A DNA stretch of 64,000 nucleotides, from assembly GCA_040954595.2 (NCBI GenBank), contig CM082594.2:3891319-3955318 (forward strand), read 5' to 3'. Of the stretch, positions 1 through 64,000 are shown piece by piece. The stretch is from Balanoglossus misakiensis. Its lineage: Eukaryota; Animalia; Hemichordata. The notes beneath the pieces were generated by a model. The model was given only the letters and a program-made list of their open reading frames with translations. It did no database searches and was not told the origin of the DNA. Numbering within the stretch: position 1 is the stretch's first letter; every line of letters begins with the position of its first letter. Position numbers and translations under genes: made by a program.

Positions 1-276
1 CGTGTGGTCATTCCATACCAAGTTCACGGTCGGTTAACCAAAGGCAGGAGGGTGGGTGGGAAGGAAACTTTGCCGTTGAACTAAAAACCGGTCTTGTTAA
101 AATTCCAATATGCGGTATAACTGTGCGCTGTTTGAGAGAGTGGTTGTGTTACCGGCCGCACAACTACAGAACAAGCAAATGCTTGACACCGTTTGCCCAA
201 CAACCAACAGCAACATCTGTGCGCTTGAAACTCTGACGCAGACACCCGGCGCGGTGGCAGTGACTGGAAAGGCTTC

Positions 277-448
277 ACTCACCGCAGCTCAGTCTGAAGC
301 GGCGCTGTCAGTTCTAACTCGGCATCTCTGCTAAGCAGTCCGTTCCACGAATGGCGTGACTAGAAGCCGGTTTGTGGCTGCGCGCTTCGCCAGCTTATAT
401 TAAATGTGCATTTTTACTTGGAAATGAAACTGAGGCCACGTCACGTGA
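277..448 (-). promoter_or_regulatory. Possible promoter and non-coding first exon of a minus-strand gene lying left of the window
   Basis: Minus strand shows an E-box GTCACGTGA (440-448), a TATAA-like box (395-399), about 80 nt of putative exon, then a consensus donor GCG|GTGAGT (277-282). Region is CpG-rich. No coding evidence. Confidence 0.3.
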
Positions 449-2314
449 TTCCAGCAGACTACACCTTGCTGCCTCAATTTGTGATTCCATTTTTTTCACA
501 GTGTATTACATGTACATCACATACAATTATGTTACCACTCGTCACTTAAGGAAATCCTACCGCGCTATACCATGGACCGGGGAATATGACGCAAGCTGTG
601 CGAAAGACAGTACAGTACTTCTGCCACCACTCGCTGTGTCACGCATAATATCTCCAAAGGTCGTTGCACCGTCAGAATTAACCATGAGCAGATTGACAGA
701 TGTTCCCGGATGGTGGTCTCCGGAGGTCTAGGTCTGGACTCGGCGAATCACTTGTAGATTGCGGTTGAAAAACCCATGAAAGCGTAACACCGTGCCATTG
801 AACAGCGAAGGCACGTCTCCCAAAATAGCAACGGGCAAATTTAATACATTAATCTGTCAGTATCTCTTTGGCGCTACTTGAGTTGTTTAACTTCCTACCG
901 GGAGGGTATTCACGGCGGTCTGCGCGCTGCCTCGGCAGTCTGCTGCCCTTACGTGACCTTATTTGTTCGCATAACAGAAATGATTACTACAATTACAGTG
1001 ACGCGTTATCTGCGTAACAAATTGCATTAGGGGACAGCACTGCGCTAAAGATTAACAACGCGGAAAGTTTTTTTATAGAAGGTATAACAAGATAAATCGC
1101 GTGACTAAATCAGCGTCACAAAAATATCACGGTGTCCTTTACGACGCTGACGTTTTACATACAGACCGCAGTAACTCCGTGGAATTATTGTATACTGCGT
1201 GGCCTGGATGTTTATTAGCATGGTACATTATTCAGTACTACTGTGTAAAAGTTGATGACCGTTTTCAAAGGAAATGGTGTCTTTTTCAAAAAAAAAATTC
1301 TCAAAGTGTGCCATTGACGTCAGTGCATAGGGTGTATCATCACAAATGGCGTGTGTGTGTTTTTCTGTATCTACACGGGTAAGAAATACAACGAATTTAC
1401 TTGAGACCACAAAGTCTTGTTTGGCCCCATACAAATGATCCCCTAATTGCCGTTGTATTGGTCGGTTTTGTGCTGAGGGTAACAAGCAACGTGAATATCA
1501 AACATTTGTTCACACTGTGTTATCTGTAAACGCCAAAAGAAAAGGCACCTCGTCTCACATTACTAATATTTGTTTCGATTGGCGGGGCAACTCAGATCAA
1601 ACGCGCCGATATTTGGATTCAGATGGGCGCGATTCTCTGCCGTGGGAAATTTTAGACTTTGTATCAGGGAGATACTAAGATTTCAATACGCCGAGATATG
1701 GTAGAACATGTTGAAAACAAGCCATGACGGCTTGGACAACAGTTGGCGTAGTATCTTTAAGATGTTAACACACAATATGCACCAACTTTCATAATTCCCA
1801 GTACAGTTCCAATATGCATGTTTTCAGCCACGAATTCTGATATAAGGAACATAAGAGGTAACGTGTATACCAAAATATGTTGTTTTAGAAATCAGAACCC
1901 TTAATAAGTCAGACGACGCCACTCTTATGCAGTCAAGTATTTGTAGGCTGGGAAAGCTTTACAGATGTACAGGAATTCGATACTCAGTGGCCAATCTGAC
2001 TGTCTGAAAGTGTGTAGTCGGTTTTTCTAACCTCTGCCACCATAGCTGCTTCGCAAAGCTGTGGGTAACCATGGCGACCGCAAAACTGCGCATGAAAATC
2101 CAAAATGTATCATGAAAGGTCGACGTCTTTCTGTTGGGAGTTGATCGCGAGATTTCAGATGAGCACAGATGATTAAAAGGAAGTATCTGAGAAGTTTTAA
2201 GAATTCATTTTCTCCAATGTCATTATGAGAACAATTTCGCCATGTCATACAACATAAGCGAAACAAAATAAAACATATTATAAGTGGTTCAGTGTTTTTT
2301 GTTGGAAGGCGGAA

Positions 2315-3054
2315 ATGTATGTATGTATGTATGTATGTATGTATGTATGTATGTATGTATGTATGTATGTATGTATGTATGTATGTATGTATGTATGTAT
2401 GTATGTATGTATGTATGTATGTATGTATGTATGTATGTATGTATGTATGTATGTATGTATGTATGTATGTATGTATGTATGTATGTATGTATGTATGTAT
2501 GTATGTATGTATGTATGTATGTATGTATGTATGTATGTATGTATGTATGTATGTATGTATGTATGTATGTATGTATGTATGTATGTATGTATGTATGTAT
2601 GTATGTATGTATGTATGTATGTATGTATGTATGTATGTATGTATGTATGTATGTATGTATGTATGTATGTATGTATGTATGTATGTATGTATGTATGTAT
2701 GTATGTATGTATGTATGTATGTATGTATGTATGTATGTATGTATGTATGTATGTATGTATGTATGTATGTATGTATGTATGTATGTATGTATGTATGTAT
2801 GTATGTATGTATGTATGTATGTATGTATGTATGTATGTATGTATGTATGTATGTATGTATGTATGTATGTATGTATGTATGTATGTATGTATGTATGTAT
2901 GTATGTATGTATGTATGTATGTATGTATGTATGTATGTATGTATGTATGTATGTATGTATGTATGTATGTATGTATGTATGTATGTATGTATGTATGTAT
3001 GTATGTATGTATGTATGTATGTATGTATGTATGTATGTATGTATGTATGTATGT
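2315..3054. repeat. Pure (ATGT)n tetranucleotide microsatellite, 740 bp (~185 units)
   Basis: Uninterrupted ATGT repeat; explains the MYVC/YIHT pseudo-ORFs. Confidence 0.99.
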
Positions 3055-6000
3055 GCGTACCTTCGAGTCTCTAAAGTAATATATACCTAAGTTTCTTCTA
3101 CACAACGTGATTACAGATCAGAACAATGTCGGATAATATGTGTGACACTTGTGAATAGAAAAAAAAATCAATATTAATACAGATCTTCATATTGTCTATA
3201 AATCACTTGACAAAGGGGAATTAATGGAAATACCTTCCATGTATGCTTAATAGCAAAATGCACCCCTGTAGCAGAGAGCAAAGTAACCCACTCACACTTT
3301 CGCCTTTGATGAGTGTGAGGACAATCGTCCCACGCGTAGATTAGTTTCTCATGATTATTTGCCTACCACTGAAAGGGTGTTTACCAAATCGCTCTGAGTG
3401 CATCCCTATTTAAATTTGCTCACCGACAGAGATGATGGGTTTTCTTTGGAAATGCAAGTTCAAATAAATCTTACCAGCAGGTTAAGTCGGTGTGGGTCTG
3501 TTTTCAATGGTAAACCATATTTATTAAAAATATAAAGGATGGCGTTTTCCCTTGGGCCTTGACACTATGTTGAATATCACTATTATAAGTTTGTCGATTG
3601 GCAAACGCTCAGTTAAAACACACTGCATGTCAGCATATTAGATATACATTCTCCTTTTTAAAAGTCGTGAACGAGTGAATACATGAATACATATAACTAC
3701 AATAGGCAATTACATAGAATTGCAAATCTGTAAAAGGCTACATTAAGTCGTCTGTCCTGTTTACGAGAACTACATTTGTATATACTTTACGGACTGCATT
3801 CATTGGAGGCCATTGACAATATTTAGGTTAAGTTTGTTGACACTGTTTTCTGGCAAAGAGTATCCCATGTTACTTAAATGATCACTATGTTCAATGGTAG
3901 TGCAAATTTACGCAGTGCTTGTATTACGATGGTATCGATCGCAGGAACACGCAGAACAAAACAAAAAACGCGCATAGCAGCCGAGTTCGATCCGTCGGGT
4001 TTTTCTAGATCAATCAAACCCCCTTTTTCGTGGAATTTCGAAGGGATAGCCGCTTAAATAAAATCGCACACACAATTGTGGCTGTCTTGAACAACGAACA
4101 GCAAATGTTTCCTGTGTGCAGACAAAAGGATCGTGAACATGTTCTATTTTATAGGCGCCAGGCGATTTCTACTGACTACAAAGGCAAGGTCGTCCAAACG
4201 ATTTCACTTTCTGTTTCGAAGTCAAAAAGATCAGGGGTCAAAACGATCATTTAACTTGCCATGTAAATATGGCAAGTCAAATGAAGATACCTCTCAATTC
4301 ATATCCGATACGTCAATGCGAACGTGGCCTATTCGGCCTACACATTTGTCGAGTGCCCGTGAATTTACTCAGTGGATAGATGTGTGTACAGATCAGCGAC
4401 CAAGATTGTAACAAATTTGTGTGGACTGGTGGTAACCAACGTTAAACATCAATTAGTTACGTATATACTGCTAAAGTGATTCTTCCGATCTTGATATTTA
4501 CGAAATGGAAAACCTTAAAAACGGTTTCATATTTTACTGCAAGCGTAGAGAATCGCTTTTGGTATCGTGCTCCGTGTTATCTCTCAGCCTCCCAGCTGAT
4601 CGAGAAATGCCCGTCAACGTCTAAAGCCATTTCATCTGAAAGTCAAAGCTTTGATATATCAGGGCTATGATATCTTTTGACAGATGGTTAATATTTAAAT
4701 CTAGCGTGCAACGTGCGGGTCTTTCTGATTGCCATCTCCATTTCCAAGCAAGTCAATCTGTGCTGATTCAACAATAGGAGAGCCTGACAATTTTGAGCCT
4801 GACTGATGTGTTCCAACAAATGGATTATTCAAGATCGGAGAACGAGAATTTTTCAGAAATATGTTCTGGAAGTTTCTTTTATGTATAGGTGATAGTGAAA
4901 TGTGCCACATCCTGTATCATGTAAACGGCGTGGCGAATGCTTTGAAGCCCTGACGACGGCTAATCAAAAAATTCAAAGGACGGCGTGGAACTTCGTGGAT
5001 GCTCTAGTTTTGCCTATGTTCTTCAAGCGGACTAATGCATTCCTGTGTGTCTCTCCCGATTGACATGATTGTGTGCCCGCCTCGGTCCTTCAGATCGGCT
5101 TTATTGGCCAATTCAACGGGAAGGCGCGTCACCGTCCCGGTTGTTCACAAGAGAACATTGAGTCTCGTCGCTGATGCCGTGCGAAAAATTACGGTGAACA
5201 CAGGTAATAATGACAGCAGTTTTGAATAATTCAGCTCTTTCGCTCCTTCAAATTGACACAATCAACACGCGACAACAAGTTTAGAAATGTGCCAAGCTGC
5301 AGCATTTTAAACTTAATGCTACGCAAGGTCTCCACGCTTATATTTGGAATTCGAATCGCGCAATTGCTTCGTATTCAAAAGACAGCCTTTCGCGGTTTTC
5401 CAGAGGCCTAAAAACTAACAACGGTACTTTGGATATATTTCCATCGCGTGTAAGCTCAGATAATGACTGTAATTTCTGGAATTAGTGCAGCGCTGTCTGC
5501 AATTAAGTTACAATGATACAAAAATAGAGTCATTTATTGACGTGTCATATCCATATCTAGCTGTGATCCATGACAAAATCGACAACTAAAATTCCAATCT
5601 ACAAATACCAACCTCAAAATGCGGAAATGTCTTTGTGACATATATCCAGATATTTTTTTTCTAAAATTTTGACCAAGACCTGCAGACAATGGAAAGTTAT
5701 GTCCACTTGGTCTAAAATTAAGGGAAATGGTGAGAGAAAATGTGTGAAAATGATAAAAATGATGCACCACATTTTGAAATGAAAAGTGTGGCGTTCAAAG
5801 CGTATTCGTCGTGCATTGAAGATTATCTTCACTGGTGTCACATAGATGACAGATTTCCAAGTAAACATGGTCCTTCACACAACCGCACAAGAGATCAAAA
5901 TGAGGTAGGTAGCGTCTCGCCATCCGCTCAGATTTCTACATATTTCTCGGACAATGCCAGCGCACGAGGAACGTGATATGCGTATAAGAATACAACAATA

Positions 6001-6601
6001 CAGTGGCAAGATGGATCATGCATCGCCCGCAAGATTCCTCATCAATCAACCGTTCATGATCTGGTAATTTTTTTTTCATATAACCAGCGTCTTGTAAAAC
6101 CAACTCTGCGGGTCTCTGTGACGTCACCAACTTCGTGATCAAACTTCTTAACGAGACACGAGCTGATTTGAAGTTGTCATTTACATTTTATACCAATTAC
6201 TACGAATCGTTGTATTACTTTTTTGGTCATTTATCTACTTGATAATTGATCAACATGTTTATGATTTGTTTCTTTATTATCCAAGGTTAATGAAGATAGG
6301 GCAGTATGTCATGAATTTTAATGATGCATACAACATGTAGAATAATCGAGTGTTTGAAAAACAAGAGAAATAGCCCCAGGGAAATGTTTTGTTCATACAA
6401 CAGGTACACAAAACATAGAACATGATGATTACAACGAAAGTTCAGTGATACTCCTGTGTATATACTGTACAAATTCCTAGCACTGACGACTAGGTACAAC
6501 AACGCCACCACCGAAATAAGTACGTCATTCTTTCGTATAAAAATAATATTACAACTGTGAGTACGTTTTATAGAAGGTTAACGGAAATATAAACAATATG
6601 A

Positions 6602-7815
6602 ATTAAAGCTGCAAGCAGCGTTGGCGGGGCACAAGCGGTTCCCATGGTAACCAGCAAATGCCAAGGCTGTATCAGCTGTGGATACCAAGATATGGGAAAG
6701 TAGGTCAAAGGTCACTTGAGGTCACCCCAAATTTGGGCAAAAAAATCGGACCCCATACAAGTCTAGGTCCAACAAAAACCAGACCCCTAGCTCTATTGGT
6801 TCACCTAGAATTAGGTATGCGCATAATTAATGAGGTCTTGTGTAAGACTCCATATGCGCTCCATCTGCCCCCCAAAAGCCAGGACTCTAACTGCTGTGGA
6901 TGCTGAGATATGGGAAAGTAGATCAAAGGTCATCAAAGGTCACTCAAAATTTGGGCATAAAATTTTGACCCCAGGGTGGGCCATGTCCAACTTAAACCAG
7001 ACCTCTAGCCCTGTTGGTTAGCCTGGAATTAGATATGCAGAAAAATAATGTTTCAGAAATAGGTCAAGGGTCATTGCCAAAATTACCAAAATATTTGTGT
7101 CATGTCCTGGCAGCATTGGTACCCATGTCCACAAAATTCATGACTGTGGTGCTTTGACAAGAGGAGGTATGGGGAATATGCATATATAATTAGTTGTTTT
7201 AAAACTGGGTCAAAGGTCATGTGAAAATTGCCTTGAAAAATGGTGACAACTTCCGGTCATGTGATGACTCATATCCAAAAAAAGAATTTCCATGCTGTCA
7301 ACATTTTGGCTACAAAACGGAATTATCACTTTTCAATGCTTTTCCGAAAATCCAACATGGCCGCCATAATGATCGACCAATCACAGTGCGCTTCGCAAAC
7401 TTGATAGACATAGGTTAGGTGACCACATATCCCAAATCCCGAGACTCGGTAACCGCTGGTTCTGGAGAAGAAGATTTTTAAAGTTTTAAGTAGTTTTTCA
7501 GAAAAACAATTGTAGCAAAAAAACTTTATGTATGACGTCATGATTTCAATGGGGTAAAATGATGGACATAAGGTAGGCTACCTGCACACCAAATTTGAAC
7601 TCGATCGGCCCAGTGGTTTTTGAGAAGGACTCATTTAACGATTTTCAGGAAATCCAATATGGCCGCCAGGTCACGTGACTAATTAAATATTCACGAGCCA
7701 CTGCACGTCTACTCATTGGCCCCTATCACCCTACCAAGTTTCAGCCCCCTAGGTGCTGCCGTTTTCCAGATCTACCTGGCCGATTTTTGGAGAAGAAGAA
7801 GAAGAATAAAGAAGA
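6602..7815 (+). mobile_element. Element A: non-autonomous Helentron (~1.27 kb), left part; its last 56 bp are displaced to 29038-29093
   Basis: Left end with GCTGC-AA-GCAGC stem and sub-TIR GGGGCACAAGC (6626-6636). Body near-identical to 23963-25128 of element B. Rejoining 7815 to 29038 restores GAAGAATAAAGAAGAAATATTCCAACAATACC, as in B. Confidence 0.85.
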
Positions 7816-9100
7816 ATTAAAGCTGCAAGCAGCGTTGGCGGGGCACAAGCGGTTCCCATGGTAACCAGCAAATGCCAAGGCTGTATCTGCTGTGGATGCC
7901 AAGATATAGGGAAAGTAGGTCAAAGGTCACCTGAGGTCACCCCAAATTTGGGGAAAACAGTTTGACACTGTACAGGTCCATGTCCACCAAAAACCCAACC
8001 TCTAGCTTGTGGTTAGCTTGGAATGAAATATGTGCATAATTAATGAGGTATTGTGTAAGACTCCATTATGTGCTCAAATTCCCCAAATGCCAGGGCTTTA
8101 TCTGTTCTGGTACCCATGTCCACAATAATCAAACATATACCTGCATTTGTTGGTGTAGTATATTAGACATGTGCATATAATTAAAAAAGCGCTGAAACAA
8201 TGTGAAAATTGGAGTGCAAAGTTTGCTTCTATACCTATTCAGACTATTCAAATACCAAATTAAATTGTGCCTGCATGTGTTCATAAACGTTTAAATATGC
8301 TTGACATCCATTAGTGGTATGAACTTTCGCTCGTTCACTCGTACAACTATTTTGGTGTTTTTATTATTAGCTCTTTTGTTGATGATGATGACATTAAGTG
8401 ACAAATGCGTTAAATATGTATTTGTGACAACTTTCTTTCAAGAATAGTTGTTCACTGTTCTACCCAGGTGAATACGAGACTATTTCAGTCATTTTGCAGA
8501 AATTTATACTGCTTCCAGCTGTGGTCTATCTTTACAGGTACTAACAGCAATTTCCGTGCCCAATAACAATTGTTTCAGAAGGCTGAATGTTTATGCCTGT
8601 ACATATATAAATTCACTACAGTGCATACACTGGAGAAATATTTTAAACTCATTTCTGTATTGAAAACCTTTTGGACGGTGCATACATGTATCTGTGTCAT
8701 GTATATTTTTCTATAACCTTACCTGATTCAAATAAATGAAATGAACATCATAAAAGCAGACCTTTTTGGTAGCTTAATCATAAAATAAGGGATGATCATA
8801 ATAATTGGAATTCAATAAGGTCAGGTTCATCCAAAATAAGTTTCAGTGCCACATACATAGTGCAAAGTCCATGAACTGCCAATTTCCCCACCCATTGTAT
8901 ATATAGGCTCCTATACCGCTCAGCGCCACCAACGGAAGAATGGAGAGAAGAGATTTTCATTCACGTTGATCTTATCATTAGATGTTTGCACCAAAATATA
9001 ATAAATGAGCAATGATAACGATGGGGAAATTAATTATATGTTGATTGAAACATAACAGTCATCGCAAGTGTAACAACGAACTCGTTTATTTGAACGTCTT

Positions 9101-9194
9101 GGGCGGAAGTGACGTACAAAAGAAAGGCAGAATACCAATGTTTGGGGGCGCTATACCAATTACAGCCACACTCTATACTGAACTACTGGTGAGT
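9101..9194 (+). promoter_or_regulatory. Putative Pol II promoter and first (non-coding) exon of the Helentron gene
   Basis: Overlapping ETS/CRE motif GCGGAAGTGACGT (9103-9115) in a locally CpG-rich patch, followed by donor CTG|GTGAGT (9189-9194). A second possible donor CAG|GTGAGT lies near 9445. Confidence 0.5.
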
Positions 9195-9566
9195 ATTATT
9201 TTGTAAAGCCCGTCTTTCGAAAATTAGTTTTAGATAAGCGATCCCGATGTTTCAAGGCACGAAAGATATATGACACTGTGCGGGAAGATGTTGGGTTATG
9301 AGTACTTGATGGCCATCATCGAAGTTTAATTCGATTGTGTGAAATTATTGACGATTCTTTTCGATCGCTGACACAGCTGCCTAAAAAGTAGGGTTAGGGA
9401 CTTAGGGTAAAAATAGAATCGCGACCACCACATGCGGTCTGCAGGTGAGTTTGTTTTGGTTCTTTCTTGAAACGTGCAGCTTTTTGGATGAAATAATACA
9501 TTACAGAACCCAGCAAAACTGTAAGTATCTGTGCAAATGGTTCGCTATGTAATCGAAGGGAAATCC

Positions 9567-9661
9567 TTAGCTGCAATGATTGTAGCGGGTGCTGCTAGGT
9601 TGACTGATGCTGCGAACACACCAGTCAACCTAGCAGCACCCGCTACAATCATTGCAGCTAA
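9567..9661. repeat. Perfect 40-bp inverted repeat with 15-nt spacer (hairpin / mini-MITE)
   Basis: 9567-9606 is the exact reverse complement of 9622-9661. Confidence 0.95.
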
Positions 9662-9923
9662 TAAACACATTCTCAGTTTTGTACATTTCATATTAGTGTC
9701 ATTGAGGAAGAAATTGCAGTTATATTAAACCTTGGGAATATGTTCAAGAAGCAACGAATTGTAGTTTTAGCTGTGAATTGAATAATTCATTTCTATAGTC
9801 TATTAGAGGTATATGCATAGATTGCAAATAGTATTGCTGGGTATTCTTATGTTGCATTTAGACTACAATGCTGCACAAGTAGAATGAACCACAACAAAGT
9901 CACCAGGGTGAAGTGTTCATGAC

Positions 9924-10006
9924 ATACTGTAAAACAGGTCATTGGCATGACATGAAATTTTTGCTATATCAAAAGAAGCAACTGTTACGTGAGGATTAAT
10001 TTTTGC
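9924..10006 (+). mobile_element. Degenerate fragment of the ACTGTAAAA-terminated MITE family seen at 35659
   Basis: ACTGTAAAA...TCAAAAGAAGCAACTGTTACGTGAGGATTAATTTTTGC aligns with TCAAAAGAGGCAACTGTTACGCGAAGATTAATTTTCGC (~35701-35738), including CG-to-TG changes. Confidence 0.55.
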
Positions 10007-10540
10007 TTGGTTTCATGTCTGTTCGTGTGCCAGTTTAGTTGAGTGTGTGGCACATATGTGAATGTTGGTATATACAGCCTGTGCACAGTGTATATAATTG
10101 CACCATGTGATTGCGTGTGTTTGGACCTTTGCACCTCTTTGATGCCTGTCCGTCTGTGTGCTAGTTCATCAGAGTGTGGATGCGTGTGTGTAGGTATGTC
10201 TATGTATCATGTGTTTGCATCTTTTTCTGAATCTTTGTCTGCATGTCTTTGTTGATTCATGTATGTCTGGAACTCCTGTCTGTGTGCAAGTTTATCAAAG
10301 TGGGTGTGTGTGGCTAGGTATTAGTACTACATGTACCCTTTGTTTATGTCTGGGTGTGCACTGTCAGCCGTTCTGGATTGGCTGTGTTGTATATGTACAT
10401 TGAATGATTTTTGTGTCACTATGCATGGTTCTATTGTGTATGCAGAAAACAATGTACTTACATGTATTTTGATATGCAGTATTCAGTCTTTGTAAAGGTG
10501 TTTGAATGTAAAGTGTGACGATGGGGAATGGGATCACTTA

Positions 10541-11270
10541 GGGACCGTTCAGTTTTTACGGCCGGGGGTGGGGGGGGGGGATCAAAATCCAGGGGGGTGA
10601 CTTAAGTCCAAGAGGGGGGGGGGGGGGGGTCATCTGTTTTTTTATATGTTTAGGGGGGTCACATACTTTTGCCACCGAACTTTTGCTTTTGAGTACACAA
10701 AATTGCAGTTTCACGCCCTTTATTTTACAAAATTTTCTAATGTGGGAGGGGGACACCAACCCCCTCCATTCTCCCCCACATTGCATTTATTCGCTGGTTT
10801 GTCTAGTGTACAGGGCAGACTTCTTCCCACCCTACCCCGATGCTTCTTTTGAGTGGAGTGGCAAAATTAAAATTTGTCCTCCCTAACATTAAGTTAATTT
10901 GCTTTTGAGTTCATTAAAATGCAACTTTGAGCACTGTATTTTACCAAATTTTCTTATGTGGGAGGGGGACACCCCCGCCACTTTTCTTTTTTTACCAATT
11001 CTACCAACTATTGTATTGGATTGTCATTTTAGTTTGTTCATTTAATTTAATGTCTAATTGAGGCGAGAGGAGCCTCATTCCATTTATTGCATACAGTGTA
11101 CATAGGTTCATGTTTTCGGCATGGGGGGGGGGGGGTCATCATATTTTTGGGTCTGTCAAAGGGGGGGGTCATCATTTTTTGGTCCTTGGTGAAGGGGGGG
11201 TCGGCCTGATTTTGAAAATCGATGACACAAACTTGCCCCCCCCCCCTGGCCGTAAAAACTGAACGGTCCC
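10541..11270. mobile_element. PIF/Harbinger-type MITE (730 bp) in Helentron intron
   Basis: TIR GGGACCGTTCAGTTTTTACGGCC ... GGCCGTAAAAACTGAACGGTCCC, flanked by 3-bp TTA direct repeats (10538-10540, 11271-11273). Poly-G/poly-C subterminal tracts; no ORF. Confidence 0.85.
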
Positions 11271-11565
11271 TTATACTGTAAAGATTCTCATGTTATAAGG
11301 GTGGTAATTTCAATGACTCCTTTATGATGTTATATCTGGCACTGTCTTTTATCTTTTTGTATGTGGTTGTATGTGTTTGCTTTGATTGTATTGGCGCATA
11401 TACTGTAGTCTGTTATGTTTAGTGAAGATAAAGAGGAAATGCCTGATGGAAATAGATGAACTGGATTTTATGCAGAAATAATATGCATGTATTCTGTTGG
11501 ATTCAGTGGCAAACATGTACACCTATAACCAGTAATGATAATTTATATTATTTGCTTTCTTGCAG

Positions 11566-11595
11566 TTTTGTATAACCAAAGATATCCCACTTGAG
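11566..11595 (+). other. Putative 30-nt non-coding 5' UTR exon of the Helentron gene
   Basis: Acceptor TTTGCTTTCTTGCAG| at 11565 and donor GAG|GTAAGT at 11596. Confidence 0.55.
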
Positions 11596-12139
11596 GTAAG
11601 TGTGTCTGCCATGTGAAGAGACCTTCAGCATAATGCACTGCAGTACAGTTCTGCATGTGATTCATTGCAGGTTACTTGTCATAACTCTGCTCTGACACAG
11701 AGCTTATCAGATAAGACAATTGTTCATAGGTTGTCTGTCATGTGTCAACACAAGTGTTCTGTTAAATAACTAGTGCAAATGTGTTTAAATTTTATATGCA
11801 TGTTTGGCCTTAGTATAGTTTTTGGAAATTGTGAAATTTGGGTATATAATTAAACCCTCTTAGTATCCAAGTGTCCAATTGCCTTGAAATGTACAGTCAC
11901 TATGTGTAAATACAACAAATGCCATAATTTGAGTGGGAAATTTTTGCTGAGCTAAATTTCTTTAATCACGTCCTGTGTGAAAAAAATGTCTATAGTTTTG
12001 TTTGAGAATGGCACATGCTGTCTTACTACTTTGACTTTATTCTATGTGCATGAAGTCAACATATGTTGGAATAGTTTCTACAGAAATGTCTACTTGTCTT
12101 ACCCAGATTGCAAACAAATATTTCAAAAAGGTAAATGAG

Positions 12140-12420
12140 AAGAAAGTGTGATCGGCTGAATCTATGAATCTCAAACTTGGCACAATTATGTGGGCCTATG
12201 TAATTTCATGCATAACACTCTTGAATTTTTAATTACTCACTGTAATTGTCAGCTTTGATTGGAATTTTCATATGGACCTTATTTATATTAAAATGTGGAA
12301 TAAAAAATCTGTTGACAGTCCTTGTACACTACATGTACCGGTATATGGTCAGGATCCCACATGCCAAATTTCAAGGTTGTGGACCATGTCAACAGGTTTA
12401 TCCGTGACCTTGACCTACCC
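12140..12420 (-). mobile_element. Old inverted Helentron-family relic within intron of element B
   Basis: CGGCTGAATCTATGAATCTCAAACTTGGCACAATTATGTGGGCCTATG resembles the reverse complement of 28773-28820 of element E. Also TGACCTTGACCT and CATGCCAAATTT motifs shared with the subterminal regions. Confidence 0.5.
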
Positions 12421-12532
12421 ATAGGCCTATACCTCTACAGTGAAGCTATCACCACATTTTATTCTGGCATTCTGGTCTGTACAATAGTCCCGGACATTAA
12501 AATGTTAACAGTTATGTATTTATTGATTTCAG

Positions 12533-14527
12533 ATGCCACGCTCTAGGAACTGGAGGAAGAAGAGGAGTCAGATGAAAGAGGATGCTGCCCTCTCAAAAAA
12601 CAGCTTCGATATGACAGAGGATGCTGCCCTCTCAAAAAACAGCTTCGATATGACAGAGGATGCTGCCCTCTCAAAAAACAGCTTCGATATGACAGAGGAT
12701 GCTGCCCTCTCAAAAAACAGCGACGTAATCAAAGAGGATGCTGCCCTCTATAATCTCAGCGACAATACCCTTCGGGGTGCCAGCCTTCGGTGTTCGAAGG
12801 ATCAAAACTGTGAAACTTCCCTTCGGGGTTCAAACCTTCGGTGTTCGAAGGGTGAAAACTTTGAAACTTCCCTTCGGGGAACCAATGATTCTAGGGTACC
12901 TGCAAATGGTGACATTGTCACTTGTGTTAATGGAAATTTACAGATTGAGAAAGCAGTTGATATTGCACACAAGAGAAATGACAATGAATGTATTATTCAG
13001 AATGTTACCCCGAATGAATTTGTTTTCTCTCCTGTAACCACCACCATATGCCAAGAGTTATGCTGTAAGCTTCACATAAAATATGGAAATAAAGTTGAAA
13101 TGCTCGATGAAATTCGTAGTGTTGAAATTGGTGAACCATGCAATATGAAGTCTATTATCGGTGATGGTAATTGTTTGTTTAGAGCTTTGTCGTATGCCAT
13201 TAGTGGCAGTGAACGTAACCATGCTGTAATGCGAAAGGCCATTGTAAACCACATGATTGCAAATGACAGTGCATATTTTGGTTGGCTGGACCAAGACCAA
13301 GGATATACATCAGTTGCTGATTATATTGCAAAGTCTAGAATGAATTGCCTAACAATCTGGGGTTCCGAAAATGAGATCTTGGCCGCTGCCGATCTCTTAC
13401 AAACTGACATCTATGTGTATAGTTCTGGAATATGGCTAAGACATTATTGTAATGCAATTAATAAAAGTAATGTTGATAAAGGTGTAGGTATATACCTGAA
13501 CCATCGCAACAGAGATCATTTTGAAATTGTCAAGAGTGTAAAGACACGTGAGATGGTAACATCTGACTCTACACACATTGAATGTGATGAACTTGTCTCA
13601 AGTGAAGGTATGACTAATGAATTCCACAATGAGGCAGATAGTGGCAGTTGTGTTCCACTAAAGAGTCCATTGGACAAGAAAGGAAATTTCCACTTAAGTG
13701 ATGAAACTGAAAGTGTTACAAAAGGAAGAGGTAAGAGACCAGCAATGAGTGAACGATTACGAAAGAAAATCAGAAAACAAAAATATGAATGTAATGAGAC
13801 CACTGCAAAGAGCTGCAGGGCAATATCCAAATATGAATTGTACCACAGTAATTCTCAATATAGAGAGACGAAGAAGTTAAAAAGTAGACAGCATTATCAT
13901 CAGATCCGAGAAAGTAAGAAACAAAAAATGAAAGATTTATATGAACAAAATCCCGATTTTCGGGAGGCAAAGAAAGCCCACGTAAGAGTGAATTACCAAG
14001 AAAATCCCGATTTTCGGGAGGCAAAGAAAGCACACGTAAGAGTGAATTACCAAGAAAATCCCGATTTTCGGGAGGCAAAGAAAGCACGTGTAAGATTGAA
14101 TTACCAAGAAAATCCTGATTTACGGGAGGCAAAGAAGGCACGTGTAAGAGTGAATTACAACCAAAATCCTGATTTTCGGGAGGCACATAAGGCAGAAATG
14201 TCAAAAAAAATATCACAAAAATATCAGAGAGACGTAAACTTTCGTGAGGAAAAGAAGGCAAAATTAATACAGAAATACGAACAGAATGATCTTTACAGAG
14301 AATGCAAAAAGGCACAGAGTATTCAACGATATGAGATTGATCCTCATTACAAAGATAATGCATTGAAGAGAAGCAGGTGTCAGATGATACAGAATGACAT
14401 TGACAAGCATAATGTTCAGCATGTTATTGCTAATTTCAGAAATACTGCCTCAGAAGGTCCAAATTGTGTATGTTCTGTTTGTTATCGTAGACTTCAGGAA
14501 ACAAGTAATTGTTTGCAAGAAGGATAA
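12533..14527 (+). CDS. Helentron transposase N-terminal part: tandem repeats, OTU-like cysteine protease, Lys/Arg-rich repeats, first half of Zn finger (frameshifts into next ORF at ~14492)
   Basis: 664-aa ORF. OTU catalytic motif IIGDGNCLFRALS (Cys ~13172) with WG..NEI.AAA and NRDHF His. ATG directly follows acceptor TTTCAG|. Ends with CVCSVCYRRL. Confidence 0.85.
   Translation: MPRSRNWRKKRSQMKEDAALSKNSFDMTEDAALSKNSFDMTEDAALSKNSFDMTEDAALSKNSDVIKEDAALYNLSDNTLRGASLRCSKDQNCETSLRGSNLRCSKGENFETSLRGTNDSRVPANGDIVTCVNGNLQIEKAVDIAHKRNDNECIIQNVTPNEFVFSPVTTTICQELCCKLHIKYGNKVEMLDEIRSVEIGEPCNMKSIIGDGNCLFRALSYAISGSERNHAVMRKAIVNHMIANDSAYFGWLDQDQGYTSVADYIAKSRMNCLTIWGSENEILAAADLLQTDIYVYSSGIWLRHYCNAINKSNVDKGVGIYLNHRNRDHFEIVKSVKTREMVTSDSTHIECDELVSSEGMTNEFHNEADSGSCVPLKSPLDKKGNFHLSDETESVTKGRGKRPAMSERLRKKIRKQKYECNETTAKSCRAISKYELYHSNSQYRETKKLKSRQHYHQIRESKKQKMKDLYEQNPDFREAKKAHVRVNYQENPDFREAKKAHVRVNYQENPDFREAKKARVRLNYQENPDLREAKKARVRVNYNQNPDFREAHKAEMSKKISQKYQRDVNFREEKKAKLIQKYEQNDLYRECKKAQSIQRYEIDPHYKDNALKRSRCQMIQNDIDKHNVQHVIANFRNTASEGPNCVCSVCYRRLQETSNCLQEG
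12578..12748 (+). repeat. Coding 39-bp tandem repeat (EDAALSKNSFDMT), 4 copies plus a partial fifth
   Basis: Units start at 12578, 12617, 12656, 12695, 12734; in frame. Confidence 0.95.
13947..14190 (+). repeat. Coding 54-bp tandem repeat (18 aa, ENPDFREAKKAHVRVNYQ), ~4.5 copies
   Basis: AAAATCCYGATTT units at 13947, 14001, 14055, 14109, 14163. Confidence 0.95.
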
Positions 14528-17500
14528 ATATTACAGTAACAGAATTACATCTGATATTGCTGTAAAATGTATATCAGAAGAATATGTGCACAAATGTGCC
14601 CCGACATGTATGGCTGACTGCCCTCTCAAGAATAGTGCAGCCAGTACATTATGGATTTGTCACACATGCCACAGAAAGCTTTTACGTGGAGAGATGCCAG
14701 TTCAAGCTGCTGCAAATAACCTTCATGTCACACCAGTCCCTCCTGAATTGAAATGCCTCAACTCACTTGAGCAACATTTAATTGCATTAAATATACCATT
14801 CATGAAAATGTTGGCATTACCTAAGGGTGGTCAGAATGGAGTCCATGGACCTGTAGTGTGTGTCCCTTCTGATATAAAGAAGGCTACAAATATTTTGCCT
14901 CGAAATGAGTTTGATGATCAGATGATAAGGGTCAAATTGAAGCGAAAGCTGAGTTATAAAGGTTACTATGAGTATCAGTTTGTAAACAAACGACACATTC
15001 AGAATGCTTTGGAATACCTCCAGACAAATAATCATTATTACAGTGATATAACTTTCAATATGGATTGGAAAAATACTCTTGAAAAGACTGAAGAAGATCT
15101 TTCAGATGCTAAAATTAATAACAGCGAATCAGAAATGTCTGATGACAAAAACATTGATGAAAGCAATGAAAAGACCAAAGGAAATGTTTCAGATACTGAA
15201 GGTAATGATGTGTCATCAGACACAGAAGATAATAATGTGTCAAATAAAGATACTAATGGAATATTGATGGACACATGCCTCCAACCAATTGACATAGGTC
15301 AGGATATTCTTGATTATCACTTTGAGGATATATCTTGTGTTGCTCCTGCAGAGGGTAATACACCTGTTAGTCTGTTGATGGAAAAGTTGAATGAAGCTAA
15401 GTGCTTTCCTGTGTTATTCCCAACTGGGTCACCCACATTTCATGATGACCGAGAGGTTAAGATAACAATAGGACGATACTTGCAAAGTCGTGTAATGAAT
15501 GCAAGTAACAGATTTTCAAAAAGCACAGACTATATCTTTTATGCGCAATATCTGTCTGAAATTAACCAGGTTGTATCCAATGTGTCAATTGCTTTGAGAA
15601 AAGGAACTGCTAATGCTTGTGGCAAAAAAGTGACATCCGATGTTTTAAGTGACAGTGAATCTTTGAAACAGATTTTGAAGTCTGATGAAGGGTACAAGTT
15701 TTTAAAACCTATAAGAGGAACTCCTCCTTATTGGCAAGCAACACAAAAAGACCTGTTTGCAATGATCAGACAGTTGGGTATACCAACATGGTTTTGCTCA
15801 TTTTCTGCTGCCGACTTACGGTGGAAAGAAGTTATTGAAACTATACTTCGTGGAGAAGGAGACGTACGTAATGCTGAGGATCTTGATTGGTCTGAGAAAT
15901 GTGCTATCTTGAGACGAAATCCTGTAACAGCAGCCAGAATGTTTGATCACAGATTTCATTGTTTTCTGAGTGAAGTCATCATGTCACCAGCCAATCCTAT
16001 TGGAAATATCAAAGATTATTTTTATCGAGTCGAGTTTCAACAACGAGGCTCACCACATACACACTGTTTATTTTGGGTTGAAAATGCACCAAAGGTTGAT
16101 AGAGATACTGATGAAGATGTAGTTGATTTTGTTGACAGATATGTAACATGTCAAATGCCTTCTGTTGAGGAGGATGAGGAATTGCAAGAGATTGTGAATA
16201 AAGTTCAGAAACACAGCTCAAGGCACTCCAAATCTTGCAAGAAAAAGGGCACTAGATGCAGATTCAACTTTCCACGACCACCATCAAAGAAAACGTTCAT
16301 ATGCCGTCCTGATATAGATATAGAAATGACAGGTGAAGGTGAGAAGTCAAACCTTGATGATGATAAAGAAACACTAGAAGAGAAATGTCAAAGAGACACG
16401 ACTCAGTTAATTGATAATGTGATGAGCCAGATGGCTGCTAGGAATATTCTAGAAAAAGTGTGGACATGCCTGCATGACAAAGAGAAACAGATTGATTCGG
16501 TTGATGCACTGTTTAATGAAGTCAGCATTTCTCAGGAGATGTTTGAGAAAGCACATGCAATTTTGGCAAGGAAAACAAGTGTAGTATTAAAGCGTGAGCC
16601 AAATGATGTTTGGGTAAACCAATACAATTCTAACCTGCTTCTTTGCTGGAATGCAAACATGGACATTCAATTTGTTGTGGATGCTTATGCCTGTGTTGTG
16701 TACATTGTGTCATACATCTCTAAGGCAGAGAGAGAAATGGGTTTACTGCTGGAAAATGCACAGAGAGAAGCTAACAAAGAAGGAAATATGGATGCGAAAT
16801 CTGCATTGAAACAGTTGGGCAGTGTTTATCTGCATAACAGAGAAGTGAGTGCCCAAGAGGCTGTATATAGACTGTGTGGATTGAAACTGAAGCAATCATC
16901 TCGAAAAGTCCAGTTCATTCCAACTGGAGAAACCCCTATCAAAATGAGTTTGCCATTGAGTGTAATACGTAGCAAAATGACAGGAGATGATTTGAATGAA
17001 AATGATATCTGGTATAATAGCATTGTAGACAGATACAAGAACCGACCAAATGGAGACGAGTTTGACGACATGTGTCTTGCGACATTTTGTTCAGAATACC
17101 GAATAGTGTCAAAATCAGAAGTGACAAATACCAGCACTGAGAAACGTGCAAATCCAATAGTCAAGTTGAAAAATGGTGCAGGTTACATGCAAAAAAGATC
17201 TCGAACTGATCCAGCTGTCATTAGATATGCAAGATTTTCTGTGACTAAATATCCAGAAAAGTATTACCGCACTATGTTAGAACTCTTCTTGCCACACTGG
17301 GTTGATTCCCAATTGAAACCAAATGGGTTTGAAACATATGAAAATTTCTATTCTGCGGGTGCAGTGAAGTGTGGATCTGCATCGTTACAAACAGTGAAAT
17401 TGATAGTAGATGCCAATAAAGCAATGTTTGAGAAAGAGGCTGATGCCGTTGATTTAGCTGAAGAGCTCCTTGAAGGAAGTGGCCCTCTAGAGGATGCATG

Positions 17501-19772
17501 GGCCCAAATCTGTCCAGAAAATGAAATAGACAGATTAGAATGCATTGATGAACGTCAACAATTGCCTGATGATGATGATGTAAATGAGGAGGATATTCCA
17601 GATTTGGTGCACAAACCAAAAGGTGATTGCCACATAGAAATTTCTACCTCTGAAGTAAGGAGGGCTGATGTTCAAGCAATGTGTAGGTCACTGAACAGGA
17701 AACAGGCAGAAGTCTTTTATAGTGTCAGACAGTGGTGTCTGGATAAAAGCAATGGCAAGAACCCAGAATCTTTGTATTTGTTTGTCAGTGGTGGTGCTGG
17801 CACAGGTAAAAGCCATTTAATTAAAACCATATATCATGAAGCCAAACGAATTCTATCTCGTGTCATGGCTAATCCAGATGAAAAATCAATACAGGTAACA
17901 GCCTCAACTGGAGTTGCAGCATTTAATGTAGGAGGTGAAACTCTCCATCATGCATTTTCAATAGCAGTTGACTCAAAACTACCATATGAGCCACTACGTG
18001 AAGAAAAACTCAACACTCTTCGTTCCAAATTGGGAAATCTTCAGATTTTAATAATAGATGAGATTTCTATGGTAGACAGAAAATTGTTTCACTATGTACA
18101 TGGACGATTACGTCAAATCAAACAAACATCAAGTGATTCACCATTTGGAAATGTGTGTGTTATTGCTGTGGGTGACTTTTATCAGCTGCCACCTGTGAAA
18201 GCAAGTCCACTGTGTGTGGAAAATGATGCCATCAATATGTGGAATAATTTCAAAATTGTGGAACTCACTGAAATTATGAGACAAAAGGACTGTGCATTTG
18301 CAGAGGCACTAAATAGAGTAAGAGTTCATAAGAAAGGGCACACGCTGAGTGAAAATGATCTAGAAATGTTCAATAACCGTGTGACTGGTGAAGCATCTGA
18401 GGCAATTCACATCTTTGCTACAAATGCAGAAGTTAACAATTGCAATATCACAATGCTGCATTCATTGTGCTCTGATCCTGTATGTATTGAAGCACAAGAT
18501 TTTAGTAAGAATACTAAAACTGGGAAACTCCAAAGAAAGGAAGGCCATCATGCCAAGGTCTATAGGACCACTTTACCAAAGACTCTCACTCTAGCTAAGG
18601 GTGCACGAGTGCAATTGACACAAAATATTGATGTCTCTGATGGATTGGTGAATGGTGTATTTGGATCAGTATGTCACATTGATATGAAACCAAATGAAAG
18701 CTTTCCAACTGCTGTTTATGTTGTATTTGACAATGTCAAAGTTGGCCGAGGATTGCGAAACAAGAACCGTGTAAATATATCTGACCTTCCTGAAAACACC
18801 ACCCGTATAGAACCTCAGGAAATGTCTGTTGCAAGTAATGGTGGTATTAGAAGACAGTTTCCTCTGAAACTAGCATGGGCATGTACAGTGCATAAGGTAC
18901 AGGGATTAACAGTTGAAAAAGCTGTCGTTAGTTTGAAGAAAATGTTTGCACCAGGACAGGCATATGTTGCACTGAGTCGAGTGACATCATTAGATGGTCT
19001 AATAATTGATGAATTTAAGACATCTTCTATATATTGCAATGAAAAGGTTCAAGCAGCCTTGGAAATGATGCCAAAGTTTGTTGATGGGTGCTTTGAGCAA
19101 TTACAGCTAAACTATAGATGCTCTTTTATACTTCATAATGTTGAAGGTCTTCTGAACCACATGGAAGATATTCGTAGTGGCAAGGAATACTTGGAGTCAG
19201 ACTTTATTTGTTTGACAGAAACATGGCTAACTGAGAACCAAACAAAATGTGATGTAATAGTGAATGGATTTGAATTCAGTCACAAGCCTCGATCAAAATC
19301 GTATAACAACTTTGATATGAATACTTCACAGTTGCAGTTGCAACATCATGGTGGTGTTGGTGTCTACTACAAAGTAGGCCACTCTGTTGAAATTTTGGAT
19401 TTGTCTGTTAGTAACTTGGAATATCTTACATTTTATGTCAAAGATATCAATACAGTGGTGGCAGTAATTTACAGACCATCATCCTACAAAGCAGTCGCAT
19501 TCAGGAAAAACCTACTTCTGTTGGTGAAGGAAATGTCAAAGTATTCAGGTGCTACAGTGATCATGGGTGATTTCAATGACAATATTTTAATCTCTTCATC
19601 TCTTGTGAAAATCATGCAAGACCATGGTTTCAAGCAACACGTGAGCAAACCAACCACAGAAGCTGGTACATTGATTGACCACGTGTATGTGAAAGGAACA
19701 GGAAAGGTGGAAGTTGACATTGTGCCAAAGTACTTCAGTTTTCATGAAGCCATCAGCATTAAAATCTATTGA
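14394..19772 (+). CDS. Helentron RepHel-endonuclease: HUH Rep, Pif1-family SF1B helicase, C-terminal AP/EEP endonuclease (true coding frame from ~14493)
   Basis: 1792-aa ORF. Rep motifs WFCSFSAAD, YFYRVEFQQRGSPHTHCLFW (HUH, ~16020-16077), YIVSYISK. Helicase motifs GGAGTGKS (17790-17813), IIDEISM, GDFYQLPPV, EIMRQ, QFPLKLAWACTVHKVQG, GQAYVALSRV. Endonuclease motifs HNVEGL, CLTETWL, GGVGVY, IYRP, MGDFN, LIDHVY. Confidence 0.95.
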   Translation: MTLTSIMFSMLLLISEILPQKVQIVYVLFVIVDFRKQVIVCKKDKYYSNRITSDIAVKCISEEYVHKCAPTCMADCPLKNSAASTLWICHTCHRKLLRGEMPVQAAANNLHVTPVPPELKCLNSLEQHLIALNIPFMKMLALPKGGQNGVHGPVVCVPSDIKKATNILPRNEFDDQMIRVKLKRKLSYKGYYEYQFVNKRHIQNALEYLQTNNHYYSDITFNMDWKNTLEKTEEDLSDAKINNSESEMSDDKNIDESNEKTKGNVSDTEGNDVSSDTEDNNVSNKDTNGILMDTCLQPIDIGQDILDYHFEDISCVAPAEGNTPVSLLMEKLNEAKCFPVLFPTGSPTFHDDREVKITIGRYLQSRVMNASNRFSKSTDYIFYAQYLSEINQVVSNVSIALRKGTANACGKKVTSDVLSDSESLKQILKSDEGYKFLKPIRGTPPYWQATQKDLFAMIRQLGIPTWFCSFSAADLRWKEVIETILRGEGDVRNAEDLDWSEKCAILRRNPVTAARMFDHRFHCFLSEVIMSPANPIGNIKDYFYRVEFQQRGSPHTHCLFWVENAPKVDRDTDEDVVDFVDRYVTCQMPSVEEDEELQEIVNKVQKHSSRHSKSCKKKGTRCRFNFPRPPSKKTFICRPDIDIEMTGEGEKSNLDDDKETLEEKCQRDTTQLIDNVMSQMAARNILEKVWTCLHDKEKQIDSVDALFNEVSISQEMFEKAHAILARKTSVVLKREPNDVWVNQYNSNLLLCWNANMDIQFVVDAYACVVYIVSYISKAEREMGLLLENAQREANKEGNMDAKSALKQLGSVYLHNREVSAQEAVYRLCGLKLKQSSRKVQFIPTGETPIKMSLPLSVIRSKMTGDDLNENDIWYNSIVDRYKNRPNGDEFDDMCLATFCSEYRIVSKSEVTNTSTEKRANPIVKLKNGAGYMQKRSRTDPAVIRYARFSVTKYPEKYYRTMLELFLPHWVDSQLKPNGFETYENFYSAGAVKCGSASLQTVKLIVDANKAMFEKEADAVDLAEELLEGSGPLEDAWAQICPENEIDRLECIDERQQLPDDDDVNEEDIPDLVHKPKGDCHIEISTSEVRRADVQAMCRSLNRKQAEVFYSVRQWCLDKSNGKNPESLYLFVSGGAGTGKSHLIKTIYHEAKRILSRVMANPDEKSIQVTASTGVAAFNVGGETLHHAFSIAVDSKLPYEPLREEKLNTLRSKLGNLQILIIDEISMVDRKLFHYVHGRLRQIKQTSSDSPFGNVCVIAVGDFYQLPPVKASPLCVENDAINMWNNFKIVELTEIMRQKDCAFAEALNRVRVHKKGHTLSENDLEMFNNRVTGEASEAIHIFATNAEVNNCNITMLHSLCSDPVCIEAQDFSKNTKTGKLQRKEGHHAKVYRTTLPKTLTLAKGARVQLTQNIDVSDGLVNGVFGSVCHIDMKPNESFPTAVYVVFDNVKVGRGLRNKNRVNISDLPENTTRIEPQEMSVASNGGIRRQFPLKLAWACTVHKVQGLTVEKAVVSLKKMFAPGQAYVALSRVTSLDGLIIDEFKTSSIYCNEKVQAALEMMPKFVDGCFEQLQLNYRCSFILHNVEGLLNHMEDIRSGKEYLESDFICLTETWLTENQTKCDVIVNGFEFSHKPRSKSYNNFDMNTSQLQLQHHGGVGVYYKVGHSVEILDLSVSNLEYLTFYVKDINTVVAVIYRPSSYKAVAFRKNLLLLVKEMSKYSGATVIMGDFNDNILISSSLVKIMQDHGFKQHVSKPTTEAGTLIDHVYVKGTGKVEVDIVPKYFSFHEAISIKIY

Positions 19773-19782
19773 AAGACATCAA

Positions 19783-20292
19783 TGTTTGACCACAACATGG
19801 TTATCTGAGAAGCTAGCAAATATAATGTGAGGTACCAGTGAATGGATTTGAACTCAATCACCAGCCGCTGTCAAAATCATACCATTATTTTGAAACTAAT
19901 CTGCAAAAGATATGACTGTGTTGAAATCATGCATTTGCCTGTTTGTAACTTGGAAAATATTACATTTATGTCCAAGATATCAATACGGTGGTAGCAGTAA
20001 TTTAAGACCAGTGCATCATCATACAAAGCAGTGGTGTTCTATAAAACCTTACTTCTGTTGATGAAAGGAAATGTCAATTCATGTATCCAGGTGCTGCAGT
20101 GATCATCAGTGATATGAATGAAAATATTTTCATTATCAAGGTAGTGCAACCCTTTGGTTTCAAGCAACATGTGAGCAATCAAACTTAACAGAAGCTGGTA
20201 CATTGATTGACAATGTGTAATGTGAAAAGAACAGAAAATATTGTTGAAATACTGCCAAAGTACTTCAGTTTTCATGAAGCCATCAGCATTAA
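19783..20292 (+). pseudogene. Decayed tandem duplicate of the endonuclease-coding 3' end (copy of ~19209-19762)
   Basis: Colinear matches, e.g. GTGAATGGATTTGAA, AAGATATCAATAC.GTGGT.GCAGTAATTTA, CAGAAGCTGGTACATTGATTGAC, CCAAAGTACTTCAGTTTTCATGAAGCCATCAGCATTAA. Contains indels and stops. Confidence 0.85.
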
Positions 20293-23200
20293 CAACATTG
20301 AGGCATTATGCATATAGTAATTAAAACCCGTGTTACATACAACTGGTATTGAGGAGGCATAATGGGGTTTGAGACTTACGGGTCCCCATTTCGAGATTGT
20401 TGGGCAGGGGGGGGGGGGGGTTGTAAACATTTATTATTTACTCTTAGGTTACCCTGGTGCTAATTGTCACATTTGATATCAAGCTGTTACTGTTTTATCG
20501 TGATGGGAGACTAATGTATTTGATTGTCTATCATTTCTGAGCCATTTGTTTGACACGGCTGCAGTGATTTCATTGAAATGACATGGTTCACATGCAATTA
20601 GTTACATGGATCATGATATTATCATGTTGTAGGTGATTGTGCACACATACCTGCTTATTGATGTATTTTAAAGCACAACAATTTATAACATGCTACAAAA
20701 GTAGAAGTCAGTGGTGGCCATGCATTTATGATTTCTGATGCATGTGACTTTTACGCAAATATACCAGAAATATTGTGTTCACACTGGATGTGACCTATTG
20801 TTGTGATGTTATCCATTATATGCACCTGACTGTCATTTCTTGATGATTTTATTTATTCCAGAACTGTCATTTGTGATATGTGTTTCAACTGATTCATCAA
20901 AACTCACACAGTGTTAGTCCTACGTGAATGTATGTCATAATTCCAGCCTGGCACTTTGTCACTGTTATTAGCAGACATGCTATCAAAAGTGTGAGTAATA
21001 ACAGTCCCAATAGCCTGCTTACAGTGTTCTCCAGAGGATTTTGGGAAAGCATGGTTGTGAATTTACATAACAATACAATCAATTGTTATGTTAACTAAGT
21101 TATACAATGTATTATTATGTAGCCTTAATCAGTGGTTCACACTATGTTTTATGTAATACCCATCAGTAAGGCTTATTTAAAGAAACCATTGTAAGTGTCA
21201 AGTTCATAATGACAAATATGCCAAAATTGTAAATATTCAAGCTTGTATGAAACATTTCAGTCATTTACCAAGGCATTTTTATTCTGTTGACAATGAAATG
21301 GAAATTGGTAAATGGAAATTCCATAAGAATAAGGTTCATTTAAGAATAATAACACAACTTAACATTAAAAATGGATTTTTAATTACGCTGTATGTAAAGT
21401 ACCATTAGGGGAAATGTGTTAAACACATAGTTTGATTTACAATTGGTAAAACATTAGCACCAGGGTAGCCTAGGTTTATAAATGTTTTAATCCTTGTTGT
21501 AAATTTGTGAAATCTATTTTTATGCATTTTCCTTATGTTATCTACTCAATGACCACATACATTGTATAATACCACTGTCTACCTTTGTGTCTGTCAGGCT
21601 GTCATGAATGGCTTAAGTTAATACACTGAATTAAATTCATTATATAGACATTTGTGAAGCAATTTTAACAACTTGTTTGAAGTATAGTACGGTCTTTCAG
21701 TGCAGGATGGTTGCTTTCAGTTTCACAAAACAATATAAATTGCCCATCAAAGACACAATTTTTGGGGATACATGCACCAAGACAAACATCGTGGAATGGC
21801 AATCCCAAAATTATCCTTATATAACTGGTATTCAGACTTGTATTCTGTGAATCATCATTGCTATTTATGTAGAACAACATGCTGTAACTCCAGTAGCAAT
21901 AACTGAACCACTGCGTATAAAGCAAAGAGTGTACACTGAAATGTCACTATTGCTTTAATCCCAAACATTTAGAATGAGCATGGTTATTTACAGGTCCAAA
22001 GTAACCCACAAACACTGACACTATCAGGTTTGCATCACAGATGTGTCAGTCCCAATAATTTATTAGTTATATAATTTTTATGTCATTTTATTATATTTGT
22101 TAGTATAGAGAATCTGATATACACCACAGTACATGAAGGAATTTTACTTTCCTGATTTTTGTTCCCTATTAGTACTACACTATAAATACGTGAACTATTT
22201 GAAAAATTTCACAGCACTGATTGCAAGAACTTATGTAACTGTATTCATAGTGAAGTTTAATATTTAACTATATTTATTCTTGAATTATTGACATCAGTTT
22301 TGTGTTATTCCATATGCTATTATTGTCAAGAGGTGATTTATATCCTCATGTGACCTGCACTGGCCCATACATATACTCAGAATGCCAAATGTATTGGGTG
22401 TGTTCAACAGTTATGGCCTCAACTTTCATGTCACACTATCCCGTTAGTAACTATTCAGATCTTAGAGGTTCTTTTTGTTAATGAACAGGGAGTGAACAAT
22501 GGGTTATCTTAATGATAACCACACTCATATTTATATCAGATTAAGATTCTTTTTCCAGAATATGTCACCTGTCATCACCAATCCATGAATTACTTTTTAT
22601 AGTGTCCGAAGATGATTTTATAAGTTGAACATTTTCCATAAGGTCCACTATAGTGCACTGACATCAGTGTAATGATTACATAAGATTTAATGTGAGTTTG
22701 AATGACTGGGTTCTTCCCATTTGCATATTTATATGTTCACACCTGGTATTTATTACTTAGGTGAAGTTGATGAGCTAGTACTGTCTGCAAACAATAGAGA
22801 TTTAAATACAGAGGTCAAGCAGGCCAATCAGTTATGGCTACCTTTATTTGGGATTTGTCAGTAGACTTTCACATCTCACTGGGAGTGCCTACAAGACAGA
22901 ACTCTACTTGTTTTCTGTGTCACTCCAATCTATTCACTACTCGACGACCAGTTCAGCAATATGCAGTCCAGAAAAACTACGAACTGTTCACTCTTAAGCA
23001 AGTCCATTATACAGGGGATGCCACTTCTGCAACATTGCAATCTTTTGCAATTAAAGTCTTACACATTCACACATCGAGCTAATCCTATGCACCTCTCAAC
23101 TCGGACTTCGCCTGTGACCAATTCTTTGGCATGCTTTGTGCACGGAATGTTTACAAGACAAGATATATGGGACTGAATTTAGACAATATGTGATTTAGCT

Positions 23201-23439
23201 ATGGTGTAGATTTATTCTGCAATGTTGCTACTTGTATTGGTTGTCAATGAAATTATATTATTTGGTCTTTGACCAAAATCAACGTAATTCAATTCGTGTC
23301 AGTGTGGTCTTTTTTCTACGCCAATATTCTACCCTGGCCACTAATTTTTGGTTAGGAATAAATTACGTCACAATGTGTCATTTGACCCTTTTGTGACACA
23401 TAGCTGTTGCATTTTTTAGGTACACAATGCAATTGATAA

Positions 23440-26400
23440 TATAAGTTGACCCAGAATGAGATATGGACATAAAAGTGATTAGGTGCTCCATCCCTCCAAA
23501 TGCCAAGGCTCTATCTGCTTATAGGATGCTGAGATATGGGAAAAAGGGTCCAAGGTCCCCTGAGGGAAATAAATGTTGACCCCATACTGGTCCATGTCCA
23601 AGGAAAACCAAACCTCTAGCCCTATCTGTTTGCCTTTAATTAGGTATGCACATAATTAATAAGTTAAGCAGTTGGGCTTTTTTATTTTGGTCCCTGTAGT
23701 GCTCACTGGCCAACAGACACTTGGCTCAAAAACAAAGCCGTAGCCCTATAGGTTAGCCTTGAATTAGATATGCAGAAAAATGAAGTGTCAAAAGTAGGTT
23801 AAAGGTCATTGCCAAAATACCGAAATATTTGGGTCATGTCCTTGCAGCGAAAGTACCTATGTCAATTCAGAACTGTGGTGCTTTTACAACAGGAGCTATA
23901 AGGCATATGCACTTATTATTAGGTTCTTTACAAACTGGGTCAAAGGTCATGTGAAAATTGCCAACCAGCGAATGCCAAGGCTGTATCTGCTGTGGATACC
24001 AAGATATGGGAAAGTAGGTCAAAGGTCACCTGAGGTCACCCCAAATTTGGGCAAAAAAAATGGACCCCATACTAGTCTAGGTCCAACAAAAAACAGACCC
24101 CTAGCTCTATTGGTTCGCCTAGAATTAGGTATGCGCATAATTAATGAGGTTTAGTGTAAGACTCCATATGTGCTCCATTGCCCCCCCCCCCCCCCAAGCC
24201 AGGACTCTAACTGCTGTGGATGCTGAGATATGGGAAAGTAGATCAAAGGTCATCCAAGGTCACCCAAAATTTGGGCATAAAATGTTGACCCCAGAGTGGG
24301 CCATGTCCAACTAAAACCAGACCTCTAGCCCTATTGGTTAGCCTGGAATTAGATATGCAGAAAAATGATGTTTCAGAAATAGGTCAAGGGTCATTGCCAA
24401 AATTACCAAAATATTTGTGTCATGTCCTGGCAGCATTGGTACCCATGTCCACAAAATTCATGACTGTGGTGCTTTGACAAGAGGAGGTATGGGGAATATG
24501 CATATATAATTAGTTGTTTTAAAACTGGGTCAAAGGTCATGTGCAAACTGCCCCGAAAAATTGTGACAATTTCCGGTCATATGATGACTCATATCCAAAA
24601 AAAGAATTTCCGTGCTGTCAACATTTTGGCTACAAAACGGAATTTTCATTTTTTAATGGTTTTCCGAAAATCCAACATGGCCGCCATAATGATCGACCAA
24701 TCACAGTGCGCTTCGCAAACTTGATAGACATAGGTTAGGTGATCACATACCCCGAATCCCGTGACTCGGCAATCGCTGGTTCTGGAGAAGAAGATTTTTA
24801 AAGTTTTAAGTAGTTTTTCAGAAAAACAATTGTAGCAAAAAAACGGTATGTGTGACGTCATGATTTCAATGGGGTAAAATGATGGACAGAAGGTAGACTA
24901 CCTGCACACCAAATTTGAACTCGATTGGCCCAGTAGTTTTTGAGAAGGACTTGTTTAACGATTTTCAGGAAATCCAATATGGCCGCCAGGTCACGTGACT
25001 AATTAAATATTCACGAGCCACTGCACGTCTACTCATTGGCCCCTATCACCCTACCAAGTTTCAGCCCCCTAGGTGCTGCCGTTTTCCAGATCTACCTGGC
25101 CGATTTTTGGAGAAGAAGAAGAAGAAGAATTAAAGCTGCAAGCAGCATTGTCCGGGCCCAAGCTCTATTATCTGACCTGATTATTAGATATGCACATAAT
25201 TAATGATTAGAAACATAATGCTGTGTTTTATCCCATAAAATATCAAGGTTATATCTATGTTTGGTGCTGATATAGTGTTAAGTAGGTCAAAGGTCAACCA
25301 GGGGTCACCCACAAATTGGGCAGAATATTTTGACCCACAGTGGTCCATGTCCAACAAAAACCAGACCTCTAGCCCTTTTGGTTAGCCTAGAATTAGGTAT
25401 GCACATAAATAATGAGGTCAGCAGAGGTCACAGGTGACCCAAAACTTTGGCTTTTCATTATGGCCCCATATCTCCAAATGCCAAGGCTGTACCTGCTTTG
25501 GATGCCGAGATATGCAAAAGTAGGTCAAAGGTCACCCGAGGTCACCCAACATTTGGGCAAAATATTTTGACCCCATACTGATCCATGTCCAAAAAAACCC
25601 AAACCTCTAGGTCTATTGGTTAATCTGTAATTAGGTATGCGCATATTTAATGAGGTCAGCAGAGGTCAAAGGGGTCATGAAAAGTAGCAAAAATTTTTGT
25701 TCACATACAAATCCACATACATCAAAAACCAAACTTATAGCCCTATTGGTTAGCCTGGAATTAGATATGCAGAAAAATGATGCGTCAAAAGTAGGTCAAA
25801 GGTCATTGCCAAAATTACCAAAATATTTATAGCTTATACTTGTCATATGATGATTCATATCCATTAAAAGAATTTCTGTGCTATCAATTTTTAGGCTAGA
25901 AAGGGAATTTTTACTTTTTAATCGTTTTTCACAAAATCCAATATGGCCGCCATAATCTTCGACCAATCACATTCAACTTCGCAAACTTGATAGACATCTG
26001 TTTAATAACCACACACACCAAATCTTGTGACTCGGTTATCGCCGGTTCTTGAGAAGAAGATTTTTGAAATTTTACTAGGGTTTTTCGAATATCCAATATG
26101 GCCGCCATAATCTTGGACCAATCACAATGATCTTCGCAAACTTGATAGACATCAGTTAGGTGACCACATACCCCAAACCCCGTGTCTCGGTTATCACCGG
26201 TTCTGGAGAAGAAGATTTTTGAAATTTAAGCCAGATTTCAGAAAAAAAATTGTAGCAAAAAAACTGCAACTTTGTCAGCATAATTTCCAATTACAAAAAT
26301 GACGGGCAGAAGGTAGTCTACCAGCATGCCAAATTTGAAGTCGCTCTGACTTGTAGTTTCTGAGATCTGAGATTTGCATTTTTTCAGAAAATCCAATATG

Positions 26401-28450
26401 GCCGCCATGTCATGTGACTAATTAAGTATTCACAAGTCACTGCACATCTACTCATTAACCTTGACCACTGTAGCAAGTTTGAGAACTGTACCTGCAGTGG
26501 TGTCTGAGATCTAGAGCGATAAAGAATGGAACCAAGAATAAAGAAAGAAAGAAAGAAAGAAAGAAAGACAGAAAAACCCCAGCGAAACCAATACGGGCCC
26601 AAGCCTGGCTTGGCTTGGGCCCGTAAATATAGCTGCAAGCAGCGATGACGGGCCCAAGCTTAAGCCGAAGGTCAAAGGTCATATGTCGTCACCCAAAAGA
26701 TGGGCAAGAAATTTTGACCCCATACTGGTCCAGGTTCAACAAAAATCAAACCTCTAGCCCTATTGGTTAGCCTGGAATAAGGTATGCACATAATTAATGA
26801 GTTCAGCAGGTGTTACAGGTGACTTAATAATTTCACTTTTCATTTTCAACCCATCCCTCCAAACGCCAAGGCTGTACCTGCTCTGGATGCTGAGATATGG
26901 TTAAGTAGGTCAAAGGTCACCTGAGGTCACCCAAAATTTGGGCAAAAATTTTTGACCCTATACTGGTCCATGTCCCATAAGAACAAAACCTCTAGCCCTA
27001 TTAGTTATCCCTGAATTAGGTATGCACATAATTAATGAGATAAGCAGGTGTCACAGGTGACCCCCAATTTTGGCTTTTCGATTTTAGTCCCAACCCTCCA
27101 AACGCCAAGTCTGTACCTGCTCTGAATGCAGAGATATAGGAAAGTAGGTCAAAGGTCACCTGAGGTCACCCAAAATTTGGGCAAAATTTTTTGACCCCAT
27201 ACTGGTCCAGGTTCCACAAGAACAAAACATCTAGCCATATTAGTTAGCCCAAAATTAGGTATGCACATAATTAATGAGTTAAGCAGGTGTTACAGGTGAG
27301 CCCAAAATTTTGCCTTTTATTTTGGTCCCATTCTGCTCACGGGCCAATAGACAGTCACTGTACAGGACCATTGCACAGACGTGGACATAGCGTCATAGCT
27401 TAACTATAGAAAGTATAGGCCCTTGGCTTGGTCCAAAAATATGAAAAACTAATAATATTTAAAAGTCTTCTTCTCAAAATAGACTTGGCCCACAGCCTTG
27501 ATATTTGGTATGTTGGATACTGACCACATGGTCCAGAAAGTATCCTAACAGAATTTTGATATCTCAATTCATATGCAAATTAGGCCCATTTGAAAACTTT
27601 GCCCATATATGGTCAACAGGTCACATGACTAATTAAACATTCACAAGGGTACTGCACCAGCTCTCATAGGCCTGCACCATTTTGCCAAGTTTGAAATTTG
27701 TAGGTTCAGCCGTTTTCAAGATCCTATTGGCCGAAAAAACTACACAAGAAAAAAAAGAAGAATATAGCTGCAAGCAGCGATGACGGGCACAAGCTTAAGC
27801 CGAAGGTCAAAGGTCATATGTGGTCACCCAAAATTTGGGCAAAAAGTTTTGACCCCATACTAGTCCAGGTCCAACAAAAACCAGACCTCTAGCCCTATTG
27901 GTTCGCCTAGAATTAGATATGCACATAATTAATGACGTAAAGTATAAGGCTCCATTAGGAGTTCCATGCCTCCAAATGCCAAGGCTGTATCTGCATGGGT
28001 TGCCGAGATACGGTAAAGTAGGTCAAAGGTCACCTGAGGTCACCCAAAATTGGGCAAGAAATTTTAACCCCATACTGGTCCATGTTCAACAAAAATCAAA
28101 CCTCTAGCCCTATTGGCTAGCCTGGAATTAGGTATGCACATAATTAATGAGATAAGCAGGTGTCACAGGTGACCCCCAATTTTGTCTTTTCAATTTTAGT
28201 CACAACCCTCCAAACGCCAAGTCTGTACCTGCTGTGGATGCCGAGATATAGGAAAGTAGGTCAAAGGTCACCTGAGGTCACCCAAAATTTGGGCAAAAAT
28301 TTTTGATCCCATACTGGTCCATGTCCCACAAGAACAAAACCTCTAGCCCTAATAGTTAGCCCGGAATTAGGTATGCACATAATTAATGAGTTAAGCAGGT
28401 GTTACAGGTGAGCCCAAAATTTTGTCTTTTATTTTGGTCCCATTCAGCTC
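23440..28450 (+). repeat. Subterminal ~216-240-bp dispersed/tandem repeat units of the Helentron family (also at 6650-7220 and 7860-8130)
   Basis: Recurring AAGTAGGTCAAAGGTCACCTGAGGTCACCC...TTTGACCCCATACTGGTCCATGTCC...CCTCTAGCCCTATTGGTTAGCC...GGTATGCACATAATTAATGAG. Period about 238 bp (25284/25522; 26669/26907/27146; 28020/28258). Confidence 0.85.
25129..26625 (+). mobile_element. Element C: complete non-autonomous Helentron (~1.5 kb)
   Basis: Left end ATTAAAGCTGCAAGCAGC with sub-TIR CGGGCCCAAGC (25153-25163). (GAAA)n tract, then hairpin TACGGGCCCAAGCC-tggctt-GGCTTGGGCCCGTA (26592-26625). Confidence 0.85.
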
Positions 28451-28975
28451 ACGGGCCACTAGACTGTCACTGTACAGGACAATTGCACAGACGTGGACAT
28501 AGCGTCATAGCTTAACTATAGAAAGTATAGGCCTATGGCTGGGTCCACAAATATGACAAATAATATTTAATAATCTTCTTCTCAAAATAGACTTGGCCCA
28601 CGGGATTGACATTTGGCATGTAGGACACTGATCACATGGTCCACAAAAGTTGCTAAAAGAATTTCGATATCTCCATTCATATGCAAATTAGGCCCATTTG
28701 AAAACTTTGCCCATATATGGTCATCAGATCACATGACTTATTAAACATTCACGAGGGTACTGCACCAGCTCTCATAGGCCTGCATCACTGTGCCAAGTTT
28801 GAGATTTGTAGGTTCAGCCGTTTTCAAGATCCTATTGGGCAAAAAAACTACACAAGAAAAAGAAGAGGATGAAAAACCCCAGTAATACCAATAGGGCACA
28901 AGCCTGCTTGGCTTGTGCCCTAAAAAACCAGGATAATACCAATAGGGCCCAAGCGCTGCATGCGCTTGGGCCCTA
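26627..28975 (+). mobile_element. Element D: non-autonomous Helentron (~1.19 kb) interrupted by E at 27762-28922
   Basis: Left end ATATAGCTGCAAGCAGCGATGACGGGCCCAAGC. Right hairpin TAGGGCCCAAGCGC-tgcat-GCGCTTGGGCCCTA (28943-28975). Confidence 0.85.
27762..28922 (+). mobile_element. Element E: complete non-autonomous Helentron (~1.16 kb), close relative of D
   Basis: Left end ATATAGCTGCAAGCAGCGATGACGGGCACAAGC. Right hairpin TAGGGCACAAGCC-tgctt-GGCTTGTGCCCTA (28892-28922). Body colinear with D. Confidence 0.85.
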
Positions 28976-29093
28976 ATAAAGAAGAAATATTCCAACAATA
29001 CCAATAGGGGCACAAGCCCGATAGGCTTGTGCCCCTAAATATTCCAACAATACCAATGGGGGCACAAGCCGCCTGAGGGCGCTTGTGCCCCCA
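28884..29093 (+). repeat. Array of four stacked Helentron right-end hairpins
   Basis: Four AATACCAAT-stem-loop units (28892-28922, 28943-28975, 29005-29037, 29057-29093) with 13-14-bp stems and different loops. Confidence 0.95.
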
Positions 29094-31346
29094 ATTAACC
29101 TACACTTCTTACTAAAATTTACAACATATTTCCCTTGTAATTAACATCGTTCAATCGAATGCACGGGTCTGCGATCTAACTATCGGAGTTTTCTTTCGAT
29201 TGGGAAGTTTCCACTCGAGAAGAAGTCCTGCGAATTCATGCCGGCTTGGACTTGAACAACCCATCGCAATTTTATCGGAGATCAGATCTACATTAGAACG
29301 TGTCCGGGATAATAAATGCTATTCAAATATCAACCCGATAAAACAGCAAGAATTCTGCTGTGAAAGAGGTCGTAGAATTTGCGTGGCGGCATCGTTCTTG
29401 ACGGAGACGTGTTGCCGCACCACACCCATGTTTGCTATCGCACACTCATAAAAATGTCTGATATCGAAAAAAAGTGATACAGAGAAGCAAGTCATGAGAG
29501 TGGTAACGCTATCAGTGATTAGTATTTTAGCGTGGACCTTGCCCTATTTGTTGCCACCCAGGACATTCGGCGAGAGGCTTTAGTATTGTTAAATGCTCAC
29601 AACCTATTAAAGTCCCACTATACTAGCTGCCATTTTTTGCGTTATTTTCATGCGTTTACTGTCAAACTCAGAATGGTACATTTAAATTAGCCTGCTGTTG
29701 AGTATGCACACACTCATTATCAACCCGGATTGGGGCTGTAAAATGGAATATGAAAAGGTTAAATAATAAAGAGGTGTCACATCCGTTTATTCAGCCACCT
29801 ATTGCAAGATTACTCAACTATCGTGGTTTGCACATATGGGTATAAGGATTTTCACAAATTCAAAATGGTGTCATCATTCGACTTAGAATAAAGAGACGCC
29901 AACTGAAATACGTTATCGATTAAAATTGCTAAAACTGGCGGCTATGGGGTTTTAACGCCACAACCACTGTTGGCGTTGTTTTGGAGGCGGAATGCAATTA
30001 CGGGTGTCTCGGGGGGCTTGTACAGCGAGATGGACATGGTCAGTATAGTCTCTCTACGTTGGCGTTATAGGCCTAATGGATGTAAAAAGATATCTGCATG
30101 GCGTTATCAACAAATTCTACGGACAGACATGTTGTCGTGTGCAACGGAGAACGAGAGTTACACTTTAACAACAACAATGACTGAACATTTAGAAAAAGAA
30201 CATGGCCGCAGTTGTGAAGCCCCCCCCCCCTCCCCACCCCCCAAAATGAGAGAACATTTCCTAGAAGCAATTGTTCAGTTTTGGAATGCTGAAAAAAAGA
30301 CGTGTGTTTACGAGTATGAAAAAATGTGCAGTGTGTATATAGGGCTTGCATTTTTTCACACATGCCACGTTCACTGACCATATAACACGAACCTCAAACA
30401 ATTTATGACCTCTTTGTTTGATCTTTGAAAATACACAGTATCAAAAGAATGATTTATTATACATTGATTGTCTATATGTTGTAATATTATTTGGAAAGCG
30501 TCTGTGAAGAGCAGACACACAGACCGACGGACTGAGGACGAAACAACTGACAATAAGAAACATACATGTACTTCTACACAACACCTACTTGAAGAAAGTC
30601 TGCACTCAATACAGTTATTTATTAACTCTGAGTACACCGTTAACGACCCGTGTGTGAACAGTCTGTATACAATGAATGTACTTTGTGCCCATCCATACAT
30701 GTGCACGAGAAAACTACTTCCGGTGAGACGATGCCCAAGAAAACTACTTCCGGTGAGATGGCTGTGAAACCAACCATCTCCTCCAAATCAATGCCTACCT
30801 TTTTTCCTGAATCTAACCTTAACCGTTGGCGCCGATATATAGATTTCAATCGATGAACTCTGACCCAGAATACCGAATGACACTGGGAGAAACTGCATTT
30901 AGTATATGGCCCAGGGGCAGTTACCGTGTTGCGGTCATTTCTCGAGATCCGCCGAAAACAGCAAGAGACAGCATAAAAAACAGTCTAGTGAAAATAAACA
31001 TGAAAGTAACCTGGGCTACTGAAATAAACGGAAACTACTCAAGCATTACCCGGTTAAATATTGCCAATGAGTTTCGGAGTGGTGCCTCTAACTTAATGCG
31101 AAAAAGTTACTCAAGTAAAGTAAAGTTAAGTAAACAGTTCCGTGGAATCATAGTTCGCCAACCATAGTGATAGTGTATAGAGGTTATCAGTAAGGCCACT
31201 CAAATGTGAACTACTGTTGCATTCTACTGCCTCAAATACGGGCGTGGTACACACAGGTGACAGCAATTTCTTCACCTGTTTTCGGCTCAATGAGACTTTA
31301 ATTTGACACGGATATTACCATTCACTTGCAACGGCGAAGGTACGCC

Positions 31347-31416
31347 ATGGCGTTCCCAGGAACACTTCGCCTATTCTGTGTTTGCCTGTATGTGGTCGGC
31401 GAAGTGAGTTTTTCAG
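31347..31416 (+). CDS. Mucin gene exon 1: signal peptide [23 protein letters not shown](V)
   Basis: Kozak GCCATGG, hydrophobic core, phase-1 donor CAG|GTGAGT that joins in frame to the acceptor at 37448 (V-AQSTET...). Not in the ORF track. Confidence 0.75.
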
Positions 31417-34400
31417 GTGAGTACTGTTATAGTACAGCAGAATTTCAGGAACATTCGACAACACTATATAGAGTGTTTTGGTCTTAATTTATTCCGGCGA
31501 GGCACAAGGACGAGCAGGTAGATCAATTAAGCTGGTCGCAGCCGGTAAACATGGTTAAAGAGACGAAGTCGTTCACTTTTCATATAAATTTGGATATTTC
31601 AATTCCTTTAAAGTGAACCGACACCTTCCTTGTAGAGAGATTCTAATAAAATCTTTGTGAAAAACATGAGTGATTTGCGTCGTTTTTATTCACTTTCACT
31701 TATCGCGCAGCAGCGTAGCGTCGATCTCGATATGCAGTGTGACGTCACCAACTACGCACCAGTAGCAGACGCCACCGTGCGCACGCTAACGTACACAGAC
31801 AGTTGACATGGCTGGCTCCCTCGCAAGTGGGAGCAAAAACAGAGTTGGCAAAAACACGGTGAAAGGTTTTATAAGAGTTCCCGACCCTTCGGTGGACAGT
31901 CAAAATGCAAATCGACCTGAAAAATGGGTGTCAAACATTGGCATATTATTTCGGTGCTTATTGCTGAGACAGATGATACTTTTGCTTCGGAAATGTTCGT
32001 GTTCAACTAGGCCCTATATCGTGAAGCATATTGCAAAAAAAAAAAAAAACTACACAGCAAAAATTGTCGAAACAGCCGGGGCTCCTGATTTCCTTTGATC
32101 ACCATATGACGAAACCGAATTTTTGGCACTGTAAATCAAAACTCTGATCGGAAGAAAGTAGTGTGGCGGAAATAGGCCTACTAGTGAACACTGTTTTTGT
32201 CGCGTACCCAAGCTGTGAATGCATCGCAAAACCATTTCCAAAGACAAAAACGACCACCTCTACCATCTGGAAGCACCACAGATGTACTCGAAACATGACA
32301 ATCGGAGTTTCTGCCTCCCTTTGATCAACAAAGCCGCATCTTTTCACAGCTGTTGATCAACGTAAAGGATGGTAGACACGTGTGGTAGACATTTTCGCGA
32401 GAGTGACAATAGGCTTACTTTCTATTCTTTTGGGAAATCACGAGGGTCCCTATTATGACATGGGTGACTAAATGTCAAAAATTATCGCATGGCTTCGTGA
32501 TATGTCATTCAAGTCTTTATCTAACTGCCTTGTCAAGACATCTATTTCATGGCAGCACCGGCATTCCTTGACAGTAGAAATAACTTCGCATTTACCGCAG
32601 CGCAGCTACACCATGAGCATGAGCGTGATGAAAGACGAAGCCGATCACTCTTCTCGATCGTCTTTGCTGTCTACACTTGCCTCTGTACTATTGGAATCAG
32701 TTTCACTTGAGTCGCCTACCATCTCATCGCTGCTGTATTCGGGTTCGTACAAAAATCCGACGATATCTTCGTTTGAAAACTCAATATCGCGTGGTCGTTT
32801 TTGTCTTTGGAAATGGTTTTGCGATGCATTCACAGCTTGGGTACGCGACAAAAACAGTGTTCACTAGTAGGCCTATTTCCGCCACACTACTTTCTTCCGA
32901 TCAGAGTTTTGATTTACAGTGCCAAAAATTCGGTTTCGTCATATGGTGATCAAAGGAAATCAGGAGCCCCGGCTGTTTCGACAATTTTTGCTGTGTAGTT
33001 TTTTTTTTTTTTTTTGCAATATGCTTCACGATATAGGGCCTAGTTGAACACGAACATTTCCGAAGCAAAAGTATCATCTGTCTCAGCAATAAGCACCGAA
33101 ATAATATGCCAATGTTTGACACCCATTTTTCAGGTCGATTTGCATTTTGACTGTCCACCGAAGGGTCGGGAACTCTTATAAAACCTTTCACCGTGTTTTT
33201 GCCAACTCTGTTTTTTCTCCCACTTGCGAGGGAGCCAGCCATGTCAACTGTCTGTGTACGTTAGCGTGCGCACGGTGGCGTCTGCTACTGGTGAGTAGTT
33301 GGTGACGTCACACTGCATATTGAGATCGACGCTACGCTGCTGCGCGATAAGTGAAAGTGAATAAAAACGACGCAAATCACTCATGTTTTTCACAAAGATT
33401 TTATTAGAATCTCTCTACAAGGAAGGTGTCGGTTCACTTTAATTAAGCTCATGTTGTCACATCGTAACCCATGCCTTGCACACGCAGACAAGATGTGAAT
33501 ACTTCCAACACCAACAATTGTGTTGCAAACGCATTCACATGTTATACCCATATACAGGGTGTGAGGTGTGTGACAACCGGCGACTCAGTATCTTTCAGTG
33601 AGCAAGACAACATAAATCTTTAATAAGAAACAATCACAACCTATGACGTCTTCATTAGAAACGATCTGTTAACACTGAGTATCATTTTATTATAAAATAA
33701 TTAATACTGACACAGAATTCCACAATTTAAATCAGTTTTAAGACCTCCACTTCATATTTTATTGCCCCCTTCCCTCGCTTTAAGACAATTGTGTATCAGC
33801 CTGTTATGGCGCCAGGCTATTTCGACCAATGGGCTTTGCTGAAAGATAATTGTGTCCATTTGTCAACAAAATCCATTATTATTATCCAAAAAAGTTCCAA
33901 AATAGTTCCAATACGTAATAAAAGGGTAAAAGGAAGGGAACCTTACACATGGTTAACGGAGATGTGAATACTGGTATTCCATTCCTTTGTTTCCTGTTCA
34001 GACAAGCCCGTAAACTTCCTTGACATTTTTATGGGACACACCTCCCGGGTACGATTATGATACCCTAAGTACAGTAGTTGCTCGGGTAAGAGCCCCTGTG
34101 CGGCCAAACGCCCCCTATGGTTTTAGGGCCCATTTGAATTTCGAGGTTATATCCGGTCTAAAGCCCCCCCCCCCCCCCCTCCCTCGGCCGAATATCCATT
34201 AAATTCTTGGAAATTTAATAAAGTGCAATGCAAAAAGGCGGATTTTCATCCCCAAAGTCACTAAATTAAAAAATTAAAAAAAAACGTCTGCGACGGCAAA
34301 CAATTTCCATGTGATGATTGACTTTCAGGTTTGTACTTCAGGTTTGTCCTGTCACACCATAAACGACAGGCCGTATGAAACAACCACTAAATATTTCCTC

Positions 34401-37400
34401 GGGGCTTTGCTAAACCGTAAACAGTTTGCTCGTCAAGCGCACGCCACGGTGAAATAACAAATACGAGCAATTTTACGTGTACATAGCAATATTTTACTCA
34501 TTTGACTTTTCCCCATCACTAGGTGATAGACGGATATTTGAATTCAGTATCGGCTGTCATGTGAAGGACACGCAACAAGTACAAAAGCGGGTTTTTGCAT
34601 AGGAAGAAAATTATCCAAAAGCAAAAACTTATTTTTTGGTTATGTAGTTGATGACAGTGTGGGCAAGACAAAATGCACATTTTGTGGATTTACAACTTAT
34701 TTTGCTCGCACATGATACTCATTCTGATACACGGGAATTTATACCCTAAAATTAATTATTTATTTGGGGTTTTGTTTGTTTGTTTGTTTGTTATGCCTTT
34801 GAAAACATAAAATTAAACCCCTTCTGCCACTTTCGCATTATTTTCATGATTGAATTACTTTCCAGCTTAAATTGGTCCACTACATAAGCTTAATAATAGT
34901 TAGGTATACATGAATATCTTATCGATGCCAGTTTGTGGCTGTATGTTGCAGTTCGAACAAGCGATATATTAAACGGGTGCTGCACCTGTTTAATAGGCCT
35001 AAATACAAAGAGTACACAACTACCGTGGTAGGCGTCGCCAAGAGATGGCAAACCGATGGCTTAATGGGGGAATTTTATAAGATAGGGAGGTTTGAGGAGA
35101 TTTGAAGTATTTTATTGTGGAAGTAATATGTGAAATTTGGCAGCTCATGGGGGTTTAACATGAACATACATAATACTAACATATTATGAAACACTGATTA
35201 CCTGTACACAGAAGCACAAAGTCAATTGGGGCAATAAAAACAGCAGCGCGACTCCACTATGACCTAAATTCCTCTGAGGGAGATCAGCAATACTATGTCA
35301 GTTAACACGCAAATGTATAAGTAACATTTCACTTGAAACTCTAACATGAGTATGAGTTATGTGTGTAAAGAAAGGACTACTCATGCAGTGCTAGGGTACT
35401 GTTTGCTCATTTGACATTTGAACTTTCTCAACATGACAGGGCTGCCATACTGTTGTCGTGATTCTGTACTTTTGAATTACGCATATAGTGGTTGTAAAGT
35501 AGTTGGCACAACTCAATCATGGAGTACGTAGCTACGTTGTTGGGTGCGGCATTTAACGCAATAATACCAGCACGGCAATTATCGGGGCAACTGTGTAATT
35601 GAATCGCCATCTTCTTGCATGGGTCGTTAGTTCGATTAAAGTCTTCCACTAACTAAACACTGTAAAATGGGTTATTTTCGCTACAGGAAATTTCGCGAAA
35701 TCAAAAGAGGCAACTGTTACGCGAAGATTAATTTTCGCGTTCTTGTATTTCACTAACGGCATCGTTATCTCCGAAAACATTTTACGCGACTTTTTATCTT
35801 CACGTTTTTGGCTCTCGCGTATTTCGCCAAAATTTACTACTCGCGAAAATAACCCGTTTTACAGTAAATTGTGCGGAGAATGCTTTCTACATTATTTTGT
35901 GACTTGGCGGGTCAATCAGAGCGCGTGTTACGCCATATTGGGAAACAGTACTGTACCAGTAATAAGGGATTATTATTGGCTACTTAAATTCATTATACAA
36001 CCGCATGGTGGCGCTTAGTAAGTCCACGATCTATTCCACTCAGGCCTGTTTTCAGGCAATCTGATTAAAAGCAGATGTAGGGAACGGTGACGTCGTTTAC
36101 TTACGCGGTACGTTTTTATGTGTGAGATGTCAGCATAAGAAAACCATGCCGTGTAATCAAAAGACGTCGCCGTTCCCTACATCTGATTTTAATCATACAC
36201 ATGTACATGAATGGGTTTTCAGGTAGCATCAATCTGTCCGGACAAGAGACCTTGGCAAGCGAATATTTATTTGAATGTCAAAAACCTGATACCCAGATAT
36301 CCGATGTACAAGTTGCAAAACAAATCTTGGCAACATTGTGAATAGCTGTGGACACGCACCTGTGCTGAGGCCTTGTATCGTTGCGCGCGTAAGGGGTCAA
36401 TGAGCGGTCACCGCCACTATGTCTCCTCTATTGTACTGCCAACTACGGCCAGTCCGTAGGTGAACGAACCTTCGACTATAGACTGTTGTGCATGCAATCA
36501 TTATGCCGTGCGTATCCGGTCATGAGAAACAACGCCCGCAGAAGATAATAAAACAAACTTACCTCTTCTGGATTCTATAATTATTATTAATAATGTAAAG
36601 GATACTGAATAGAGAGTCCTCCAATAGGCAAGTGTGCTGATGACATCCACTGAAACTGTGACATGGCTGTAAACGTCATATTGGTTTACCATGAGTTGAG
36701 TCACATGTTCTACCGTAGTGCAAGCATTTCAATGATGTACAGAAACTCTAGCGTATTTCAGAACTATATCGTGTGTGTTTCAGAACTAAATAAGGGAAAT
36801 GTTTCCAGTCAAAATACACTCCAACGTCGTAAGGATGTTTGGATGACCACTTGGGGAAAACATCAGTCTTGCTCTCGCGCCTCGGTCGTGCGGTCGTGGT
36901 CTCAGCCTAGATTTGCGCAAGCGCACGTACAACTGTGACAATTTAGCGTCGCTCTTATTGTTATGTAAATAATTATTCCCGCCCAGGCACATGAGGCATG
37001 GACACACGGAGTTCATGACCTCTTGAAAAGGTTACGGATTCGCCCGACATCCCGAAGTCATATTTACTACTCACAAAGTCTTGATAATTCTCAATTATAG
37101 ATATTGATACTTCGGGCTTGAACATGGGCTGAGTCCTAACCCAAAATTGTTTTGATTAGTAGTCATAAGTGTTTTTGTGTCGCAACAAGAGTCATTGTGC
37201 GCCCTCACCGCCTGAAAATACTGTGGCAAATGTTTCTTGTAGAATCAAGTTCCAAGATATTCAATCTGATTAAAATCAGATGTAGGGAGCGGCGACGTGT
37301 TTTTATGCTGTAGCCTCACATAAAAAAACACGTCGCCGTTACCTACATCTGATTTTAATTAGATTGCAAGATATTTTACGCTGACATAACTTACTCTCTT

Positions 37401-39657
37401 CCTTTCTTTCTTTCGTTCTTGATTTCTTTCTTTTTTTCGTTGTTCAGTGGCACAATCAACAGAAACGCCATATTCAACTACGGACGCCGGATCTGGGACA
37501 ACTTCACCAATGGAAACAGATGTGACGACGACACGTCACCAAACAATCAGCACCACAACAGACAGTCAACCAATCAACCTAACGACCACAAGCACCACGA
37601 CTGATGGCGGTATTCAGACCCAGGCTACGTCTGACTACACGACATTTGGCTTTACAACGGAGCCTCCCTTGTATACAACGGAGCCTCCACCTAACACAAT
37701 GCCACCCCCGGTGAATACAACAGAGCCTCCCGCGAACACCACGGAGGCTCCCGTGAATACAACGGAGCCTCCCATGAATACAGTACCAGCAAATGCAACA
37801 CAGCCACCGGTGAACACATCACAACCTCCGGTGACTACCACACTCCCACCGCAACCATCCACAACTCCATCCCAAGTAAATGCAACGCAGCCTTCGGGGA
37901 ATGCGACATTACCTCCAGTAAATACAACGACAGGACCTGGAATTGGCACAACTGAAAGTTACGAAACTGACGTGACAACTCGACTTCAGACATTCAGTAC
38001 CACCACAACAGACAGTCAACCCATCAACCATACCACCGCAAGTATCGCGACTGACTTTTTTACCCAAGCCACGGTGAATTATACAACAATTGAAACTGTC
38101 ACTCAGCTCGTTTCTACTGTGGACACAGCACAGCCTCCTGTTACCACTGCTCCACCAACAACTGCAGCAGTGGACACAACCCAACCTCCTGCAGTTACAA
38201 CGACGACAGCCACAACACTGTCTCCTACCACTTCTGCAGCAACAGTTACAACCCTGACTTCCACCATCGGCAGTACAACCGACTCTGTTTCAACAACGAC
38301 GCCGATCTCAACTACAGTGGCGGGCGGGTGTCGGCCAATAGTAACGGGCATAGGTAAGCCAAACACACCACAGGTCATTCGTAGTGAAAATTAAGTGCCT
38401 CGCACGTTCATAAATGAACACACCGTAGGTTATAGCAGTACGTTGTCACTCTACTCCTGAATAATAACGATACTTCTTTGCTATGTTTCTTCAAAAGATG
38501 CTTGTATCAGCGATCCATGTGAGAACAACGGGACATGTGTGAATAGCGGTGTGTCGTATCATTGCATTTGTCCAACAGGCTGGGTAGGAAGAAACTGCCA
38601 ACTTGGTAAGCTATGATAATGAGATATCAGAGGTCGCAAAATTGGAGAATACTCGAAAATGGAAATTTCTCTGGTCCAACTCCCTTTGCACCGCACAAAC
38701 GCCAGATTAATTCATATTAAATCTGAACGTACGGTCCTACCTGCTTATTGTCGACATCGAAAATCCCAATCATTAATCTGTAGATTCAGAACAAATTTAG
38801 AACAAATCAAAACAGATATTAAAATCACTTTTGTTGACTGTTTTGAGATGTAATTTGTTATTTTCTTCCATCGCTCTCCAGGGAAAAACTGGTGCACGAA
38901 TTTACCTTGTCAAAATGGTGGTACCTGCCGGAATAGGGGCAATGGTTACACGTGTGACTGTGTGCCCGGCTACAGTGGAGCTGACTGCTCAGAGGGTGAG
39001 TGAAATAGACCATTTTCATGACCCCTTACATGACCTTACATCCTCGTACTTCCGTTGGTAGGAATCTATCGGGTTGACTATAACCTCCACAAAAAAATCC
39101 ATAATGTCAGCTGTAGTCAATGAATAATGTACTGAAAGTGACTCTTTTGACAACGCTGTACCAACGAAAGTACAAGGATATAAGGTCATATAAGGGTCAT
39201 TAAAGTAGACTATTGTGACATCTACGTTGAGACCAAACAACATGCCTTTAATTGTCCCTGCTGTATTGGGGCGAATGCCATGCAGAGGGTGCCACAAATA
39301 TACAGTAGAGATAATATTGGATTTACAAAAAGTATAGTACGTTATGAATATTTAATTTTGGACTGTCATAATTCCAGCGCAGTTGCGCATGTGCGGCTGA
39401 ATTTGGCGTACATGTACTTACTTCAAAGGAAGCGCCCGCAAGTTGTGAAAAAAACTGAACATAACACATACGTTTATTGTGGGTTTCTTTTTTTTGCAGC
39501 GTCCTCTGGTCCAGATTGCACCAAAAATTGTTACTTTGGAGTGTGTGAAGTAATGAACGGACAAACACAAACATGCCACTGTGACAGCGGTTTTGTAAAG
39601 TTCACCCAAGGCAATCTTGTCACTGATATTTGTGTTGGTAAGTTGGTCAAACTACAC

Positions 39658-39736
<79 letters not shown>

Positions 39737-41956
39737 TGGTCTCCTCTTGTTTGGCTGTCTGTTTCTGTATCTGTCTTCATGTATATGTTCCTCTTTTGTA
39801 TTACTCTTTCGAGGGTGACATTTGTGATTTAGAATTATTAATTTAATTATTTCTGCCGTCTCTTTCCACAGACATAAACGAATGTGTTGCGGGTGGGAAC
39901 AGTTGCTCACACGTTTGCGTCAATCTGCCGGGATACCACCTTTGTCTTTGTCCGCGTGGCTACGAGTTGGAAGAAGATGGAGTAACATGTACTGGTGAGT
40001 GGCAAACATCGAAAGCCGCCAATCCTGCTTTGTACTGATATAACAGAGGAATGGTGCTCCTCACTGTCATTGATGTTCAAGTGTATACGCAATATCATAT
40101 ATAGAGACACGGGAGCAGAAATGAGACATTCACTAGACTTTTAAGATGTACACTTTCATTATTTACAATCTTCCTTGCAGATATTAACGAATGCGAATCA
40201 AATCCCTGCTTATACGGCCAGTGTGTAGATTTGGTGGGTTCATATCGGTGTGACTGTTGCCCGGGGTACGCTGGCAAGAAATGTGACGAGGGTAAGTGGC
40301 ATAATCTGACGTTATGGTGATATTTATTACACATGTATATACATATTATAATATGCCTGGACTGAATCCAAGGAGCGCAAAACAAGGATAATTTACAATT
40401 TTTGTGATGAACTTTTGACATTTTTTTTCAGATATCGATGAATGCGAATCTGACCCTTGCGTATATGGGGATTGTATCGATCTTGTCGATGCATACGAAT
40501 GTGAATGCTGGGACGGATTCGAAGGAACTAACTGTGACATCGGTGCGTATCTCCATACATCTTAACCTTATCACCAACATTGTTTTCTATGGAAAAAATA
40601 GACCTTAGAGGGAACTGGGGACGAAAGGGTTAATTTCTAATTACCTTGGCAACAGAGTTGCCAACATTCTTAACATTAGGCGTTGCTTGCTAACAATGAT
40701 ATTTGGATAATTTTATCCTAGTTAGGCGTTTGCGTTAATTGCATTGTAATTATGCACATTATTTTATAAATACTACTTCACACTTATGTATACTTCTGTA
40801 TTCCATAAACTGTCACACGTCTATCGTGCTTTTTTGTAGAAATTAACGAATGTGACGACCAACCGTGTATGAACGGCGCTACCTGTACCGACCTCAAAGC
40901 AACCTACCGGTGTACATGTGCTCCTGGTTGGACTGGTTTCAACTGTACCGAAGGTCTGTATTAACATGTACCCTCATTCATAATTCCCCTTTCTATTCGT
41001 GTATTTAAGTTCGTTGACCCTCTAACTAACTATATCTTTACTACATTTGCTGAATAATTACTTGTTGGTAACCATTTTATTTGCAGACGTCGACGAATGT
41101 GCCAGCAATCCGTGTGTCTACGGATTCTGTGAAGATCTGATAGGCATGTACCTGTGTCACTGCGACCAAGGTTGGAGCGGAATAAAGTGTGCATCAGGTT
41201 GGTTATATGTAGAGTTAGTACAGGCGGCCATTACAGTACAGGCGGCCATTTTGAAATTCAAATTTGAGAGAATTTCGCACACTGAGGGCGCCCCATACAC
41301 TCCCACCCTTCGGTTTCTCACAGATCTGCAGGTGGCCAATAAAAACACCAAGAACTAATTCCTCAGTTCTCTTCAATATTGTTTAAACTCCACAGACATC
41401 GATGAATGTGAAAATGGAGACGACACTTGCAGCCATGAATGCGTCAACGTAGATCGAACAGAAAACCCGAACGGTTACTACTGCCTCTGTCCTGAGGGGT
41501 CTCACCTTGACAACGACAACGCAACCTGTATTGGTAAGCAATATATGACAGAATCAGTGATTGCCATGTAGCTGATATTAACTACTAGTACAGAACTCTA
41601 CTGTAAAGATTAAGGTGCATAACAATATGTATATGGTATAGTTTACTAAGAAATTCAACGAGGCATTGTATATTGATCCAATTTCTTAATAATAATCGTC
41701 GAACTGGTTTAGTGCTAATTACTTTCAAATGATACAATAGCCAAACAAAACATGTGCGTTACTGTTTCCGCATTCAGACACGGATGAATGTGCCGGGAAT
41801 TTGCATAAGTGCCATGCATACGCAAACTGCACCAACCAGGTGGGAGGTTATATGTGTACATGCAAGTCAGGATACAGGGGAGATGGATACCAGTGTAAAG
41901 GTTAGAAAAAATATTTTTCCTTCTGTCTGTCAGTCTATCTGTATGTTTGTAGTATG

Positions 41957-41988
<32 letters not shown>

Positions 41989-42026
41989 TGTATGTATGGA
42001 TGTATGTATGTATGTATGTATGTATG

Positions 42027-42063
<37 letters not shown>

Positions 42064-45000
42064 GTCTCTCTATCTAGCTACATGTATGTATGTCCCTAAA
42101 ATTGAGATTTAGGTTTTTTTATCTGCGTGCTTAGAGATCATACTATTTCCCTATGGTGAAGAAAGGGGTGATAAGAAACTCAGAGAAAATTACGACAGGG
42201 ACGCCTCTCCGCGACCTTCATTTGACCTTGTCAGCGAAACTATTACATACCTGACAGGTTTCCCATTCTGGAGAAATTTCTACAGCAACATATATGTAAG
42301 TACATGCGCAGTATAGTATTGAATTTAACTTTGCAGATGAAAGTACAGTGGCTCCATTACTCGTTTTGAATTCTTTCGACTGTTTTGCTATAAACCTTGT
42401 ACACTCATGAGTGCTGCTTCTTGTTGATACACGTATTAAAATATCACATTTTCTCTATACCCATTAGTTCACGGACAACGGGTTGGTGATCTTCAAGAAC
42501 GTCAAGGACGAAAAGTATCCTTTCCCAAATCCTTACAAGAATGGTTTCGTGACCAACAATGATTCTCTGGATATTCCCATGATGGCTGTGTTTTGGGACG
42601 ACGTTGATGTCTCGGATGAGAACGTCGGGGAAGTCTTCTACCATGTACGTGTCTTGTCTTTCAACACAGGGACCCTGTCTCTTTGCTTTATGAACAGCGT
42701 TTGACATATAAAATGAGTTGTGGCTTATACATACGGTCTTGAATGTTGAGCTACAGGAAATACAGGTCAAAAGGGGGGGGGGGTCAGAAAGTGAGAAATG
42801 GAGATGGATTATCGCCTTGTCATGCACTCCCTAATCCGTCTGTTCACGTGGTGCATAAAATGCACTCCCTCTATTTGATAGAGGGGCTGTGGTAAAACTA
42901 ATTTCGCCCAATGTTTTATCTTGACAAAGGTTTATGATCGCAGTCCTGGAAAAAGTGCCTCAAATGAAGATCATGAAATGTTGGATAGAGTCAGTGAATA
43001 CGTCAGAAGCAATCAACATGCCTATCCCCATCCTCCTTATTATTGGTATTACCGACCCGATTCACGGTTCTACGACTTCCGAGCAGAATGGATGCTGTTG
43101 ATAACGTGGCATGAAGTGGCGGCCGTACCAGTGAATTACTCCAGGTCCAATGTAAGTGCAGGCGCCATGTTTTGCACCGGAAGTGAGTAGGCGCCATGTT
43201 TTGCGCCGGAAGTGAGGTAATCACTGACCGGAAGTGTCTATTTCGGAACTTAGGAGGGTGTTATCTTTTCTGGTAAATTCTTGCATGGCTTCTGTTTATG
43301 TTGTCCTTTGCTGGGTGGTAATAGTAGTGGAAATTATTCCACTGGTTCATTGTTTTGCAGACCAACACCTTCCAAGCGGCCTTGGTAACCGATGGCGTCT
43401 ACGGCTTCGTGGTCGTCAACTACAAGGAAGACGAAATGAAATGGAACTACAGAGTGCGCGAGAACAACGACGTCATCATCGGTTACCATGGAATCTACAG
43501 CTATTATTATAGCTCCTATAAGTATCACTACGTGCGCAACGTGCAGAAAGCAGAGCTGTCGTCGCTCAGTCGCAAATACCGACCTGATCAGTATAACGGG
43601 AACACAAATAAGAAGGGGAGGTGGATATTCCGTGTGGAAAACCACTACAGATACACCGTGAATCCGAAAAAGCACTGCCTGGATTGGTACTATCGACAAC
43701 CAGACCCTGATACTTGGAGCTGGGGATTGGGAACTTGTCCGTGTGGTTTTGGACAGGGACGGCAGGATAACTCCTTCGCCGGCGGCAATGAAGAAGACGA
43801 AGATGCTGCTAGAAACTTCGATGATGATGAGATTGATCCAAGTTTACTCCGGAATATCAACAGACGACGAGGCAAGTACTTTGTGTCCTTACTCGATACT
43901 GATAGCTAGATACAATGCGTGGCATTATAAACATCAGTATACCCTACCGAGAATCTAGAAGAGGTATAAAATAGCATGTGCTCATTTCAGTCATTGCGAA
44001 AGTTACAGTGTCAAAGGTATATAGTCACTTATGTAAATGTACCTGAGGTTACCATGGAAAGTAAAGATCTAGCCAAACATCTGGATGACCACCAGGAAAG
44101 AAATGTCTCATCAAACTGTCATTAGCATACTTGGGACACAGCCTTTTAAGTTTTAGGTATACAGAACTGTAGATTAGAGGTGACTGTATCCATTAAACTA
44201 ACCGATTCATGAATTGTGGATATAAATTGATTGAAAGAAATGGGTAAGTAAGTAGTAACACAATAAGGTAGGTAACAATTTAATAAAGTGACGTGATAAT
44301 TAGTCTAGGCATATTAAGGAAAGGTCGTTGATTGGCCAGAATCTGTGTCTTTCCACAGGCAGAAGCTTTACAATTCAATCGAGCTTTCCGAATCCCTACG
44401 GAGCTGGCCAGCGATGTCGGTACAGGTCTGATCACTCTCTCGTGGAAGGCTATGGCAGTTATGTGTGGGACAGCAGCTTTACTGAGCGGTGGCAGTTCTC
44501 TGGGCGTTTCTGGTGGTGGAGATGGTTTAATTGGCACATATACAGGCTTTGGTTGAGTAAGTAGAGTAATTCTGTCCCCCCCCCCCAAAAAAAAAAATCA
44601 ATATTTTAACCACCCACGTGCAATTTTTGAGTTTACAATTTATGGCCAAATTAACACAATATATTAATTATTCCATTTCTAGATGAAGATATTATGCCAC
44701 GTTATTACTGCTGCCAGTATTCACGAGACCCCTATTTCTGTGACTTGTATTCTGAGAAGAGACCCCCCGGAACGTGTGATGGATATTTCCCTCCAATATG
44801 GGGTAAGTGATGGAATAAGATTATCTCGAGTTTCTTGCATAAGAGCCATGTTTTGTTCATTGCTTAATGATGCTTAATCACCCATTGTCGCCCAGCGATG
44901 CCTGTTTATATCACATCTACTTAAATATAGGATGGATGCTTGGGGATCCCCACATCACAACTCTTGATGGCGTTTCATACACATTCAACGGACATGGCGA

Positions 45001-48000
45001 ATACGCACTGGTAAAAGTTGACGATGGCGTCTTCAGTCTACAAGGAAGAACTGCGAGAGCCGAAACAAAGAACGGCACGGAAAGCCAGGCCACTGTGTTT
45101 GTGGCATTTGCCGCCAAAGAAGAGAACAGTTCTACGGTATGTATTTAGGTTGGAACATCTGAAAGTTTAGTAATGGGTTGCCATTCAGGTTCGTGTCACG
45201 GTTGACACGGGTATTTTTTATTAAAAATCGTATATGACAAAAAGTACCATGAACCATTCAGATATAACGGTTAATGTCACAATACACAAAGTTTATAAGT
45301 TTACATCAAGTAATATTGCTCGCTACAATGATGTTACTGTTTTGTCGCTAGGTTCACGTTCAGTTGACAGAAGACGGTTCTGATTATGACGTACGGATTG
45401 ATGGGGAGCTTTTTAATAAAACCTTTTTGGATGACCGTGAGTTTATGTTCTTTTAATTTTTATTATTAATCTTTACAAAGTTGTGTTGAGTTTATGACAG
45501 TGAAAATACTAGTGTACATTGTGCATACATACATACATACATGTATAGGGTCAAGTACATCTCTTTTTCTCCACAGAATCATACACACCAAACGGGACAT
45601 CCCTGTCACTGTCATTAAGCCAAGAGGAATCTACTTCCGGTTCAACTGATAAAACCAGGCTTGTTGTGGCATTTCCATCGAATATAGCAATATCTATCGG
45701 GATTGCAGAACAGATGTTGGACGTGCTGTTTTCGGCACCAAATGAGTTCAAAGGTCGTGTTTCCGGATTACTAGGTTCGTAAAAGTACATATGTAGAACC
45801 GATTTAAAATAGTACAATCTGAGACATTTGTAGTTGAATGTGAATATGCAGTTTGCAATTCTAAATTTTTATCGGTCGTCAGCACACCCCCATGAAGGTA
45901 ACTTGTGCGCCACTTAATGGAGAATCATACATGTGTTTTAAGAGTAGTGAAAATAACTGCTTGTATCAAGACTATTTTTAATTACCCACATTTCACTGAT
46001 ATTTCTGCATTGCTACTGCAGGATTCTGGGATGGCGACCCATCCCACGAGTTCAAGTTACCGGATGGTTCATTCAAACAGCCAAGTGGTGACAACTTTAC
46101 CGACGCCGAGTATTTCGAGTTCGGCAAACAGTGTGAGTACAGACCTTTTCCCGGTCATTCTTGACTGTTCTTCAACTAGCCATTTCAAATAGTGTTCGGC
46201 GATGCAATTCTTCATGCCCCAATAAATAATGTATCGAAGGTGGAACATGTTAACGTGAGGGTGTCCAAGGTATGAATGCCAAGGTGTCGTCTGCACCAAG
46301 TCTATGGGTGGATCGCACTGCATTGCGGAACGGAACAGGAAATGGGGGCACGTGTAATTTGCATATACGCCATGGTTACCTTGCCCTTTCACCTTCCGGT
46401 TCACCACAGTGCCACCTGAAGAGGGAAAATTATGCTGATTTCAAAACCCGTCTGTGTCTAAGTAAATAATATTGCATCACATAACATTGTTCGTATGTCG
46501 ATACTTATGAACATTTTCCAACAGGGAACGTTTCCGAGGAAGACTCGCTCTTTTGGTACGAAGAAGGCAAGTCGTGGTCGGATTACAACGAACCAGACTT
46601 CGTGCCTAAATTCTTAGATGAACTCATCGAGCAGTACACCACAGACGATCCAGAATATTTAAATAAAATCCGATCAAACTGCGACGATGACCAGCAATGC
46701 CTGTTCGATTCCTTGGCAACTGAGAGAGAAGAGATTGGACTGCTAACAAAGAACTCGTCTACACAAATAAAACAACAACAGATTGATTTAGGTGGGTCGA
46801 ATTGGACTTAATCAGTGGGATGCGGGTGTTCACCGTTGAGGGCGATTTTAGACTTCAGTGACGTCATAATTTCCAATATGGCGTCGTGTGGATGTTCGAT
46901 GTGGTTTGTATTTAGATTGATATATCTCGATTACCATAATGTGTTTCCTTTTCTTTCAGATAATTTTCCTCCAAATGTAACAGTGCGCGGAAGTTCAGTC
47001 TTGGAGGCAGAAGTAGGGAAACGTGCGTCACTTCAGTTGGATGCAACCGATCCCAATCCTGGAGACACCGTGACGTTCCTTCTCTCAGATGACATACAGG
47101 GTGCTTTTATTTCTCAAGGTCAGAGGATAACCATACTTTGTTGTTATCCCAATTTCTGTCGACGTATCTAGTATGATAACCCAATTTTCTTTTGCTTCCT
47201 TGCGCTGATAGAATTGCCAAAGTAGGCTCATGTAGAACCTACAAGCGACAATCATATTCTCTGTGGGCCAATGACAAGCCATTCATGGGGACATGCATAA
47301 GTTATGCACAGCAACCTCCAATCAAAAGTTGATGGTTTCAAACTCTAGTCTTAAGCGCCCATCTTTCATAAAATCAATACAATAACACGCATTTCATAAA
47401 TGTCAGTAAAGTTCAACATAAAACGACAGGCCCAGCATGTTGGCCTGAATGAACCACCAATGTGAGGCCATTTTGTTCTATTCCAGACGGCAATTTCACA
47501 TGGACACCACAGGACACCGAGAGGGTCAATCTGTCAATCATTGTTACGGACGGTGCGGCCAGCGCCGCAGTTGTACCTCTGGTCAAAATATGCAAATGTC
47601 TCAATGGCGGTTCCTGCAATTACAACGTGTCTGTGGAAGGCTACGACATTAACAACGAAAAGTTTGCGGTGGGTATTGATTTCGATGTTCTGGAATTGAA
47701 CTCTGATGGATGAAAATGCAGGCTTTGTATTTCATTGTTTTTGTATTCTAAAATATGTCACACTGAACAAAAAGTAACACTGTGACAATTTTAGCCACAT
47801 TCAGCGTTACAAGTGGCATGTAAACCGAGGAAAATATTAGCCTGTAGTTAACGTTGGTACATGTGTGTTCGATATTTGATTGCAGCATGAAGACACAATA
47901 TTTGCATACGTGTTCGACGGATTTGTTAACTTTCTTGCTTTGGTTTGGATTCTAGGTGGTCACGTGCTTATGTCCACCTGGCTACTCGGGTGACTTCTGC

Positions 48001-51000
48001 CAGGACGACTACGACGCCTGTTTAGACAACCCTTGTCATACGGGCGTGAATTGTACAGATAACGCAGCACCTGACATGGGTGCTGTATGTGGCGATTGTC
48101 CATCTGGTTTAATAGGAGATGGAATCAAGTGTTTTGGTGAGTATTCACTTATGCAACACTAGAGTGTGATTTAGCACTTTACAAGTCAGACAGACAGTCT
48201 CGGGCGCCCTGGAGTAAATGTAAACACATGGATATTTTAACATGCAAACGATTTCAATATTTATGACAAAGTATTTTAGATTTGACTGAATTTGATTATA
48301 CTTTCAGACTTTGATGAGTGCGAGGAAGGTAGCGATTTAGCTGACGGATCGACACCGTGTGACCAAATTTGTGAAAATACACTTGAAAGTTATACATGCC
48401 GCTGTCTTGAAGGTTACCGTCTTCAGGAAGACAAAAGGCAGTGTACAGGTAATATGTAATTTCTCTTTTTTTGCTGAAATAATTTGCACACTGAAATCAC
48501 CCGATGCAGTCCTGTAAAGGCTCCAGAAAAACAAACAGTACTATTTTTGAATAATTGGCATATAAATAGATACATACATGTAATAATACAAGAGATTGTT
48601 CCAAATATTCACAATATTCTTTCCAGACATCAATGAATGCGCCGAAAACATCGATGACTGTCATCAGAAGGCAACGTGCATCAACACTGACGGTGGATTC
48701 AACTGCAGTTGCAATGCTGGCTACAGGGGAGTCGACGGAAATAGAACCTTGTGTGAAGGTTGGAAATTTATGAAATTTATGAAAATTTGAAAGATGTAAT
48801 ATAGATACAGACGTAGTTGTGAATGAAGCGACTTTTCACGTACTTTCGTTTAACACCTTTTTCAAAATTAACAGAGCAAAACTTATAGGCATGGCAACTG
48901 CACATATTTATTTAATTTTATTTCAGATGTCGATGAATGTTTAGATTCTCCATGTGGTGAAAACACAGCATGTACAAACATTGTGGGAAGTTACAAGTGT
49001 ACGTGTTTCGATGGTTATGAATTCGACAGTGGAGCATTCAACTGTTCAGGTAATGTATCGAATCCCCCCGCACCACAACACATCATGTCACATCACATCA
49101 CATGACGTCACATCACATATCAATATCCGGTAATGGCGGAAGTCTCATTTTATATCACACTTCCTTTCTACTCTCGTTTTTAAAGACCCATCACCAAACG
49201 ATGTAAAATATCTTGGACTAAAAAACGATCGTATCATTGCAAACGGCCAATACCCCTTATCATTGAATGTGTTAGTTTATGTGAGGCGCACTGAATCGAC
49301 ATTTTAAGTCTAAATTCATATGTTATATGCATATGTTTTGTAGATATTGACGAATGCGAGAGACGCACCGATAACTGTGATCCTGAGGCCACTTGCACCA
49401 ACACAGTGGGTTCCTTTGAATGTGAGTGCAATGATGGATGGACGGGAGATGGGATCACTTGCTCTGACATCAAAGAATGTGATCACCGCCCACTGAATGA
49501 CTGCCACCAGAGGAGGGCTGACTGCATTGAACTTAATGGAAGTTACTCGTGTTTGTGTAAGGCCGGCTACATCGGAGACGGGATAACGTGTGAAGGTAGG
49601 ACAAATATAGGTCTTTCATCAACAAAACACATGACAGAAACAGAAAGATAAGTTAAAGGGGGAAGGTCGTCCAAACTGCGCATGTGCGAGTTTGCTGTTT
49701 ATCAACAATGCTCCCACTGTTTAGGAAGACTGCGAATCAATATCAAATTAGTTTTGAAATGTGATAAAAAGTAATGACACATTGTTTGCATTGTATTATG
49801 TTTTAACCAGATACCGACGAGTGTAGCACGGGCAACCACGACTGTCCAGCGACTGCAATGAAGTGCATCAATATGATTGGATCTTACAAATGTGTCTGTG
49901 CGGATGGATACCGCGAAAATGCAACTCTTTGCGAAGGTACTTAACGTCAAATCTCTATCAAGTTTAAATAATTGCAGTCATTGCTACCATTTATTTCGTC
50001 ACGTCTTGTTTAGTATTCCATGACCTTTCTCATCACTTATATCACCTGTCAATTCTTCAGCGAATTGCATATATGCAGTTGACATTACAGTGTTTACCTC
50101 GGGTTGAAAATTAAGATGTCGCGTAATTTGCATAGAATTTGCATATATAATTTGCATAAAAATTAATTGCTATTTTCAGACATTGATGAATGCGTGGAGA
50201 CGAACCCATGCTCGGATAACGCTGTGTGTGAAAATACGGCGGGGTCGTACAGATGTGTCTGTCTAGATGGATTCAGTGGCGATGGCTTGACTTGTTTGGG
50301 TGAGTTATAAAACAACTCGGGGTGTAGTTTTGTCAACTTTTTTTAATAACCCACGGCCCGCTTTTTCAGACAGAATTCCACATCTTGCTCAGTCCGTCTG
50401 ATTTTGTCAAATTAAGGATTTATGAAGATAGCTCGTTTGGTACCTAAAATTACTGATAAATCGTATCACTTCGTATTTTATATCCAATCTTCTCAAATTT
50501 GTGAATATGTTTCACTAAAATTTCAAATTGGCATCATTTGTTATTCTACTGTTATTTTTTCAGACGTTGATGAATGTAGTGGTACCGAACAACGCTGCCA
50601 TGAATTTGCCATCTGCAGGAACAATTTCGGAAGTTTTGAATGTGTTTGTCAACCTGGGTATGAGGGAGACGGGTTTACGTGCACAGGTGAGAAAACTCGT
50701 ATATCTTTGTATGTCTCCATTCATACATCGTAAAATTCGTTATGATTTGTCATACCATGCAGTCAACTGCCAGATTACGTAACTCGCCGCCATGTTTTTT
50801 CTCAGACATAAATGAATGCAACAGGACCATTTGTGCCCAGGAATGTGAGAACACAGAGGGCGGTTATCAGTGTTCCTGCACCGAAGGCTATCTTCTCAAC
50901 CCGGATGGAATACGATGCGACCGTAAGATATCCCCCAAACACAGAGACACTGCTTTCAAATGCATTATGAAACTGTAACATTTAAATGAACGTATGTTGG

Positions 51001-54000
51001 AACAACGGGTGATTTTTTTGAGATGTCGGGTAGTTGAGAAACGTGTCTGTTAGGCCCAAGCCAATTAGTCGGTCACGTGGTTCGGAAACCCTAAGTTCTT
51101 ACTTACTTACTTAATGCACTTATGTGATGTCCAAATTGACATATCTCTGGTTACACTTCCTGACTTTGCAACTGCACACTCATTTTCTTACCATCTCACT
51201 GCACATATTCGGAAACGACTAGAAATACTGTGGTAGTTACAGCAAGTACGACGTTGCTTTCATAGGCTGAAAATGTACGCTGCCTTTTCATCTTAGGCCA
51301 ATGTAATTGTGAGATCATGCTTCCCTGTATGTTAATTTGTGTGGTGTCGCCTTGTGTTTGCAGTGATAAACGAATGTACCTACAAAACCGACCAATGCTC
51401 GCAGCTGTGCCACCACGAGACGAGCACAGACGGCACTCAACGGCAGTATACGTGTAGTTGTGTAGATGGGTTCCATCTTGAAGAGGATGGACTGACGTGC
51501 ACGGGTTAGTAACCTTTAGTTGTGCATCATAAAAACTAAAATGCAGTTCATTTTTTAAACAAGAATTTCTGATGAATATTCACTTATATTTATGTGTAAT
51601 ATTAGAAACGGGTAGTGTATTTTCGTGTGTGTTTTTTTATTTCAGTCAATGCAACGCATAACTGCTCGGAAGACTGCACCCATGGAACCTGTTATTTGGT
51701 GTCGAATATGACGACGTGTTACTGTGATCGTGGATTTGAACTTAGCATCGACGACACTCTATGTATACGTAGGTATCCCTTTGAAGTTTAACAAGCTCTG
51801 TAAACCGTGGAGGCAACTCGAGAACACCATTTGACACATTTTGGCCCAGGAGTCCTCGTAGTCGACCGATCCATGTCACTCTAAACCACCATAATCTTGT
51901 ACCACTTTCCCTATTTAAATGTAACACCTATCTTCAAAGGTATACCTTTAATAGGAGGTACTCGATTCCTATATCTCATGATCTTCTCTGAAATGTAAAC
52001 CATTAACATACTTGTGTCTTGTGTGTGCAGCCATTGACGAGTGCACTGACACAGACCACGTTCACGCATGTCAACACACGTGCATTGACGTCACGCCTGG
52101 ATATAACTGTTCTTGCAATGACGGATATGAGCTGACCGCGGATAGGCGGACTTGCACGGGTAAGAAAATATACATTTTCGATGACAACTGGAACCGTATA
52201 ATGGAAAACTGTGTTACATCTGCGTTAGTATGTGTAATTTTGTTTTTGTTGGCACCTGAATGCGGGGCTGTGTCTACTTCGAATTAAGGTTTAGATGTAT
52301 ACGACTTACAAACAAATTTTGGGAGATGTGATCTACTGATTCTGAATTGACAAAATAACGATTAAATTGGAACCGCTATGTCACCCACTTCACTGACAAG
52401 AAGGCTACAAAACACTGCGATCGAAAACAGGTCACACTTCAGCCACTAGTATTAGGTATTTACTGCCGCCAGCGTCGCCTTATGAACATCCAGACGACAT
52501 GAAGAAGCCTCAACAGCATGAAATCACCTCTGTGTTTAAGTCTGCCATGATGTGAAATTGTCTCATGTCTTTTCGTGACACAGACATCGACGAATGCTCG
52601 TCCTCAACGCACCCACACGAGTGTACGTCAGCCGAGATCTGCATCAATGTGCTTGGCGGCTATACGTGCGCATGCGGCACTGGTTATGAAAATACCACGG
52701 CCGGTTGCCAGGGTATGAATTTACATTATGACATTTATATGTAGAGTGTACTGATAAATCGTCAACTAACAATCAGACGAATTATCTATTTTTATTGTAG
52801 GCCTATTTATGTGTTTTTTACGTAGAGGTGAAAAATAACTATATATGAATGTTGAATGAGTCATAATTATGTATACATGTATGTCCACCCTTGGTTACAG
52901 TATACAAGCATGGAGCTATATTCTCTGTATACTTGATTATCTCGTTCAATTTTATCTGCAGATATCAACGAATGTGAAGATGGCAGCGTGTCATGTGACG
53001 ACATGGCCCATTGTAATAACACAGAGGGATCATTCTTCTGCGAGTGCGACGATGGATACACGGGCAATGGGTTTCTTTGCACGGGTAAGTAGAGTTGTTG
53101 ACAGCACTTGTACACGTGTCCTTTGGTCATTTTTAATCTTAATAAGCTTTACAATGTCATTTCGTCTTTCGAATATAAGATCAACAGGTGACCGTCTCTT
53201 CGCCATTGCAAGCACAATCTGCAGGTGTTCATGTTAAAGTATGTTGTGTTGAAAACATGCTTGGAACTGTTTTGCCACAGCCACAGGAAGAAATGAGCGG
53301 TCCGTAAACGATTCTCAAAACACCCTCATCGCGTTACCGATTCATTTTATTAAAATTAAATGACGTGGGTTTTGATTGAAGATCTGATTACATTTTTTTC
53401 CCAACTACAGATATCAACGAATGCGACACTGATGGGAGCTGTGGGAATAACACGATATGTGAAAACACGGATGGATCGTTCAACTGTTTCTGCGATGCGG
53501 GGTTCACTCTGCAAGATGGCGTCTGTCAAAGTAAGACTTGCCACGTTTCGAGATGTTCCCGTATGGGGCGCTCTTGCCGTCATGGCATTGTTTGACACGG
53601 TGTGTGACCCCAAAATAAATCTTTAAACTGTACCTGTGAGGCTGTGGTCAGTCTGCAGACACGGCGAGTGATTCAAACACGTAAACCAAAACAATATATC
53701 TCTCTCGTTTGCTATGATGTGCTATTAATTAACACGACACGCCAAGGTTTGTACAAAACATTCGAAAACGGGTGGGATTCACGTGCTTAATTTACATAAG
53801 ACACCGAATGAAAGTGGAACGCACTATCTTGTGCACAATCACCTGCAGTCCGAGTTATTTTATCAGCAAATTTGAAAAAACTGAATTGGAAATCAGAGAC
53901 GATCCCTTTAACAGTAGATGACGTCATCAACGAAATCTCTGTTTACTTGAACAGATATAAATGAGTGCGAAACCGGTAACAATACTTGCCATGCTGATTA

Positions 54001-54374
54001 TGGAGAGTGCATAGACAGTGATGGGTCCTACAGTTGTATCTGTGCCGATGGATTTGCAGGAGATGGGAAGACTTGTATTGGTAAGAACATAGCTTCCATT
54101 TAGTGGTCAGTGACGCCATGAAATACAATGTATCCAGTGAATTCGTGCCAATACAATAAACATAGCGCAGGAAAGCTGTAAATTCCTTTCCAACGTTAAC
54201 TTCCCTTTAAACATTCCCTTATTTCATATTGATGAGGTTAGGCAACATCATAAGCACAGCAGGCTTTCAGACACTCAGAAGTAGTCAAGTGTGCGGTTGT
54301 GTGTCGAAGTCAAATATTATTACTTTTTCTGGTGTGTCTGATTATCTTGACTTTCTTCAAACACAAGAACCACA

Positions 54375-54414
<40 letters not shown>

Positions 54415-57400
54415 CCGCCATCATCATCATGGCACCACCACAACAATGATAACGCAAGGACAAAGTATATACTCTTCATCTTACAGATATCGACGAATGT
54501 TCTAATCAAGCCAATTGCGGACCAAATGCAATCTGTAACAACATACCCGGAAACTACACCTGTACTTGCAAAAGCGGTTACTCTCGCAACGGTTCGTTGT
54601 GTGTAGGTGAGAAAATGTATTTTGGGTTAATGAGTAATCTTTTAATGTGTTTGTTAATTGATACATGCAATTGATAGACAGCTTGCAATGTTTTGCTTTA
54701 ATACTCGTCGTTATTCTTTCGTTTGCATTGTCAGCTAATCACCGCGAGATGCTTAGAACAACGCCAAATTAGATATCATTTGATATCATATTTTGGATGT
54801 GTTTAACATACTCGTCATCAAACTCTCTGCTTTGTACCTATATCTAGACATTGACGAGTGCAGCGCCACACATGGGTGTGTGAATGACTCCCAGTGCGTG
54901 AATCTCGTGGGAAGTTACAAATGCGAGTGTCTGGCGGGATTTCGCGGAGATGCCAGGGTGTCCTGCGTGAACATCGATGAATGTGCCGAGACTCCCGACA
55001 CGTGCAACGACAATGCCGTCTGCAGCGACACTGTCGGCAGCTACTTCTGTACTTGTCTGACGGGGTATATTGGCGACGGGCAGGATTGTCAAGGTTTGTA
55101 AACAGGTCGTCTGGGCCATCGTCGCTGATATTCAGTCACTTAGGGACCGTTCAGTTTTTACGGCCGGGGGGGGGGGCGGCAAAATCCAGGGGGGGGGGGG
55201 GGTCACGTAAATTTTGAAGTCCAAAAGGGGGGTCACATAACGTTTAGGGGGGTCACATATTTTTGCCACCGAACTTTCGCTTTTGAGTCCACAAAATTGC
55301 ACAAATTTTCTAATGCGGGAGGGGGACACCCCCTCCCACGCCCACCCCCTTCATTCTCCGCCACATTTCGTTTTTTGCTGGTTTGTCTACTGTACCAGGG
55401 CAGAGTGCATGCCACCCCAAACCCACTGATGATAATATTTAACAAAGTAAATACATAAAGGAGAATAATCGTTTAAACCATTTCGCATAACTGATAGTTT
55501 CGTGTTGCATCTTCTATATACTATAGCTAAAAGTTTTATAAATGATGTCTTGACGAAGATGACGCCAAATCTTCTAACTTTGAGTGGAGTGGCAAAAATA
55601 AAATTTGTCCTCCCAAACATTGAGATAATTTGCTTTTGAGTTCCTAAAAATGCAACTTTGAGCACCGTATTTTACAAAATTTCCTTATGTGGGGGGAGGA
55701 CACCCCCTCCCACGCCCACCCCCGCCACTTTTCTAGTGTTACCAATTCTAGCAACTATTGCATTGACTTGGATAGGGTAGTCTATATTTTGAGGCATCCT
55801 CGCGATTGATTTCAGGGCCTGGGATATGAACAAGGTGTCAAGGCTTTAAAAAAAATAGTAACCTAATGGTTTTCAATCATGATGATAGCCTACGGTCAAA
55901 ATAACATGTCAAAGTTCACACTTATACTTGACAGTATACAAATAACAACAGATCAAAAAATGAGATTGTAAACAAACAGAAGTGTGTGTATGTCGAAAAC
56001 AACGGCCAACCAAAACGCTTGGTATATTTCATAACTGTCACCAAAAAATATCGTCTCCGGTGGGATTCGAACCCACAGCCTCCGAATATCACACATCCGC
56101 TAGAAGTCCGACGCGCTATCCGTTGCGCCACGGAGACAACGTTGTTGATAGAGGCATGCCGTATTTGATATACAACAGAGGGTGTGTTAGCATATGCAAA
56201 TTTGAATAATAGAACCGAAATGAACAATAGAAAATTATTCTTCACTGGTCGTCCCAAGTGTGACCTCTTTATGTCTCCAGCTCCATTCTTGTTGACAATT
56301 TGTTAGTGTCACCCGGAAGTTTGAAAAAAAAGTTGTTTAAATACATTTTTATCTATTTATATTGTGGGTTGGTGGTTGTGAGCGAGTCTGTGAGTGAGTG
56401 AGTGAGTGAGTGAATGACTGAGTTTTATTTCTGTGAAAAGAACACACAATGTTTGTTGAGAACTACCATCTTTCAAACTTTACTTCGTCTGATGGTCTGA
56501 CCATAGAAGGTCTGACAGAACCGTGGCGACAAAAACCTTGTATTATAGATCGCCATTTTCTCTTTCATTCTTCTGAATAATGTCTTGCGCCTGACGAAAG
56601 TGTGAACACATGCATGAAATATAAATCAGTCAACTCACTATGAATAAAGTATAAGTTGCTCCCTAAATGAAGGTTGAGCTATTAAATACATGCTGTAATT
56701 ATCCCACTACAGATATCGATGAATGCGCAAACGGCACTGCTCAGTGTCACCACAATGCAACGTGTATTAACAGACCGGGATCATACGCGTGCATGTGCCG
56801 GGCCGGGTTTGAAGGCGACGGGAGGAATTGCTCCGATGTCGACGAGTGCGAGAGGAGGACGGACGCCTGCTCCGACGTGGCGGAATGCTTTAACACGGAT
56901 GGGTCGTACTATTGTGTGTGCAGTAACGGCTACGAACTCGTTGGATTGACCTGTGAAGGTATATTGTTTGCCTTTGCATTCAAACCTGTGTTAGTGGTCA
57001 CCTCTTTGTATTGGAAACTTGTCTGCAACGGCCACTGTTTACAGTCCCTGTTTCATTTGAATGTGCATTAATGGACCTGTCTATAAAGGCCAGTCTAGGA
57101 AAGTCCCTTAAATGTCCGCTACAGACAGGCTTGACTGTATATGATGCATTCTTCTATAATAATAATGCATGTGTACTTTTGTAACTATCGTGCGTTACAA
57201 CTACGTAACTGAAAACAGTTCTAGGGAAGTTCATTCAGAAGAAGGATTCTACGTGTGCGTTACTTGTTGCGTGGGTAATATCTCTGCTTACACCGTTTAC
57301 AAAATTGCATTTTACTTATTCACTGTCAGCATTATAATGTATAAGTATCATTTCTTTCCCCCACATAAGATATCGACGAATGTGCTAGAAACACTTCTGA

Positions 57401-60400
57401 TTGCATTCCCGACGCCGACGGCGGTGAGTGTGCCAACCTTCCGGGCGGCTTTGACTGCACCTGTAAGGACGGCTACACTGGCGATGGGCGGACGAGCTGT
57501 GACGATATCGACGAATGCGAAGGCGATGACGTCACTTGTCCAATAAACTCGGTATGCCAAAACACGAATGGTTCGTTCACCTGCAAATGCGACGATGGTT
57601 ACTACGAAGACGAGATACACCGCACTTGCACAGGTCAGTGGCCCGTTTGATGACGTCAAAATAATTTGAAAATAATTTGATAAATCCTTGCAATAAAGTC
57701 TCATCAAATTCTTCTACGTTTGCCTCTAAAAACTTCGCCACGTTGATGTTTATATTATTTTTTCAGCATGGTCATGTCCAGCGCTACCTGATCCACCATC
57801 TGGAAGTGTGACTTGTACAAATGATTTCTACTACAACAGTGTCTGTACATTCAGCTGTGACACTGGCTTTGATGACAGTGGTACGGTGTCGAGAACTTGT
57901 CAAGACAGCCAACTATGGGATGGAGTTGGTGATTTTACCTGTACAGGTGAGCCATTCGGCTAACTCTCTGTTGGAGGTGTATTGAGCATACGTACTTTCT
58001 ATATTTTAATGAGCATAGCAATTTCACCTCTCAATCGCTTATTTGTGTGGTCGAAATTGTCTTTAGATCCTCGAAACATTATTGAGCAGCTAGGGTACAT
58101 CGTGATTTGACAGACATGGTCCATACATGAGAAAACAGAGACAATTTCAAATCAGTAATGTCACTTGTATTCTAACAGCTTGGACATGCCCTGTGCTACA
58201 CAATCCACCATCTGGAAGTGTGAACTGCTCAGATCAATTCTATTACAACAGTGTCTGCAACTTTAGCTGTGACACAGGCTTTGACGAAAGTGGTACAACG
58301 TCTCGAACTTGTCAAGACACTCAGGAATGGGATGGAGCAGATAATTTTACATGCACAGGTTAGTCGTTGAGGTTCATTTCAATCTTGTATTTAGCTCTGT
58401 GGGTATTAAAACAATACTGAATGATACACTTAATTTCTGTATACATAATTTCTTTTCAGCTTGGACATGTCCAGCCCTATCCGATCCAACATCTGGAAGT
58501 GTGAACTGCACGGATCAATTCTACTACAGTAGTGTCTGCACATTCAGTTGTGACCTGGGCTATGGTGCAAATGGTACAACAACAAGAACTTGTCAAGATA
58601 CCCAATCATGGGATGGAACAGACGATTTTACATGCTCAGGTTTGTCATTAAGTTTCATGCCAATCTAATATTCAGCTCTGTCGGCCTTGGTGGAAAATAT
58701 TAGATGATATGAACTCATTTTCTTATAAATATTGGTTTCAGCTTGGTCCTGCCCAGCGCTACCTGATCCACCATCTGGAAGCGTAACCTGTACAAATGAT
58801 TCCTACTACAACAGTGTCTGTACATTCAGGTGCGACACAGGGTTTATTGCAAATGGTACAGCGTCTAGAACTTGTCAAGACAGCCAACTATGGGATGGGG
58901 TTGATGATTTTACCTGTACAGGTGAGCCATTCAGCTAACTATCTGGTGATGTTATAAAGAGCATACGTACTTCCTAAACTGTAATGAGTATATCATTTTC
59001 ACCTCTAAAGCGCTTATTTAAATGGTGGACAGTTGTTACTTAGGTCCTCGACACGTTATTGAACAGCCTGGGTACATAAGTAACAGTAGCTAGTGATTTG
59101 ACAGGTATGTTCATACATGTGAAAACAAAGCCAATTTCAAATCAGTCATGTCACTTGTATTGTCTTTTTATATGTTTTACAGCTTGGACATGCCCTGTGT
59201 TATCCGATCCAACATCTGGAAGTGTGAACTGTACAAATGAATACTACTACAATAGTAGCTGCACGTTCAGCTGTGATATAGGCTTTGATGAAAGTGGTAC
59301 GGCATCTCGCACTTGTGAAGACACCCAGGAATGGGATGGAGCCGATAATTTTACATGCACAGGTTAGTCAGTAAGGTTCATTTCAATCCAGTATTTACCT
59401 CCTTGGGTTTATTTTTTGAATAAAAAAAGTTTTTAATAATGAAATTCATTCTATCATACACATTATTCAGCTTGGACATGTCCAGACCTATCTGACCCAA
59501 CATTTGGAAGTGTGTCCTGTACAGATGGTTTCTACTTCAACAGTGTCTGCACATTCAGCTGTGATACAGGCTATGGCGGAAATGGTACCTCGACAAGAAC
59601 GTGTCAAGACACCCAGGCATGGGATGGAGGAGACGACTTCACTTGTACAGGTCAGTCATTACTCTCTGTTGGAGCTGCAGTGAGCATACATGCATCATGG
59701 AATTTCATCAGCGAATGCGCCTTTTCATGGGTGACAGAATAAAAACTTTATCGTCTTTTTTTCAGCATGGTCCTGTCCAGTGCTACCCGATCCACCATCT
59801 GGAAGTGTGACTTGTACAGATAGTTTCTACCACAGCAGTGTCTGTACATTCAGCTGTGACACCGGTTTTGTTGCAAATGGTACAGCAAGCAGAACTTGTC
59901 AAGACAGCCAACTATGGGATGGGGTTGATGATTTTGCTTGTACAGGTGCGTCATTCAGCTAGTTATCTGATGAAGATGTAACGAGCATACGTACATCCTA
60001 AACTGTAATAAGTATATCGATTTCGCCTCTCAAGTGGTCGAAAATTGTGTTGAGATCCTCGACGTGTTATTGATTTGACAGATATGTTCATACATGTGAA
60101 AACAAAGCCAATTTCAAATCAGTCATGTCACTTGTATTGTCTTTTCATATGTTTCACAGCTTGGACATGCCCTGTGCTACTCAATCCACCATCTGGAAGT
60201 GTGACCTGCACACACCAATCCTATTACAACAGTGTCTGCACATTCAGCTGTGACACGGGCTTTGTTGCAAATGGTACAGCGTCTAGAACTTGTCAAGACA
60301 CCAAGTCGTGGGATGGAGCAGATGACTTTACATGCACAGGTTAGTCAGTAAAGTTAAATTCCATCCAGTATTTAGCTCTGGCGGTTCTGAAGATAAAATA

Positions 60401-63400
60401 CTGAATGTTGAAATTTACTTTCCTTCACATATTGTTAGCTTGGACATGTCCAGACCTATCTGACCCTACATCTGGAAGTGTGTCCTGTACAGATGGTTTC
60501 TATTACAACAGTACCTGTACGTTCAGCTGTGACACTGGCTTTGATGACAGTGGCACGGTGTCGAGAACTTGTCAAGACACTCGGGCATGGAATGGAGAAG
60601 AGAACTTTACATGCACAGGTTTGTCGTTAAGGTTCATGTCATGCATGCCTTTTTCAGTTACCATGGATAATAATAACTGAAAGGCCAGAGTAAAGGCAGG
60701 TTTGCATGCCGTATATCATCATCATCATCACCCTCACCACCACCATCATCATCATCACCCTCACCACCACCATCATCATCATCATGACCACCATCATCAC
60801 CATTTAAATTCTAATGAATATTTACAGATATCGACGAGTGCGCAGTCACCAATGATTGCGGCGAAAACACAGAATGTGCCAACACTCCTGGGAGTTACCG
60901 CTGCCCTTGCAATCCTGGCTTCCGAAGAAATGGCACCTTGTCGTGTTCTGACATAGACGAATGTGAGGAGACCCCGTCTGTCTGCCACTACGAAGCCGTC
61001 TGCACCAATAGCCCCGGCAACTACTCGTGTGCTTGTAAGGCGGGATTTGTCGGCGATGGAAACGATTGCCAAGGTTTGTAGCTTAACACAGTGGACTCTG
61101 TTCTGTAATATGCAAATGTGGTGGTTTAGACAGCAGTGCCAACGTGTGCAAGCAAACACAGTATGATCAGTTGGTTGTGGAAAGTTCCATGATTTTCCTG
61201 GAATCCATAACATCCGTAAATTAAAGTACATAGCGCACAGAACGGCACGTGTTTTTCCTGAAGCAGCTTGGATGTCTCTTAAACGCAAAGTAAAGGAAGA
61301 AGTTACCGTCAAAATGCTACATCGCTTCTTGATTGCAAGTCTGACATCGACTATCCGCCGTGTCATTTTTCTGTAACATGCAAATTTATATTCACTATTA
61401 CAGCTAGGGATAGCTGCAATAAAGATTCGTGTGACAAAACTACAGAGTATTGTGTAGACCGTGATTTGACCCACACTTGTCATTGTAAGGCCGGACGAAG
61501 ACGAGTCGAAGGGGAGTGTGTCCGTAAGTAGTTTAAGAGCCATTCTTGATTTTTAAACATTCTGTATTTTGTCGATAAGGTTGATATTCTGACAAGCAGT
61601 CAATATATTTGTGTATTATTATTATGATTATTGCCTTTTTAAATATCTAAAGCTATCAAAGCATTCAAGGGCGAATTTAGAATAATCAAGCGCCAAGGAA
61701 AGAACATTACTTTCACTGATGACTTGAAAGATCCAAGTTCGGAGAGATACAAAAGCCTGGCACGAGATATCATTGACGAGGTACGTTTGTAACTAAGTAT
61801 TTGAAAGTATATTTTGACCATGGAGACACCTTAGGTCAAATCTCGGGATTACTCTTGTGCAATTCAAAAACAGGGATTGAGAACGATAAGTGAAGAACGT
61901 TCGCGCCAAAATACATCCCATTACGTGTAGAAAGAGTTTGTGCATTTGGACTGATATGTTCGTAACTATGAATATCGGTCAGATGCTCAATCCTGGCACC
62001 AGTTAGCCTCATCGGTTGATTGTTCGCCAAATCTGAATCTGAATCTAAAACGAGCGAAGAAGAGTCTGTTATCATTGACGCTTTTGACGCATTTAATAGA
62101 TACACATGTTGATGGCTGCCCTCTACGAAGCATACGTCTCGACGATCCTTCTGAGTTTCAGGCCGGGGAGTGTGGTTGCCGACACCCGCAGCGCTTTCAG
62201 GAATGAGACGGTCGTAACCGATGAAGAGATAACAGAGAAACTCAGGGAAAATGCCGCTAATTTTTCCTTGTTTGAAGTTGAAGACGTCAGTTTCTCCGGT
62301 CAGTAAATATTCCGGCTACACAGTCAGAGTTCAGCGGGTTTTTGTTTTAAATTCTGAAGACGTTATTTGGTCGTGCTCATATGTAAATGTATTGGAAAAC
62401 CTTCTCATCATGTTATATGTTTGGACAGTGATTTTGCATAAGGTGTAGGTTCTACCACTTGAGTTGACGCCAATAATAGGGGTTAAAAAACAACAATTGT
62501 TGTCTTAAGGGCACAATCTGACGTCAACTACATTGTATATAAAAGCGTCATTTAAAAAGTGTATTCATCGAGATTTGTTATTTGTTTTAGAATCCCAAGA
62601 CAGCGTGTGCTCAATACCGGGTAGTCACAACTGTTCAAGTGATGACCATTGTATGGACTTGGAGGACGGGACGTTTACTTGTGGTGAGTTTCAGTTCTCG
62701 CCGCCAGGTTTAAATAGACCATTTTCCGAACTCCGCGAGACCATGCGAGATCTCGCGTGGTTAGGCAGTTTATATGGAAGGGCATAATCTTTATACATAG
62801 GCTTGAGTCTCGCGAGATCTCGCAACGTGCGGAAAATCATCTATTCGGCTGGTACAAGTGGTTTAAGGGTCACTGTGGCATAGACATTCATCCTGAGTTG
62901 CAAAAGTTCACGCATGCGCGCCTTCAAGCATATGATAAGATAGGAGACACCCTGAAAATCGTGATCACATATAGCACTATGCAGTTAGCAAAACAACATG
63001 TACATGTACATGACCGCAAGATTATATATACACAAGCAAGATGTTAATATCATAAGACATCCACCACCAATATTGTTTTCCTCACAGGGCCTTGCAACAG
63101 CAATCCGTGCATGAATGGTGGCACGTGTTGGGCGAATGCAGATGACTTCAATTGCACGTGAGTGTTTAAGTTCCCAGCTGACCAAAGTGGCAGTTTTGTT
63201 GTATATGTGAAAACTTATGTATATCTACCACGCATGATTTCAAAGGACACACATGGAAACGCGTCTGTGGCCAATAGTGAGTGGTCGAAAAAAATAGGAA
63301 GGGGTTTATGACAGTATTCCGTGAAAGAGATCCGATTGTGTGTAGTCCATCTTATCATGAATTCTTCCTGGGGTAATAAAACAAGCAAACAACAAACGCG

Positions 63401-64000
63401 TATGTTAGTGACGTTGTTAAATCTCTCCAGCAACTGTATTAGTTTCTTACAAATTCATAAATGTTGACGGCTATTCGCCGTTTTTTCCCAGGTGTCCAGA
63501 TTCGTACACAGGTGACACATGTGAGATCAAGCTTGGCGCTGTTTTCGAAAGTGGTATGTGACATTTCTTGCTTCATAGAGCATACACCCCCGGAGCTACG
63601 GGGTCTATAACAAAGCCAATAGCAAGCAGTATAATAGTATGTAAGATAGCGACACCAAAATCAAACCAGTAAATTCCATAATTCCTCCATATCGTCAACA
63701 TTTGTTCGACAATATTAATCTGATTTGGACATTTCCATCAATGTAAAACATATCCACCAGTCAATGTAGGAAAGCAGGAACCGCCGAGTTTCCGATAGTG
63801 TTAGAATAAGACAAAAATATCGATCAGAGTTTAAAATCGCCACATATAATGCTCCACCCCCTTAACTCCTTGAGTTTCATGTTTACGCGTTTACAGTTTT
63901 GGACAGGGCCGAAATCATTGGCCTGTCCACCGGTCTTGCCGCGGGAGTTCTTGTCATCGGCGTGATCATCTTACTGATACTCTACAAACGGCTGCGTAGA
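31347..64000 (+). CDS. Giant MUC4-like / fibrillin-like type I membrane mucin (SP-PTS-EGF-NIDO-AMOP-vWD-cbEGF-sushi x9-EGF-SEA-EGF-TM), ~62 exons, 3' end outside window
   Basis: Phase-compatible exons read by eye: 31347-31416, 37448-38353, 38498-38605, 38882-38995, 39500-39637, 39872-39994, 40181-40291, 40432-40542, 40840-40953, 41087-41197, 41396-41533, 41778-41900, 42135-42295, 42468-42644, 42930-43151, 43361-43871, 44359-44556, 44683-44802, 44931-45136, 45352-45436, 45577-45774, 46022-46132, 46525-46791, 46960-47118, 47487-47668, 47956-48136, 19 EGF exons 48308-57633, nine sushi exons 57767-60618, 60828-61073, 61404-61523, 61653-61780, 62100-62298, 62591-62683, 63088-63157, 63492-63553, 63897->64000. 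Confidence 0.9.
31612..33438. mobile_element. Kolobok-like non-autonomous foldback DNA transposon with ~646-bp TIRs
   Basis: Arms 31612-32257 and 32791-33438 are near-perfect reverse complements. Termini AGTGAACCG...CGGTTCACT are flanked by TTAA on both sides (31608-31611, 33439-33442). 533-bp unique core. Confidence 0.8.
32480..32851 (-). pseudogene. Frameshifted relic of a P2X7-C-terminal/nanor-like Cys-rich protein (Kolobok accessory-gene-like)
   Basis: Minus strand gives [12 protein letters not shown], an acidic linker, then WCSC(5-bp GCTGC duplication)[21 protein letters not shown], matching WCxCGxCxxxxTxxECxCCxEI. Confidence 0.6.
35659..35865. mobile_element. Small MITE (~207 bp) with ACTGTAAAA terminal inverted repeats
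   Basis: ACTGTAAAATGGGTTATTTTCGC ... GCGAAAATAACCCGTTTTACAGT. Confidence 0.7.
36057..36195. mobile_element. Short palindromic element (copy 1)
   Basis: TGATTAAAAGCAGATGTAGGGAACGGTGACGTC ... GACGTCGCCGTTCCCTACATCTGATTTTAATCA; same family as 37262-37366. Confidence 0.7.
37262..37366. mobile_element. Short palindromic element (copy 2)
   Basis: CAATCTGATTAAAATCAGATGTAGGGAGCGGCGACGTG ... CACGTCGCCGTTACCTACATCTGATTTTAATTAGATTG. Confidence 0.7.
37448..38353 (+). CDS. Mucin gene exon 2: Thr/Pro/Ser-rich O-glycosylated mucin domain (~300 aa)
   Basis: TTEPP/NTT repeats, many N-x-T sequons, internal duplicated ETDVTTR...TTTDSQPIN block. Canonical acceptor and donor. Confidence 0.9.
38498..41900 (+). 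CDS. Mucin gene: ten phase-1 EGF/cbEGF exons
   Basis: E.g. [44 protein letters not shown]; one domain per exon. Confidence 0.9.
39004..39214. mobile_element. Degenerate palindromic MITE-like element
   Basis: AATAGACCATTTTCATGACCCCTTACATGACCTTACATCCTCGTACTTCCGTTGGTA pairs imperfectly with TACCAACGAAAGTACAAGGATATAAGGTCATATAAGGGTCATTAAAGTAGACTATT. Same AATAGACCATTTTC start as 62713. Confidence 0.6.
39658..39736. repeat. (TTTA)n microsatellite
   Basis: About 20 units in intron. Confidence 0.95.
41959..42063. repeat. Compound (TATG)n(TATC)n microsatellite
   Basis: Direct reading. Confidence 0.9.
42135..44802 (+). CDS. Mucin gene: NIDO and AMOP domain exons
   Basis: LFPYG...[44 protein letters not shown] (NIDO). 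CLDWY...GTCPC...GAGQRCRY...PRYYCC...[20 protein letters not shown] (AMOP). Confidence 0.88.
44931..47668 (+). CDS. Mucin gene: vWD domain with GDPH site, followed by Cys/Ig-like spacer exons
   Basis: [25 protein letters not shown] (GDPH at 44942-44953), [31 protein letters not shown]. Confidence 0.9.
47956..57633 (+). CDS. Mucin gene: ~25 EGF/calcium-binding EGF repeats
   Basis: Repeated DI(D/N)EC...C.NT.GS(Y/F).C.C..G(Y/F).GDG..C exons, mostly phase 1. Four exons carry two domains (49344, 54848, 56713, 57370). Confidence 0.92.
54380..54430. repeat. (CAT)n microsatellite (intronic)
   Basis: Direct reading; lies in intron 54081-54486. Confidence 0.9.
55143..55765 (+). mobile_element. Second, 3'-truncated copy of the Harbinger-type MITE at 10541
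   Basis: TTA|GGGACCGTTCAGTTTTTACGGCCGGGG left TIR and colinear interior (TTTTGCCACCGAACTT, GAGTGGAGTGGCAAAA, AATGCAACTTTGAGCAC). Extra ~150-bp internal segment; no right TIR found. Confidence 0.8.
56052..56137 (-). tRNA. tRNA-Arg-TCT: tRNA-Arg (anticodon TCT) with 13-nt intron
   Basis: Minus strand GTCTCCG-TGGCGCAACGGATAGCGCG-TCGGA-CTTCTA-[gcggatgtgtgat]-A-TTCGG-AGGCT-GTGGG-TTCGAAT-CCCAC-CGGAGAC-G. Perfect acceptor and T stems, A and B boxes, intron after position 37 (56088-56100), T6 terminator at 56043-56048. Confidence 0.93.
57767..60618 (+). CDS. Mucin gene: nine 180-nt sushi/CCP exons (six-cysteine, selectin-type)
   Basis: Exons 57767-57946, 58179-58358, 58460-58639, 58742-58921, 59183-59362, 59471-59650, 59766-59945, 60160-60339, 60439-60618. 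Consensus W(S/T)CP.L.DP.SGSV.C....[12 protein letters not shown]....GT..RTCQD...WDG.DDFTC. Confidence 0.92.
60715..60802. repeat. (CAT/CAC)n trinucleotide low-complexity tract (intronic)
   Basis: Direct reading; lies between sushi exon 9 and the next acceptor at 60827. Confidence 0.9.
61653..62298 (+). CDS. Mucin gene: SEA domain (two exons) with FRPG/SVVA autoproteolysis motif
   Basis: FKGEFRI...[21 protein letters not shown], then [12 protein letters not shown] (GSVV at 62166-62177). Confidence 0.85.
62713..62845. mobile_element. Small imperfect palindromic MITE-like element
   Basis: AATAGACCATTTTCCG...TGCGAGATCTCGCG / CGCGAGATCTCGCA...CGGAAAATCATCTATT. Confidence 0.55.
63897..64000 (+). 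CDS. Mucin gene: transmembrane helix and basic stop-transfer (truncated by window)
   Basis: [24 protein letters not shown] followed by KRLRR. Confidence 0.88.

What the first reader, a model, noticed from the sequence alone, without database searches (positions are those of the whole stretch)
6602..29093. Russian-doll Helentron stack: five left ends and five right ends pair like balanced brackets
Seen: left ends at 6602 (A), 7816 (B), 25129 (C), 26627 (D), 27762 (E) and right hairpins ending at 26625, 28922, 28975, 29037, 29093. Last-in-first-out pairing gives A(B(C)(D(E))). In each pair the left sub-TIR variant equals the hairpin stem variant: A and B GGGGCACAAGC, C CGGGCCCAAGC, D GGGCCCAAGC, E GGGCACAAGC. 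Removing each inner element restores a contiguous host end. Established: Helentrons/DINE-1 have sub-TIRs and stem-loops, insert at TT and make no TSD; tandem and nested Helitron copies are known in general. Inference: this is an ordered, same-orientation, self-nesting transposition system rather than random clustering.
Basis: partly seen in the sequence, partly recalled or inferred. Interest (0 to 1): 0.88.

Follow-up and report, generated by a model that had tools for sequence, protein, structure and literature searches.

The report
Five Helentrons nested at their ends
Five related rolling-circle transposons, one a 17-kb copy with a once-broken transposase gene, are stacked inside one another here, likely because each carries beside one end the short GAA/TTC repeat that the family is predicted to land in; this is an unusually clean case of self-insertion already described in fungi, not a new kind of system.

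Summary
Real. Five left ends and five hairpin ends lie where stated (0 of 100 shuffles reach 5), and A(B(C)(D(E))) holds. The rebuilt ends of A and B match each other only in this order, and contigs show D without E.

A is its deletion derivative; C, D and E are HINEs.

All three internal landing sites lie 53-62 bp inside the host's hairpin end (the 5' end in DINE-1 convention), after AAGAAGA. That motif occurs only there, on one strand. The known T-rich/TT target rule plus the element's own microsatellite therefore likely explains both place and orientation. Transposase tethering to resident ends is not excluded.

Self-insertion stacking 31-85-nt 5' ends is published for Fusarium FoHeli1, and this scan noted the same pattern in another genome (e1-9346374, unchecked). 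No genome was held, so the genome-wide test was not run; read data come from one sample. New member of a known kind.

The parts
6602..7815 (-). Element A (outermost HINE, 1270 bp own length): tail end and body. It is a deletion derivative of the B family: B's left end joined to B's last 1.2 kb. Strand given in DINE-1 convention.
   Evidence: A is 95.8% identical to 23963-25128 plus B's head; first 72 nt identical to B's left end; contigs join an A-type left end directly at 23964 (loose ends in X2 and X3)
29038..29093 (-). Head (hairpin end) of A, 56 bp
   Evidence: family depth falls from about 66,000 to 140 between 29095 and 29110
7816..25128 (-). Element B, autonomous-type Helentron (17,375 bp own length): tail end and body, inserted in A 56 bp from A's head end
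12527..14527 (+). B ORF, N-terminal part with OTU domain; frameshift near 14494 relative to five homologues
   Evidence: PF02338 E 2.5e-9; tblastn frames switch at 14493/14494
14388..19772 (+). B ORF, main part: DUF6570, HUH Rep, Pif1 helicase, APE-type endonuclease. It runs antisense to the DINE-1 orientation of the ends.
   Evidence: Pfam PF20209, PF14214, PF05970, PF03372; motifs YRVEFQQRGSPHTH, GGAGTGKS, DEISM, MGDFN, IDH; best relatives 59-65% identical
28976..29037 (-). Head of B, 62 bp
25129..26625 (-). Element C, complete HINE (1497 bp) with (AAAG)n next to its head; lies in B's (GAA)n tract
26627..27761 (-). Element D tail end and body (1188 bp own length; 239-bp central repeats), directly beside C
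   Evidence: 91% identical to E
28923..28975 (-). Head of D, 53 bp
   Evidence: D-type body joined straight to this head in contigs
27762..28922 (-). Element E, complete HINE (1161 bp), innermost, inserted in D
   Evidence: joint 27760->28923 skipping E, depth 4917 (X1) and 752 (X2)
7789..7815 (+). (GAA)n tract of A ending AAGAAGA, the landing site of B
25110..25128 (+). (GAA)n tract of B ending AAGAAGA, the landing site of C/D
27746..27761 (+). A-rich tract of D ending AAGAAGA, the landing site of E

Best explanation
This is a nest, four deep, of five Helentron-type (HLE2) elements, likely built by repeated rolling-circle insertion at T|T steps in the (TTC)n/T-rich tract that each copy carries 53-62 bp inside its hairpin end, so that each element is likely the family's own preferred landing pad. 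Shown: the ends, the junctions, the nesting order (except C versus D), B's RepHel-endonuclease coding region with one frameshift, A as a deletion derivative of B, and D-type copies without E in contigs. Inferred: a RepHel of the B family or a relative moved all five; the T-rich/TT target rule picks the tract; the one-strandedness of the tract fixes orientation. The result is long bodies piled on one side and short heads stacked on the other. Some layers may have been assembled at other loci and moved together.
For: All 3 internal host junctions have AAGAAGA on the left and A on the right. AAGAAGA|A occurs 4, 5 and 1 times in the own sequence of A, B and D, all within the last 80 bp, 0 times on the other strand, and 0 times in 41,508 bp outside the stack (motif chosen after seeing the sites, which are among the counts). 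Helentrons and HINEs prefer T-rich targets, insert at TT with no duplication and vary in terminal T number (PMC4067079, passages; PMC7492417, passages), which fits the spare A at 26626. Rebuilt A and B ends complement each other. Other copies in the same sample show end-to-end junctions that are absent from the window: C-type head followed by an A/B-type head (26626->28982, X1 depth 1255, not seen in X2); a probable D-type head followed by a D-type head (28980->28934, X2 depth 680); A-type head followed by a C-type left end; D-type head followed by a left end; poly-A behind a D-type head in 3 contigs. FoHeli1 copies repeat their first 31-85 nt, ascribed to self-insertion (PMC5148889).
Against: A itself sits at AATATGA|ATTAACC, with no GAA repeat, so the motif is not required. 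Motif and nearness to the hairpin are fully confounded in this window, so tethering cannot be separated. Only 3 host-insert events. All contigs come from one sample, possibly the window's own; the three end-related joints used have sides of 23-27 letters at a likeness setting of 88, below the tool's caution levels; depth is no copy number; only 15 of 138 joints and 18 of 886 loose ends and 12 of 58 loose ends were shown. A decayed relative lies antisense inside B far from either end (12153-12452).
Confidence: 0.65

Rival explanations
1. End-tethered self-targeting. The RepHel binds the palindromic double sub-TIR of a resident head and inserts the incoming copy at the nearest TT 50-60 bp inside it, so position is set by the hairpin rather than by the repeat.
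For: The three distances are tight (56, 62, 53 bp), although the tracts differ: (GAA)n in A and B, poly-A-rich in D. In 17.4-kb B only 12 of 1871 A|A steps, and 5 of 29 equally A-rich steps, lie near the head. Head-to-tail junctions right at a head (C|D here; A-type head followed by a C-type left end) need no microsatellite. FoHeli1 duplications are of similar size, 31-85 nt (PMC5148889).
Against: The best-scoring purine-rich sites are themselves at the heads (7 of 10 in B, 12 of 12 in D), so sequence preference suffices. No binding data. A landed in unique DNA.
Confidence: 0.2
2. Part of the stack is made of chimeric, multi-headed units that arose once and spread as units (nicking at an outer head, ending at an inner tail), so the neat brackets partly reflect modular end-swapping rather than five independent insertions at this locus.
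For: A C-type-head/A-B-type-head junction and a D-like body with a B-like head occur at high contig depth (1255; 3759 and 614). This route is proposed in PMC5148889 (section 16) and PMC3288121 (passages). A second flank version starts exactly at 29093, as expected if the whole 22.5 kb is present on one haplotype only; that is easier to explain if layers arrived pre-assembled.
Against: Here every body has a head that restores it. Giving head 28976-29037 to a two-headed C leaves A or B without a head. The high-depth junction is one GAA shorter than this locus's.
Confidence: 0.1
3. Assembly artefact or chance cluster of repeats.
For: No long read or contig spanning the stack was seen, and the region is highly repetitive.
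Against: The five copies are 75-96% identical, not collapsed duplicates. The junctions are base-precise and cross-validate. Contigs of 95-96 nt match the outer head-flank junction without differences, with 22-23 letters on the element side. The window holds no N.
Confidence: 0.05

Closest known systems
Helentrons and HINE/DINE-1 (Thomas, Vadnagara and Pritham 2014, PMC4067079; passages seen)
   Same: Sub-TIR 2-4 nt from the 5' end with an inverted repeat, microsatellite, central repeats, 3' sub-TIR and stem-loop; TT/T-rich target without duplication; variable terminal T; Rep motif 2 with GSP; C-terminal endonuclease; HINEs as deletion derivatives; ORF on the minus strand as in Helentron-Da-40.
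   Different: The passages seen describe no nesting of whole copies in each other's 5' microsatellite.
Fusarium FoHeli self-insertion and multiple 5' termini (Chellapan et al. 2016, PMC5148889, section 16 and passages; PMC13342296, passages)
   Same: HLE2 elements with 31-85-nt repeated 5' ends (up to five 5' termini), ascribed to self-insertion close to the 5' end; one non-autonomous copy nested in an autonomous one.
   Different: There, mostly several 5' ends with one 3' end, and the nested intermediate is hypothesised. Here all five pairs of ends are kept, three subfamilies take part, an autonomous-type copy is nested in its own derivative, and the landing site is a visible microsatellite.
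Maize Helitrons with multiple termini from nested insertion (Dong et al. 2011, PMC3288121, passages); Xenopus HelenXT233 with two left termini (HELIANO, PMC11417382, passages)
   Same: Preference to insert near or inside relatives; stacked termini.
   Different: The maize elements are HLE1 (CTAG ends, decayed inner 3' ends). HelenXT233 is one family with two alternative left ends, not an intact nest.
Oyster Cg_HINE (PMC7492417, passages; review PMC12628747, passages)
   Same: HINE anatomy with a microsatellite in the 5' flank and satellite-like central repeats; T-rich targets; shuffled loci with elements inside elements.
   Different: No fixed landing site or ordered nest in the passages seen.
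SaTar microsatellite-targeting MULEs (PMC5907723, abstract only)
   Same: Works alike: a microsatellite associated with the element draws further insertions and builds arrays.
   Different: Mutator-type elements, and their arrays are explicitly non-nested.

Membership tests
Helentron / HLE2 (element B) | HUH Rep plus Pif1 helicase in one protein | tested here: met
   PF14214 E 5e-31, PF05970 E 2e-31; one frameshift upstream of Rep, near 14494
Helentron / HLE2 (element B) | Rep motif 2 signature: (F/Y)xR before ExQxRG, and S between G and P | tested here: met
   FYRVEFQQRGSPHTH against the signature in PMC4067079
Helentron / HLE2 (element B) | C-terminal AP endonuclease; DUF6570 as HLE2 marker; optional OTU | tested here: met
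   PF03372, PF20209, PF02338; marker status from PMC11417382
Helentron / HLE2 (element B) | Placement in the HLE2 clade by phylogeny | not tested
   No tree built; best relatives share the domain order
Helentron / HINE (all five) | Asymmetric sub-TIRs of 11 bp or more, with an inverted repeat at the 5' end | tested here: met
   11 of 11 letters for A, B, C; 10 of 11 for D and E; hairpins z -6.1 to -7.6
Helentron / HINE (all five) | Short stem-loop beyond the 3' sub-TIR | tested here: inconclusive
   GCTGC-TT-GCAGC is present in all five, but the 3 stretches folded do not fold better than shuffles
Helentron / HINE (all five) | Insertion at TT without target duplication | tested here: met
   A|A on the + strand at all junctions; the rebuilt A and B ends agree; D without E in contigs. 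For outermost A the empty site is only indirectly seen.
HINE (A, C, D, E) | Non-coding, with a microsatellite near the 5' end and central repeats, sharing ends with an autonomous partner | tested here: met
   No ORF of 120 aa or more; 239-bp, 155-bp and AAAG repeats; A shares both ends with B. Partners of C, D and E were not seen.
HLE2-reverse (FoHeli3/4/5, proto-Helentron type) | Stem-loop upstream of the left TIR when read along the ORF | tested here: met
   7821-7833 precedes 7840-7850 on the ORF strand; definition in PMC11417382
HLE2-reverse (FoHeli3/4/5, proto-Helentron type) | Phylogenetic grouping with those elements | not tested
   No tree; the layout alone does not give membership
SaTar arrays | Non-nested linear arrays of MULEs | tested here: not met
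   The stack is nested and the transposase is RepHel

The most novel reading that the evidence does not exclude
Animal Helentrons target themselves by design: the transposase docks on a resident copy's 5' hairpin and delivers new copies 50-60 bp inside it, using a microsatellite kept as a landing pad. This would give a harmless insertion site, let non-autonomous copies ride inside autonomous ones without breaking the ORF or either end, and let 20-kb multi-layer composites move as one unit.
Probability: 0.2. Interest if true: 0.7.

Novelty: new member of a known kind. Interest (0 to 1): 0.4.

Why it matters
The locus preserves, with every end intact, the nested intermediate that was proposed to explain multi-headed HLE2 elements. 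It also points to a concrete role for the long-noted HINE/DINE-1 microsatellite as the family's own landing site. That is testable in any assembled genome rich in HINEs, and it bears on how Helentrons choose targets, on how HINE-borne satellite blocks grow, and on annotation tools that pair the nearest inverted repeats and would mis-pair such stacks.

Tried and rejected
Whole-genome census: no genome is held for this window. The pattern scan of metagenome contigs for the left end plus sub-TIR found 0 loci; the spare scan was not used.

The C/D-free junction of B (25128->28976) could not be displayed, because the read tool skipped the repeat at 25102-25138. The empty site of the whole stack is only half seen: a second flank version begins at 29093 (X1 record 8, depth 66.6; X2 record 15, depth 30.1) beside the filled version (73; 14.3), but its 115 upstream letters were not printed, and parts of this flank look multi-copy in X1, so a paralogue is not excluded. 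The '3 letters left out at 28979' row was not counted as a head-head junction, since the length of its left side is unknown.

Rejected: head-to-tail rolling-circle concatemer or circle recombination (gives left-right-left-right, not left-left-right-right); the swapped A/B pairing; AATTAA around A as a target duplication (B and C begin with the same ATTAAAG inside GAA tracts, so the left copy is the element's own end); same orientation as independent evidence.

Look-ups of earlier scan notes by place and by sequence gave nothing relevant. Five paper searches turned up no report of intact Helentron nests at the element's own microsatellite. The library lacks most subscription journals, and I read no supplements (those of PMC5148889 list the multiple termini and may show target sites). 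No tree, fold or host-species search was run.
Full report
OBSERVATION. The window is animal DNA (NIDO and EGF exons downstream; the closest RepHel relatives are from abalone, acorn worm, hagfish and fishes). No genome is held for it. The left motif AGCTGCAAGCAGC occurs exactly five times, and the hairpin GGGCMCAAGC...GCTTGKGCCC exactly five times, all on one strand; 0 of 100 shuffles reach five for either. The five hairpins fold at z -6.1 to -7.6; the three left-end stretches folded do not beat shuffles.

NESTING ORDER. Of 72 pairings allowed by position, 2 reach the last-in-first-out sub-TIR score of 53 of 55 letters: that pairing and the A/B swap. A and B are siblings, so each can check the other. 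A was cut after ...GAATAAAGAAGA and B after ...GAAGAAGAAGA. With the innermost-first heads the two rebuilt ends differ by one GAA unit and one letter; the swap needs a 17-nt gap (scores 111 and 83). For D, Logan contigs of two runs join a D-type body straight to the head at 28923, skipping E (depth 4917 and 752, sides 26-27 letters). These are other copies of the D family, so they show the empty state of the family, not of this allele. A second version of the right flank begins exactly at 29093, as the predicted empty site would, at a depth similar to the filled version in X1 (66.6 and 73; in X2 30.1 and 14.3). Its upstream letters were not printed, so this is suggestive only. The order of C and D cannot be told.

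B (7816-25128 plus 28976-29037; 17,375 bp) carries 12527-14527 (OTU) and 14388-19772 (DUF6570, Rep, Pif1, endonuclease). Five homologues align across both frames with a switch at 14493/14494, so this is one gene with one frameshift; whether it is a mutation or a sequencing error was not tested. Rep motif 2 reads FYRVEFQQRGSPHTH, the Helentron signature of PMC4067079 (passages). A is B's left end joined to B's last 1.2 kb (95.8%; the same join is seen in other copies), so it is a HINE of B's family. C, D and E are HINEs of two other subfamilies (D and E 91% alike; other pairs 74-81%). B's ORF runs against that direction, as reported for Helentron-Da-40 and FoHeli4/5.

LANDING SITES. B, C/D and E lie 56, 62 and 53 bp from the head end of their hosts, each after AAGAAGA and before A, which is T|T on the minus strand. 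Against all A|A steps this is unlikely: 11 of 155, 12 of 1871 and 17 of 139 lie in the last 70 bp (product about 6e-5, post hoc). Against context-matched steps it is not. For AAGA|A the shares within the last 80 bp are 6 of 8, 7 of 52 and 3 of 6 (product 0.05). For equally A-rich steps they are 9 of 23, 5 of 29 and 9 of 9 (0.07). For equally purine-rich steps they are 10 of 38, 7 of 10 and 12 of 12 (0.18). AAGAAGA|A occurs 4, 5 and 1 times, always at the head, never on the other strand, and 0 times in 41,508 bp outside the stack (products are my arithmetic). Each element therefore carries the best target for its own family beside its head, and that target is one-stranded, which explains the shared orientation without a further mechanism. 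Against: A's own site has no GAA repeat; motif and hairpin distance are confounded; a decayed relative lies antisense in B at 12153-12452 (73-83%).

BEYOND THE LOCUS. Three runs of one sample hold this DNA, possibly the window's own source. Among the rows shown (15 of 138 joints and 18 of 886 loose ends; 12 of 58 loose ends and 16 of 561 pieces) are end-to-end junctions that are not in the window: C-type head followed by A/B-type head (X1 only, depth 1255, side 23); probably D-type head followed by D-type head (X2, 680); A-type head followed by a C-type left end; and D-type head followed by a left end. There are also heads followed by poly-A or unique DNA, and a D-like body with a B-like head (3759 and 614). 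Flank contigs run at depths of about 10-250, and the tool warns that depth is no copy number. I read this only as a sign that stacking recurs in this genome and that ends are modular. It cannot separate repeated insertion from spread of chimeras.

MECHANISM. Shown: anatomy, order and landing sites. Inferred from Helentron biology (PMC4067079; PMC5148889): a RepHel releases a single-stranded or circular copy and joins it at a TT in T-rich DNA without duplication, with a variable number of terminal T; the endonuclease is hypothesised in PMC4067079 to help pick the site. Each arrival in a head tract splits the host into a long body and a 53-62-bp head, and brings a new tract. I give this 0.65, hairpin-tethered targeting 0.2, pre-assembled chimeras as the main cause 0.1, and artefact 0.05.

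COMPARISON. Membership in Helentron/HINE is met on the protein, sub-TIR and TT tests; no tree was built. Self-insertion is known. FoHeli1 copies repeat their first 31-85 nt (PMC5148889, passages and section 16), with up to five 5' termini (PMC13342296, passages). Maize Helitrons gain multiple termini by nesting (PMC3288121, passages). HelenXT233 has two left termini (PMC11417382, passages). SaTar MULEs build arrays by microsatellite targeting but do not nest (PMC5907723, abstract). An unchecked note of this scan describes the same head-nesting at an AAT repeat in another genome. Five searches showed no paper on intact nests at the element's own microsatellite; the library is incomplete and no supplements were read.

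VERDICT. A real and unusually complete example of a known behaviour, with a simple likely cause and one open, testable question (sequence preference versus tethering). New member of a known kind; interest 0.4.

Noticed in passing
window 10541-11270: 730-bp MITE inside B with inverted ends beginning GGGACCGTTCAG and TTA on both sides (PIF/Harbinger-like; label recalled); a related copy starts near 55140.
   Followed up: partly
window 9567-9661: Perfect 40-bp inverted repeat with a 15-nt spacer inside B's 5' non-coding part; unexplained.
   Followed up: no
window 12153-12452: Decayed relative of E in antisense orientation inside B, 73-83% identical over two pieces, with no ends.
   Followed up: partly
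window 19783-20301: Decayed tandem duplicate of the endonuclease-coding tail of B, about 78% identical.
   Followed up: partly
window 23485-23962: Older, diverged copy of part of the A-type body directly before B's last 1.2 kb (71-83%); a 190-nt contig matches it without differences at depth 326, hinting at a few near-identical B-type copies.
   Followed up: partly
window 31612-33438: Element with about 650-bp inverted arms, 99.2% identical, flanked by TTAA on both sides and starting AG (Kolobok-like; label recalled); no Pfam hit in its one ORF.
   Followed up: partly
window 37423-61552: Host-gene exons: a Thr/Pro-rich exon, NIDO (43328-43909), calcium-binding EGF (56667-57071) and about 281-bp-period exon-like repeats at 57747-60641.
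   Followed up: no
window 2315-3054: Perfect (ATGT)185 microsatellite.
   Followed up: no
window 12572-12879 and 13947-14185: In-frame tandem repeats (39, 51 and 54 bp) within the N-terminal part of B's ORF.
   Followed up: no

Follow-up and report, generated by a model that had tools for sequence, protein, structure and literature searches.

The window analyzed here, a 64,000-nucleotide stretch of Balanoglossus misakiensis DNA (assembly GCA_040954595.2, contig CM082594.2, positions 3,891,319 to 3,955,318, forward strand), contained a 22.5-kb nest of five related Helentron-type elements, comprising one 17-kb Helentron (B) and four nonautonomous relatives (A, C, D, and E), whose nested arrangement was confirmed. 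All five elements carried an A-rich purine tract 45 to 85 bp inside the right end. The sequences suggest, with reasonable probability, that the nest built up via this tract, which matches the ordinary target preference of the family.

The 12-nt core of the left end was found five times in the window, at 6608, 7822, 25135, 26632, and 27767 (0.13 matches expected by chance; none of 100 shuffles reached five), and five right hairpins had folding z scores of -5.8 to -8.0. All left ends and right hairpins lay on the + strand, and matching them as brackets gave the arrangement A[B[C, D[E]]]. Subterminal repeats of 11 nt paired left to right in all five elements with two mismatches summed over the set, and this was equaled by 4 of 120 permuted pairings of the ends. 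When the inserts were taken out, the tails of A and B matched each other and the tail of D matched that of E. The elements were mutually 72 to 95% alike, with C and D belonging to different subfamilies. The distances from each cut to the right end of the host, given in the initial annotation as 56, 62, 62, and 53 bp in a single orientation, agreed on remeasurement of both distance and strand (56 bp for B in A, 62 bp for C and D in B, and 53 bp for E in D). The outermost element, A, sat in A-rich DNA that was unlinked and lacked a neighboring hairpin; it measured 1,270 bp without inserts and was a nonautonomous deletion derivative of a B-type Helentron. The tracts of C ((AAAG)n, 26540 to 26574) and E (near 28854 to 28875) had no insertion. 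In contigs from sequencing of the same organism, depth dropped several hundred-fold past 29,100. A degenerate D/E-like fragment in B (12153 to 12452, minus strand, 68 to 73% identity) had no ends and so was not counted as an off-tract insertion. The two left ends tested folded no better than shuffles, and an Rfam search returned tRNA only.

Table 1. Coordinates of the nested elements and their parts within the window
Feature	Position	Strand	Remarks
Element A, left part	6603..7816	+	Left-end core; 94.6% identity over 1,233 bp to the 3' part of B
Purine/A-rich tract of A	7789..7816	+	B entered on the 3' side of the tract
Element B, main part	7817..25129	+	Helentron; 17,375 bp without inserts
RepHel N-terminal frame, OTU domain	12527..14527	+	Pfam OTU, 2.5e-09; out of frame near 14,494
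RepHel main frame	14388..19772	+	DUF6570, Helitron_like_N (HUH Rep), PIF1 helicase, C-terminal endonuclease
(GAA)n tract of B, upstream half	25109..25129	+	C and D entered at a single position in the tract
Element C	25130..26626	+	1,497 bp; right hairpin 26592-26625
Element D, left part	26627..27761	+	Left end adjoins right end of C; purine tract ~27746-27761
Element E	27762..28923	+	1,162 bp; 87.7% identity to D; hairpin 28892-28922
Last 53 bp of D	28924..28976	+	Right hairpin 28943-28975
Last 62 bp of B	28977..29038	+	Right hairpin 29005-29037
Last 56 bp of A	29039..29094	+	Right hairpin 29057-29093; unique DNA beyond

The RepHel of B combined Helitron_like_N (5e-31) and PIF1 (2e-31) domains in one transposase, with the HUH motif and Walker A and B present, together with an Exo_endo_phos (AP-like endonuclease) domain at residues 1584 to 1771 (27.8 bits against a cut-off of 24.5) and DUF6570 (8e-22), which the accessible text of PMC11417382 gives as a marker of HLE2. 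Its best homologs showed 57 to 60% identity, and the alignments of three of them (P0002, P0004, and P0007) kept to one frame as far as 14,494 and to a different one from 14,493; the gene appears to be split by one frameshift rather than to form the one intact frame that an autonomous, active element would have, and a sequencing error may account for the break. All five elements had short subterminal inverted repeats and a terminal hairpin, as in HLE2, and the restored host sites had no target-site duplication and a target that was T-rich on the minus strand, ambiguous between A|A and A|T through sliding of the terminal A's. As expected of HINEs, A, C, D, and E were noncoding, with no open reading frame of at least 150 amino acids, and the left end of A was identical to that of B. 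Internal tandem repeats of 155 and 239 bp occurred in the nonautonomous elements. The canonical Helitron class (HLE1; 5'-TC, CTRR-3', no inverted repeats) was rejected, the ends starting with TTAAAGC or ATATAGC and finishing with a hairpin plus TAA or CAA. On these sequence features, B is classed as a Helentron (HLE2) and A, C, D, and E as its HINE-type nonautonomous partners.

Relatives were collected from public contigs with a looser left-end-plus-repeat pattern, which yielded 120 loci; on visual inspection, 28 of these were judged to be fortuitous matches in unrelated DNA resembling coding sequence and were removed. The strict pattern had no matches in viral or metagenome contigs, and a viral scan gave a single chance match. 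Unlinked A-rich DNA contained 79 of the 88 related left ends; a host tract contained 3, another 5 abutted a hairpin, and 1 lay in the body of a relative. A scan of further genome contigs, counted outside the 88, gave 20 loci with two genuine left ends (L123 and L126), both in unlinked A-rich DNA. One of the three host-tract insertions (L101) had the reverse orientation; its tract consisted of A and T only and presents A's on either strand. Unlinked microsatellites housed 5 or 6 of the 79 unlinked ends. Flanks at the unlinked sites contained 39 to 75% A per position from -17 to -3, 86% at -2, and 95% at -1, which defines a target of about 17 nt, rich in A and closing with AA, on the strand leading into the left end. 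The repeat AAT, which the TTAAAG-type families mostly carry as their tract, was enriched at unlinked flanks of that type (AATAATAA in 7 of 61 against 1.2 expected; 0 of 2,000 shuffles), and no motif enrichment was found in the TATAGC-type set (18 flanks). The case for strict matching of tract to target was weakened by L045, where a member of an AAT-tract family lay in an unlinked run of (GAA)n.

A target profile built from the 79 unlinked sites only, which came from other animals and other subfamilies, and covering the upstream flank alone, ranked the real cuts 3rd of 2,508 host positions in A, 20th of 34,718 in B, and 21st of 2,344 in D (top 0.06 to 0.9%), and in leave-one-out comparison they scored like ordinary unlinked sites (62nd to 78th percentile). 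The tract held 28 to 44% of the predicted insertion weight of A and 51 to 76% of that of D; although it held only 2 to 3% of that of B, both insertions into B fell there. Forward over reverse orientation was predicted by at least 463:1. The argument in the initial annotation from the 17 kb of alternative TT sites in B used the wrong null, since the 17-nt A-rich flank is targeted and 19 of the 34,718 positions in B outscore the cut. B contained 1,873 AA and 1,625 TT dinucleotides, and a target consisting of the dinucleotide AA was rejected, as the tract would then hold 0.3% of the weight of B and not be singled out.

The initial annotation had also placed every nested insertion in the purine tract, between two A's. 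The tract lay immediately upstream only for B, E, and whichever of C and D came first, and A was unlinked; the left end of D directly adjoined the hairpin of C with zero tract bases between them, so that either C or D inserted at the junction of the other. Under the boundaries that best restored the empty sites, B and E had cuts reading A|A, A and the first of C and D had cuts reading A|T, and the cut of C reads A|A if D preceded it; a cut between two A's is thus a permissible, not a proven, reading of boundaries that terminal A's allow to slide. With C's hairpin upstream, the site of D scored -6.5 to -7 (bottom 2 to 4%), and C placed at the left junction of D had a ten-base target context (GAAGAA, then ATAT) equal to that of B in A. 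It is likely on this evidence that D came first and that C re-used its left junction, the inferred order being undated. From cut to hairpin foot, the distance was 18 nt in A, 28 nt in B, and 19 nt in D, tracking GAA units with no fixed spacing; the tails of A and B were near-identical, yet different GAA units were used (18 versus 28 nt from the stem). Targeting by the Rep protein or the hairpin, as first proposed, was left unsupported by this variation, by the 79 of 88 unlinked insertions, and by the reversed tract insertion.

In the explanation favored here, new copies would choose sites by strand-asymmetric A-rich sequence, and the inner tract would be the best site within a resident element, usable in one direction only. 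Every insertion would bring a new tract and keep an A-rich flank at its left junction, so that the locus would gain targets: A would have entered unlinked DNA, B the tract of A, and D the tract of B, followed by E in the tract of D and C at the left junction of D. The hairpin would be a neighbor of the target and not an obligatory guide, the shared orientation of the nest would follow from the strand asymmetry of the target, and hairpin targeting appears not to be needed to explain either site or orientation. That each element supplies its own landing site, as the initial annotation held, was borne out by the tract in all five elements and by recurrence among relatives, with right ends stacked at spacings of 59, 97, and 64 bp in L021, L065, and L106 and host-tract left ends in L024 and L087, as well as by junction contigs from the organism itself. 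Two further suggestions, a safe harbor that spares RepHel and a composite still mobile as a whole, found no support; the former is moot here, RepHel being frameshifted, and the latter would need several ends to be read through.

By the profile, the chances of the later four insertions meeting a resident tract or junction in the window were 0.8, 1.2, 4.7, and 2.0% (product, about 9e-8), and the window also held empty higher-scoring A-rich sites and an empty (AAAT)19 repeat. Since the profile under-predicts the five-fold pile, further contributions may come from composite movement, from assistance by the termini, or from a stricter preference for microsatellites. It is possible, though somewhat doubtful, that sequence sets the base and that end-bound RepHel or single-stranded DNA extruded at the hairpin lifts the rate near residents several-fold: the profile alone falls short by orders of magnitude, with a per-step chance near 0.1 required, and 8 of the 88 related left ends (9%; 95% interval, 4 to 17%) touched a right end or its tract. 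Head-to-tail junctions (5 of 88) exceeded, by a rough estimate, the expectation for one re-usable site per copy. Among the contigs listed from the organism's own sequencing data, several distinct right-end-to-tract junctions were found, as was an A-type end with a C-type left end immediately after it, but each type reached only about 1% of hairpin-bin depth; short-read assemblies probably under-report such repeat-to-repeat junctions. The accessible texts report maize Helitrons inserting near other Helitrons (PMC12477314, citing Yang and Bennetzen 2009) and, in bats, one Helitron's 5' end abutting another's 3' end (PMC4778049). Against terminal help, 90% of related insertions were unlinked, none of the 78 left ends from the two contig sets of greatest depth was a forward tract insertion, the cut-to-stem distance varied in relatives also (about 20 to 30 nt), and the window was selected for showing a pile.

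Nested pairs such as D[E], or read-through elements with a second right end, might instead have been copied as units, reducing the number of independent hits. Contigs joining an E-type end to a D-type tract, one letter and one gap from the window, had about 9 times the unique-flank depth in both runs, which indicates several copies of the junction, although both runs come from one sample and depth is not copy number. Self-insertion composites have been proposed in Fusarium (PMC5148889), and read-through of the 3' hairpin is described for Helraiser in the accessible text of PMC4778049. Repeated insertion at one favored base would give the same multicopy junction, however, D without E (contigs linking 27760 to 28923) was more abundant, at about 35 times the depth of the flank in X2, and the choice of tract in the first nesting is left unexplained; copying as units is unlikely. 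A tandem duplication, rolling-circle concatemer, or assembly artifact is very improbable. All five head-to-tail pairs in relatives did resemble single-family end joins, and none of the contigs listed covered the whole region, but the divergence of the elements, the different subfamilies of C and D, the pairing of the repeats, the restored tails, and the reads containing D without E all argue against it. In bacterial IS200/IS605 HUH transposons, guide bases at the foot of a hairpin direct insertion. By analogy, the tract adjoining the right hairpin's foot could be a functional component of the transposon that duplicates the target in lineage-specific form, as (GAA)n in this nest and for the most part as (AAT)n in relatives, and guides insertion by pairing with the target strand, an idea of low probability; if it were true, Helentron targeting would be DNA guided and changeable by a tract swap, with self-nesting as a by-product.

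As far as the accessible texts extend, the nest shares with Helentrons and HINE/DINE-1 elements (HLE2; Thomas et al. 2014, PMC4067079; Li et al. 2024, PMC11417382) a RepHel with endonuclease, OTU, and DUF6570 domains, short subterminal inverted repeats, a hairpin at one end, an apparent absence of target duplication, seemingly T-rich targets (A-rich on the + strand here) with an uncertain count of terminal T or A, and nonautonomous copies with internal tandem repeats and high copy number. It differs from those descriptions in that the right subterminal repeat itself forms the stem of a hairpin at the extreme end and in that, with RepHel on the + strand, the flank is A-rich instead of T-rich. 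These texts describe HLE2 clustering as a possibility, without insertion into the elements' own subterminal microsatellite, and a hypothesis on target choice that involves the endonuclease and poly-T is offered (PMC4067079). Fusarium FoHeli (PMC5148889), bat Helibat (PMC4778049), Xenopus HelenXT233 with its two left ends (PMC11417382), and clustered maize Helitrons (via PMC12477314) are likewise Helitron-like elements that landed in or immediately next to relatives, with multiple termini and head-to-tail junctions as the outcome. As presented there, each is a single nest, a doubled 5' end, or an abutting pair; the present locus differs in its stack of four right ends and in having as landing site a defined tract within the right end. 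Helraiser, in the available part of PMC4778049, shows no local hopping and favors AT-rich DNA across about 20 bp, with a stronger preference on one side. Tandem dimers formed by double insertion (McGurk and Barbash 2018, PMC5932611) resemble the C-D junction in that a preferred site survives and its position is re-used, but they regenerate the target by target-site duplication, which the nest lacks; at the C-D junction, the intact A-rich upstream flank plus the first bases of the element would take its place.

Self-insertion and adjacent insertion of Helitrons are already published, and the locus refines known self-insertion and does not represent a novel type of system. A literature search with little coverage of subscription journals and no Repbase notes turned up no account of insertion into the subterminal tract that a Helentron itself carries. 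Coates et al. 2010 reportedly described a lepidopteran Helitron-like family that disrupts (GAAA)n microsatellites, which, compared by title alone, resembles the nest in associating a Helitron-like element with a purine microsatellite. A concrete target profile for Helentrons, about 17 A-rich bases on one side with a bias to microsatellites, follows from this locus and its relatives, along with two targets that the elements make themselves (the inner tract and the left junction), which would account for HINE clusters, stacked ends, and new combinations of ends. Together, the profile and the self-made targets make the hairpin-guided and tract-as-guide ideas testable.

Self-comparison and motif searches of the window revealed five left ends and five right hairpins, all of one superfamily and on the + strand, which bracket matching assigned to five nested elements, the Helentron B with its RepHel gene and the non-autonomous HINE relatives A, C, D, and E. 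The 11-nt subterminal repeats occurred in three variants and paired left with right as nesting predicts, with a total of 2 mismatches; 4 of 120 permutations were equally good. Once the inserts were taken out, the tails of A and B matched each other and the tail of D resembled that of E. The left boundary of D and E was set 1 base earlier than first assumed, because 17 of 19 relatives of this type had an A there and because empty sites then fit. The distances from each cut to the host's right end in the initial annotation (56, 62, 62, and 53 bp) were all reproduced. The nest is a Helentron with HINE partners, a system described in PMC4067079 and PMC11417382.

Nested elements and other features of the window
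Feature	Coordinates	Strand	Basis or description
Element A	6603-7816 plus 29039-29094	+	bracket matching
Element B	7817-25129 plus 28977-29038	+	bracket matching
Element C	25130-26626	+	bracket matching
Element D	26627-27761 plus 28924-28976	+	bracket matching
Element E	27762-28923	+	bracket matching
Unrelated interspersed repeat with G-runs	10534-11018 (5' non-coding part of B) and 55136-55765		copies 70-83% alike
Decayed D/E-like fragment in B	12153-12452	-	directly upstream of RepHel, in opposite orientation, without ends
Decayed second copy of the end of the endonuclease-coding region	19783-20301		~78% alike; right after the RepHel stop
Additional HINE repeat units in B	23478-23962		239-bp units, upstream of the part shared with A
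Transposon-like element	31608-33442		1.83 kb; 652-bp terminal inverted repeats 99.2% alike; TTAA bounding each end
Perfect (ATGT)185 microsatellite	2315-3054		740 bp, zero mismatches
tRNA-Ala gene	56051-56138	-	ARAGORN and Rfam
NIDO-domain exon	43328-43909		host gene piece
Repeated exon-sized units	57747-60641		host gene piece; each ~200 bp, 70-83% alike

The 1.83-kb element outside the nest is apparently a young non-autonomous cut-and-paste transposon, presumably Kolobok- or piggyBac-like.

The RepHel of B contained OTU, DUF6570, HUH Rep, PIF1, and endonuclease domains, and a single frameshift near 14,494 split its gene. A total of 806 homologs were found, the best of them from acorn worm, abalone, hagfish, and fishes, with top identities of 57-60%. 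Element A was 94.6% identical to the 3' part of B over 1,233 bp; it is a deletion derivative of a B-type element, so B landed in its own non-autonomous offspring. The proposal that the tract, the A-rich purine microsatellite just inside each right hairpin, forms a safe harbour sparing RepHel found no support, since it implies selection, which one locus cannot show, and since this RepHel is frameshifted; B also carries the unrelated repeat at 10534-11018. Movement of the whole composite was likewise unsupported, as 22.5 kb would need read-through of several inner ends. PMC4778049 describes the 3' hairpin of Helraiser as a terminator with only occasional bypass, and, by analogy with PMC5148889, chimeras stopping at the first end met would be the likelier product.

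A 20-letter left-end pattern, run against about half of a metagenome contig collection, gave 120 loci. Removal of 28 chance matches left 94 left ends, and exclusion of 5 duplicates and merging of L001 with L065 left 88; two related contig sets contributed 78 of these. When the upstream flanks were inspected and compared by BLAST, 79 left ends fell in A-rich DNA away from any resident element, 5 directly after a right hairpin, 2 in a host tract in the same orientation (L024 and L087), 1 in a host tract reversed (L101), and 1 inside a decayed relative, in its left part (L026); these shares are rough, because assemblies of short reads can lose or invent junctions between repeats. Right ends were stacked 59, 97, and 64 bp apart in loci L021, L065, and L106, respectively, so the stacked-end pattern first noticed here is not peculiar to the window. 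Outside tracts, two short contigs carried 2-3 left ends 0.5-1.7 kb apart (L012, 1096-2708; L046, 178 and 1880), so clustering is not confined to the tract. Two prokaryote genome bins (L123 and L126) had contigs bearing this animal transposon's left end, probably through host contamination.

The 79 unlinked flanks were A-rich over 17 bases and ended in AA (86% and 95%). A microsatellite lay within 30 bases in 5 of them, and the AAT repeat was commoner than base content predicts (7 of 61 flanks versus 1.2 expected). When host positions were ranked by a target profile built solely from these flanks, the actual cut came 3rd among 2,508 in A, 20th among 34,718 in B, and 21st among 2,344 in D (8th, 18th, and 2nd, respectively, with the boundaries used initially). 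Of the predicted insertion weight, the 40-bp tract received 28-76% in A and D, which are small hosts, and 2-3% in B, and the profile favoured the forward direction at least 463-fold. Given this ranking and bias, the targeting of new copies by a resident hairpin, as originally proposed, is unnecessary to explain either the site within the host or the shared orientation. The cuts lay 18, 28, and 19 nt from the hairpin stem, and A and B, whose tails are nearly identical, were cut at different GAA units, which points to sequence and not to a ruler. Sequence preference alone probably sited these insertions.

With the C hairpin upstream, the site of D scored -6.5 to -7, far under normal targets; head-to-tail junctions of relatives gave similar scores, -2.9 to -6.9. 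If D inserted first, its target would have been the tract of B, and C would then have used the left junction of D, whose context (GAAGAA, then ATAT) is that of B's target in A. Insertion would leave the upstream half of the target, the half that matters, undisturbed, so the same base could be re-used, a situation comparable to the Drosophila double insertion described in PMC5932611.

The profile by itself under-predicted the pile. Within the window, it gave the four later insertions probabilities of 0.8, 1.2, 4.7, and 2.0% of hitting a resident tract or junction, with a product of ~9e-8 (2.5e-8 for a tempered profile), and higher-scoring A-rich sites elsewhere in the window were unoccupied. 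At ~0.1 per step, one pile of this kind in a genome would not be surprising; among the relatives, 8 of 88 left ends (95% interval, 4-17%) lay beside a right end. Several factors may account for the shortfall: a GAA preference that is sharper in this species, the copying of composites as units, a local hot spot, or real help from the resident terminus, which we consider rather unlikely.

The region was also present in the organism's own contigs, from three runs of a single sample. Hairpin depth was ~500-1,600 times that of unique flanks, which, as depth is not copy number, was taken only to mean very many copies. D without E was present, with contigs in both deep runs joining 27760 to 28923 (shorter side, 26-27 letters). 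Among the contigs listed, right ends joined tracts in several combinations (E-type end with D-type tract, D-type with E-type, E-type with E-type, and C-type with A/B-type), with depths 1-15 times that of the flank; in one contig an A-type end led straight into a C-type left end, and only one listed piece (record 3 of run X1) spanned its junction by at least 31 letters on both sides. Tract nesting therefore recurs in this genome, each observed junction type reaching at least about 1% of the hairpin depth. Two contigs from the same run differed by 14 letters and a gap across ~198 bp of the unique flank at 29203-29400, which suggests high heterozygosity.

Earlier publications describe T-rich targets and variable terminal T's, and also Helitron-like elements that insert into their own kind, carry doubled ends, abut one another, or cluster. 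The sections consulted of PMC7492417, PMC3789558, PMC13085455, PMC13286980, PMC4344730, and PMC3630058 contained nothing on self-targeted tracts; one of these papers describes Paramecium Helitrons that are apparently targeted, in a single orientation, to telomeric repeats, which offers a parallel for repeat-directed polarity. Searches of the available literature turned up no description of a target tract inside the element, and the papers' supplements may show such stacks. The nest is real and well resolved, and it belongs to a known family, in which it represents a modest new variant in the siting of self-insertion.
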